A stretch of 62,291 nucleotides of DNA, filler included, from Sphacelaria rigidula (Eukaryota), in NCBI GenBank assembly GCA_964200075.2. It is 6 parts of 6 records of this genome, joined end to end, with 100 filler letters (N's around TTAATTAATTAA, not from the genome) between each part and the next. Parts side by side here need not be neighbours in the genome. Positions count along the whole stretch, not along the records: positions 10,401 to 20,699 come from CAXNAA020006762.1; positions 20,800 to 31,098 come from CAXNAA020006763.1; positions 31,199 to 41,496 come from CAXNAA020006764.1; positions 41,597 to 51,894 come from CAXNAA020006765.1; 2 more parts are not named here. One strand, given 5' to 3'. Of this stretch, positions 1-62,291 are shown in pieces. The translations under genes were made by a program, and so were the position numbers. The notes under the pieces were generated by a model, which worked only from the letters and a program-made list of their open reading frames with translations, did not search any database and had not been told where the DNA came from. Within the stretch, counting starts at the first letter, position 1; every line of letters begins with the position of its first letter.

Positions 1-376
1 GGGTTGTTTTTGTTTTTTTTTTTCTTAGCTGAACCCATAACATGGTGGCCATACTACTCTCCTTGTGTCGCCTGTCTTTTCCTGGTTCCTGTCCTTTATT
101 GTCTTCTCTCTTCCTTTCTTTCGGTGTACACTTCTGATAGATCTGGCGTTTGTTATCTGTTTGTTTGATTTGTCTTTCTTCCTTTTCTCTATCCGTTGAA
201 CTCGGGGGAGCTACTTCTTACCGGTTTTCGTGGCGTCGCTCTTCTTTTTTTTTCTTCTTTTTTTTTTTAATGTGTCTGGTAAGGAATAGCAGGGACGGTA
301 TTGGAAAGGCGAGCCTACGTCTGTGACCACGGGTTCGCGAGATCGGACTAATGTGCGGAAATAATAATAATAATAA
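1..376 (+). mobile_element. 3' end of a non-LTR retroelement (pyrimidine-rich 3' UTR plus (AAT)n tail)
   Basis: T/C-rich tract ends GGAAAGGCGAGCCTACGT...GGGTTCGCGAGATCGGACTAATGTGCGG-(AAT)n. A homologous ~70-nt 3' end with an A tail recurs at 22817-22885. Confidence 0.6.
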
Positions 377-894
377 GTTGATATCACGACCTATCAGATC
401 GGAGTTCTTCTTTTCTACCGCATATTTTATATTTTCAATCGAAAAATTATGTGCGAAGGCACGCTCTCAGGGCGTATCTTTCATCTCGGCAAACTAAATT
501 TCGATCAAAAATGCGGAGGAAGTGAAAGGTTGTTATGTGATAGGTCAGGGTAGATCATTGTTTTTTGTTCTCCAGCGCACTTTTTCGATAGGAAACGTTG
601 CCGAAAACACGACCACACAAAAATTCATAATCTTGGAATTTGAAAAGTGAGAATGGAGGAACAATCCAATAAGAATGCGAAAGGGAAATGAATTGGTTGC
701 CACGAGTGGATTGTTAGGCTTCTCATGGGGTGCACAGCTGGCCTTTCCATCATCAGTAGCACCCACGCGTGCAACGCACTCTCAACGTGCACAGCTCCCA
801 GAGATAGACGCGCACAGCTATACCTCCCACCACTTCGCCGAGTGGGCAAGAATGGACCCATCGGCGGATAGAACGGATCGCGGATTCCCAGCAC

Positions 895-1160
895 GGTGGC
901 TATAACGCGCAAGGTGCATGGACATTGATTGTCGCACAGTGGAAACCGGACCGTCTGTCGGTGGCTATCACGCGCAAGGTGCATGGGCCTTGTTGCACAG
1001 TGGAAACCGGACCGTCTCTCGCACGAGGAAGAGCAGCAGCAGCACCAGCAGCACCAGCAGTATCGGACCCGGAAGATTCATCCCCACCCCCAACTGTACA
1101 AAGCTGCTGGTCGTCAAGTTGGTGCTGCTGCTTCTCGTGCGGGAGACGGTCCGTGTTTCG
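895..1160. repeat. ~63-bp direct duplication followed by a ~40-bp inverted repeat
   Basis: GGTGGCTAT(A/C)ACGCGCAAGGTGCATGG...CACAGTGGAAACCGGACCGTCT at 895 and 960. Segment 1009-1049 is the imperfect reverse complement of 1118-1152. Confidence 0.8.
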
Positions 1161-3745
1161 ACCATGCGGCAATACTACTGCCCACGCGCCGTGAGTGGCT
1201 GCACCCTTGCTGGGAATCCCTGGTTTGGTGGTGTGTTGTTAGGCCATGTCTTATCGAGACCAAAAACAGAAGCGGGAAGAGGAACAAGCTCCAAAAGCCG
1301 CATGTTGACTGATCGGCGGGCGGGTTCATGGTTGAGATTGTTCATCAACATGCTGCTATTTGACGCTTGTTCCTTTTCCTGCTTCTTGTTTTGTCTCGAC
1401 AAGACACGCCCTTGCTGTCCTCAAATTAAAAAATATATTTAATTTGCCTTCGATAGGACAGGTGGCTATTTCTCGTCATAAGTGTACCTTAGACTGCGAG
1501 GGTAGGTCATCTCGTCATGCAGCCATATTTCGAGTGATGCTGATTAAACAGACGGACTGCACTCGCGGTCAAAAAGTGGAGACGGGGCCTAATACACTCG
1601 TAGTTATGAACCATTACATCCATAGCGTCACGATTTCAGTATCATCTCTCTCGTTCCCTTCGGGGTATCAAACGCTCGAGGTTCCCGGTATATTCAAGGA
1701 TATTCTACAGTCTGGATCTATCGGGAACCCCGAGTTTGAAATACTGCTGTCAAGGTGAGGCCTTACGACGGGACCAGAAGAGCAAACCGGGCTGAACTCC
1801 CGAGATGACGGTAGCCTTGCCGAAGAGGCCTCGGATTTTATCAGGTAGTGACTTACGTGAAGAATAGTCGCCGACACAACCACAGTGACCTTGCCGACTT
1901 CGTGACAACCGGTAGCTTACATCACAGTCATGGCCGTGGTGATGGAGCTCTGTGGGCGAAAATCAAAACGGTGGGACCTCGTTTGTTGGGCGCTTTGACA
2001 TTAACTGGAACATGACTCACCCTATTTTCAATTCTTTTCAAGTTTCGTACGACGGTTTTTCGGCGACTTGTGCCCTCGCACGAATATGATCCCGAGATTA
2101 GTCTCGTTTTTGAAAAACGAGCAGAGGGGCGGTAGAAGGTTGCGGCGGTACAGACTGCAGAGTGGCGTCTTCCCAGCCTCGCGCGGAAAAAGGCTTGGTG
2201 GGTATGAGTACCAGAAACGGCACGAAAAATCACTTTCGTGTGGCAACTTCTTGCCTCATGCGAAATGGTTCAACACACATTCCGCGACGCGAACTCGCCT
2301 CGGATCAAACACGCAACAAAACCTATGTTGGCCACAGGGGGGGCAAGTCGGTCCATCTGCACTGACTCACTGCCTCCATCATGAGCAGGTCTTCTCAAAA
2401 CAGTAAATGTATACTTCAATTACTATCAAATATATCGGGAACATCGAGTTCAAGATATTCTTGTAAAGAGGAACACGGGGGCAATCCCGGGGCAATGTTT
2501 GACGTTCAGCGGTTAGTCTTTGGTCGGCCTTTGTCAAGAGGCCTGTTGTCAAAAACCTTTCGTTGTCGAGGTGGGTCATTTCGCTCCAACTCTCATTTCT
2601 CAAGTGGAATTGGTGATTGAACGGTTGATCGAACCCGATGATCCTCTAGTCGGCCGCATGACAACGTAGTTCGACATTCAAATATGGAATGGCCATGGTG
2701 CCGACTCGACAGTATGGCATAGTTGGCCGGTCATGAGGTAACTCTGTCAGAACCTGCCAGATGGGACACCACAATGACAGGGTCATTTTTCAAGTGATGA
2801 TGATGCAGGTGCCACAACAGTACAGTGGACAGACATACTCGGCGGTCGACGGGTTGACCACGAGGTACTACGAAGGTACTCGACTTCAAATGACGAAAGC
2901 ATAAGCGAGCAGAGCCAGCAGAACCACGCAACACGGCCCAGGCAGTCACTATCTTCTGGCGATGTTGGCCCGCTCGGGTGACAACCAGTTCCCCGCGTAT
3001 ATGCTCACCGCATATCCCCAAACCACGACACGATAATACTACCGTACTACTTACTTCACCATTAGTTCTCGCGAAAAAGCCTGAGAGGCCGGAGGCCGGG
3101 AGTCTAGCTCAGACCAACGAGATATTTCGCGGCAGAAAACCCCGCAGCACACACCATTACCTACGCCCGACTTGCTCTTGTGTAGTTTATGAGCTTTTGT
3201 GTAGACGGTACTTGTCCAACAACAGAAACATCTCTGAGGAACAACGTAAAAGGGTGGCACTCTGTGTACTACTGCACTTCGAACCTCCACTGACCATCTG
3301 CATCCAGGACAACACAGAACAGAAGACTAAATATGAGCTGAAATCGAACAGACAAGTGACTGACTGTCTGAATCTGCTTTGTGTGTACGTATGGAACCCG
3401 CATTTGCACCCAGATCAACAGTGATTTGTGTACTACTCTTACAGATGCGTAGCGAGACAGGACGCTTATCGAGGGCATGTCTGCAGTTGGCCATCAACTG
3501 CACCGGCGTTGATTGAGCATCATGTTATACCGTGAGGTATCTGCCAGGGGGTTCGGTTTCAAAACGAGGGGGTGTATGTGCACCGCGAGACACCCCGATA
3601 CAAATGTACACATGTGCTAGTACGTGGTAGATCCTGATGAACGGAACGAGATTCGATGTTGGCCAAGTAACCTCCTTGAACAGGGGACACGCAATAACAC
3701 AAAAGTAACACTTCAAATCACGGTGGGACAGACCACCGCCTAAAA

Positions 3746-3752
3746 CCACCCG

Positions 3753-3786
<34 letters not shown>

Positions 3787-3883
3787 TCCCAACTCTCACC
3801 CCTCTCTCCTTTATCNNNNNNNNNNCTCTCGGAAGGGCGGCCCCCAAAACACACAGACTGACCCCCCCGCCCCCGGGGGGCCC

Positions 3884-3917
<34 letters not shown>

Positions 3918-3920
3918 TCC
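3746..3920. other. poly-C low-complexity tracts around a 10-N internal gap (low-quality sequence)
   Basis: C runs longer than 25 nt on both sides of NNNNNNNNNN at 3816-3825. Confidence 0.85.
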
Positions 3921-4470
3921 AACGCGAGCGCCGCTTTAAATTTCTTAGGGCCTTGTAACGAGCCTATACAACAATAAAGCACACGACTTCGCCGAGCGAA
4001 CGGACAGTGGCCTGCGCCACAGGATACACAGCAATGTCCGTTTACCCCTTGACCGCGTGAGTAGGTCACCAGGCTCATGCATCAGTTGTTCGAGTGAAGT
4101 TGATGCGACAAATGAAAAATGACCTACGCTGGCCGTCGAAGGGTACAGAAATGTGTGTGCAGTATCTACAGTACACATATGTACCTCAACAAGAACTGGT
4201 GAGTAATCTGGGTGTCCGGCTGTCCCTCGGGTACTCAAACCCATCAAATCAATCGCAAAAGATCACCCCGTTTTGAGGTTCTACCGGAACTCTGCTCAAC
4301 TGAAGACTCTTTACACATGCGCTTTCATCATCCGAGAGGGTGAATACGCAGCGCAGTAACACAAACAAGACCAAGAGCGAGTGCGCGGCAGGATATTCAC
4401 AGGAAGCTGGGCAGTTCATCGTCACTGTCGTGACCAGAGTGTGTTTACAATCACGAGTACGCGACTTGAC

Positions 4471-5776
4471 CTGCTCGTGGCAGGCAAAAGTATATCGCGG
4501 AGAATAAATGGCAGCACGATGAGTGATTGTCCAACTTTTCAGAGCCCGTGCATAGTAGTGTTCTTCATCATGTGATGTGTACCTGGTAAAGATGAGGCGG
4601 GAAAGCGGGAAAATGCAAGACATGGTACCCCAAGAATATAGCAAGATGTTACTCTACTCAACTATTTGGTGGCAAGAAGCTAACCTCGTGCTGCCATGTT
4701 TGTCACCGGAACCCCCACGGACAATCGACCGCACACACATCAATAGACGTGTGTGGGTCCCAAGGAGGGCCCTGTGTACCACGGACAGTCCAGGAGGAAG
4801 GCGTGAGGAGAAACGGTCTGCTTCGCCCCCAACGATCGGTATATTATTTCCTTGCTGCCCCTTGACATCTACGACATTACGTAATTACGATATTTGATCC
4901 CATTCATCGGAAAAAAATACGACAAGACGTATTTTTAAAGAGGAGAGGTGCCTCTACTGCCTCGTCAAGACGTGATAAAGCGACGACGAATATTTCGAAA
5001 GTAGGAAAGAAATTGAGTAGAGGTAGCATTTTAGTTTGTGAACACTTGATGGCATGGCAGTGATTATAGGTGGGGATATAAGAGGGTGGGAAGGGATGTG
5101 GGCTCGGAGTGGCCCGCACACGATGTGGCGGGGTTTGGGGGGTGGCAATAGAGGGTAGGGGTGTGGGGGGGGTGGTATATATGTACAAAGGTGCTGCATG
5201 CTGTATGCTTCCGAGCATTTTCGGCTGAATAGTGTACCTTCTGAAAAAAAATTAAAAAGATGCGCCGTAGCAGCTGCTGAGGAGGGGCGCGGTGGGGGGG
5301 GAAGGGGGGGGGGGGCTTAGCTCAGCTTCGACATCACGATATGTTGTCTTCAGGTCGGGGGGGGAGGGGGGCAGGCGGGGAACTCTTTAAAGGTGTAGAG
5401 TTGTATCCCTTGTACCCGTCGCCTATTCTCCGAGACCTTTCATCGATGCTTGCAGCAAACCGCACCATTTGCCAAGAAAACAGAAAACATCACTTGGAAA
5501 ATCTATGCAACAACTCATTTTTTCAGTCATGTCGCCGAGCCGAATCATCCGCTGTTGAGTTATTTCTGAAGGAAAGGACGGACAGTATATTACGATCAGT
5601 ATAGAAAGTAGTGCGAGCAGCGTAGACAGGTGGTAAACGCAGTACGGTGCAATGTATTGTCTGAAGTCTTTCTATACATCCTCACCTTGAGCACGAAGTA
5701 TCGCTCTTTCCAAAGTACCAAGCACTTTTTGTGCAACGAGCCGTACACGAAAACCATATTTCCACACCACAGCCAC
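4471..5776 (-). CDS. putative PH-domain protein, partial (candidate exons 5686-5776 and 4471-4582)
   Basis: AG/GT-bounded exon encodes MVFVYGSLHKKCLVLWKERYFVLK, matching the PH beta1-beta2 pattern G-x-L-x-K...W-K-x-R-Y-F-V-L. A second AG/GT-bounded open exon encodes YTSHDEEHYYARALKSWTIT.... A linking exon of 3n+2 nt is required and was not found. Confidence 0.45.
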
Positions 5777-7948
5777 CTAAAGCAGTGATTGTAGTGTCAG
5801 CTTTCCGTTCGCCTCTGTCTCGCGCGCCCTCCCCTAGCTAGTTTTCGCTGTACTTTCGCCCGTAATGATGTCTCCGGGGTGTGTTGTGATGGTTTCTTTC
5901 CTTCAACACAACACCCCCGCCAGCCCCTTCACCCTTTCCCTCCTTACGCCCGGCTCCGTTTGGCTCACTGTACTCTACCCTGGAGCGTTCCTCAACTTGA
6001 GCAGACTTTACGGGCAGAAAACTACGCTAAGAAATAGCTCGTTACAGGCCGCGCCCTCCCTTCCCGTACAATGGTCTAACAGCTGCGCTGTGAGGTAGGT
6101 GAGAGAGCTGTGTCGTCTACAACGTAGGACCCTCTGCGTTCTCGTCCAGAAACGAGCCAGACCACGCTCCAAAAGAGCTCCACGCTGCACTGTGGAAGAC
6201 GTACAAAGGAGAGGAGGCTCAAGATAGGCGTGGAAACGCTACACTTTGTGTTTTAACCTCATGTACTGCCACCGCAAAGTGTGTGCCCTTTGTCCTATTC
6301 CGCTGTAAACAGTAATCGCTATGGGATTGCGTTCGTGTCTTCCGTTCTGCTTTCATCGACCGCGGGTCTGATGTCAATGTTTTGCCATGGTCTAAAACTT
6401 GGTAAGAGAACTCGTGCGTTTGCGATACTGTTGGGGATCGAGCACAAAATGGAACGCAAAGTCAACAGTACAACAGTGACAGAGCACCACACCTCTGCAT
6501 CAGTACATTCATAATTTCTAGCTTGAACTCTGGTGAGTATAGAAGTACGCGAGCTCTCGTATTGCGCTCGTAGTAGTCTTGGATCCTGCCTTACAATCTT
6601 TTACAGGCTTTTTTTTCGGCTGTATTGATCGTGTGCTAATGGAGTGTGCGGTACAGTTACTACAACAGTACACCACTCCACGTCGTATGCTCCCAACTGC
6701 TATGCCCAAGATACAACGATATCGCCGAAGACTGTACGAGTACTGTTGTGAGTGAACAGTCCGTGGGTAGGCATGCTGTCCACAGATAGATACAACAGTA
6801 ACGCAGCACGGTAGTGCAATGCAACCGCCGATGGATCCACTGCGATCCACTGCCATGGATGTTTCATTTCCCTGCGATTAGCCTGTGAGAGTGGATTTTG
6901 CACTAGCATCATTTTGTGCAAAGTGTCTCCGGCTATCGTAGATCCCGCCGTTTTTACTCCGTCATGTACAGAGGAAGCAAGCACTGAACCTGAGCTGAGC
7001 GCCATCGTATTTCTCGACAATTCAACATGTTTTGTTCCCTCTATCCCTGAACTGATTCGAAAGGCTATATGTCGAATGCTTGTTGGTGCATGTGCGAGTA
7101 AGGCGGCCCGTCCGTAGGTGCGGGAGACTCCGTGACCAGATACGTATAACACAGAAGTAATCATTATACAGTAGTATCATGTGAACAACCAACCCCAGCA
7201 AAGATGAGATATTGAGTTATCTGCACCCAAAAACGTCGTAAAAGTGGACCAGAGAGGACAGACCGTGTATCATCTAGCGAGGAAGATTCAAGATACGCAA
7301 ATATTTGTAGGTCGTCGGTCGCACGCTGCTGAACTGTGGTGTGGACTGAGCGCGAGGGTATCCAAGGCTTGCAGTACAAAACCACAGTGCCATGGCGAGG
7401 AGACCGAGCGCCTATCAGGCCAGGGGGGGTGGGGACGCCATGGACACCCTCTCTGCAAAGCTGAGCGCGGACCTCCGAGAAAGCATTCGAGCCCTGGTGA
7501 GGCATAATCGGCTGTTCAGTGACATGGTTCTTTGCGTCGACGCAAGGCCGATCTCGTAGTAGCTCAAGCTACCATACCCAGACACATCATACCGATCAGT
7601 CGGTATCTCCAACAAAGTGTGGGTTACCGTGTGTATTGGCATACATGTGCGCTGTTATAGATCTCAAGTGGCGTCCTGGGAAAGACGCCGTGTGTACATG
7701 GTCAAGGTCGGCAGACACCGGTTCGAGCTCAGTGTGGAATTCGTCCCGTTGAGTTGAGTAGGTGCTGCCAAAAAAACGCTCAGTAAAGCCATCATCCATT
7801 TGAGGATGGAGCTTTTCAATGAGGATGAAAACCCGGCAAATACATCTTCGCATCCACACCAATCCTTCGAGATATCATGGTTCCACTCCTTCATCTGCTG
7901 GTAGCTGTTGAAAACTGCTACACGCTGTACAAATCTGAGTCCCGATTC

Positions 7949-8945
7949 CCGAAATTTGGGGGTCCTACGTGAAGAAAAAAAAATGACCTAGAAAAGGTAT
8001 ACCTTCTGGTTTTTTGCCCAAGAAAGGTACGATAAATGGCCAGAAACGCGAAAACAGCTAAACACGCCATTTTGACCGTTTTCGCTCCAAATGTTTCACG
8101 CACATCACCCGGGGGGGGCATTGGCATCTGGGCCTCGAAAAAACACGGGGAAAAAACATGTTACTCGCGAAATATGGCCACGCGAAAACGGACGTCTCGC
8201 CTCCAGAAATCGCTCACCTTTTCTAGGCCAAATTTCGGCCAGGAATACCTGATCTAGGGATTATTTTCATTCGTACCTTATCTGGGCCACTGATCGGCCA
8301 AAAACGTACCTCTGCTAGTCCATTGCTCTCCACACTATCCCTGATGCGGTACATCGCGCGCAAGGGAGTCTACGCGCCAACTCGAACCATGACGCCTACA
8401 CATTCGGCTCTTTTTCCGCTCATTTGCCGTTCACGGATGCCATGACGACCGCGCCCTTTCTCCCGGGGAATGGTTCCCGAGTCTCTCCGCATCGACACAA
8501 AAACTGGACTCACAACTCACAGCGCCTTAGAGTGATGGTACGGTATGGTAGGGGTGCAAAAATATTTTCTGAGGTTAGAATTGTTAGGAGCCCTTTCTCT
8601 CATGCAAAACACGACCTATGAAAATATGTGAAAGTACGCCACAGGATTACTACTACTTTAATGTGCTGGGGATATCCCGAATAAATTTGCGAACGGGGAT
8701 GACCTGACCTCTAATCTTGTGCATCTAGAATCGTTAGGAGCTCCTGAACTAGACATAATTTCGCGCAAAAAGTGCACCCCTACCGTAGCATTGCTCGTTG
8801 GTCTTTTGTGATGCGGTGGGTTGTGGAACACCATACTGTCGCGATCTCGGGGCTGTCGTCAGGGTCAAGTTAGGCTCTTCCGCCACCAACGGGTGGTTGT
8901 CGCATCATCGATGGTTGGTTCAAGCAACAAGGGATACAGTAGTAC
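7949..8945 (+). mobile_element. dispersed repeat family A (unclassified, >=700 bp), interrupted by a MITE
   Basis: Shares CGAAATTTGGGGGTCCTA, GGCCAAATTTCGGCCAGG and CGCCAACT..AACCATG blocks with 9056-9562, 9830-10240 (rc), 10401-10465 (rc) and 59790-60232 (rc). Confidence 0.75.
8530..8796. mobile_element. MITE family B (PIF/Harbinger-like termini)
   Basis: GAGTGATG...GGTAGGGGTGCA left end and TGCACCCCTACCGTAGCATTGCTC right end; near full-length homology to 39228-39486. Confidence 0.75.
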
Positions 8946-9055
8946 TGGCCGTCACGGGTATAAAAATAGGGACACAACAACAGTAATGAATGGCATCGTA
9001 TCAGCGCGCGTCTTCAAATTCACGTAGCACCGCGATCCAACAGGGTCTAATTAAA

Positions 9056-10240
9056 CGAAATTTGGGGGTCCTAGGTAAAAAAGTAAAGGACAATGGCCTA
9101 CAAAAAGTGTAATTTCTCGTATTTTGCCTAAAAAAAGTACGAAAAATAACCAGAAACGCGAAAACAGCAAACCACACAATCTGCACAGATTTCGCTCCGA
9201 AATTTTGACGCACAGAAATCGGGGGGCTCCTCGGCACCCGGGCCTCGAAAAAAACCCAGAAAAATATATGTTACTCGCGAGATAGTATGGCCATACGCAG
9301 AAGGACGTCTCGACTCCAGAAACCACTTCCCCTATCTAGGCCAAATTTCGGCCAGGTATACTTGATCTAGGAATTCTTTTTCAATCGTACCTTATCTGGT
9401 CCACCAGTCGGCCCAGAGAGTACCTGTTCTAGGCCATCGCTTCCCACCCTGTACCTAATGCGGCACACTGCGCGCAAGGCAATCTACGCGCCAACTCCAA
9501 CCATGGCGCGCACACATTCGTCTCTTTTTCCGCCCATTTGCCGTTCACGAACGCCACAACGACTACATGTTACCAACCCTAACGCCACAACCATCAACCC
9601 TATTGGGACCGGACTCCACACAACGGTATGTTTGTGGCGCTTTTCCCCACTTTCCCCCCACAATAATCGTGTGTTGGACGCAGGTGACCATTTGTGTCGC
9701 TTACAAGTCAAAATGATGCCATTCCACAAAAAAATATGAATTGTCATCATTTTGACTTGTAAGCGACACAAATGGACAGCTGTCATCAACATACAATTGT
9801 GGGGTAAAAGGGTCCCGGAAGGGTTAACATGACACCAGCCCCAGATCGCAACGGTACGATGTTACGTAACACTCCGCAAGCGCAAAAGACCGAAGCGTTG
9901 TGAGATATGAGTCCAGTTCTTTTGTCGGTGCGGAAAGACTCGGAAGCTAAATCCGGGGAGAAAGGGATGTCATCGTTGTGGCGTTCGTGAACGGCAAATG
10001 GGCGGAAAAAGAGACGAATGTGTGCGCGCCATGGTTGGAGTTGGCGCGTAGATTGCCTTGCGCGTAGTGTGCCTGCCGCATTAGGTACAGGGTGGGAAGC
10101 GATGGCCTAGAACAGGTACTCTCTGGGCCGACTGGTGGACCAGATAAGGTACGATTGAAAAAGAATTCCTAGATCAGGTATACCTGGCCGAAATTTGGCC
10201 TAGATAGGGGAAGTGGTTTCTGGAGTCGAGACGTCCTTCT
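9056..10240. repeat. two family-A copies in inverted orientation, ~265-bp near-identical arms
   Basis: 9298-9562 is the reverse complement of 9973-10240 with only a few differences. Confidence 0.85.
9598..9823. mobile_element. piggyBac-like MITE with internal perfect 31-bp hairpin
   Basis: TCAA|CCCTATTGGGACC ... GGTCCCGGAAGGG|TTAA. Internal CCATTTGTGTCGCTTACAAGTCAAAATGATG and its exact reverse complement span ~9688-9775. Confidence 0.65.
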
Positions 10241-10300
10241 AACAGCCAATCATCTATATTGAGGATGGTGCTATTGATTGAGGATGAGAACCCGGAGGAT

Positions 10301-10400
10301 NNNNNNNNNNNNNNNNNNNNNNNNNNNNNNNNNNNNNNNNNNNNTTAATTAATTAANNNNNNNNNNNNNNNNNNNNNNNNNNNNNNNNNNNNNNNNNNNN
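10301..10400. other. artificial contig linker (N44-TTAATTAATTAA-N44)
   Basis: Identical 100-bp spacer with stops in all six frames; also at 20700, 31099, 41497, 51895. Confidence 0.97.
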
Positions 10401-10479
10401 GTTTCTGGCCATTTTTCGTACCTTTCCTAGGCAAAAAACGAGAAGGTATACCTTTTCTAGTCCATTGCCCTTATTCTTT

Positions 10480-10990
10480 AGTTCAACCCCAAAAAATAGG
10501 ATCTGCTGTTCAACGCTGTTGAGAATTCATCCTTTAGCCCAATTGATGGATGAACCGGCTGGCAAGAGGATGAATTACTGTCAACAATTTTTTCTGTGTC
10601 TCGGATTCCATACGCTGATAAGGGTGCAGTATGCAGGATCTGCACAGCTGATGTTGTCCGAAATATTTCTCTTTTTTGAATTAGCGGGCAATCTGGAGAT
10701 TTATTTCGAGCTTCTGTTCAAATTCCAAATATGCCAGAGTGCATGAGATTTACACAGCAGAAAAGCTGTTCGAAATAAATGATCTTTTTGCCCAAAATCG
10801 AATCCCTTTTGAATAACTTCTTCAGCTGTTCAAAACAGATCCTGTTTTTGCCCGATTTAATTTGGCGAAAACAGGATCTGTTTTGAATAGCTTCTCCTGC
10901 TGTCCAAGATAAATTGCTTTTCGCACGATTTGAACCGGGTAAAGAGGATTTTTCTTGAACAGCAGGAGAAGCTATCCAAAATAAATAAAT
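10480..10990. repeat. AT-rich foldback region of short repeated palindromic modules
   Basis: GCTGTTCAAAACAGATCCTGTTTT/AAAACAGGATCTGTTTTGAATAGC (~10825-10891) and TAGCTTCTCCTGCTGT/ACAGCAGGAGAAGCTA (~10888-10975). Confidence 0.6.
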
Positions 10991-11466
10991 TTACAGATTT
11001 TGTATCATTCGTATCAAAATAATTTGAAATTTTTAAAATTGGGAGGGCCTCTCCACGGGGTTGCTTGCAGGGTTTCTACAAAACGCTATGCAAAATGCTG
11101 ATAGAGGTACTAAGGTTTGCAAATGCAATGCAGGGTTTCTCACAAAATACTGTGAAGAACCTGTGCAGCACGTCCTACAGGGTGCCATCTGCCCACGTGT
11201 GTTGGGCTTAGGTACAAGCGGCTGCGTTCATGATGTGGAAAACTGCGTAGGGCAGCGCGAATGCAGGACACGGACAGGCTAAGGATGTGACGTCCTGTGG
11301 TGTACCTCGTCACCCTGCACCCTGCCGCTGTGCAGTGAGCAGGTAGTACCGCCGAACGCCTCACGCTGCGGTTGGTACGCAGTGTCGAACACAGCAGCAA
11401 GCAGCATATTTCATGTACATTAACTTGTGTCTCAAGACCGATGCGCACACACACAGCAACTACTAC

Positions 11467-11615
11467 CGCCATCATCCATCGATCAGGAGGTTACCCCCCC
11501 TGTTCAAAAAGGGTACCCGGGGTCCCCCCCCCTTTTCCCTCCTACACAGAGACGTTTGGGCGCCCTAGGGGGGGGAGGGGGTCGTCATTTCCTGATATGA
11601 GGCCCCTCGGCCCAG
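11467..11615 (+). repeat. G/C-run motif with an inverted diverged copy at 20208-20325
   Basis: CGCCATCATCCATCGATCAGG-(G/A)GG(G/T)TACCCCCC...GGGGGG..GTCGT..GATATG(A/G)(G/A)GCCCCTCG in both copies. Confidence 0.7.
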
Positions 11616-12706
11616 CGTACAGCTGTCTGCCCGAGAAACAGCAGTTTGCACCTCAAAGTCCATGGCGTACCGGGAAGCAAGTCTTGTACGAGTACTGGAA
11701 AGCAGGCATGATCGTGGCTGGGACTAGTGCGGGACGACCTAGCAAGAATTTGCCGGGAGCGGTTTGCGTCTCCGCGCCGGCTTGTTGCGGGCCCTTGCCA
11801 ACATAGGACGACGGCGATAACACGAACACGATTTATGCTTCAATACAACTTTACGCTCCCGTGCAACAACACACGACCATACCCCGGGTGCGTGCGGCAG
11901 ACCTTCATTAGAGCCACTTTTAACAAGGGTCCAGCCGAGACCACTCCGGTTTCACAGCCGCAATCCAAGACCGCAACGTCACACCGAAATAAATTGAAAC
12001 TGAAAGCGCCCTGGGCACGGGAAAATTGATAAGAAAAATGAATCAACACCACGTCGGTAAGAACACCTGTGCCCATGTCGCTGAAGAGGCTGAAAAAAGC
12101 TCCGGGCGAGCACCACGATACTCTCAGACGCATTTTTTCACCCGCTGCGGCATCTAGGGCGCGCCACGAAACGGGGGAAATTGTGCGAACTAAACTTAAA
12201 AAAAACTTCGAAAGCGAAGTGTCTTCTCGCTCAAATCAATCTTGTTCGATCCTTCATGCAGCCCGAGGCTGCGACCTTGAACCCCAGTGAGACTGCTACT
12301 GCCCACACCAAATCATGGCGTGTTCGTCCTTGTCTACATGCTACTCACACTTTACTGTATGAGCGACCAATCAACAAATAATGTTATTCAACACCCATAA
12401 AAATAGCTGTACACATCTTGAAGTTTTTTTCTGGTTGAAAAAACTAGAGGTGACGTCAGACGAAGAGTACATTTTTGTCATGACCCGTGACCACAATATA
12501 AAGTGATGCACTATACGAAGTACCTATTACACGTTATATGGCCTATCGCGGTCAACCTATTGCATGCTACAAAGGAAAGCACCTCAACGGTGCACACTAG
12601 CATCAACCACAAGAAACCCAAATGATGGGTCTCTCGGACATGCACCTCAATCCGTCCTCCCCGACCTCCCCTTCCCTACTGAAAACCTCATGTACAACAG
12701 CTCTGT

Positions 12707-15700
12707 TCAGTACATTCTTCGACGAGTCCGTGGCGGGCTGCGCGCGGTATTCGTCTGAGTAGCCATGGATTCGTTAATCCACTTCAGCACGTCTTTGCTT
12801 CCCCATTTGTTGCAAGTAGCCATGTCGACGCGGCAACCGTTTTCCACTGCCCACTGGAACACTGTGAGGTGCCCCTTGTGGGCAGCGTTTAGGGTCGTAG
12901 CTTCATCCCAAGGGCACCCATTACTCCTAGCCCACTGAATCAGCTGCAGATGGCCGGACAGGGCCGCCATGGCGCACGTTTGCTCATTCCACGGGCAGGG
13001 CGGGTCTTGCGACCTGGTCCACTGAAGAACATGCAGATGTCCATTTCGCGCAGCAGCCGTGGATGTTCCCTCGCCCCATTGACAGTCCATCTGCCTCAAC
13101 AACCCCAGCACTTCCAGGTTCCCTTCCGACGCCGCTTCCTCACACGGTGCGCTTATCTTTTTCGGAAACGGGCATTTTGCATGTATCAAGAACAGCAGCA
13201 TCTCAATATCTCCACCGTTCGCTGCCGCGGCGATGCTGACCCTATCGGACAGCTTGCACCCCTGTGCCACAGCCCATTTGAGAACCTCGAAATTTCCCGA
13301 CTCGGCGGCACGTTGCGCCACCCTTCTGCCACGGCGAGCGACCCACGTGTGATCCTCGTCAAACGCTGCCTGAAGCGTTGATATATCCCCCTCATCAACT
13401 GCTTGGTCGATGGAAGCCCCATCATAAACAGGGACGAATATGTCTGCACACACGACCGGGTGTAGGGAGGGGGGAAAGGGTGTTGTCATGGTATCGCATG
13501 CTCTAGTCCTACAACGATTGAACTCGCATCCCTAAAACGCCGGAACGGAGCACGCCGGGTTTTCTCCGGACCAGGCTCGCAATCGATCACCAAGCGCGAA
13601 GCGCCCATGATATGTTCGGCGAGTCGCATGAAGGGTGAGTTGCAGGGGGGAATGGGGGGTACTCATTTGTTGCTTCCCTTAGTCGTTCGTCCATTGACCG
13701 CACCTCCTTTTCGAGACGGACCACCGTCCTTACGCCGAATAGAGATACCTCCAGCATTTAGATGCTCCGGAAGGGGCGGCAGGGAGCAAACGATGATTAT
13801 GTAGCCCACCGAAGGACAAATCTTGTCATGACAGCGGAACCTATGTTTGGCTTGAAAAGATTTGGTATTTTGTCATACTACCGTATGCTCACATTTTCTG
13901 TCAACTCATATGACAGCAGTAAAAGCGTAAAAAATTGTGCTGTCATAATGCGTGTCATAAATGGTTTCCCGGGAAAGGACTACGATCATGGGCGGGATAT
14001 TGACCCTTTTGGGACCGACTCCCCAAGTGACACGGGGTTGGCATTGTGTTAGTGAAATAAAAAGTCAGGGAGTGACCTGCCCAATCACGGCGAGGCGAAA
14101 TTCGGACACGATCGACCAGATTGGGGATTGTTACCAAATATGATGTCACTGCCAAGATCGTGTGGGGGTCCTGTCCCTGTTCCAGATAAAACGCCTCACC
14201 ACGTACCCAAAGCCCGGATGGTCGGGGAACGATTTTTCGTTTCACTTACATTCAATATAGCGCTCCAGTGATTTTCTGCGTGCTTTTTTTGGTTCGCCAG
14301 TCTATACTAGAACGTAATAATTACACTTACACATGACTGGGGGGGAGGGAGTAAGGAAAAAGCGTGCATGCCACATTATGGTCATTTTCACGAGGGCACT
14401 AAACCGATATGGGCCGTGGAACGAGAGAAGGAGCTATAGTAATGAATTCCGCCTATCCCTTTGCCGATGCCTCGCAGTGTGCAATAAAGATGTATGTAGT
14501 GGGCGGGGACGAACGCTGTGCATAAGGAGCTGATCTCCGAACCTGAGGACTGCCCAGAACGTCCAAGGGAGTATGCAGCGGCAGCTGTTGCTGCATTAGG
14601 AGAGGCACTGTACTGCATGTGCACCGTAACACCCATGCCCTTCGAAGAGAGTTTGTCGCTTGCAACAAAGAGGGGAACTCGGCCCACCCGACTACAAAGG
14701 GCTGTGTGGCAAGGTGATGGGAACAATAGTATCATCCAAAGCCACAAGTGGCGGGTGGCCCGCTGGTCGCCACATCCTGTCGAAAGCTCTCTACGGCGAC
14801 CCATACTGCTTCTTACACCTGTACATTACATCTGGAAATTACCTGATGCGCACCCCACCCTGATTACAGTCTGTACCTTCATCTGAAAATAGATTGCATG
14901 AAACTTTCGGTCTTCCTCCTAACCCTGCCGTTACATACGTAGGTTTTCAGCAACATGAAGCCAATGTTTCGTGCAGACGCCAGGCACGTCATTCCCAACC
15001 AGCCCCATTGGTCATTTTGGAAAACCGGTCCCAAAAGGGTTGAATTCCGCATCACGGTGATATCTGTATCTTCATACTCATCTTCGACGGTGTTCATGTC
15101 CCTTTTCAAAGCCCATGCCTTTCCTATCAGTCACCCAGCAATCAAGATCATCTTGATTCTTTCCCTCCTTTCAGGGCACAGTGATCTGATGCCACGATTG
15201 ACTTCTCAAGGTCTACACGTCTCACCTTGAGGTCGCCCCACGTACAATGGGAGTTACTCAGCGCGGATAGAGCCCGCCATCATAGAGAACGGCTTCATAT
15301 TTTGTTGCGCTCAATGGTCATTGAGGTTTGTGACAGTCTCAGTTGCTTTACGATTCTGCATAGTGTACTATTAACTGGTCCCGTGACGGTGTGCCCAACC
15401 GCCGTCTCCAATCACCTCATTAGATTGAACCTAGGCGTACGAGGGTTCCCACATTAAACTGTAGGTGTGAGGGGAACTAGGACCAACGTCTCCAGAACAC
15501 CATTCCCGAATCAAATTTTCACCCCTGGCCACTTCAAGATACGTCACTCAAGTCGGCCAGCCTGGCAATATCATGGATCCTGGATCATGACGCTCGAGCA
15601 GTTATTCTCAGCGGCGAGTATTGCAGAAACATTCTGCTCACCTGATGGCGTTTCGGATGGCTCCGGATCGCTCAGACGCTCTCGTTCCTCATCCTGGCTG

Positions 15701-17487
15701 CCACCTTCGGGGAAATAATCCTGAGAACGAAAACGAAGACGGGGAGGAGGGATGTGACGAGTAATGGAGGTAGAGTACGAAAGTCCCATGGCCAAGCGTA
15801 AGGTGTGAGGCCGGCCATTTCATATGGTTGCCGTCTAGGGGCGCACTCGATTTGCACGGCGGAGTTCTCATTCCCGCCGTGAAACATACGAACGCGGGCG
15901 TTCACTAGTATCTGCTCAGCTACGGCGTTCTGGCTTCGTGAATACAGAGGCAGAAGCTCAAATTTGTTCAGTTTTTCATGGGAGCACGCACATGGATATA
16001 TTCCTCGTTATTTTCTACGCGTTTCTCACACCACCTGAACGTTGTGACCGTGGTTTTGTTTTCGCTCTGTGCTCCGGAAAAATACGAAGCGTAAGGACGT
16101 GTCGACTTTGTACCAAGAAAATTCGTTCGGAGACTAACAGCGTGTGTTGGAGAAACTCACCGTGGCGGCAGCTGTAACTGGCGGATTCGGCCCTGCGGAT
16201 GAGGCTCCCTCGCTAGCACAACAGTCACCGCCTGATGCCGATGGAAAACAGTAGCGTCGTCAAGCATGCGTGGATCAGGTGATTCCTCCGCAAAACGTGT
16301 TCTCAGAGTCGACCTTGGTGTTCAGCTGCAGACGTGATATGCTGTCATCACAACCCCCGTGCGTGGAACACGGCTCTTCCTCTCCACCATTTCATGAATT
16401 CAAATCTACAGCAATTGTTTTCTTCGTGTGGGCGGACGTTATCTACTACGCAATGCTTCGAACAAGCATTTTAGGCGCGTACAGAAAGACCCGGTGATTG
16501 CTTGCTCAGCAACGGTTTGCGAATCATGAGGAGCTACTTCATAAGATTGTTTATAGAAGAAAAATATATTTAGTCCATACAAAGAAACGGTGGGCGTGCA
16601 TATTTCTGTATTCGAGTATCAGCCAAAATCTGCCTTCTTTGATTCCCGTGATGAATCACCTTCAGCATTTCATTACTTTCAGATTTATATTTGAACAAGG
16701 GACGCTCTATAGTGAAATTCCCCCTGAACACTATGGAACAGACCAGCATGCTGAAACTCTGGTCACCTTGTGATGAGGTATCCTGTGACTCGTCATCATC
16801 CAAGGAGATCACTTCCTGCGGCTCATCATCCACAGAGATCACTTCTATCTTCATCCCATCGGCGGGACCGCTACACGCCTGGTGGGTAAAACCAAGAAAC
16901 AGATTGCAGCGAGGAGGGGAGGTGCCCACACACCGAGGGAGCGGGGACGGGGAAGGGGCACTCATGATTTTGCATGCCATAGTGAGGTGGCCATTGACCT
17001 CGCATCCCTACAAAGGCGGGACGGAGTACGTTCGGTTTTTGCCAAGGGGGGGGCCACTCCTATTTCGCATGCTGTAGCTGCTGGGCCAATCACTGGATGT
17101 CCTCGAGGAGACGGAACACATTGCCAACGATGGTCGACAGTTCGTCTTCCTACTATGCGAAAGGCTACGACTAATTTATTCAGCCACAAAACCCCGTGGG
17201 GCGTCTGCCGAAATGAGTCAACGATCAACGCTCGTTGCTCTTCAAGCTTCGGAGGGGGTCTGGATCTCTGTGTACCACGTCCAAGACAGGCCTCAAGCGA
17301 GTAGAACATCGCAGTGCGTACGTGGGCCGCACTGTGTTGCCAGTCATTTGACCGCCTACTGTATACCGAAGTTGTACTCATAACCAAAAAAACGAGGGGT
17401 AAGGGATACGAGCGCTCACGATACTAGCGGGTGCTTGGGACCGGAAAGGGGGCGCTTGAGCTGGCGCCGTGGATGCAGCAGCTACAC
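12707..17487 (-). CDS. spliced ankyrin-repeat protein with acidic N-terminal region and tandem SIM-like motifs (5' end unresolved)
   Basis: Phase-compatible AG/GT exons: 17420-17487 (GVAAASTAPAQ...), 16767-16878 (IEVISVDDEPQEVISLDDDE), 16161-16231, 15642-15720 (DYFPEGGSQDEERE...), possibly 14543-14590, and terminal exon 12707-13443. The terminal exon has ~6 repeats of the type AAxxGHLxVLQWxRxxxCPWxE. Confidence 0.75.
13470..13645 (-). mobile_element. oligo(C)-ended repeat family C, 5'-truncated copy in the last intron of the ankyrin gene
   Basis: Colinear with 20825-21152 and 37255-37534 (CTCGCATCCCTA..GGAGCACGCCGGG..CCAGGCTCGCAATC..CCAAGCGCGAAGCGC). Flanked by AGGGGGGAA at 13468 and 13644. 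Confidence 0.8.
16950..17053 (-). mobile_element. repeat family C, short 5'-truncated copy
   Basis: ACTCATGATTTTGCATGCCATAGT..CCATTGACCTCGCATCCCTACAAAG..GGACGGAG, between G runs. Confidence 0.8.
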
Positions 17488-17629
17488 CTGCAAAATTTTA
17501 CAACGGGGGACGCACAGTGAGGAGTGGGAGGAGGCGTATACGAGCGTTCAAAGTCGTGACGTTGATTGTCTTGTTCCACTTCTGAGGTGTCAAGAGTGGA
17601 AACTGGTACGGAGGTATGGCGTTATGGTA

Positions 17630-19750
17630 CCGTGCATCAATCATCACGAGTGCAAAATACATCACGGTTCGAACGAACAAAGAGATTATACGGGTCGACC
17701 CCCCATGAATGTTGAATGCTAATCATGTACCAAAGAGTCACCCAGTACGACTCACGGACGGCAACGTTGCACGTTCAAGGTCATACCGCACGAATCACGA
17801 CTTGGGAATGTGTACGCTCCAAGCAGGGTCACACAAGTCAAGAATGCAAAATATGTATGAATCACGACTCCTGTATGAAGCACTGGAAGGGAACATACAA
17901 ACTTGATTCATGTCGTATGAATCGAAGGTGTGTACCACAACATTCACGTATGATTCATACCGAATAACGGAAACTGGGAAACATGCAAGCTTGATTCACG
18001 TCGTACGGATGGAAGGAGGAAATGAATGTATGATTCATGCTATCTGGAAGGGAGGAAATATGCACACTTTATTCACCCCGCATAAAGGGAAGATGAGGAA
18101 CATGTGACAGTGATTCATGCCCCATGAACCGAAGCGGAGAAACATGTACTCTTGCTTTTATTTCGTTTTTTTTATCCGTTCTTTTTTCTGTTCTCCTCTC
18201 CTTGTTTTTTTCAAGGTCGGCCATCTCTTTTTTGTGCTTTGCTTTTGTTGATTTTCCTCTCTTCCTATTTTTTTTTCTACGTCTCAGTCTACTATGTCGT
18301 TCTGTTCGACTTTCTTCTCATCCTTCGTTTTATTGTACGAGTGTTTCAGTTTTGCTTCCTTGGGTACGTCCATCATGCCATCACGGCTGGACCAATGGGT
18401 GGTAGGTTAAAGTGCCACAAGCAGTCAATCAATCAAATCAATTACTTGATTACCGTCGTGTGAATGGAACGTGAGAAACACGTGCCTATAACTGGTTCTC
18501 ACGAACGCGAGGTGGAAAACATGTGCATGGATCACGTGATGCATGCTGGATTAATCGAAGGGCAAGAATACAGCATGTATACAAGATTCACGCCGTGTAA
18601 GTGGAAGGTTTCGTACTACTGTTGATTGTTGCCTGCTGTACAGATTGTACTATGCTACGCTGTGTTGTACTGTACCGTCCGCTGACTGCAGTAGGCACCG
18701 CCGGAGCGTTTCTCGAAACTCACGCGAACACGCGGGGGGGACTCTTACAGTACCGGTGCTGTCCGTCGCTGTTCTTGTACTCATATATATATATATATAT
18801 ATTCAGGCAAAATGTACCGCAGAACAAACTTGGAAAGCAAAAGGGCCGCCAACAGCATAGCTCGGGGGAAAACACAAGTGAGAATAATCACTCGAATCGC
18901 GCAGATGCGTGCTGTGCCATGCTGTAACGTACTGTCTGCGGACTGCGGTGTGCGCTGCCGGTGTTTTGCCGAAAACTCCCGCGAGCATGCGAGGACGACT
19001 CGCGCTTGTGCTGTGTTCTTCGCAAGTGTTCGTGGTGTTGTCTACGGTACGTCCAAGCCAACTTCGCCACATAACACGACATGAAGCTACAAAGGCTGTC
19101 GAGAGTACGGCTTGGGAAAATAAATGCCTACAACAAGCGCTCTGGGCACGCGGACGCGTTTGTTATCCTACAGTTGATGTGTTGCGTGCGAGTACAAAAT
19201 TCGAAATTGGGTTTATGGCGGATTTGGCTCTCCAAAGTTTCTCGACCTGTATGTTCTTTTGCCTAGCCCATCTGCAAGAAGGCCGCGCCACCGAAGAGTC
19301 GTGCTTCATGAGACGACAGGTGGGGAACAACATCGTCTCGTTATCTGTATCGTATGAGCAGAAGGTGGGAGCATGTACACATGATCCACGCTGCATAAAT
19401 TCAAAGTGGGAAACATGTACGCTTGATTCATCTCCTATGAATCGAAGATGGGGAACCTGTACGTATGGTTCACGCTGTTGCATGAATGCAAATTGCATAA
19501 AACGTGTATGCTTGATCCACCTCGTATGAATGGAAAGTGGGGGACATATACCTATGATTCCCCTCGTATGAATGGAAGGTGGGGAACGTGTGCCTGTGTT
19601 TCATACTGGATGAACAGACTTGGGAGGCATGAACCCATCATTCGTACCATACGAGTGGAGGGTAGCAAACGTGTACCTTCGACGGTGTACCGCACGAATC
19701 ACGATCCAGATGTCTTGTGTCACAACTTGTGTACAGTTCGTATGATTGCT
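17630..19750. repeat. degenerate 42-bp minisatellite with internal palindrome, interrupted by insertions
   Basis: Unit ~ACATGTACGCTTGATTCACGTCGTATGAATCGAAGGTGGGAA, clearest at 19370-19600 and 17890-18150. GATTCA-N7-TGAATC stem in the best units. Confidence 0.8.
18155..18444 (+). mobile_element. 3' end of a non-LTR retroelement with (AATC)n tail, inserted in the minisatellite
   Basis: Pyrimidine-rich tract ending CAGTCAATCAATCAAATCAATT; the minisatellite resumes in register (CTTG on both sides). Confidence 0.6.
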
Positions 19751-20207
19751 TCGTTCAAATGTTGAATTCGAGTCGAACCAAGATTTTAGTCGCCCGAACC
19801 GTGAAATAGATCATGTCTGCTCGCAGACAGCGCTGATTCTTCATCTACACGAGGAATAAACTCGCTTGAACTAGGGGAACTACGCCATGCACGTGCATGT
19901 ATACCATAAGCAAGGGGAAGATTAAGAACATCATTCTAGACCGCTCCCAGTGGACAACCATTTCCTCATCTTTTCCCCAGCCGTTTAGTTTCGGGGCATG
20001 TTGACGTTCTTGCTCCAGGACACGGAAAATCATCGTCGCTTGCCTTGACCACTGTTCACCATCTACCTGAGAGAACTCTGGCACATTTTCTAGAGCAAGG
20101 TTACTTTCACAGGATGCGCAAACAATCACTTGTAGAAACTCTGATTAAGAGTGGAATAAAGGAAGGACTCCTCAAGACGTATCTGAATAATCGTAGGGGA
20201 CGGAAGG

Positions 20208-20325
20208 TTGGGCGAGGGGCTCCATATCGCTGAACGACCCCCCCCCCCGCCCCCAGGTGGCCGGAACCTCATTATGGGGCAGTAGGAGGGGGGGGGGTAC
20301 CCCCCTGATCGATGGATGATGGCGA
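20208..20325 (-). repeat. inverted partner of the 11467-11615 motif
   Basis: Reverse complement reads CGCCATCATCCATCGATCAGGGGGGTACCCCCC...GGGGGGTCGTTCAGCGATATGGAGCCCCTCGCCC. Confidence 0.7.
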
Positions 20326-20699
20326 TGGTGCTGTACTGCACCGCACGTACATGTCGGCAGCGTTCGCCTGCGCAGGGTATAGAAATGCACTGGCCCAACA
20401 TGAACCTCACGTAGACTTCATTTGGGAACTGCCACTACCTCAATGTTGAATACTCCTTGTGCCTGCACCACGTCCACAACATTGCCCTTTGCAACCTCTC
20501 CCTGTCTTGTGTCGCAGTACAGTATGATGGCGACATGTAGAGATACGCATTGTGTGAGCACGGTTGTCTGCCCAAACGCGGGCAAAGTACACGATCATGT
20601 ACTATTCACGTTATACATATCTATATTACACACGTCGGACACATCAGTTTCTATGCGATCCAGCTCCGGCAGATGAAGTATGAACACACTTGTGTACCT

Positions 20700-20799
20700 N
20701 NNNNNNNNNNNNNNNNNNNNNNNNNNNNNNNNNNNNNNNNNNNTTAATTAATTAANNNNNNNNNNNNNNNNNNNNNNNNNNNNNNNNNNNNNNNNNNNN
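20700..20799. other. artificial contig linker
   Basis: N44-TTAATTAATTAA-N44. Confidence 0.97.
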
Positions 20800-20824
20800 C
20801 GACCCCCCGCAAACCGGGGGGGGT

Positions 20825-21152
20825 GGGGGGGGGGGGGGGGGGGGGTGTTTTCATGATCTTGCATGCCATAGTCATATGGCCATTCACCTAACATCTCTAC
20901 AAGGCCGGGACGGAGCACGTCGGGTTCTCGCCAGACTAGGTTCGCAATCAATCACCAAGCGCGAAGCGCTGTGGTGTTGGGTGTTCGGCGAGTCGCAAGA
21001 AGGGTTAGCGACATCCTGCTGAGATTTTTCGGCCCGAAGCGTACTGATTATCTTGCATGTGGATGACAGCCTACAATGAGTTGCTTCATTTTCTGGTATT
21101 GCCACTTTCAGAGACGGCCACGGATTCCGCACTGCCTCATGGGTGTCTCATC
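20825..21152 (-). mobile_element. repeat family C, longest copy, with long poly-G/C end
   Basis: G21-TGTTTTCATGATCTTGCATGCC...GCCTCATGGGTGTCTCA; matches 37255-37534 plus a ~30-nt internal segment. A further fragment lies at ~21360-21400. Confidence 0.85.
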
Positions 21153-21797
21153 ATTTAAACACTACATAGTGTGACCATCCCCTTTGCGCGGAGTCGAGGT
21201 TCTCCCACCCCGCAGAATATGATCCAGCTCGACCACCATCATGGTTGTCGCAAAAAAACGCAAGAGCGCTATAAACCCTGGTGACCTGGTTGTCTAGCTT
21301 ACGCAATGAGTGGCGTGTTTGACAGTGTCATTGCCAACCGACGCCAACCCCATACTGTAGGGTGTCCATCCCAACAAAGCCAGGACGGAGCACGGGGGGG
21401 GCTGAGGCAATTGTTGCACGAAGGAGCCACGTTGAAAATGTCGCTGCATGCAGAAGTATCCTTACGAGTGCTCTGGGCATCAATGCCATTACTATGAAGT
21501 CCCTGTCCAAACCACTCGCCACCGTTTCGACCCATACAGGTTTTTATTACTAATGTGTCAAGTCGTGTACCACGCTCGTGACCCCATATTTTCGTGCAAC
21601 TGAATACTCCCCCCCCCCCCGTATCGTACGATCAGACGAGAGTACTCAAAAATATGAACAAGGCCAAACGTTTACGCAATCCACTATTGTAATACCGTAA
21701 TTCCCAACACAATGACAAACCCCAAGGCAGCAGCGTGGCAACGTCATCAGCAATATGACGAAAAGTACCCCACCGCGCTTGCAACGCCAGTACTCAC

Positions 21798-23585
21798 CTT
21801 CACCATGGCCTCCATCAAAGCATCTTCTTCCCCTACATTGCCTGGAAATACCACCAAGGGAAGCCTCGGCCAACGGCTATCATCGGGCATGGACCACACA
21901 GGTACACCGGGCAGGATCTGCCCCATCACCTTTTTGATCAACATGCAACGAAGACACGGCAGCGCTATCGTTCGTGGATGGTTCGCGGGGTTGGTCATCG
22001 TGCTCTTGCTTCATGCAGTCGCTAGTGACTCTTGACTGCGTGGAGTGCCCGACCGAGGTTTATTGGCAAGCACAGCCGGCCACCGCTACAAATGAATTCG
22101 GATGCAGGACGTACGTCAGCGTGGTGCCAGGCGCCGAGTAAGGAAAATACGCGTAGCGTAAAGCGCCCCTCGCACATAAATAAATATATGGTATTGGAAA
22201 AAACACGTTGGAAAACTGCTACAACGCGGGTCCTATAACAGCCCGGTCAAGGTGACGGACACGCCCCAGCACGATGACAGAGCATGCATACAAACCGAAA
22301 AGCATGAGGTTACACGAGATCATGCATGCGATGACAACGATAGCAGCGGCAACAGCGACGGAGACGACGACAGCTAAAGGAACACCAAAGAGCACAAGCA
22401 AAGAGCAGCCTCCTCAGCCGTCTCGCGTAACGGTGTAGTTGCAACTTTTCTCTATCTCGTTTTTTATTCTTCATCACACTTTGAACCCCTCCCCTTCTTC
22501 GGGATGAGTCCGCGGTCTCAGGGGATCATCCCATTTCTCCCTCGGTACACGCCTTACATTTTGGTCTCGCGGATAGGGTCATGACTATCAGCACTCCCGC
22601 ACCGTGTCAACTCACGTCACACCAACCCAGTCGACTACTTTGTTTACTCCCGCTCTCACGCTTTCCACGGTGGAAATCAGAGATTGCGAAGAAAAACCCA
22701 ACGCATCGAGAGTCGAACCCTCGTTCTCTCCACCCTAATGGCGACAGTCGGACCATTACACCACTGGGGCGCGGCGGCTAACCATAGTTCGAGTTGTTCC
22801 CATGCTAGGGAGGTGCTGGAAAGGCGAGTCTACGTCCATGACTATGGGTTCTAGAGATCAGGCTATTGTTCGGGGAAAAAAAAAATGCAATGGGGTTTCA
22901 ATTGTTGCAAGGGCAGGTCGAGTGGAGTATACTCAATTGCGGGGTATTTTGAAAGACGTACTAGAGGTACTCAAATTAGGGTAGTGTCAGGAGTCGTACC
23001 CAAAAAATAACTGGGAAGCGATCTCTAAAACAATACTCCCAATTTGTGTACTCTGGGCACGACTTTCGAAATACCCCGCAATTGAGTATACTCTACTCGA
23101 CCTGCCCTTGAGTTGTTGCCCGGGATTGCCCCAAGGAGTGAGTCAAACATCTCCCTTTTCCGCAAAATCACTCCCTGCACCTATTTTCGCGATTTTACTT
23201 TCTAGGGCGACAACGACATAGCGACATAACCCCCAGCCTACGAATCTTGTTTCCACCCAGGCAGCACTCAACAGTGGATCCCTCATTCACACAACAATTT
23301 TCTCGAAAATGCCTCCACACACACACACACACACACTAGCGTAGGACGTCCAATTTGTACCTCTGCTTTTTTCATCCCGAGAGCTTTGGTAGCGACATCG
23401 CTGGACGTGATCCCCCCCTTGGACACCAAAAATCTTGGTCGCTCTTCGACTCCGGCGACGCATGCCACCAAAGCAGCACCCACGCGCTCCCCGAAAACTA
23501 ATCCACCGGCCCCGTCCCCCTGCAGAGGAACGCCTCTGCTGGTGTACATGATCACGTCTCTGCCTCGAGACAACTCCAGACTCAC
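21798..23585 (-). CDS. four-carbon acid sugar kinase family (DUF1537, nucleotide-binding C domain) protein, two exons: 23361-23585 and 21798-21929
   Basis: Phase-0 AG/GT exons give ...GRDVIMYTSR...RPRFLVSKGGITSSDVATKALGMKKAE|VMGQILPGVPVWSMPDDSRWPRLPLVVFPGNVGEEDAL. KGGITSSD, GQxxxGVP and PGNVG are family hallmarks. Confidence 0.85.
22430..22778 (-). mobile_element. tRNA-derived SINE
   Basis: Minus-strand head GCCCCAGTGGTGTAATGG (A box) ... GGGTTCGACTC (B box), then a non-tRNA body; same family as 26351-26471. Confidence 0.75.
22908..23110. mobile_element. hAT-like MITE
   Basis: ~48-bp TIRs CAAGGGCAGGTCGAGT(G/A)GAGTATACTCAATTGCGGGGTATTT; 8-bp TSD AATTGTTG / AGTTGTTG. Confidence 0.8.
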
Positions 23586-24057
23586 CTAGACCCCGAGGGC
23601 ACGATCGGCGGAGTGTCGTGTTAGGATGCGGGACGACAGGAAAATCAGCACGGTTTCGGGCTTTACTGCCTCATTACCTTGTTCGGGCTCGATGCTCGAG
23701 GTTTGTATTGTATTTGTAATCCAAAAAGCAATCGGATATTCCATGTTGTCTTCTACTTCTTCAGTTGGTACTTTCAATCCCCGCCCCTTATGGGGGTTAC
23801 GTCCCGTGTCAAGGGATCAGCGGGTCTTTTCCCCAGTACGCATACTATCGTGAGTAATATTTTCTCCACTTATTCCCACTACTAGCGGGAAATGGTGCAG
23901 CGCTTTTGATCGAGAATACCATCCACGCGGCTAGACTATCGCCCGGCGGCATATCACGAGGACTGACGCTCCCGGAGAATCCCTCCCTCATTGTTTTGCA
24001 TGTCAATTGATAGGCAATCTTCACCACCGAGGGCTGTAGAAACCAAATTCCACACTT

Positions 24058-24350
24058 GATTGATTAATTGATTGCCGCGCAATAACTGATCTCCCATCCT
24101 CTCGGACACCAGCCTTGGTCGTTAGACAGAAGATAGGCACGCCCGAGGTGGATAAAGAGCAAAACACTCGCTCAAGGGAGCTCTCAAGAGACGGGGAAAA
24201 ACGAATTTTTCATCATACAATACAGTGGAAACAGAACATAACGAGGAGCAGAAGGAATGAAGGAGGAAGGAAAACAAGGAGGGGCAATGAGGAGGAAGGA
24301 CAGGAGAAGCAAGAAAGTAAAAGACATGACGCCAATATAGATATACTCTA
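24058..24350 (-). mobile_element. 3' end of a non-LTR retroelement ((AATC)n-like tail)
   Basis: GATTGATTAATTGATTG followed by a purine-rich + strand tract (pyrimidine-rich UTR on the minus strand). Confidence 0.5.
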
Positions 24351-24360
24351 GGAACCGGTC

Positions 24361-24610
24361 GCCCCGGTGGCTCAGTTGGTAACCTCGTAACCTTCTGGTG
24401 GTCGAGTTGTGGGGTACGATTCTCGGAGCGATCTGGGATTTTTCTTACACCATGCTCAGCAGTGGAGAGCGACTATGTCGTAGGTACACGAAATTCGACT
24501 TGACGGTCGACGAGGGAAAGGGACTGCTGAATCCCTCTCGTGATAAAAAAATAAGAGGCACGCACCGCAGAAGGACGGTGGGGTACTAAACACAAATAAA
24601 AAAGAAAAAG
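24361..24610 (+). mobile_element. tRNA-derived SINE (different tRNA head)
   Basis: GCCCCGGTGGCTCAGTTGGT A box, degenerate B box GGGTACGATTCTC, A-rich end; no intact cloverleaf. Confidence 0.65.
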
Positions 24611-25286
24611 CTCCTGTGTTGACCCTCCTGTGTGACCCCGGCTGCTGCGCCCACATATCCCGAAAGGTGCAGACTGGCATCCAGAAAAAATGGGACGACA
24701 ACACACACACAGTACAATACCGTGAGGCTTCTCCCCCGTGGTCTTTTGTATGCGTTTGATACGTATGCAGACGCAATATGCCATCTTGATTCAACGTTGA
24801 GCGACAACGTCTTGGGGGTTTGAGGCTACTAGGGTAAGGAGTGAAGGTTGCTAGATATGGTGTAGTAGTTCTTTTTATCGTCGGTCCTCCCGTCCTCATG
24901 CTGGCCACGTCTTTCCTGACGGAAACATGTTACAATACTCCCAAACCTCTTCAACACGTCAGCGAGAGATCCCCCCCCCCCCCCAAAGAAGTGAATACGA
25001 AGACGCGGGAAGAGTAAAACCACCTCGAGCAGGAACTCGTGTCGAGTTCACATCGATGGCTACGGAAAATAACACTGCGCTTTGGAGTAAATAACGCGGC
25101 AAAGAACAGATACAGATCCCTTGAGAGGGAAGTTTTCTGCGCAAAGGATTCTGCATATACCCCACCGCTATACAATACCAAGTAAAGCCACCTCGTTTTT
25201 TTGCGCGTGGGCATTTGGTACTCGAAAGTGCAGTTCTTGTGTTGAATGGCCACCGCATGTAACATTGAAAAAAAAACAAGAACTAT

Positions 25287-25710
25287 AACATCTGATTATC
25301 AAAATGGGGTTGAACAAAAAAATGAGGCTCAACTCAAAAGCAGTGCTTTCCCTGACCTAAAGTCATGACCAATGACTTTCATATGGATGACCTCATCCCT
25401 CCCGACCTCCCTGAAACTATTTCGTGGGGGTTCCCAGTTTTCCGTTTCCCCAAAGGGTATGTGCGAAAGCACGATTCATGGGCCAAAAAACGTCTCTCGT
25501 TTCACCCCGAAATCGAGGCAAAAATGTGCTTTCGCACATACCCTTCGGGGGAACGGAAGGCTAGAAATCCCCCGAAATAGTTTTAGGGAGGTCGGGAGGG
25601 ATGGGGGGGTCCATATAAAAGTCATTTGTCACGAATTCAGGTCAGGGAAAGCACGGCTTTTGAGTCGAACCTCATTTTTTTTTCAACCCCATTTTCGAGA
25701 ATCGGCTGTT
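25287..25710. mobile_element. MITE with ~140-bp imperfect TIRs
   Basis: AAAATGGGGTTGAA..TGAGG.TC.ACTCAAAAGC.GTGCTTTCCCTGACCT..CCCTCCCGACCTCCCT.AAACTATTTCG mirrored at the right end; a related fragment lies at 26267-26350. Confidence 0.8.
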
Positions 25711-26350
25711 TGTGGGAGTCAAACCCGCTCAAACCCCTCGTCAACTTGTCGTAGTGCACACAGCACCCTACTCTTACGAGCTTCGCCGCCCTAGGGCTCT
25801 ACTGGCAAAGTGTGCCTTGGTGAACCTCAGATGGGCGTCACTGGCGCCCACCTAAACAAAAAAAACGACGTGGCGATTTCTCATGCGAGGTAGAGAAGAG
25901 AATGTGTTGTTGTTATTTCGAGGGAGGTCTGTCCGAGTTGCATGTGAGACGTCGAACATCTCTGGAGCTGTGGGAAAATTGTTTGTCCAAAACCAAAGGT
26001 GAAGCCACGGGCGTACGAAACCCGCTCACGGACAGAGCGGCAACTCTCTTCCGAGTTGGCGCAATCCAAGAAAAATATAAGCCCATTTTTTCGGGCGAAA
26101 ATTGGCCCCCGAGTCGCCGAAAATGGCGTCATTTCTCCGAAGATGAAATTCCCACAATAAATGCTGGCGAAGTTAGTTGTGGTACACACTTACATCACAC
26201 ATGTATCACTGCATACAGTGCGTACAACAGACATCGGTACGGAAGAGGTTATCGACGAAGATGACGTTCAACAATAAAAGCGAGTTTTAACTCCAAAACA
26301 GTGCTTTTCCTGACCGCGAGTCATGACAAAATAACTTTCATATGAACATA

Positions 26351-26471
26351 GCCCGGGTGGTGTGATGGCCCGACTGTCGCCATCAGGGTGGAGAGAACGA
26401 GGTTTCGATCCCCGTTGCATGCGTTGGTTTTTTTCTTCGTGATATTTGATTTCCACCGTGGAAAGCGTGAG
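26351..26471 (+). mobile_element. tRNA-derived SINE head interrupted by the copia LTR
   Basis: GCCCGGGTGGTGTGATGG..GGTTTCGATCCC..TTTCCACCGTGGAAAGCGTGAG|TGTCAGG; colinear with the 22430-22778 SINE up to the LTR. Confidence 0.75.
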
Positions 26472-26799
26472 TGTCAGGATTAAACGGTGTGCAGTACCCT
26501 GAACGTGTCGCAGGGGCAGGCGCCACAGCTGCTAAGCTGATCGGGAGAAGGATGTAAACACAAAGTACGCAGCTTGTATTGATGGGATCCCGATAACGTG
26601 GAGAGAAGAGTAAACAAGAAGGTGACCATCTACAGACCTACAGTACCATCACTCTGACGGTTACAACAAGTTGAACCGTAACCAATCACACCGACTATTC
26701 TGTGTCTGAGAGTCCGAATGACAGCCTGCAACCATGACAACGCCTTAATGCTCTTGAACGTTGACTACTGACTGATTAGACATTTATCATTTCTTGACA
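26472..26799 (-). repeat. 3' LTR of the copia element (328 bp)
   Basis: TGTCAGGA...TCTTGACA inverted termini; adjacent CTCCCCCTCAA is the reverse complement of a polypurine tract. Confidence 0.85.
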
Positions 26800-29700
26800 C
26801 TCCCCCTCAACGGAAATAGCATCTTGAAAATATCATTCTTTATCGCGATTATCTTCAATTAATAACATCAATATAATGTTAAAAAGTTAACGGACAGTAT
26901 ACTCACATTGAACATACCAATCCTTGACCAACTGATTTCAAATAAGCTACAGATGGCAAATAAATACATTCAAACCTAAAACTAGTAATTCTACTGCTAC
27001 GATAAGCTATCCATTCATCGTTTAAAGTAATAACTCTACTGCTACGGTAAGCTATCCACTCTGTGTTTGTAGTGCTTTCGTCGTCGTCGTTGTCCTGCTC
27101 GAACAGTCACATCGGTGTTGGTCCACTCAGAACCTGAGTAATGTTCTTTTAACAAGTAAGACGCAAACGTCGCACAGAAAGAAGACACAGAGGGCAAGAC
27201 ACAGAATGCTCAAGAAGCGAACAGTTTACCCATTGAACCAGTGAGCGACTGGCTCCCCCATTCAAGCCTTTTGTTAGTTGTTGAAGTTCTTGATAAGATT
27301 CAAAAGGTGACGGAACCTCTGAACTGAAATAAACTTTGTTCCAATGTCAGCTATTTGATTCTCTGTTTCAATGTAATGAACAGTGATCTTCCCAGATTCC
27401 ATCAATTCCCCCAGAAAGAAGAAACGCAAAGCGATGTGTGTCGTCCTTCCGCTGAAAATACGGTTGGCAATCACTTGAAGAGTTGCTGTGTTGTCTAGGT
27501 AGATAGGTACTGTGTTGAATGATTATCCACATCCCATCTCAATGATCATATTCGAGCAATAGACCGCCTTCTTGATGGCAAGTGCTCCGGCAACCAGTTC
27601 CGCTTCCATCGTTGACTGTGCAGTAAGTCCCTGTAGCCCGACTTGAAAGCTAACCGGGGCTTTCGGAGTAGGCTAGTCGTCTCAACTCGTTGCGAGTCTA
27701 GTCTGACATTTCACTAGTTTGAGGGTATGGAGCCTGTACGGGTTGCGAATGTGAGCGTGTGCGTGTGCTCACACCAGACGTAGGTCTTGCTCTGTCATCT
27801 GTAGAATTAACATGAGGACCAGAGTCAGGATCAGCACCAGTATTAGTAGAGGTGGAACCAGCAGTGGACAAGAGGTCTGCAAAACTTGTGTAATTGCTCG
27901 TCAATTGTGCGTTGTGAGCGGTCCAAAGGGGCATAAACATTGCTGGTCGGAGACGCACGCAGGTCGGGAGTAGAGGTGTGCTGCCTAATATCGTCGAGGA
28001 GGTCGGTCTCGGTGTTGTAGCCAGATCCTCCCTCCCACGCCGAGTCTGTGCCGAAGTCGATGTTTGTAGATTCGCCCGCCACCTGCGGTACATGTACTGC
28101 TGGGATTTCGATGAACACAACATTCCTGCTTTCAGCGACTCTCCTTCTTTGGGCATCCCATAGTCTCCAACCTTTGCTGTTGAAGGCATAACCTACCTTG
28201 ACGGCCTCGAATGCCTTAGCCGCAAGCTTCTTCGTGTGTGTAGTACTTCAATATGTACAAAAGCACGGGCACCAATCACACGAAGATGCGACAACTCCGG
28301 CCAAAGGGGGACTCCATGTTCAGCGCAGAGTGCGGAACATGATTCATCAGGTATGCAGCCGTGTAGGCCAATTCACCCCAGAGAAAACATGGAAGCTCGC
28401 CGTCCGCCAGCATGCATCGAATCATAGCAACCAGCATCCCTCCATCGCGTTCGGAAATCCCAATCTGCTGAGGCGTGTTGGTGGCAGAAAACTCAATGCG
28501 AACCCCAGAGTTCGAACATTATGTGTGAACTCGTTTCCTGTGTACTCCCCTCCTTTGTCAGCACGGAGTCGCTTCACACGGGCTCCAAGTGGGATCACTT
28601 CCGTTTGGATGAAAGTCGGGAATGTCTTCAGAGCATCGCCCTTTGACTGCGTGAGATATACGTACTTCGATCGCGTCAGAAAGTCCGTCAACTTGTTCAT
28701 GTATTTAAATCCCCCAATTGCTTCTGGGGTAATCGGTCCCATCATATCACCAATTATTAGTTCGTACGGACGAGATACTTTGTAGACGGCAGTCTTGGGG
28801 TGAGCCTGTTGTTTACTGTTGCTCAACGCACACGTGTCGCACGGAGAAAGATTCCCCGTGAAAATCACCCCATTCCTGTCGATGCCTCGTATTGTGTGAA
28901 GTGTCTGGCTAGACACGTGTTCGAGGCGCCGGTGCCACAATCCTGCGTCCGCTGTGGTTCACATCGCCACTGTATTTGTTGTTTTCCCTTCGGCTGAAGC
29001 CACCTGTTTTCCTGTACCCGCGCCGGCCGCACGATCCACCGTATGATGAATGTATATAGACCGTGGTCATGGAGTGGCTATTTCAGGGCTAGTTGGAAAG
29101 ACGCGACTTCCAAGCGTGGATTCGCCGGGTCGAACACGACGTTGATTCCTCTTGTGACAGCGATCTTGACGGAGAACAAACGGCGCCTCAGACCTGGTAC
29201 TACATAAGATGGGAGAGATACTTCGTGAGGGACTCCATGTTGGTCTGTCACCGTTCCAAGGACAGTAACTGAAGCTGTAGCATTTAGCACATGTCCTCCG
29301 GCCGCAGTTATTTGAAAGGGATTGGGTAAAATTGTGTAGTCGGGAAAAGTCTCCAGTAAGCCAGGATTCAAAAAGTTGTCAAGAAAATTGTCGGTCGTCC
29401 CGCTATCGACCAGTAGGGAGAGTAGAGTGTCAGAAGCCAGCAAAGCTACACCCATAGTGGGATGTACCGTTTTACTTCCCGCTGCTTCCCCAATCGCTAC
29501 ATATATCCGACCGTCCCCGACGGGTGACACTTCAGGCTAAATCGGTCTCCCCAGGGAGAGAGTTGATGCTGGTTGACTGAAAAAAGACATACATCGTAGC
29601 CGGGGCCATGCCAGAAAATGAGAAGCCTCCATTCTGAGCCGTAGGGCCACTGCCCGCTATACCCACTGCTTCTGAACTACCAGCAGCTGGGTATCCTGTT

Positions 29701-31098
29701 GTAGCACCAGCCGTTGGTTGTGACTGGTGTGCGGGTGCACCGATGACTGCGTTTGAAGGGCACGCCGCCATATGCGCGTAGTGCGCCACACCAGCAGCGG
29801 CACTCTCTTTTGAATGCGGCAGTCAGCATCGTCATGAGTTTTGGAACGATGATGAAAACACCGCCTCGTCGTCTTTTCTTTATCGTTGGTTTCATTGGTG
29901 CCTGACTTACCCCCCTTTCTCCTTCCTGCCTCTACGTTTCGCCTGACAATTCGTAGGGCAATCCCGCCGGTAGTGTCCGAGTTTGTTGAAAGCGAAACAC
30001 TCGATGCCTGCTGCCTCAGCAGACAGTGCAGTGCTGGGTCCAGCAATGGACAAACGAGAACCCGAGCGAGCCACATGATCAACATAATAGCGAATGACTG
30101 AGGCTCAAAGTTTCTCGAGCCCAAAATTCTCGTCGACGTGTATGTTGGGTTATGCCGGCATATTCGGCAGGTAGGCCCTGGATAATTATGTCTTCGTATC
30201 TAATAACGGACACCGGCTCGCCGAGGACGCGCAGGCGATTCCGATCAGTGTCCTGTTCTCGGAAGTAAATTCAAGGGTCTGCCCCATGCTTCATGCGACG
30301 TGACATTAGAGAGCGAGTAGTAGTATGGATCGCTTCCTTTGTTCGACCAAAATATTATGCTTCTAGGTCCTTCCATGCTGCATGCCCATCTCCTGAGATC
30401 GTCGTACCAACAGTGGTATCTTCACCACTGTCGGACTCGTAGACTTCTTGCTCGAATTGAGCAATAACAGGCTGCGCGGGCCCTGATGTTATAAGGTAAA
30501 GTAAAGAAAACAGCTCTGTTTGAGCCTTGGCCCAAGCTCGGTTTTTTGCGGCGGAAGCATTATCAGTAGGCGGCCGCTTACTCTTGACCAGTGATAACAC
30601 GTCAGATGCATGCAGGCTCAGCAGCACTCGCAATTTAGAACGCCAGTCTCTAAATTTGGCAAGGTCATCCCCGTCAAAGATGTCCAGCAGGCACATTGTC
30701 TGTGTAACACCTTTCTGCGCCTCGGTCATGTTGCTTTCGGGACGTATGACTTGTGCCCAAAGAACCGCACTCCAGTCAGTGTGCTGACCAAGTCACAACT
30801 CGTCTGTATAGACGAGCTCACGTCGCTTTGTGCTAACCCTAAGCACCTCTCGTTCTGTATAGACGAGCTGTCAACACCTGCTAGAAACAGCCAGCTACAC
30901 TGTGCTGGAATCCGCAAACACAAAAAGTCAATGTGATGCTCCAGTGATGAAGCCGCACTCCGTTCAGTGTGCGAACCCAACACACCACTCGTGCTGTGAC
31001 ACATTCTACGATAGCACCCCCTCAAAAAGTGCATGGTTTTGGGAGTCAAAACCTTCACGTAAATCGAAATGGGAAAAGCCGAGCACAACGAGAAGCTG
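26472..31098 (-). mobile_element. Ty1/copia LTR retrotransposon, degenerate, RT domain missing, 5' LTR beyond contig end
   Basis: gag (30355-30729, FDGDDLAKFRDW), zinc knuckle CFAFNKLGHYRRDC (~29955-30000), protease LLVDSG (29078-29530), integrase WHRRLEH..CDTC..IGDMMGP..LRADKGGEY (28422-28940), RNase H QSTMEAE..DN..QIADIGTK (27274-27660), PPT and 3' LTR. Many stops and frameshifts. Confidence 0.92.
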
Positions 31099-31198
31099 NN
31101 NNNNNNNNNNNNNNNNNNNNNNNNNNNNNNNNNNNNNNNNNNTTAATTAATTAANNNNNNNNNNNNNNNNNNNNNNNNNNNNNNNNNNNNNNNNNNNN
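31099..31198. other. artificial contig linker
   Basis: N44-TTAATTAATTAA-N44. Confidence 0.97.
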
Positions 31199-31278
31199 CG
31201 CCCCGGCTTTGAAGGGATGCGAGGTCAATGGTCTGATGACTATGGCATGCATGATCATGAGTACACCCCCCCCCCCCC
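31199..31278 (+). mobile_element. repeat family C 3' end with C13 tail
   Basis: CCCGGCTTTGAAGGGATGCGAGGTCAATGG..GACTATGGCATGCATGATCATGAGTACA-C13. Confidence 0.85.
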
Positions 31279-31434
31279 ATTAGTACGGCATATGTGCCTT
31301 CTACAGTGGTCGCACCTACCGCGGCACCCATCTTCTGTGGTTTTGTTTGTGTTCCTCGTTGTACCTGTACTACCTACCTCCTGCGCTAACTGTAGAGCCT
31401 GATTAACACGCACATCATGTAACCTGTGCCTCAG

Positions 31435-34400
31435 GCCGATCCCGAGACATTCCAGTTCGGTAACCACTGGCCTACTTTCATCGAACTGGCCAATCGTGCT
31501 TTGGAAAGCAGAGACCCAGCAGTGCACGCCAAGGTAGGTTGGCGATGAACAGCGGACTCCATGGGTCAGAGGGGATTACGGGACGGCGGGCACAGGTAGA
31601 CGGCAACTGGGTGTTACTGTGAGTGTGTATTTGGCATGCTAGTATATTGGTCGACCGCAAACTGGCACGGGTGACGTTTTCAACGCGCATATGATAAATT
31701 CTTGTCGACACTCGAGGCAGACAGGACGTCATATCGTCAGCTATAATGGTTCCGAGGAGAGATGAAAACACTCAGGGGGCGACTCGATACTGCGTGACAT
31801 TGATCGGCCGGGTTCTCGTGTTAACGAGACGGTTGAACCTGTTTCTTCACGGTTTCCTATCGGCAATGGTTCTCCATTTTATTGCCGATCCTTTGGGAGA
31901 CAAACTTTCCGTTTCGTCGATCGTTTTTTCTTTCAGGCCGTAACACTGCACTGGGTCATGTTCGAGAAGGCAATGGGCATGAATGCCGCGGATCTGTGCG
32001 AAGCATTGCTCGCCCATACTCTGCGCTACTTTGAAGCAACTGTGCACGTGGTATCCGATCGAGTACCCCACCCGCACACCAATGCCGATGGCGAGAAGGG
32101 TGATGTCGTCAGTGGGGGAGTCGGGAGAGACCGCATGATGATAGTCGGAGATTCTGAGCTGATATGTGCCGCACGGCAGGCCAGAGCTTTGCACGGAATG
32201 CTCATGACCATCCACGAGGTAAGTTGCACTCGAATGACGTTTTGTCCTCCTAAAATACTGTTGCCTGGTGTAGTTCTAGTGGACGACATGTAGCGTCCCT
32301 TGTGTGCCAAGCAACCGGAGCTTGTGTGTGTCGTGCTTGAGGTTGAGCCATTGAGACCTTACTCGTCAAGCCTTCAAGAGTGATATTTTCGGAGAATAGC
32401 GTACACCATCCATTGATTATTTTGATTGAACCCTCCCGCTGTGTGTGATGTAATTTTACACTTGTACGAATCTTGCAGGCGTTCCAGCATTTACCAGAAC
32501 GTCGCATATGGGGTATCGTTGAGAGAGTTTTCGCTCTATTGGAGAAATCCGCAGATCGTTTTCAACACAGCCAAAGCGAGACAACTTTCGAAAGTCCAAC
32601 AGCGCCGGTGAACAACGCCGCCGACGTCTGCAGAGACGGCAACAAAAATTCTACCGGTGGAACAACACCGGTTGATCCCTGGCTCTCAGAGGATGAGCCC
32701 TCCTGGAACTTGCCCGCTGCGCTTCTGCCTGCCCACTTCCTCGCTGTTGCTGGTTCCGTCGACCAATGGTTTCCGTCTTGGCTGAGGGTCTTGCCGACTG
32801 GAAGACTCGTGCGCGCCGTGAACAACTCACGTCTCGTGGCTGCCATGATCCAACGATGCGACGGGCAGGGAAGAGCTCCCCTCCACCTAAGCGGCCAAAC
32901 TCGCCACCCTTCCTCCGATCATCTCGATGCTGTGGCGGGTGTTCCTACCTCCTCGCCTAACCTGAAAGATACTGCCGTGTCGGTAGCAACCAGGGCAGCA
33001 CCGCGTGTTTTGCGGCATAGGCTAAGCGTGAGTACCATGACCCCCGTTGCCGGTTCGTTCGGGTGGAATGGTGGCGCAACGCCCGCCGCCCCGATGGGGC
33101 GTGTGTTGTGGCTCTCCTTGGGGGAGTTGGATCGTGCGTTGCTGCTGCAGTCTCTATCGTTTCTCGGAACACTTGCAACGCACTGTCGCGGCGCCATGCG
33201 ACCGGTTCCGCCTCTATGTGGGGCTCCTGTTGATGAGGCTGGTGACGAAGCAGGACGGTGCGAGGGGGAACAAGACGATTTGGCCAAGGCGTGCGAGAGG
33301 GGGAGTAAGGACAGGCATCGGACGTCAGGTGGTAGTGGAGATCTAGAAAATATTGGATCCGAGGGTGGTTTCGACCAAGGAAGAGAGGTGCTGGGGGCGC
33401 TCGTTCGGTGCGTCCGCAGAGAGTTCGGCCGGGTGGCCTCCGAGACCGACGCACCGTCCGCTCTTCTGCGACAGGCGGAGACGGTAAAAAGGTCGAGGGA
33501 TGTGCGCTGGGTTGCGCTGGAACACATTAGGCGGCTAGCGAGGGCCACGGTGGGTACGAAGCCAACGCCGTTCGCACCCGAGTGCATCGATGGGTTGCTG
33601 TCTACGTTAAACGTCAACGACTCCATGGTTGAACCAGAACGCGGCACGATCATCGATCATGGCAGCCATAATTTTCATGGTGCTCGACGTCGACATGCTG
33701 GCCTGGAGCACGACCCTGCCATTCTCGAGGCACTGGCTGACGTCGCCGGTGTGCTTCTGTCGTCGCGAGGCTCGTCGGATGGGTTCTTTGTCCAGGGCAA
33801 GGCGGGAACGGAGGCATCTCGCTCTCTTCAGACGCTCGTCAGATTTACCGCCCAGCTCGCACGAGAAGCCTGCTTCTTGTTGCAGGATATGGGAAATCGC
33901 GACAACAGAATGCACGATGGACGTCACCTTGAGCGTGAAGGCGAGGGGAGCTCAATATTGACACCGACCCCATCTCACTATAAAAGACAGCTTGCTGTCG
34001 ATTTCGCGTGCGTGCTCACTCAACTCTCAGGTTGCACTCCCGTGCAGCGCGCGGCCGGATGGAGGGCGCTTTGGCAAAACCGTTTCCCGCAGACCATGGC
34101 CGAGTACGTAAACGAACTCGGCCGTTGTCGTTGTGATTGCATTCCTGGCGAAGACACTCACAGGGGAAGCCGGAGCCCCAATTACCGCCTTCCCCGAGCG
34201 GGTGCCTGCGGGTGCCCGTGCGACCTAAGCGATTGCAAACAGAACGAGGATCTTCGCCGACGCCTGGTGCTGTCTCTCGCGGAGTGGGCGCGAGACATGT
34301 CAGGTCTGAATGCTCTACGCCGCGTTGGCCTGGTACAGCCGTGTGCGTCCTACCTCTCGCAGGAGGTCGCGCTGCGCCATTTGTTCCCAAGCACCCGAAA

Positions 34401-37256
34401 AGAGTGCCCTGATCAACGCGCTCTTGCTCTTGTCGCCAGGCTTGCGCTCTGCCGTGAGGGCCTCGACGGATTGGTGTGCCAGCACGACGGTGTGGTCGAT
34501 GGGGTAGATCAGGGGCTTCACGAGCTTGGCCAATCAGAGAACATTGCGGCAATGCTTCAATCCGCTGCGCCAGAGCTTGGTCCCTGCGTTGCCGACGGTA
34601 GCGAGGAGGGAAATGCTGGGCCTCTTGTAACGCGCAGGGCTGTGAGGGGAGACGTCATCGGAGAACACATCGGAGATTTGCGATGTTTGGACTTCGTGCG
34701 GCGCCTGACTTTGTCTAGATCCGGGTGGAGGGTAGGCATGATGGGCAGTGAAGTAGCGCAGGACACGCAACACCGATGGGTGCAATGGGCTGTTGCATGT
34801 GCGCTATCGGGGCAGAGCAGCATCGGGGGAGAATACGAGGGGTGTGAAGAGTCAGAACAGCTTCAAGATTATACTTCTGTGATATCTGAGGACATACGTT
34901 TGGTGGGCCTGAAGCTCGTGTCGGAGCTTACAAACGATCTTACTTCGGCAGTGGAGATAGAGGTGAGGTGGTCGGTTAGCTCAGAGCTACAACGAAACAC
35001 GAAGGAGGTTTTCGAGGCGCAGACAGCGAGCATGAAAGTGGGATCGATTAATGCGATGCTCACGAGTAAGCCGAGGGCGACACCGCTTCAAGGCGAAGCT
35101 ACACCGCAACCCATGGACGTGGAGTCGGGTGAGAACGTTTCCACGACTGACGAGCTACATGTGGATGGTGATGCTGACGTACCCGACGGTATCCTGGACC
35201 CTGTAGCCCTCGCACGCGCGCGCCTACTGGCCTCCCTTAGCTTGATCGGTGGTCCTGGAGAGGCTCGCCACATCCGTTTTCGACAGCTCCAACGTGCACA
35301 GGCTGTGGCGGGAGGAGTTGCTGCCGCACCCGGCGGTAGTACATGTCAGCCACCTGCCTGGCAACAAGCTCACTGTTGTGATTTGACATATTTTCCAGCG
35401 CATCATCTTCAAGACGAGGAGTGGTTTGCCGCTGCAGCCTCGTGCGTCCCGACAGTAATTGCGAGTTTGGCCAAGCCAGGCTACCAAGTGGACCGAGGAA
35501 AAGCGGCCTTCGCCTTGCTCAGAGAAGCAGCGACGAGAGACTGCCCTCATCTTCTGGGCGGTCAGGTGGCAGATGAGCACCTGCAGCTTGTTTCGCCAGC
35601 CGTCGCTGACTGCAGCATTGAAGGCGGTAGGGTGAACGGCCGCCGGCATATTGTCAACAACCACAGTGGCGATCGGCCCACTTGCCAGCGCAGTGACAGC
35701 TGTTCCAACTTAGATACGGGCGCCGTCGTTGGGTCTTTGAGCTTCTCCTACGCCTGCGGTCTGGGAGTGGCCGCTGAGAACTCAAAACAATCATTCAAAC
35801 AAGGAATGAGCATGACGTTAGGGACGGCGGCGGCGTTGACGTCATCTTGGCCGCTATCCGGGGTGGCCGGAACTTCCCATTCTGCTGCGCCCGCTCCCGC
35901 ACCTCATGAATATGCGGATTCGTCGGCTCATGTGCACTGCGATTGGTTTGCCGTCGTAGTCTTTCTGTTGTCGCGAGGAGACGGTGAGGCATCAAGCGAG
36001 CTTCTTGGAAATCTCGCTCGTGGTCGCGTCCCCCGAGCAGCCATTGTGTGGCCGCTTGCTGGCCGTAATTTCGCAATTACGAAGACATCAGTTGCCGAGG
36101 CTGTGTCGCCCTCGAATATCGCGCGTACTAATACCGTCAGTGGTACTCTTGGAGGCCACAAGTCTAGCCCCGAACGAGAGATGACTAGCGATTACCTGAG
36201 CGAGAGTGATGCGGTACCGCCTCACAACCCCCCGTCACCATCATGCGACCATCGCACAGTAGTACGAGCGGAGACTAGCCAGGGAGACCCACCGCTGCTT
36301 CTGCTTGCCGCGCTGGTCGAAGAGCTGGTGGAGGAGGAATTGCCACTCCTGACTGCAGCGATGAGGGTGGCCGGCTGGGCGGTTGCGCCTCTTGCCGTGC
36401 GATGGATGTATCAGTGCATGCTAGGCGTGGTGGATTGGGCTGGGGTTGTTGCATACATCTCCCTGGCATTGCTTCGAGGAGCAGAGTTCCAGGTAGGACG
36501 TGGGCACGGACTTATGGGAGGGGTGGGAAGGAGGGGGCGGCGTGTTCTGGGTATGTTGTTTGTATTTGACTGCCCTGTATAGTAAGTAGGGTTGGAAGCA
36601 GGCCACCAAAAGTAGCGAAGGTCTCTCATGACCGCTTGCGGGTGGCATGCTTGCCGTGGTCGTGTGTGCACGTAGTATTTCGTCCGCAGTTTGTTTTTTC
36701 GTGCGCTGGTTTTTCATTCGTGTGGTGAAGTGTCATATACCGGGGAAGACGAGAAAGTGGCAAGGGCGTTCGTCCTGCAACCTACCGACGAGGTTAATGG
36801 CGACGCGACTCGGTACTGTTGCTGAACTTTTCGAGTACACCCCACGGTAGCAAAATGATACGGGTAACCCCTTGAAGGGCTGTGTACCCGTCTGGTGTTG
36901 GGCAACGGAGGATTGACCTTGGCTCAATACTCGCGGTCGACAAACAAGAAGGATGCTGGCCTCACGTGTTTGCCTAGACCCAGCACCTTGATCGCTGTTT
37001 TTCAACTTGTCGTTTTTGTTCTGTGTTTTGTCGAAAACAACAGGTGTACTTCGTGGTTGCCGTACTGCAATGCACTCAGTCTGCGGTTGTAGAGGCTGCT
37101 TCGCTAGGACGAGATCTGACCAACATTCTCGGTCGCGGCGATGCTCTCTCGAGATTTGACGTGCCGACGGCGCTGCTCTACGTGGAGCAGCTGGCGGATC
37201 GACATCAGGATCGATGCGTGGGAGCTATTCGGGATTATTTCTTTACGGATTCGTGA
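31435..37256 (+). CDS. TBC1D32: BROMI / broad-minded (TBC1D32) homolog, ciliary protein, 5'-partial; exons 31435-31533, 31937-32218, 32479-36492, 37044-37256
   Basis: All-phase-0 AG/GT exons. The N-part (NHWPTFIELANRALESRDP..HLPERRIWGIVERVFALL..AHFLAVAGSVDQWFPSW) and the C-terminal TBC-like part (HCDWFAVVVFLL..VEELVEEELPLL..RWMYQCMLGVVDW..GAEFQVYFVVAVL) align by eye with BROMI-family motifs. Confidence 0.82.
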
Positions 37257-37534
37257 GGATGTACTCATGATCTTCTATGCCGTGGTCATCAGACGATTGG
37301 CCTCGCATCCCTATAAAGTCGGGACGGAGCACGCAGGGTTGTCGCCGAACCAGGCTCGCAATCAAATCATGAAGCGTGAAGCGCCGTGATGTGCTCGGCG
37401 AGATTATTCGGCCCGAAGCATACTGATTATCTTGCATCTGGATGACAGCCTCCAATGAGTTGCTTCATTTTCTGGTATCGCCACTCCCAGAGACAGCCAC
37501 GGGTTCCACAATGCCTCATGGGTGTCTCACCGCA
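37255..37534 (-). mobile_element. repeat family C copy with 10-12 bp target-site duplication at the TBC1D32 stop codon
   Basis: TTACGGATTCGT at 37243-37254 and again at 37535-37546. Confidence 0.88.
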
Positions 37535-38285
37535 TTACGGATTCGTAGTGGGAGAATTGGTTTGGTGGGATTTGTCGTAGCGACTGTGTAGTGCTTCTTG
37601 TATTTGTTTTGTTAGTGTTGATGATGATTAACTTGTTGTCATGGGGAGCAACTTGTGTTTTCCTCATATTTCGACGACCGTCGAGTGGTGTTTAGTCACT
37701 GAGGCTTTTTCTTGGGTTTGATTCAGATATGTTGAAGAACATCTATTATTGCCAACTTTATAGAGAGGACAGAAATTATTGAGTAGCGATGTACTGGCGC
37801 TTGTTTCACTGACGTGGAAGCATCGGTCGCGGAAGACATGAGCCGTCGTACATATCCAAGTATATATGCTGAACTGTACGACTGCCGTATAGGACCAGCT
37901 CTTGTAGATTCGTGTCTCGTTGCTGTACATACCACCCCCCCCCCCCTGCCTCTGTCAATGTCACGCTCGAACATACTGTAGGCATCGTCCTTTTCGGCAA
38001 GTGCGGTGTGGAGTGTTGTGGACTTGCGGCTCTAAATACACAACTCGATAGCCCTTCGGGTGAAGCTCTGTACCGCGGGGTAACCGATGGTCCGATGTGT
38101 TACGGGGTTCGATGTGCTGCCCCCGTATGGCCAAGTCGTGAACAGACTTGGGTCAACCTGTTGGCTATATTCTGTACCATGAGGTTTAGTGAAAAGAGAA
38201 GTCATGTGTGCCAAAGTCAACTAAGGTTGGCGGAAAACAAGACGGAGTAACCTGAGGAGTGAAGGGTTTGTGCCCCGTGCTTTAA

Positions 38286-38517
38286 CCCTCTTGGAACCGT
38301 TGATGGAAAAATGACGATTTACAATTGACGTTTTCTTGGGCAAGACATGGTTGTTTTTCTGCAACTGTTGATGATGCATCCCACCAAGACGGTGCACCAC
38401 TCTAATTCCAAGTATACTAATGTGACAGATTCGTGCACCGAAGTCGAAGTGACGTTTCCCGTTGACGAAAGCTCGCATATGGGAGTTTGTGCTGTTTTTC
38501 GCAAAGTTCCAAAAGGG
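38286..38517. mobile_element. piggyBac-like MITE
   Basis: TTAA|CCCTCTTGGAAC ... GTTCCAAAAGGG|TCAA; an inverted homologous copy lies at ~45565-45834. Confidence 0.7.
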
Positions 38518-38884
38518 TCAAGGGTGTTGAGTGGAGAGTCGGCATTGGGTCAGCAAGGAAAATGTGATGAAAATTGCTGTTTTATCATTCCTGGCTGTAC
38601 TGCTCGTACTACACTATAAAAACGGGGCCGCGAATGGTTGCGTAGCAAAGAAGGGTTGCATAGCTTTTTCGTCTCAACGGCGAGAGAAATTGGGCGCATT
38701 TTTTGTTTTCTGCTTCCATTCATTTCTGTGCATGGCAGCCGACCAGAAAAGGAGTGCACATTAACCTTCCAAGTGCAGACACGCCTTGAGTTCAATCCGC
38801 TGGGATATCGCCACACAGACGAGTTTCATGTGGTCGATAGCGTCGTGTTGCCTTGCACGCGAAATCCCTTCATCGTTCGAGTGG

Positions 38885-39486
38885 TGAACGATGCTACGAT
38901 AGGGTTGCACTTTTTGAGCGAGAATGTTTCTCGGCATCATTTTCACTTGAAAAATACTGAAAATGATTCCGATTCACGAAAAGGCCCCTGTGTGCATCTC
39001 CATGTCCTGTCCCCGGAGATTTGGGTTGTACAGTAAGCCCCATTTATGTGGGCCCCTACAAGAACGAGACCGGGAAACAAAAAGTGCAACCCCTATCGTA
39101 GCACCGCTCGAGAGTGTCTGGTTTTCGAGTCTTCGGGTACTATAGATCCGAGTGATAACAGAAACCTCGCAGCAATTGTCTTTGAAGTCTGGGACGGCCC
39201 CAGCTACGTGGGCATGACATTGTTCGAGAGTGATGCTACGGTAGGGGTGCACAAATATTTTCTGAGGTTAGAAATGTTGGGAGCACTTTATCTCATGCAA
39301 AACACAACCCATGAAAATATGATTAAGTACGCCAGGATCACTACTTCGATATGCTGGGGATATCCCGAGAATGAATTTGCAAACGGGGATGCCCTGATCC
39401 ATATTTTTCTGCATCTAGAATCTTTACGAGCCCCTGAACTAGACATGATTTCGCGAAAAAAGTGCACCCCTACCGTAGCATTGCTC
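38885..39486. mobile_element. cluster of MITE family B copies (38885-39110, 39228-39486)
   Basis: 25-bp TIR GAG(T/C)(G/A)ATGCTACGGTAGGGGTGCAC; further ends at 39685-39715, 40766-40895 and 41434-41496. Confidence 0.8.
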
Positions 39487-39540
39487 TGGTGATATAATAA
39501 AACACTGAACCCATTCCTTCGCTTACTTTCGTGGAAAATC

Positions 39541-40190
39541 CAAGGTTGTGTTCTATAGGGTACGGGTATGTTCTTTAGGGTATGAGACTCATTATACGAT
39601 TTACAGAAGTATCTGGGACCGGTATGAAAGTCTCACAGAAATTACAAAACTGTCGGGTACCGGGTCGAAAGTCTTGCAAAAATAAGCAATGCTACGGTAG
39701 GGGTGCACTTTTTGCGCAGCATGTTGTCTGGTTCATCTGCGCCACCAGAACTTGTCGGGTGTGATACATGTATGGGAGGCTTACAGAAAAACCGTACCGG
39801 CAATCGGGTATTTTTTCAAGAGCATACCCGCGCTCCGGGTCCGGGTAAACATTCTGTACAGAACTCACAGAACTGTCGGGTAAGAGTATGGGAGGCTTCA
39901 GAAATCACGAAACTGTCGGGTAGGGAATAGAGGTCGCACAGAGAACCGTACCCGCAATCGGGTATCTTATCAGGAGCATACCCGTGCCCCCTGGTAACGG
40001 TACAGGAGGCTTACAGAACTCACAGAAGTATCGGGTAAGGGCATGAGAGTCTTACAGAGATGACAGACCTGTCGGGTACCGGTATGAAAGTCTTAGTCTC
40101 ACCAAAGTCACAGAATGGTGAGGTCAGGTAATATACCCGGGAAAATTCCCCGGGTATACAGAAAACCGTACCCTACAAAAGACGACCTTG
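39541..40190. mobile_element. non-autonomous TIR element with internal GTACC/ACAGAA-rich tandem repeats
   Basis: TIR CAAGGT(T/C)GT(G/C)TT(C/T)T(A/G)TAGGGTACGG at both ends; internal repeats CTTACAGAACTCACAGAA..TCGGGTA. Confidence 0.7.
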
Positions 40191-40350
40191 GTATCATCGT
40201 CACCCCTGTGGTGGGCCATACGCCACTACAGTGACGAACTGCAGATGATAATTCACGAAGACTCTGAACGGCTTCATGGGGTTGATAGGGATAGACTACA
40301 CGAACACTCGCAGGAGTAAATGTGCACGGAATTGTCAACGTCTATCGGCT

Positions 40351-40494
40351 TCACGTAGACTCCCAGAGAGCACATGAAGGAGCATTGACGGCTGCCCGCT
40401 CTCTGGAAGCCCTTCGGCACGCGACAAAATCGCCGACGGCCTTGACGACTTTCGGTGGAAACTCATGCTCTGTGCCGTGCATGTCGATAAAGGG
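40351..40494 (-). CDS. possible terminal exon of an alpha/beta-hydrolase-like protein
   Basis: CCCCAG acceptor, then PFIDMHGTEHEFPPKVVKAVGDFV...stop, resembling an esterase catalytic-His segment. Upstream exons were not found. Confidence 0.25.
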   Translation of the reverse strand, partial: PFIDMHGTEHEFPPKVVKAVGDFVACRRASRERAAVNAPSCALWEST

Positions 40495-41496
40495 CTGGGG
40501 TTTGATTACCACGACACAATCATCATCAACGTAAATGACGTGCGTCTTGCTACTTGATCTTCAGGTGACGCAGATGAACCGCCCCCGCAAAAGCCACCAC
40601 TCGAGTCTGGGGGTGATCCATCTTGACGGTCTGCAGTGCTGCTCATGTTTCGTGTTTCCTCTCAGCAGTACGCGGTTACGTCGTATCCTGTCATGTTCCA
40701 AACTAAAGAACTTCCACTTTCCAACGTTGAATTTTCATTAGCGTGCAGTGTTGAGTGGAGGAAAAGGGGGTGCACACTTTTTTCTGAGGCTCCGCACATG
40801 AAGAGCCGCTCGATGACAAACATCTGGGCCTTATAATAGTGTGCAGCCTCAGAAACCTCCTGGACTAAAAAGTGCACCCCTACCGTAGAATCACTCACAC
40901 ACGCACATGCACACGCACGCAAGAAAAGATCCGAACGAGCGAGGCGGGCTGCCGCAACACAGGGCCGTTTTTGTTGTTGTTGGTCGCCACAGTAATCAGT
41001 GGGAAGAATGCGTGCCCTCATCATTTTCTCGTGCATTACTACTAATTGAAATAACGGAAGCAAAAGTTGGGAATTGTCGATATTTGGGGTGGTTTTGTGG
41101 GGGTGTTTCTTGACCGATTAACCTTTTTTCGTCCGAAGAAGCAATCGCATCAGATCCGCTCATCTCCCGAAACAAGCGCAATGTGTGACCAACAATTGAA
41201 TAGCCAGCCAAGGGTCTGTTGAAAATATATTTCGGGACACGTAGGCCCCAAGATCGAAAATTCGAGTTTCTGAACGGGGGGGGAACACCCAGCCCGCTGT
41301 CCCCTAGGTTATCGCCGAGGCGTTGTTGACGGATGCGGTCAGCTGCCGTGTACAGAGATCCTTCGCATGGAGACCGCTGAGATGACGAGCACATCGACCC
41401 TCCAAGCTCATCTCACCTACCATGATTACATTTGAGTGATGCTACGGTAGGGGTACAGAAATAATTTCTGAGGTTAGAATTGTTAGGAGCCCCTTA

Positions 41497-41596
41497 NNNN
41501 NNNNNNNNNNNNNNNNNNNNNNNNNNNNNNNNNNNNNNNNTTAATTAATTAANNNNNNNNNNNNNNNNNNNNNNNNNNNNNNNNNNNNNNNNNNNN
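41497..41596. other. artificial contig linker
   Basis: N44-TTAATTAATTAA-N44. Confidence 0.97.
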
Positions 41597-41720
41597 TGTG
41601 AGCCTGGTCCGGCGAAAAGCCGGCGTGCTCCGTCCCGGCTTTGTAGGTATTCGAGGTCAATGGTCTTATGACTATGGCATGCATGATCATGAGTACGCAC
41701 ACCCCCGCGCCTCTCCTCCC
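41597..41720 (+). mobile_element. repeat family C 3' portion
   Basis: GAGCCTGGTCCGGCGAAAAGCCGGCGTGCTCCGTCCCGGCTTTG..GATCATGAGTACGCACACCCCC, followed by CTCTCCTCCCTCCAG. Confidence 0.85.
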
Positions 41721-42689
41721 TCCAGGTTTTGGGGAGTCGAAGGAGGTTTTGTAACACTTTTCAAAACGGACGTTGATAGCCCTGCGCTAGTGGCCGAGCA
41801 CTGGACTGAACCATCACGAATTTAGACCGGACCAATAGGGGCCCTTTCTTGTCGGAGACGGTTGCTCTTGGCAAATCGGAATTTACCCTCGGGGTATCGA
41901 ACTGTCATTGCTTATCGGAGTAGAAATAACTTATTACAGTCCGATATGAGGTGAACAATAAGTCCGCATAGCTGTGGTTCGGTGTATAACAACACGGCAG
42001 CGTGCGTAGCATCCCCGGGACCTTTCATGGGCGAAACGGGGTTGTGTGACCCCTCTCCCTGAGGATTGTAGGCACGAGGCCCCCTTGCCTGGTCTTTATG
42101 TACAGGTATGTCTTACCCTTACATTTCCGGAGCTCTTGAACCCTTGCTCATCCTTTCAGAAGTCTGATGCAACCCTTAAAGCCTCCTTGTTGGTGACCTT
42201 CACCTATCTCAGGTCTGAGATGGTCGTTGAACCTTCAAGACAGCAACAAATTCCAGTCTACTACCTGCACAACATTTCTCTGTTGGCCGATATCTGGAGC
42301 CTGCTCGCAGTTCTTACCGCCTTTCTTGGTATTATTCTCGGCACTGTTCTTGGCATTGTTCTTGCTTTTCTTGCTTTTCTTCTCCTTGCTCTTCTTATTC
42401 TCCTTGGTGTCGTTGTTGCTGTCACCGTCACCATTGTTGCTGTTATTTTTGCTCCTGTTGCTCCTGTTTTTGTTGTTGTTGTTGTTGCTGCTATTTTTGC
42501 TGTTGCTGCTGCCACTGCTCTTGTCGCTGATACAACGAAACACCTTACAGTACAGGGACAAAGTTCGTTTCAAAAAGAGTTTTGAGGACATACATCTTAT
42601 AGTAGGAGCGCTCGGGTGGGTGAGAAGGGCCGATTTGACGAAAGGGTGGAGATACGACAATTCTCTCCCGTGTGCACGAAAACTGGGGC

Positions 42690-42748
42690 TGTGCCGTGTG
42701 CCATGTGTGCCATGTGCCATGTGCCATGTGCCATATGCTATGTGTCAT
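42690..42748. repeat. (GTGCCAT)n heptamer tandem repeat
   Basis: ~8 imperfect units. Confidence 0.85.
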
Positions 42749-45059
42749 GGACAACAAACGACTTCGTAACAGGTCGGTACCCCCCTCCTACCCACTTGCG
42801 TCAATACAGCCGACGGGGGACAGGCCGGGGGGTCGCTCGGGGTGAAGGTCAAAACATGCGAGAATGTGAAAGTTCGGGATAAAAACCCAAAGAGTTATCC
42901 TCACCTCGGCAAAATGCTCCGCGGCTGTGGTGTACACTTTTTTATCTAAATAAATTTCGGACTCCTTCACATGGCCAGTACTATGCGAACCCACAAAAAA
43001 GCGGCCGCCGCCTGCGGCAAAGCCATCACAAGGTCACAATACGAGAGGTGCAACAATGCAGAAGGCCACGGCGTTGGGGGGTAAGTACATAGTTGGTATT
43101 CGTCGCAGATAGCGGCAGTCAGTGCGGTGTCGCAACCCATTGCGTCATCGCTAGGCGGCAACCCACATCTACTGCAGCAGCACACGCATTGCGCTTTCTT
43201 CGTACCATGATCATTGTTGATGCGCAAGGCGCGGGTAGCCTCGCTTGCGTCAGCCAGTGATCGGAACAGCATCACTGCCAGCCAGCCCCGTTGTGGGTCT
43301 TGACCGAGAAGCTTGGCCATCGCGATGCCAGGAAAAAATAATGCAGAGTCCTGTGAAGGGGAAAGCCAAGCAAGATTCACAATCTAGATCGACCACCGTA
43401 AAACAACAAGCGCAGATTGACCATCATCGAAGATACAGGTCTATGATGGTCAGAATTACAAATTGGACATCACCAATAATGCGGATCGATATGAGTCAGC
43501 AACACATCTTGACCACCGTCGGAAACCGCAGATTAACCGTCATTGAAACTACAGGTGAAAATGAAGTACAGATTGAAAACCATGAATATATTGAATATCA
43601 AATATACTGACATCAAAACAACCGTCACCGTCGAGAAACGCTACCACGCAAAGCGATGTTGAGCGGGGGAAAAGTGAGGGATGCTGCCACTTGCGGAAAC
43701 TAGACGACATCGACAAGCGGCGCTGGAGATAAAGTGCTGAATAAGAACAACACTCGCACATCACGCTCGTCATCTAGGCTCAAACGATGACCAGCAAAAC
43801 GGCAGCTACTCGCAGGGTGTGATGAGACGGTCGTGCCAAACACAGCTCACTACTAATATGTCGGATGTCACGACCCCCGTCGGCAGTTCAGCGTACATCG
43901 CGGCGTACGTATCCTTTCCTGCTTTCGTCGCCATCTTACTCATGCCTTATTCGCTTTCGCTCTGCGCCTTGCCTTTGCCGGAAAAAAAGGATCTGATCAA
44001 AGATCCGACAAGCAAAAACAAACACGGGGAAACGACACTGAGTTTAGGATACTTGAGGATTGCATAGGCTCAGGTACAAAGTGTGGAGTGTTGAGAAAGA
44101 GTGAAGATTGCAGTTGACGTTCTGTACCTAGCATAACTCCACTATGTATACCTTGGGAGATAAATGCCGAATCGTGCGGTTGCCTGATCCATTTTGTGTT
44201 GGCCTTGGTTCATCTGTCAACCTCGTCTAGTCCACACTGCTTACCAGAGCGGTACACAACGTGGACCATGTTGGTCCGCACGAGAGCGTCAGCGTGGGAC
44301 AACCGAAGACTGTCATCACACGTGAGCGGGCGTTTCTTTCTCATCGCACGTAAGAAGGACGGCTGATGTTGCCTTTATTCTTCACGAGGCTCACGGTCAA
44401 AAACTCTCGCATATCCAGTTCGCCAGGTACGCGCACCGGTAAAAAACGGGGCGTCGGGCTGTTGGTGTACAAGACACTCTTGTGTACGTCAAGATTCTCA
44501 GGTTTTACACGCGACCCGGCGTGACTAAGGCTGTGTAATGGGAGCACTTCACGACGGTCACTGACAGCAAATTAACATTTACTGACGTTGGTTGGCAAAG
44601 GTCAGTAGCTGCGCCAAGATGTGGTACTGTACCCATATACGGACACTCTTGCTGTTATTCACTGTGTCGAATGTACGCCTATCACGGCCATTGTTTAATG
44701 GGTGGTACATGTTTTTCGCCATTGCTTCGCCGTGATGAGGGTCTAAGAAAAGTGGCACGGACTTGTCTGGCGTGTACTTCTTTTCTATTTGTATAGGCAT
44801 AATTTTGTTTCTTCCCAGTGACTCCGCCACCGCCCCCGCCCCCGGTGAAATGCCTACTTCGGCACGCTCCGAAATGTGTCACATGAACGTTAGAATGACA
44901 ACTTTGATGTAGAACCGCTCGCATACAAACCAAAAACAAAAGAGCCGTGAGAACAGATAGCGGCTCATCTGGCATCTATTTCGGCCACAGTATTTTGGGT
45001 ATGAGCTCCCATTCATGAACTCTACGGAAGCGAGTCACCAAATTGCGACTTGCATACAC

Positions 45060-47940
45060 CAGCAGAAAAGAAACACACACTCGTATAGAGAGAGAGATGG
45101 GGAGAGAAAGAGAGAACAAAAAAGAAGGGAACCGCGGAAGTGATGGAGCCCATGGACGTCGTAAGCAGGCACGAATGCACAACCAGGGAACAAACACGTC
45201 AAGGCTACGGACCAAGGACGAAATCAACAACCGATGGGGAGGGACGGGGGTATATCACTTTCCACGGTAACCCAGCTTCCCTGATCCACTCATTCCTAGT
45301 CGGGTATTACGCGGGACATTTTCTCGGCCACCTTCATCCTAGATTCCTCGAGAGCAGTTGCTGTGGTGGTGTTGGCGATGGAAGCTCTCCGATTGGCGAC
45401 TGTTGACACAGCAGTCTCTCGTTTGTGGTAAAGGTCCGATTGGTTTTTGCTTCGCATCGCCAGGTGTCCTCGAACTCTTCCGCTCCCTTTCTCGATCTCC
45501 AAGATGGCATTTGCCCATATTCTTCGCCGCAGTGGCCCAATCGTGTGCGTATTTATCCCTTGTGAAACTCGCGCAAAACGTACAAGCTCCCATATGCCAG
45601 CTTTCGTCACCGGGAAAACGTGCACGAATCTGTCACAATAGTATACAGTACTTGAACTTAGAGTGGTGCACCGTTTTGTGGGGCTGCATCAACAGCACTT
45701 GCAGGAAAACAACCATATTTTGCCCAATTATTTTTTTATTTTTTCCGCGCATTAGTCTGATCTCGTGAATCCGTCGCAGAAGGAAACGTCGATTGTAAAT
45801 CATGATTCTTCATCAACGGTTCCAAAATGGTTAACCTCCGTATTGTAGGCGAACCATTTCCATTGTGCTTATTTACGTGGAAGAGCCTATTGTGACTAAT
45901 GCAGCTTGTTCCCTCATTGTGTTGGGGGGGGTGACCAGCCTCCTTGGGCCCTTGTGCAGCTAACCGTCCGAGCATGGTGTGTTGTGGACGACGTATTTCG
46001 TCTAACAAGAACCCCCATGAACCAGAGTTGGCGCTTGCGGACAACCGTCTCGATACGTTCGCAGTTAGTTATCTCGAGCGCCTCTCTGTTTGAAAGAGTC
46101 TTGAAGTCAGTCCACTCCTTCTTGCGGAACCCAACCACTCGCGGCAATAGCTTGTGAGAGGCAAAGCGCAGGCTCTTGGAGTTCTGGGGACGCAGCGCCC
46201 ATGTATTACATCCGCACGGCATTTCTTCTACCACCTCTGCTACGCAGTCGGAGTTTCAGAGATAGCTGGGCGTTGGGTCGATCGCAGAGGTGAGAGGTAT
46301 ACCCTCCGAGGCGTGCCCAAGGGGGGTTGATTTAGACGGAAATATTCGCATCCGCGTTGACAACGTCACCAACGTAGACAAACTCTGCTGTCTGCCTATA
46401 CTGTTGGCCTGCCGTGCTGACGTGCAGAGTGGTCTCTACGGAGCTGGGTACTGACCACAGGCGCATGGGTTCTGCCCAACTCTCCGATACCGGCAATTCG
46501 AACTCCTGGCAGCCAACGACTACCACGGCCATTATTCTAGCAAGCCCGTCTGCGGACTTCGATACTCTACCAGCGTCATCCGCGAACAGCACTGTCCACA
46601 CCGCTGGCCGCGCCTTCTCCAGCGGCACCTCTTCCAGGATTTCACCATCGTGACCTTTTGGCGCATCAGCTCGATATACCAGAATCGAGGCGATGATATG
46701 GTCTGTCACGAACTGCTGTAAGATCACGTCGACCAAGGCTGCGCCGAAGATGTTCAATAGCGAGGACGAAACATGTCCATGTCTTAGTCCCTGGGAGACA
46801 TGGACCCGCGCCGATAGTTTGCCATCACCCAGCTGTACCCGAGCTTGCATGCTGTTGTCATCGTACGGATGACTGTGATCATCCGCGGCGGGGCTCCGAA
46901 GCTGTCAAGCACTCCCCACAGGAGCGTGTGGTCTACGGAATCGTAGGCCCTCTGGAGGTCGATGAAGCACATGTTTGGTGAGACATTGCTCGCCTGTTCC
47001 AACTCCTGTAGTCGGCGTACTACGAACATCATGTCAGTGGTCGATTGTTGACCCAGTAATCCGCACTGCTCTTCCTGGAAGACCCCTGCCTCCTCGCAGA
47101 AGCCACCAAGCCTGTTGGCTACGACTTCGATGAGGACTTTATCAGCGTATACCACGATAGAGATGCTGCTAGTTACCACACTCGGTCCTATTCTTGTGTA
47201 ACGCTCGAATACTGGTGTATTTCCACTCCTGCGGCACCTCGCCAGATGTTTAAACCGCTGGAATCATGGTGTAAAAGTGCTACAGAATCTACGAGGGCTC
47301 TCCGATCGATCCAAGCTTGAGGAGTGTAGCAGGTAGACGCGCTCTATCGTTGCTATAGCCCTCAGAGCCTCCTTAGTTTCACTCAGGCGTGGCGGCTCTC
47401 CAAGTGGCAACGCTGTTGGTCGCTGCGTCATGTTCTCGATGATGGCGCGGTCGATAGTTGAAGATATGGCATTCAGCAAGGTAGAAAAGTGTCTTTCCCA
47501 TCTCTCACAGATTGAGCTTTTGCCCCGGAGTGGGTTCCTGTCCTCTTCCCTGGTAGACTGCTCGCTCCGTACTTTGCGTCCCGCTAGACTCTACCCACCT
47601 TTCAGGTGTCTGTGCTATCCTCTCATATCCCCAAGTCTAATGTTATCCTCCAGTTCCTTCGCATACACCTCCAGGTACTTCTCCACTTCGGTTTGTGTCA
47701 GCTCTTTCACCTCTTTGAGTTCCTGTACGCTGTTCGCAATGTGCACCACGCGGGGATATCTCTTGATCCCAGTCGCACCGTCAACCTCACCCTTTCTTTC
47801 CCTTTCATCCAGGCCTGCACGAACTTCCTTCGGATGGCAGCATCCTGGAACCACCGTGATCCACGTGGATTTTGGGTCTGACGGGGCGCCACCTATTCAG
47901 CAAAGCTCAAAAGTTTGTCGGCGACGTTCGCAGCCAGCGC
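45060..47940 (-). mobile_element. 5'-truncated, degenerate RTE-clade LINE (reverse transcriptase)
   Basis: Frameshifted ORFs: EEQCG..STTDMMFVVRRLQE..CFIDLQRAYDSVD (46784-47179), SQGLRHG..LFADD (46332-46850), GCNTW..IETVVRKRQLWFMG (45914-46234). Pyrimidine-rich 3' UTR at 45060-45270. A piggyBac-like MITE is inserted at ~45565-45834. Confidence 0.88.
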
Positions 47941-49474
47941 ACTGACTATATCGCCAGCTCTACATCAACGCGGCGACACCTGTTTCACTGGTTGTCAGGG
48001 TCAGACATAGAGTCACTGTGTTCGATGAAGGACAAGGTCCCCCTTATAGTGCCCAATATTCGCACAAGTTTCTTGGTCATGATCTATGTTCTGCATCAGA
48101 TCACTGCAGAACCGGATATAAAAATCACGACAAAAATTGAACAAAAGACGTTTTTCTTCATCCCGAACACGCCGTCCTAGGTGAGGTAAACCCGCCGCAT
48201 GCTTTACACCTGTACGGAAGCGCTCCTTAACTTCGCTGGACGTTGTACGGTACGTTGTTTGCATGAATCCAGGCTCAATCGTTATTTCGGGGTGCCTTGG
48301 CTGATGAATAAATACTCTGTCGATCAGGTGAAAGTGGCACAAACCTGGAAATGATTTCTGGTCTCGAAAAAAGAACAGATAATGTAATGTTCACGGAGAC
48401 TTCTTCAGTCGCCTGGCTTCAAGATGATCATCTGAGAGCTTGCGTTTCATATGAACAGCAGTATTGAAGCTGGGTGCATATGTACAGCCGCTGCAGGGTT
48501 TTGGGGGGGGACACAATACACTGTACTCGACCGACAAGTCGCTCGAGCAATGTTCAGAACTAAAAAATAATCTGACCCGGGATATTAGCCTAATTGTTGG
48601 GGTGAAGAATTCTGGAAAATATGTCTTGTTAAGTGTTTCAGAAGCGGCACGGCTTGACCAAAGGCATACGGCCAACGACCGAGGCGGGGCGAGGTACACC
48701 TGAATCACGTCCTTGTCAAAGGTCGCGGTAAACATTTCAATCCGTTGGCGAGCACTGATGTCAACCTGTTCTTTGGAGCACGTCGTGAATTTCCCCCTTA
48801 CAACAGAAAGTTCCGGATTTTTGCTTTTGCCAGCGTGAGGATCCATTCTAACGAGACTTAAAAAAGAAGCGAAGCGCAAAGCAAGCGTCCAAGAGCACCA
48901 TGTGAATTGATTGACGTGACATCGCGCGGTGGGGTGATTTCGCCGAGACCGATCAACATGTTACTTTTCGACGCTTGGTTTGCTCTGCGCTTTTTTGTCT
49001 CGTCAGGATGGGCTCTAAGGCCGACAAACAGAAAATGACGGACTGTTACGCTCACAGTTTTCTTTGCTAGCTCCACTTGTGATAACCTAACGAGTTGTTT
49101 CTTCCCATGCCGATAAACGGAAACCAACCTTCATCTCTTGTCAGCGTTTGGCTTGGGGGTGGGGCGCTTATTCGGGCAGTTTACGGCTTGCATAACATGC
49201 GTTCCCCCATTTTTTCCCCCACGATCTTAAAAAAGTTGAGAATGGTGACTGCCATAAAATATGGCCGTAGGCTCAACAATTTCTTACGCTAACATTGACA
49301 AACAATGGATGTGGTTTCCCTAAACTCTCTAGTAAGACGTTGTATTACCTGCCGGTTGCACCTGCCGGTTGGAGTGTTACGTATCGGCACCGCTGAAAAG
49401 TATGGAGGTATGGTGTTAGCCCAAAATTGTGCCAAGCCGTTGCGTTCAACATGTAGGATGCTGGATAATGATTA

Positions 49475-51894
49475 TGTAACAGGGTACACTGCGGATGATG
49501 ACCCTCACCGTGTAGCCTTTGATATGTAGCCAGTGGGCTGGCTACTGTTGTTTACTTCGTGAATGGAAGCTCTAAGAGAAGTTCTTATCGAGCGTGAGGC
49601 CAGTGGATGCTCGAGAAGTCCCTCACTGAATAGCCCCCTTCTCCAGATCGTCTGGCAGAGGCTATAATATCTAGATATTTCTCGGCACTCTGTTTGGAGG
49701 AGTTTGTGCTGAGGTACGAGACGGGCAGCCGGTACGGTTTGAGCCCAAGGGGATAGTGCTGGAAGCACTTGGTACAAACGAGAGGAGCAGCTTGCAGCGA
49801 GACCAGCGTTTGGAAAAAGCTCCGCTGGCGACGCTCGAGTCAGGCATGGCTCAAGCGACAGCAACACCACTGGTATTGGGTGAGATGTTACATCCGCCGC
49901 AGTATGGTAGTGGAACGAAGCAGCTAGTCGCAAGTTTTTCGGGGCCTATCTCGATTACGAACAGCGGTTGCAAATCGCCAATGAAGAAGGAAGGGTGAGA
50001 CACGCGCAAATGCCAATTGGGCAGTTGATTCCTGCATATATTCGTCAAAGTTTCGAAATCCTGTACACAGACGGACGAACAATGACCGCAGCGGAACTCG
50101 TAGATGCTGTGAAGCAGCATGCTGGTTATACCACCACCAGTGGCCGAGAGGATAAAGCTCGGGCTGCGGCTGATATCAAGCGCATTCTCAAGATGGCTCA
50201 AGACGGACCATTGTCTGTACGGGATAGGGCAATGATAGTCACTTCAAATTTGGCTTTTCAAAACATTTGTCGGTCGAAGCCATGTACAGGGCACGAGACA
50301 GAAGCTGGTTGCCAGGTCCGGCAGAGTCAGTTTCCATTGCCATGGTGGACGGCATTGCGCCTCCGGCGTTTAAGGCTCATGTCAAGACTCTCTTGATGTA
50401 CGAGGAGGGTTGGAAACGAAACCCTACTTTAGTTATGACGATATTTGAGGCTGCTGACAAGTAAAACTTGTAGAATCTGTCGAACGCCGTGATGGTGGGG
50501 CAAATACGGGTGGATCTCGCCGCAAACAAAAACAGCAGCAGCAGTCGTCTGCGCGACGGACATCTACTCGGGCATGCTTCAACTGTGGCGACCAAGGACA
50601 TCTATTACAGGATTGTCCCAAGCCTCGCGCCAAGGGCGCTAATCAAAATAGTCCGCAAGATCAGTCAGGATCCGGCGGCGGTCGTCATGGAGGAAGAGGT
50701 AGAGGTTATGGTGGACGCGGGCGCGGTGGCCGCGGCAGCAATAGAGAGGCGACGGATGGCAAATCCTCCACTACAATATCTTCGGCTGCATCTACAGAAC
50801 CTGCCTCAGGCTCTTCTGGCCCATCTATGCCGGGGCGGGCAGTTTATGTAGGAGGGAGTAGTACTTCGGTGAGTAGTGCTGGAGCGGACAGCTCGCAAAC
50901 CGCCGGCCAGGCTGGATCCGTGTCTGGTATCGCTCCCGCTACTGCGACGGCGGCAACGGCGCCGTCTACATATACGGAATCTTGGTTGGGGTGGAACGCC
51001 GATGCGGTGTCGACGATGCCACTTTCTGGAGCGCAACCTTGGCGACAGGTGACTGTAGCCAACAATCAAGGTTTCCCCCCGACAGGTGTAGTGCCTGTCG
51101 ATCGCACTGCACAATGCCTCCGTGCTGAACTTTCTTTGCCAGGTACGGTAGGATCATTAATGGCACGAGTTATTCTGGACTCTGGGTCCGCGCTTACGCC
51201 TATCAGCGTGGGTTTACTGGCCCAGTTGTCTTTGCTCTGCGGCAACGCTCAATTACAGTTGTCGTTCCAGGACGGTCCCCAAAACGCTCACACCGCTACG
51301 GGAGAGCCCGTGACGGTAACACACAAGACGGCACCAATCTCCGTAAGTGTACGCACTCCGTGGGGGGCTGTGCAGATGCCACCCATCACCTTCGCTGTTA
51401 TGCCCGGTAGAGATGGTGTCATTCTCTTCGGCATGGCAACGATAAAGCAAATCGGCATTGATTTGTATCCTCTGGCGTTGGAGAAGTTACGCCCCCATGC
51501 CGCGCCGGTTCAGACAGACGTTGAAAACTCTAGTTATCTAGCGGCTAGGCGGGTGACCATCTCTGTCGATGCGTTGCAAACTGAGTGTGGGAAGAAAACT
51601 CCTGCGGATGAGGCAGTGGAGAGATTGGTGGACCGGGGCCCGGACATGTCTGTGGACCCTGCAGAAGAGAAGGAGGAGAGAGATCGCGCGCTGGCAGATA
51701 GTGTGCGACAGGCCGAACAGCAGGGCCTGAGCGCCGAGGGCGCTTATCGTCTGCGCGACATTTTGTCTCGTCGAGTAGACACATTTCGACGTGCGCTGTG
51801 CGGTGATCCGCCAGCGCGCGTAGAGCCGATGCGCGTGCAACTCAAGCCGCAGGCGAAGGCTGTAAAGGCCAAGCCAAGGCGATACGATCCGGTG
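49475..51894 (+). mobile_element. Ty3/gypsy LTR retrotransposon, 5' half (LTR, degenerate gag, protease, start of RT)
   Basis: LTR TGTAACA(49475)...TGTTACA(49892); zinc knuckle CFNCGDQGHLLQDC (~50575-50617); protease VILDSGS (~51170); pre-RT segment DPPARVEPMRVQLKP..KAKPRRY; cut by the contig end. Confidence 0.88.
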
Positions 51895-51994
51895 NNNNNN
51901 NNNNNNNNNNNNNNNNNNNNNNNNNNNNNNNNNNNNNNTTAATTAATTAANNNNNNNNNNNNNNNNNNNNNNNNNNNNNNNNNNNNNNNNNNNN
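51895..51994. other. artificial contig linker
   Basis: N44-TTAATTAATTAA-N44. Confidence 0.97.
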
Positions 51995-52100
51995 TCATCA
52001 CGAGTCAACTTAGTTTACTAAAACCAAATAATTTCCTGACGAATCATTATTTGTCCTAACCGTGAAATGTTTCACGAAATATAATGCCACACGACGACAG

Positions 52101-55100
52101 GTGGACTACAGCAAGTGGGCGAATATGCCCTCTTCCCCTTCCTCTTCGGAAGGCGACATCCCCGACAACAGCGCGCGACAATCCACCCCAGTCGATCATC
52201 ACACCCGAGCATCATCGCAGCAGCAACGAACTCTCGACAACAGCCGCACCAACAGCAATTGTCAAGATGGCACTAGTCTGGAGGGTGGCTTTCGGCATCG
52301 TGGCGCCGTCGTGTTTCTCCACGGCTCTGGCGATACAGGGCCGGGAGTAAGACAATGGCTGGAAGCCGCGTCGGGTGGAAAATTCGAGCGAGTTCTCGGT
52401 TCGGAATTAGGTTTGAAGGTCAGAACCTTCCCCGCCCTCCTTGTTGCGTGGTAATTCTAGAGCTATGAAGATGCTGGACGCGCAATGATTTCGGCATTCG
52501 TATATTCTGAAGTATTAGAAACGACGCCTACCGAGACACTCGTCATCCCATCTGGGGAAATACTTCATCTACGGTTGATCACCCTACGCGTGGTATTCAG
52601 CGTAGCTGGAAGTCTGATTTCTACCGTATAAACGATATCGAATCACCCGAGTCACGCACGGTTTTTTCGCGCGCCTCGGCTTTCATGGTCTAAACACATA
52701 CACACCGCCCCACCCCTACCGTGACATGCCCCAGGTGGTATTTCCCACGGCACCCAAGATAGCGTATAGTCTAGCAGGAGGCATGCTTTCCACCGTGTGG
52801 TTCAATAGATCGGCACTATCTCCAGATTCTCCACAAGATCGAGGCGGCGTTTTGCGATCTTTGAGACAGGTGAGGTATCTCCTGTCTATTGAGCGGATTG
52901 TACTTCTTTTTGCCAGTGACATTCCTGGCTGCTGTTGTGCCACAGGAGTACCATCTGCAGTGCAGCCATCGATGTCAGCAACGCAGAAGAAATATTGGAT
53001 GAGGGAGGAATCCCTCCAGGCGTGTTGCCTACGGCACTTAACATCAGTACATGGATACTGAAAGAAAATGTAATGGAAACATTGGCAATTCGAGATTATT
53101 GATGCATACGCTTCTCGTTAATACCACCACTTTGTGTTATACGCAGCTCGGTGTTCTCGATATTCGGAGCACACTCAAAGATTACCGAACTGATGGGGTT
53201 TTGTGAAGTGCTTATTAGCGGTGGCAAGAACGCATGGCTGATATTGCAAAGTACGTTATCCAGCGTAGCCCTCTCGTGTATCCACCCCCACTTCGCTGAC
53301 TATCGATATTTTTATATATATTTTTTACGATATACCAGGTCGAGGACGAGGTCTGTAAACTAGAGGAGCAGGAGGGAGTGCCTAGAAGCGCGATCTTCGT
53401 TGGAGGTAAGCGACGACAGAGCAGAAGGAAACTGTCACATGCGCGTGTCTTGGTGAGGTACTGCCGCTGATTACGTGTTTGCTGTTGCGTTTAGCAGAGT
53501 GCTCGGCGACACTCCCATGATGCAAAGTCTATGCGCTATCCGAAGGATAGGATTCATGCCAGTATGTACCAGACGTGGTGCTTTACACTGCACCTCCACA
53601 ATACCACTACCTTGAAGCTCGTGCGTTTGACATAACACATTCGCCTGTCGCCGTCGCCGCGGTCGCCGGTTCACCCCGCCGCCTGTCGAAACATTTTCTG
53701 GGTACGCCGAAATAGGGGCTCACGCACACACTTACCGGGTCACCTTGTGTTGCCTATGTTGTTGCCGCACGAGGGACATGTCGCTAATCTTCCCCCTCGT
53801 TGGCCTTCTGTTATTCCTTGTAAAATCACTGTCTATGCCGCTGGCTGTTTAGCGTGTATGTTCACGTGTATTTTTGCGCTTTGGTGGGCGTGATGGTTTC
53901 TGCTACAATGCTTGTGAAGGGTTCTCTATGGGCGGCTGTCTTGCGCTGGAGGTGCTGGGGAGCGAAGCGTTGGCCGGACGACTGGCGGGTGTATTCAGTC
54001 ATGCCAGCTTCCTTAGCGACGACTCTGCTGTGTAAGTATGCAAAAGCGACATATATTTGTCATTGCACGGAGTACACGTAGGTGCTTCAAAATGTTTGCA
54101 GATGTCGTTACTTTTCTACCGTTTGAATGAAAGACCATGCTGTCATTGATCCAGATATACACTCCGTTAACATGTATACTTTGATGCGCACGGATATGCT
54201 AGTCTTGTGCTCTGCAAGTCGGTGTTCTAGCAGTACGGTGTTGGTATTCTCCGCCTTCTGGACAAAACGCAGGAAAAATTCAGTCGGGAGCATGTGGCTT
54301 GCCAGGGGAAAATGAAGGTAATCCAGGAGGGCTGTGCTGGATGCGCATGTGTCGCCACTGTTTGACGGTATTAGCGGTATTTGCAACAGGTTATCCTTGT
54401 GAAGTGCTGGGCTTGTTTCGTGTCATGGTTTGTTGTACCTCGTGTGCGTGATCGATGAGCTGATACGGCCACAACTCTGGTACACTATGGCGTAGTCTTG
54501 CGTTGTTGTATATCACGCGTTCTACGGTGAATTCCCGTACTACAGCATCTAAACATTACTGCATTGCAACTGAATGCTGCGTTGTCCAAGACTGCTGTGG
54601 AAAGCAGAAGAATGCTTCGAGTCAAGGTGAGCCGACAATGGCATCGCACCACATGGGTGGTCGTGCCAAGGGCCAAACACAAAATTTTGTATCATGAATA
54701 CCTGAGCTTTCGGTTGCACTGGTAGATGACGAGTTTGAGGTCTTCTACCCTTGTTGCACGCATCGCATGATCATGCGCGTGTACACGAACACAGTGCCGG
54801 GTCTAATACGCACAGTAAAATTGCACACCCTGGACAAGGACAATGGATTACATCGTCTAGAAGTGTACTGGGTACGATATCGACTATTGCATCCATTGCA
54901 ATAGACATAAGATTCCATTCTGTACGCAGTACAATTTTTGGCACTCCAATCTTTTGTCCAGGGTGTGATAACTTTTGCCTTGTATGTTTCAAGGCGTGGA
55001 CCCTACCACATGTGCCTCTCTCCTTTTACTCACGACTTTAACAGATTCGAGACGGCAGAGGTGATGACAACACCTGTGTATTCATCCCACGGAGGCAGTG

Positions 55101-57477
55101 ATGACATGGTACGGGCCTCCTGGGGACGGTCAACGACTGAAAGATTAAGGCGCATAGCAGGACTTGGCGAGCTGCACTTTACGGAGCACGATGGACTGGG
55201 TCATGAGCTGGGCGAGGATCAGGTGAGTACCACGAACACCATAAATCCCATATAGAAGGGCATCTCTCGTTGAGTCGCACGAAGCGTAAATATTCGATTC
55301 AATTCAATTGAGAGAGCCACGCAATGAAGAATGCGAAGGCGGACAGTGCGGTTCTTCGCTTCCTCTGCTGAAAATAAGCTAGTATTACGAGCAAACGATA
55401 ACTATGCCAAAGAGATGATGGATTGCGTGCTTGTGACTGTATTGCATTACAGTGGCTGATTCGTTCACACGCAAATCCATTACTGCCAACAAGTTTCGAG
55501 CACAGCGCGCTAGAAGTAGGCCGATACATCCCGGCAAAAGTGGTTTCCTAAGATACATTTATTCCCGCAATGTGGTTCAGTCATGGTTCAGCCAAAGTCT
55601 CCAACCTCCACGATCAGCCTCACTCTTGTTCTGCTCCATGTCTGTCATACCCTCGGCAGTTCTCGACTTTTCTAATGTTGAATGAAATCGGTCGCACACA
55701 CCTGTACCGCAGATCGCGGGACTGCTCGATTGGATATCGACCATCGCCAAGCGACCAGACTTTGGCCAATCAGCGCGCCCAACGGAGCCTGTTGGGAGCG
55801 GGGCGGTATCTTCTCCCGGGCGCGACGCTCCACGAGGTTCGATTTTTATCGTGTGGTAATTGATGCCATACAGGCTGGTTCACGCTCATCACCCATAATT
55901 GTGTCATGAGTAATTGCCTTTCATAATACCTACCCATAAGTCGCAAATATAATCTCATACTGACGACCATGAACAGCTGAAGAGCGTGACATAGCCGGAT
56001 TTATGTGTAAGGCCATAGTGGTGGCGCTAAGAGCGAAAAAGTAACTCGACCAATCAGCGCCTTTCAAATTGTTCTAAAAATCGAAAATACGGATCCCAAG
56101 GTCAACTTTTACCCAATCTCCACATGCTTCAACTCAAAGTCACGGTCATCAGCTCGGGAATCTAACGGGGAAAAAACAGATTTGACAACGGGTACTACAG
56201 GGTGGAATAATACTCGAAACCGTAGTGTTCCAGTCATGCGGGGTTTTAGCGTATTCTAATTTCCACTGATGATACGCACGAAAGATTCAGGGAGCCTCAC
56301 GGTGATTTTCCTCACGGTGATTTTCCTCACGGTGATTTTCCTTGTATCTGTCGTAGAAAAGCACAGATCGCCCTCAACCTTGACGGTTCCGTAGGTATTG
56401 ATGCTCCGAATGGAAGATTTGTATTCTTGACAATATTTCATAGTTTCTCCGTTCTCTACCAGCTTCCGAGGGTCACAGTGTGAAGACCCTCCTGAAGGCG
56501 GTGCAGAACGCCTCACAAGAAGAAAAATGATGTGTCCCGGGGTAGTCCAAGGAACATATGTACGAAGTTTGGTAGAGAAAATCGAAAACCTCATACACTT
56601 TTTCTCGCCTTGACGTTAAATGCACCCCCAGGAGACACAAAAAAACTGAAAAAAGTAGTCAGGAGTTCGCACGTTTCCAGTTCACGTCATCGCACAAACG
56701 CGCAAAACTCCACGTCGATTTTAGGAATTGAACCCAGAAACTATGCCCAAATGTGCCATGGGTCATTACGCAACTTCGGTGGACGAGGTTTGTTTACTTG
56801 TGAACCTTTCCACCGTTTTCCGGGGGTCCGACGGATCCCAAGTTTCCCCCCACAACCTGGTATCCCCTAAAAACGGTGAAAAAAGCACATGATCAAAAAA
56901 CCCTTGACCTTCGAAAGTTGCGCAATGATCCATAGCAACTTATACAAAGTTTCAGGTTCTAACTCCTAAAATTTGCATGAAGATCGATAAGCATGAACCA
57001 GCCTGTAGCTTTCTGTGGTGTCAGATGCGTCTACAGTGAGCGAAGTGAGCGTAAAGTGCCGGGTGTAGATGTTGCTGAGATGATTGGCGCGGTTTCACCC
57101 GTGTGTCGTGGTGCCACGGTGGTGCCAATATGCACCGCTGATTGTGTACTAACTCGCATGCGCATCAGAATCTACGCTCCCCAGTTGTGGACATGCTTTT
57201 TTTCAACGTTCGTGCAGCGGAGCTCGGCCATCGTTGCTGTCTCATTTGATAGCTTTCTCCCCCAACGACCCCGGCGTGCAATGTTTGGTTTTTCTCATCG
57301 TCACTATATGCGTCACCCCCTACTCCCCCTCACACATCGCCCCGCCAACCACATTTCTACGCGCGTTTACTCCCCTGCTCGCAGAGCCGCGGTGCACCGT
57401 AGATTACGAAATTACCGAACTGGGTGGATGCAAGTCTCGAGCGCTCTTCGAGGTGCCCCCGGGGAGGTGAGACGTGA
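52101..57477 (+). CDS. LYPLAL1: lysophospholipase-like / acyl-protein thioesterase (Abhydrolase_2); exons 52101-52418, 52735-52869, 53339-53405, 53920-54031, 55045-55222, probable last exon 57403-57477
   Basis: Phase-consistent AG/GT exons give FLHGSGDTG, FPTAP..VWFNR, IFVGGFSMGG (nucleophile Ser), HGGSDDMV (Asp), GLGHEL (His), ITKLPNWVDASL. The last exon and the start codon are less certain. Confidence 0.85.
56295..56339. repeat. 15-bp tandem repeat x3 in intronic repeat DNA
   Basis: CCTCACGGTGATTTT three exact times. Confidence 0.9.
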
Positions 57478-59789
57478 CCTCGATGTCTACGCCACGCTTG
57501 AGACTGTTGCGGGCAGAATACGTCTGTTCTCGTTCGTCTTTCGTATTTCAAACAGCTTTGTTCCTCTCCAAGCCTTGTACGCTTCAACCGTCTCCTGTTC
57601 ATCTTACAGTAGTGTTACACCCGTGTGACTGGGAAGCACGTGGTAGGCATTAATAAAATAACGGCACCGTTCGGTTAGAAGTAATACCCCCCGATGCGTC
57701 AAGAGCGGGGCTCCCATGCTACCCCGATTTCATGGGCGCTGCCACAGTGGTACGTTCAATTTTCTATTGAGTGCATCGGAAGTCTGTTATTAGCACCTGG
57801 ACCGCTTAGAATCGGTATGATGAATGAAATGGCCATCGCGCTGTTTTCCCGTCACATTTCCTTGCAACTCTCGTGTTATCGGGCCACAGCGAGGATCTGC
57901 TGAGCGGAGCGAGTATTTGCGCGAGAGGTGGCTTCTTCCAACTCGAGAAAACACCTACTCCCGTAAGTACCGTTCGTGCTTGCTAAATATACGCCACTTT
58001 CTAGTTCTTAGACACGGGAGTTGAGCGCTCGCTCGCTAGGCGCCCAGTCTCTGGCGCTCCCTTGACTGAATGCGTCACGTGTCTGTCCTTATTCGGGGGG
58101 AATACTTACGGCATGCCTTGAATTTTCGGATTATCTTTTCTGTTTGGGTCCGACGAAGAGCAACCACGTGCCAATGTCGCGGAGTCTACCCCCCCCGTCT
58201 TGCGAACGTGACGTGATATTATTGTATACTCCCGCGTATCAAGTGGGGTCTATGTTCAACAGGTGTGCAGTACGTATGCCCATGGGGCACTGCAATCGAA
58301 GGTGCTAGGGCGGGGCGTACGTGAAGACGTTTGGTTTTTCAATCATATTCCGGTTGTGTCCTTCATTCTGTTTTTTTTGTCTTGTTCTTGTAAAGATTAT
58401 GCGCACAACACCGGCGCACGCACATGGGCATCGCATTTTTGCCACGTACCCGTAGTACGTCTGTGCTTCATTGTCGAACATCTGCTGACTACCATTGACG
58501 GTGAATGGTGATTGAAACCTCCCTCCACTCCCTTCCTTCGCGTTGCACGAAACAGGGCAGGGTGACGACGTCATTTGTGAGTCCGAAGCCGCATCTCACG
58601 GCAGAGGCCATCGCCCGCAGAATAGAGCAGCGTTTGCTCGATCCGAGACCTCCTGGCATGGAAGAGGCTTGCTGCTTGTCATGACGGGCAATTGCCACCT
58701 ATCATGATTATCAATGGATCACTACTTGTAAAAATAAGTTCGCTTGCATCTGTGCGTCGTCTGGTTTGATGTGAAGGGCTGCTTGACTGATGGGGCGGGA
58801 TGTGGGCGGGGGGTGGGAAGACCGATATTCACGGCATTTGAGAAGTACAGTGCATGCTGGCACTTGTCGCAAACGTCCAAAACTGGAGCTGAAGGCGTGT
58901 TCATGCAGTACAAGAAACAGAGCAAAAATCAAGAACGTTGAACGTTGTGCGGTGACTATGCTTGCTCATGTGTTTGGAAGAGGGACCCACGGACAGCGGG
59001 CACACTCCCACGGTGCCTAGGACTGTGGGGGTACGGGCAATTCCTTCCTACCCTGTGTGACTTCATTGGATGAATTATGCGTGTCATTAATAGGGGTTGA
59101 ACGGATTTCGCTGAGGAGCAAGACTGGGATGTGTAGATGATTATGCAGGACAGTACCTCGTACCCAGTAAGATGTTTGGCAATAACCCGGACAGGGATGG
59201 ACAATAGGAGCACTTCAAGGCGGACAAGTCTTGGGCTTGTAAGTAGGCGTGTCAGGTATGAAAATGTGCAACTGGCAGTCAAATTTTGTTCGTAACCCTC
59301 GTTGAGCCCTCCCCAACCGTAATACTCGAACTAGGATAAATCATGTTCACGTCCTGGGTTTTGGTGTCCGAAAGGAAAACATATTTTGCCGCGTCGGTAT
59401 CTACACCCCATCGCCCAAGCAGCTCCACATCTTGCTGCGCCGTCCGCATACCACAAAACGTTGACCTTTCCCTCATCCAGGAACAAGCGATTACAGAAGT
59501 TCGGATAGTGTCCTCGGCTTCATACCATGCGGATGTTATTGTTGTAGCCGGTGCAGGCGGGATATGCGAGTGTCTAAAACCTACAAAGTAAGGCACGGCT
59601 ACTACATTGTAGTATTAGTGAAGACAGGAGTGAACAAGATGGGTTTCGTGAGGTTGGGGTCATTTTTGCTTTTTGGCGTTGTCCAGATAAATATGGTGGG
59701 TGTGTTGCGTGTGCGTCTTTCTGTTGGGCGCATGCTATCCGGTAGGACTGAGCGCTTTCGCTGTACTGTCCCTCTTTAGATATGCATGC

Positions 59790-60232
59790 GAGTCGGTTCT
59801 TATCCGTTGCTGGGACTAACCATCGCGATGACGTGATAACCGTTCCTGGGGACGGAAGAGCCCACGTTGACGCTGACACCAGTCCCAGATCACAACGGCA
59901 CGACTTGGGTCGATGCGGAGAGACTCGGGAACCATTTCCGGGGAGAAAGGGATATGGTCGTTGTGGTGTCCGTGAACGGCCAATGCGCGAATAAAGAGCC
60001 GAATGTGTGGGCATCATGGTTGGAGTTGGCGTGTAGGTTTCCTTGCCCGCAGTGTGCCGAATCAGGTACAGTGTGGGAATCGATGGCCCAGGATAGGTAC
60101 TTTGTGGGCTGACCGGTGGCCTAGATAGGGCACCATTGAGAAAGAGTTCCTGGATCAGGTATACCTGGCGAACATTTGGCCTAGAAAGGGGAAGTGGTTT
60201 CTGGAGGCGAGATGTCCTTTTGTGCATGGCGG
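59790..60232 (-). mobile_element. repeat family A copy, interrupted by the LTR element
   Basis: Colinear with 9830-10240; homology ends at about 60232. Confidence 0.75.
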
Positions 60233-60551
60233 TGTTAATCGATTATACTTACGCTCCAGGATCTTATATGAAGACTGGATCATGACATACAGGGGAAATA
60301 CGAATAAGAGATGCAATTCTGTTGATTGAGGTATACCCGATCTAGTGCTTGCAGTACAAATCTACTGGGGGCAGACGCCATCTCACGTGCCGAAAATACG
60401 GGATCATGACGTGTGATTGTGTATGAGCGATTTCCCGCCTCCACTTGATCCAGTAAGTGAGAAGTGTGTTTTCGGTATGTGCGTATTATGTGTGAGTGGG
60501 CAAATACGAGAGTGAATTAATTACATAAATGATACCTGGTCTCAACTGGCC

Positions 60552-61478
60552 ATGGCAGGCCTACAACTTCCCGCGACAATGCACCCGGTGCATGAGGCTT
60601 CCTATTATGCTAGCATGACCTGGGTCAAGGCTCATGTACGGAATGCTAGGGATTTACATACCGTAGGCTTTATTCTACAGGGGTGTGAGGAGTACGCAAC
60701 AGACGAGCAATTCAATCTAGTCTTCGTGGAAACCGGCGTGCTCGAATATTTACTCAAGAAAGCGTGGGCCGAGGTGACCAAAAATTGGATAATGGAGGAG
60801 TATCAAGAAGCCCTTCAACAAGGCGAGGCTCGATTTTTATGGAGAAAATTAATAAAAGGATACATCGGCGAGCAAACGAAACAGCTACAAGAGCTGCGTC
60901 AGCAAAGTCAAGCACAGGACAAGGAACCAAGCCTGGGAGCGCGCGCGTCAGCCACACAAGCAACGGCCCCCCAGCAGCGCATTTCACCTAAGACTATGAC
61001 GGAAGTTCAAGACGCACGTCTGCGCACGAACAATCAAGCCCAGATCGGACAGTCTGGCACACCAAGGGTACGGTTTCACGACAGCGAGGATAACAACAGC
61101 AGCAGCAACAACAACAACAACAACAACGACGACGACAACAACGACAACAACAGCAGCAACAACAACAACGACGACGACGACAACAACGAAAACAATGATA
61201 ACAACGACGACTACTGCAAGCAAAACGGCAACAACAACACGGACGACAGGAGCAGCACCAGCAAGGCTGACACGATTGTCGAACTTGGAAAAGGCCGGCG
61301 AAACACCGATACGATTCTGGACTTGGAACATCCTTTCGATCGCGGGAAAAGCGCGAGGGTGGTGGACGTACAACAGCAGCAGCTAGGGGGTGCCGGACAT
61401 CGGGGCCTTGAAAAGGGCCGAAGGCACGTGTTGTACTCAACGACCATTGATGTAGAGTGTTGCGTGTGTACGAGTTGA
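60552..61478 (+). CDS. intronless 308-aa orphan ORF inside the LTR-like element (helical N-half, N/D microsatellite tract, PFDRGK motif)
   Basis: ATG-initiated, uninterrupted, 27 nt after the LTR-like end; (AAC/GAC)n in frame at ~61090-61240. Confidence 0.5.
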   Translation: MAGLQLPATMHPVHEASYYASMTWVKAHVRNARDLHTVGFILQGCEEYATDEQFNLVFVETGVLEYLLKKAWAEVTKNWIMEEYQEALQQGEARFLWRKLIKGYIGEQTKQLQELRQQSQAQDKEPSLGARASATQATAPQQRISPKTMTEVQDARLRTNNQAQIGQSGTPRVRFHDSEDNNSSSNNNNNNNDDDNNDNNSSNNNNDDDDNNENNDNNDDYCKQNGNNNTDDRSSTSKADTIVELGKGRRNTDTILDLEHPFDRGKSARVVDVQQQQLGGAGHRGLEKGRRHVLYSTTIDVECCVCTS

Positions 61479-61816
61479 ATTTGCGCGTGAAGCTTCCAAT
61501 TACATGAGTCATCATGTTTGTTTCGATCGAGATCGACTTTTTCTTTTTCGAAAATATTCCGTCTCGTTGTTCGCAGCAACGTGACATCCCAACCATGTGA
61601 AACGTACCGTGGTTGCATTTTTTGTTTGATCGTTCTAGTTTTCGTTCTCTACGCCCTACGAAGTACTACCGTAGTTTGGTTATGATTTTTAAAACTTGAT
61701 CCTCCACATGATTGCGATGATTTTTTGAATTATCGAGAAAGAAAATAATGGGGGGGGGGAGAATTGACTATTTGCTTCCATGATTCTCTTTTCGGGTAAT
61801 TAAAAACGAAGAAAAC

Positions 61817-61941
61817 TCATGTGATGGGGTTATCCACAGCGGAGTATTTTGGAAGAAAAATCATGTGATGGGGTTATCCACAGCGGAGTATTTTGGGAGA
61901 AAAATCATGTGATGGGATGATCCACGGCGGGGTATTTTGGA
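61817..61941. repeat. 44-bp tandem repeat x3
   Basis: TCATGTGATGGG(G/A)T(T/G)ATCCAC(A/G)GCGG(A/G)GTATTTTGG starting at 61817, 61861, 61905. Confidence 0.9.
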
Positions 61942-62291
61942 TAATTTGATTAGTCGGTTATGGATTTCGAGAGGCAATTTGATATTTTGCGATCCGCGCT
62001 ATCACGCTTTTTGACAAAGTGATTCGCCGGCTCTGGATTTTGGGTTGGACATTTTCAATCGCGGAAAAAACATGGCGTGGATTCAATCTCGAGTATACTT
62101 CCGAGAATTGAACGGTTTTTAGTCTTGGGTGTCACTAAACAACTGACTATCCACCCGCCGTTCAACATGCGGGCCTGACTATGCACCAGGATAACTCCCG
62201 ATAATTGACTCTGGGATCATCGATGTTATTTCATGTACTACCTGGAAGCAATACTCCCTGCAATTCAATATGTAATATTGAATCGGGGGGG

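What the first reader, a model, noticed from the sequence alone, without database searches (positions are those of the whole stretch)
13470..41720. Oligo(C)-ended, 5'-truncated ~300-bp retroposon-like family associated with C/G runs and intron acceptor tracts
Seen: seven copies in four contigs (13470, 16950, 20825, ~21360, 31199, 37255, 41597). Six share one fixed end, ...GCATGCAAGATCATGAGTACA, usually followed by a C run; the other end is variably truncated (~85, ~170, ~280, ~310 nt). One copy has a 10-12 bp TSD. No clear TIR, tRNA A/B boxes or poly(A). Copies at 13470 and 16950 lie ~25 and ~70 nt upstream of predicted AG acceptors of the ankyrin gene, with the C run on the sense strand. The copy at 31199 is ~155 nt upstream of a TBC1D32 acceptor, and 41597 runs into CTCCCTCCAG. 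Inference: a non-autonomous element mobilised by target-primed reverse transcription that primes through oligo(C):G pairing instead of poly(A), and so lands in or supplies polypyrimidine tracts. It may be an already catalogued unclassified brown-algal repeat.
Basis: partly seen in the sequence, partly recalled or inferred. Interest (0 to 1): 0.72.

Follow-up and report, generated by a model that had tools for sequence, protein, structure and literature searches.

The report
C-tailed short retroposon and its LINE
This is a very common short jumping element of a probable brown alga that borrows the enzymes of a longer retrotransposon and inserts into runs of C, a pairing already described in the seaweed Ectocarpus; its closeness to splice sites is modest and mostly follows where C runs lie.

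Summary
The repeat is real but longer and less novel than reported. It is a ~560-nt non-coding retroposon (six window copies, not seven; roughly 20,000 in the genome by extrapolation). Its 3' end is fixed (27 of 32 uncut insertions keep it, 1 of 32 keeps the 5' end) and it sits in C runs with variable target duplications. I found the autonomous partner: an AP-endonuclease/reverse-transcriptase LINE whose last 52 nt are 83% identical and which also ends in (C)n. This matches the published Ectocarpus pair RTEX-1/2 and RTEX-N1 (607 bp, C-rich TSD, 60-bp 3' end 83% alike); sequence identity to that library could not be tested. C runs also precede the 5' junction (12 of 26 against 1 of 26), so they are largely the target, not a delivered tail. 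RNA contigs confirm the two ankyrin-gene acceptors. In 540 kb of exon-centred DNA, 6 of 37 short-element ends (5 sites) lie within 150 nt of an acceptor (1.1 expected), but element-free C runs are 2.2-fold enriched there, LINE ends are not (0 of 39), and tails sit 62-134 nt from the AG.

The parts
13482..13644 (-). Short element, 5'-truncated copy (163 nt), inserted directly behind the C-rich tail of a LINE 3' fragment
   Evidence: nhmmer profile positions 423-584, E 2.4e-46; junction shown
13465..13481 (-). C-rich tail/target run, ending about 20 nt before the acceptor AG
   Evidence: sequence
13444..13445 (-). Splice acceptor of the ankyrin-like gene, 38 nt from the element's 3' end
   Evidence: joint 13443/15642 CT..AC in contigs of X1-X3, not in X5
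13659..13767 (-). 3'-terminal fragment (109 nt) of the partner APE-RT LINE; its C-rich tail is 13645-13658
   Evidence: LINE profile E 4.4e-25; blastn to L013
16958..17044 (-). Short element, 5'-truncated copy (87 nt); C8 at the 5' junction (17046-17053), C-rich run after the 3' end
16878..16879 (-). Splice acceptor 80 nt from that copy, with its own T-rich tract next to the AG
   Evidence: joint 16877/17419 CT..AC, cut +1; sequence
20847..21396 (-).
   Evidence: profile positions 44-584, E 1.8e-173
31199..31265 (+). Short element 3' part, cut by the contig start; C14 tail at 31266-31279
37260..37534 (-). Short element, 5'-truncated (275 nt), no C run, flanked by a 12-bp target duplication (37243-37254 and 37535-37546)
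41597..41696 (+). Short element 3' part, cut by the contig start; C-rich run 41697-41723 followed by AG (acceptor untested)

Best explanation
A ~560-nt non-coding, non-autonomous retroposon of the 'stringent' SINE/LINE type. Its last ~70 nt are homologous to the last ~66 nt of a co-resident ~5-kb LINE with one APE + RT reading frame whose stop codon lies 5 nt before a (C)n tail. The LINE protein binds this shared 3' end in trans (inferred), nicks the G-rich strand opposite a genomic C run, and the exposed G 3'-OH primes on the RNA's terminal C's (inferred), which gives a fixed 3' end, variable 5' truncation and variable duplications that start with the C run (shown). The C run is mainly the target; the element adds a few C's. 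It is the local counterpart of Ectocarpus RTEX-N1 / RTEX-1,2. A modest excess near acceptors mostly follows the sense-strand excess of C runs there; the acceptors are older than the insertions (inferred from conserved kinase, kinesin and DEAD exons).
For: 27 of 32 uncut insertions keep the 3' end, 1 of 32 the 5' end. LINE: RVT_1 E 4e-28; 71-75% identity to relatives, two of them full-length APE+RT proteins; 1596 first-look candidates; fixed 3' end plus C run. Shared end 55 of 72 columns, last 52 nt 43 of 52. C5+ run at the 5' junction in 12 of 26 short and 21 of 32 LINE copies against 1 of 26 and 1 of 32 controls. Duplications with 4 or more non-C bases in 11 of 56 insertions against 1.3 +/- 1.1 in shuffled pairs. 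15 of 84 insertions start within 40 nt behind another element's 3' end. Ectocarpus supplement: RTEX-1/2 single EN-RT ORF, (C)n 3', C-rich TSD; RTEX-N1 607 bp, 60-bp 3' end 83%. Element-free C6+ runs 2.25-fold enriched before acceptors.
Against: Clear duplications in only 3 of 25 short copies (copies are ~86% identical to their consensus). No RNA 3' ends were seen, so C:G priming is inferred. The short element's acceptor excess is not fully removed by the C-run correction (P 0.04 for 6 ends, 0.10 for 5 sites), and it differs from the LINE (6 of 37 against 0 of 39, Fisher P 0.011). RTE-X clade membership and identity with RTEX-N1 were not tested by sequence.
Confidence: 0.85

Rival explanations
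1. Same retroposon, but with a real preference for, or retention at, acceptor regions, where its C tail supplies or strengthens the polypyrimidine tract.
For: 6 of 37 short-element ends within 150 nt upstream of acceptors, sense, against 1.10 expected (P 0.001); residual P 0.04-0.10 after C-run correction; at 13470 the tail lies 18-38 nt from an RNA-supported AG; one more case (C5567, 74 nt from the exon match) was dropped by the acceptor filter.
Against: 31 of 37 ends are not in that zone; LINE ends 0 of 39; pooled 6 against ~5 expected after correction (P 0.38); mirror excess at donors on the antisense strand (5 of 76 against 2.4, P 0.10); tails 62-134 nt from the AG; 2 of the 5 sites are at contig starts.
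Confidence: 0.2
2. A non-autonomous Penelope-like (Chlamys-type) element: the 52-nt 5' direct repeat and tandem copies would be pseudo-LTRs.
For: 5' 52-nt repeat of a near-3' segment (50 of 52 columns); tandem and nested copies; PLEs make pLTRs and target microsatellites (PMC8557442 passages).
Against: The shared 3' end belongs to an APE-RT LINE, not a GIY-YIG element; the repeat copies an internal segment, not the terminus; Ectocarpus Chlamys-1 ends in (A)n.
Confidence: 0.04
3. The oligo(C) is added to the RNA without template (for example by a CCA-adding enzyme acting on a tRNA-like 3' fold) and delivered to sites that had no C run.
For: Both ends fold into a closed stem plus two hairpins followed by one purine and C's; 3' runs are often longer than the 5' ones.
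Against: C runs at 5' junctions show pre-existing targets; tail interruptions are mostly T (20 T, 10 A, 7 G; LINE 17 T, 6 A, 7 G), not CCA-like; fold z only -1.4 and -1.9.
Confidence: 0.08
4. A non-autonomous DNA transposon (MITE) or Helitron.
For: None specific; other TIR-like repeats occur in the window.
Against: Strong 3'/5' asymmetry, variable duplication length 9-16 nt, homology of the fixed end to a LINE.
Confidence: 0.02

Closest known systems
RTEX-N1_Ec32 (Ectocarpus sp. 7; PMC12477816, main-text passages and supplementary files 3 and 4 read)
   Same: Non-autonomous, ~600 bp (here ~560), C-rich TSD, ~60-bp 3' end 83% alike to the autonomous LINE (here 43 of 52 nt, 83%), can be in tandem, 5' head of unknown origin, thousands of copies (3812 + 2304 there).
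   Different: Copies here are old (median 86% to consensus) and perhaps more numerous (~20,000 by extrapolation); a 52-nt 5' repeat and ~305- and ~510-nt length classes are not in the rows I read; no similarity of the 5' body to the LINE 5' end found here (weak homology noted there). Body identity untested: the library FASTA is not readable here.
RTEX-1_Ec32 / RTEX-2_Ec32 (RTE-X LINEs, 5.5-5.9 kb)
   Same: Single EN-RT ORF, (C)n 3' end, C-rich TSD; among the Ectocarpus LINE rows read only these end in (C)n (RTE: (CAA)n, CRE: (CA)n). Nearest named relatives of this RT are Ectocarpus proteins (52-61%).
   Different: All 22 LINE stretches examined here are broken by stops or frameshifts (longest open stretch in the RT region 338 aa); clade not tested by phylogeny.
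Stringent SINE/LINE pairs (eel UnaL2 and others; PMC3747384 passages)
   Same: SINE and LINE share a 3' tail with a putative stem-loop and end in a simple repeat.
   Different: The repeat is (C)n; the shared tail is the end of the LINE's coding sequence rather than a 3' UTR; no Pol III box pattern found.

Membership tests
Non-autonomous LINE-dependent retroposon | Fixed 3' end, variable 5' truncation | tested here: met
   27 of 32 against 1 of 32
Non-autonomous LINE-dependent retroposon | Variable-length TSD | tested here: met
   11 of 56 against 1.3 shuffled, 9-16 nt; only 3 of 25 for the short element; 12 bp at 37255
Non-autonomous LINE-dependent retroposon | 3' end shared with an autonomous LINE in the same genome | tested here: met
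   55 of 72 columns; LINE
Non-autonomous LINE-dependent retroposon | No coding capacity | tested here: met
   longest stop-free stretch 56 codons in six frames of the profile consensus
SINE in the strict sense (Pol III) | tRNA/5S/7SL-derived head with internal A and B boxes | tested here: not met
   no tRNA, no Rfam match at gathering score, no A/B box regex match (patterns recalled from memory, simple test)
RTEX-N1_Ec32 family | ~600 bp, C-rich TSD, ~60-bp 3' end ~83% to RTEX LINEs | tested here: met
   ~560 nt, 83% over 52 nt
RTEX-N1_Ec32 family | Sequence identity of the body to the library consensus | not testable with these tools
   the paper's .fa supplements cannot be read here
RTE-X clade LINE (partner) | Single ORF with AP endonuclease and RT, (C)n end as in the Ectocarpus RTEX rows | tested here: met
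   LINE copies cover all of P0002 (APE + RT, 1360 aa) by tblastn; RVT_1 E 4e-28, Exo_endo_phos only weak on a fragment, E 0.022
RTE-X clade LINE (partner) | RT groups with Repbase RTEX sequences | not testable with these tools
   no labelled RTEX reference held
Penelope-like (Chlamys) element | GIY-YIG/RT partner and terminal pLTR | tested here: not met
   partner is APE-RT; the 5' repeat copies an internal segment

The most novel reading that the evidence does not exclude
The last 66-72 nt of LINE and short element form a closed RNA domain (terminal stem plus two hairpins) written into the LINE's last codons; it is the recognition element and also stalls or releases the RT, which explains why 17 of 34 LINE 3' fragments are 62-72 nt long; and the short element, unlike the LINE, is preferentially kept just upstream of acceptors, where its C tail feeds the polypyrimidine tract of brown-algal introns.
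Probability: 0.15. Interest if true: 0.6.

Novelty: new member of a known kind. Interest (0 to 1): 0.27.

Why it matters
It is probably among the most abundant repeats of this genome (about 1.4% of gene-centred DNA) and shows that the C-tailed LINE/short-element pair described in Ectocarpus occurs more widely (related C-tailed LINE ends in three metagenome contigs). C:G-primed retrotransposition offers a mirror image of L1's poly(A):T priming and is testable, but the kind is published. The link to splice acceptors, the part that would be new, is small and mostly explained by target density.

Tried and rejected
Penelope/Chlamys reading: rejected (APE-RT partner). tRNA or Rfam origin: none. CCA-type tail addition: tail interruptions not A-rich. 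Covariation of the 3' fold within families: none (consensus energy -0.82 kcal/mol; 0 two-sided changes in my 10-pair structure, 500 of 500 shuffles as high; MAFFT misaligned the first hairpin between families). A second LINE family in this genome closer to the short element's tail: not found among 30 RT loci and the other loci held, not searched genome-wide. Homology of the short element's 5' body to the LINE 5' end: none in 8 LINE 5' regions, hits were inserted copies. A stricter TSD score gave 5 of 56 (one spurious) against 0-2. No listed run is on record as RNA; X1-X3 are RNA by guess and show spliced joints; the high summed depth over element copies is not evidence of expression level. Twenty further exon regions could not be fetched, so the acceptor test rests on 225 exon matches. 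Earlier scan findings: none. Literature searches for a splice-site link or poly(C)-tailed LINE mechanism ('polypyrimidine' and 'orientation' absent from the PMC12477816 main text) found nothing specific; the library lacks most subscription papers and Repbase reports.
Full report
Observation. The window is six joined contigs of about 10.3 kb (10401-20699 is contig C6762 of a 244-Mb assembly). The family is real: the copies match one another at 73-89%, and a genome search gave 5571 first-look candidates, 40 scored. A profile built from 18 long genomic copies finds six copies in the window: 13482-13644, 16958-17044, 20847-21396, 37260-37534 on the minus strand and 31199-31265, 41597-41696 on the plus strand. 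The two plus-strand copies start at the first base of a contig, so their length says nothing on truncation. No tRNA or Rfam family lies in the window.

Anatomy. Alignment of 30 genomic copies gives a unit of about 560 nt: a 52-nt 5' segment that repeats a segment near the 3' end (50 of 52 columns), a unique body without a reading frame above 56 codons, and a fixed end followed by one purine and a C run of median 5. For an unbiased sample I took 154 stretches (540,272 nt) chosen for kinase, kinesin or DEAD-box exons. They hold 45 short-element insertions (1.4% of bases; about 20,000 genome-wide if the density holds). Of the 32 not cut by a stretch edge, 27 keep the 3' end and 1 keeps the 5' end. 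Copies are a median 86% identical to consensus (28 alignments of 100 nt or more).

The partner. Upstream of two copies lay the second half of a LINE reverse transcriptase that ends in a similar sequence and a C run. This LINE has 1596 candidates in the genome. In 22 stretches fetched around its RT it shows a shared 3' end and ragged 5' ends, reaching about 3.1 kb upstream and 2.05 kb downstream of the anchor, about 5.1 kb in all. The RT matches RVT_1 (E 4e-28), and the copies cover the whole of a 1360-aa APE + RT relative, P0002 (73% identity). Three relatives end in the same residues as this frame, whose stop lies 5 nt before the C run, so the shared tail is the end of the coding sequence. 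Short element and LINE share 55 of 72 terminal columns, 43 of the last 52. A 109-nt LINE end lies in the window at 13659-13767, and copy 13470 is inserted in its tail. Of 23 metagenome relatives whose 3' regions I printed (of 79 loci), the three closest end in the same hexamer, a G and a C run; one of them, a second LINE type, carries a short-element-like fragment right behind its tail.

Tail or target. A run of 5 or more C lies after the 3' end in 18 of 26 short and 26 of 32 LINE insertions, and within 30 nt before the 5' junction in 12 of 26 and 21 of 32, against 1 of 26 and 1 of 32 at a control position 100 nt further out. Duplications with at least 4 non-C bases were found in 11 of 56 insertions (3 of 25 short, 8 of 31 LINE) against 1.3 +/- 1.1 in shuffled pairs; they are 9-16 nt and mostly begin with C's. 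15 of 84 insertions begin within 40 nt behind another element's 3' end. Shown: the site is a C run and is duplicated. Inferred, by analogy with L1 priming (established knowledge): the endonuclease nicks the G-rich strand and the G end primes on C's at the RNA's end. Tail interruptions are mostly T, which speaks against CCA-type addition.

Splice acceptors. RNA-like contigs of three runs (one study; RNA by guess) join the exons of the ankyrin-like gene with CT..AC ends, and the DNA-like run does not. The acceptors lie 38 nt (13444) and 80 nt (16878) from the 3' ends; the second has its own tract next to the AG. In the exon-centred sample, 208 of 224 acceptors passed a position-weight filter. 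Within 150 nt upstream, on the sense strand, lie 6 of 37 short-element ends (5 sites) against 1.10 expected (P 0.001; 0.005 for sites), but 0 of 39 LINE ends against 1.16. C runs free of elements are enriched in the same zone 2.25-fold (C6+, 25 against 11.1). With that correction P is 0.04 for 6 ends, 0.10 for 5 sites and 0.38 for both families pooled. On the donor side, antisense ends show a similar mild excess (5 against 2.4, P 0.10); zones where the element's body would point into the exon are empty, as geometry demands. The six tails lie 62-134 nt from the AG. One further case was dropped by the filter; two sites are at contig starts; exons outside the three domains were not masked. So a small excess is real, most copies are elsewhere, and supply of the tract is plausible only at 13470.

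3' fold. The last 72 nt (short) and 66 nt (LINE) fold alike, a closing stem around two hairpins, with z of only -1.4 and -1.9; 1 of 17 differences falls in 22 hairpin columns (P 0.009; 0.058 for substitutions only; stems picked after the fact). There is no covariation within families. Across relatives the first hairpin keeps pairing through changed letters in L254 and L259 (read by eye, two sequences). 17 of 34 LINE 3' fragments are 62-72 nt long, the size of this fold. Suggestive, not shown.

Known relatives. PMC12477816 (main-text passages; supplementary rows) describes RTEX-N1_Ec32, a 607-bp non-autonomous element with C-rich TSD and a 60-bp 3' end 83% alike to RTEX-1/2_Ec32, single EN-RT LINEs ending in (C)n; it is the most abundant family there. 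The match in size, tail, TSD and partner is close. The library FASTA could not be read, so identity of the body and the RTE-X placement are untested. PMC3747384 (passages) describes shared 3' tails with stem-loops as typical of stringent SINE/LINE pairs. PMC8557442 (passages) was read for the Penelope rival and PMC5753468 (passages) for the clade list. Searches found no paper on a splice-site link.

Verdict. Interest 0.27.

Noticed in passing
LINE 3' fragments in the exon-centred sample, e.g. L104, L123, L136: 17 of 34 LINE 3' fragments are 62-72 nt long, matching the shared terminal fold: a truncation hot spot or a separate ~65-nt mini-element.
   Followed up: partly
short-element profile positions ~74-82 and ~274-284: 5' ends cluster, giving ~510-nt and ~305-nt classes; the first cluster lies just behind an internal C5, which suggests microhomology with the target or separate master copies.
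   Followed up: partly
L259:2640-2805: A second C-tailed LINE type, close at its C-terminus to Ectocarpus protein P0006, is followed directly by a diverged short-element-like 3' fragment.
   Followed up: partly
window 9299-9568 and 9967-10240; related copies at 7950-8525 and 59905-60230: Long inverted repeats (97% over 274 nt) of another dispersed family, MITE-like.
   Followed up: no
window 25287-25433 and 25564-25710: 147-nt inverted arms, 82% complementary, 130 nt apart.
   Followed up: no
window 8529-8796, 39227-39486, 41431-41496: Another dispersed repeat (~270 nt, 85%).
   Followed up: no
window 31005-31035; also behind the copy in L029: Another repeat with an internal C run followed by an A run recurs near these elements.
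   Followed up: no
   Followed up: no
window 61808-61939 and 61078-61248: A 44-bp tandem of three copies and a low-complexity AAC/GAC array.
   Followed up: no
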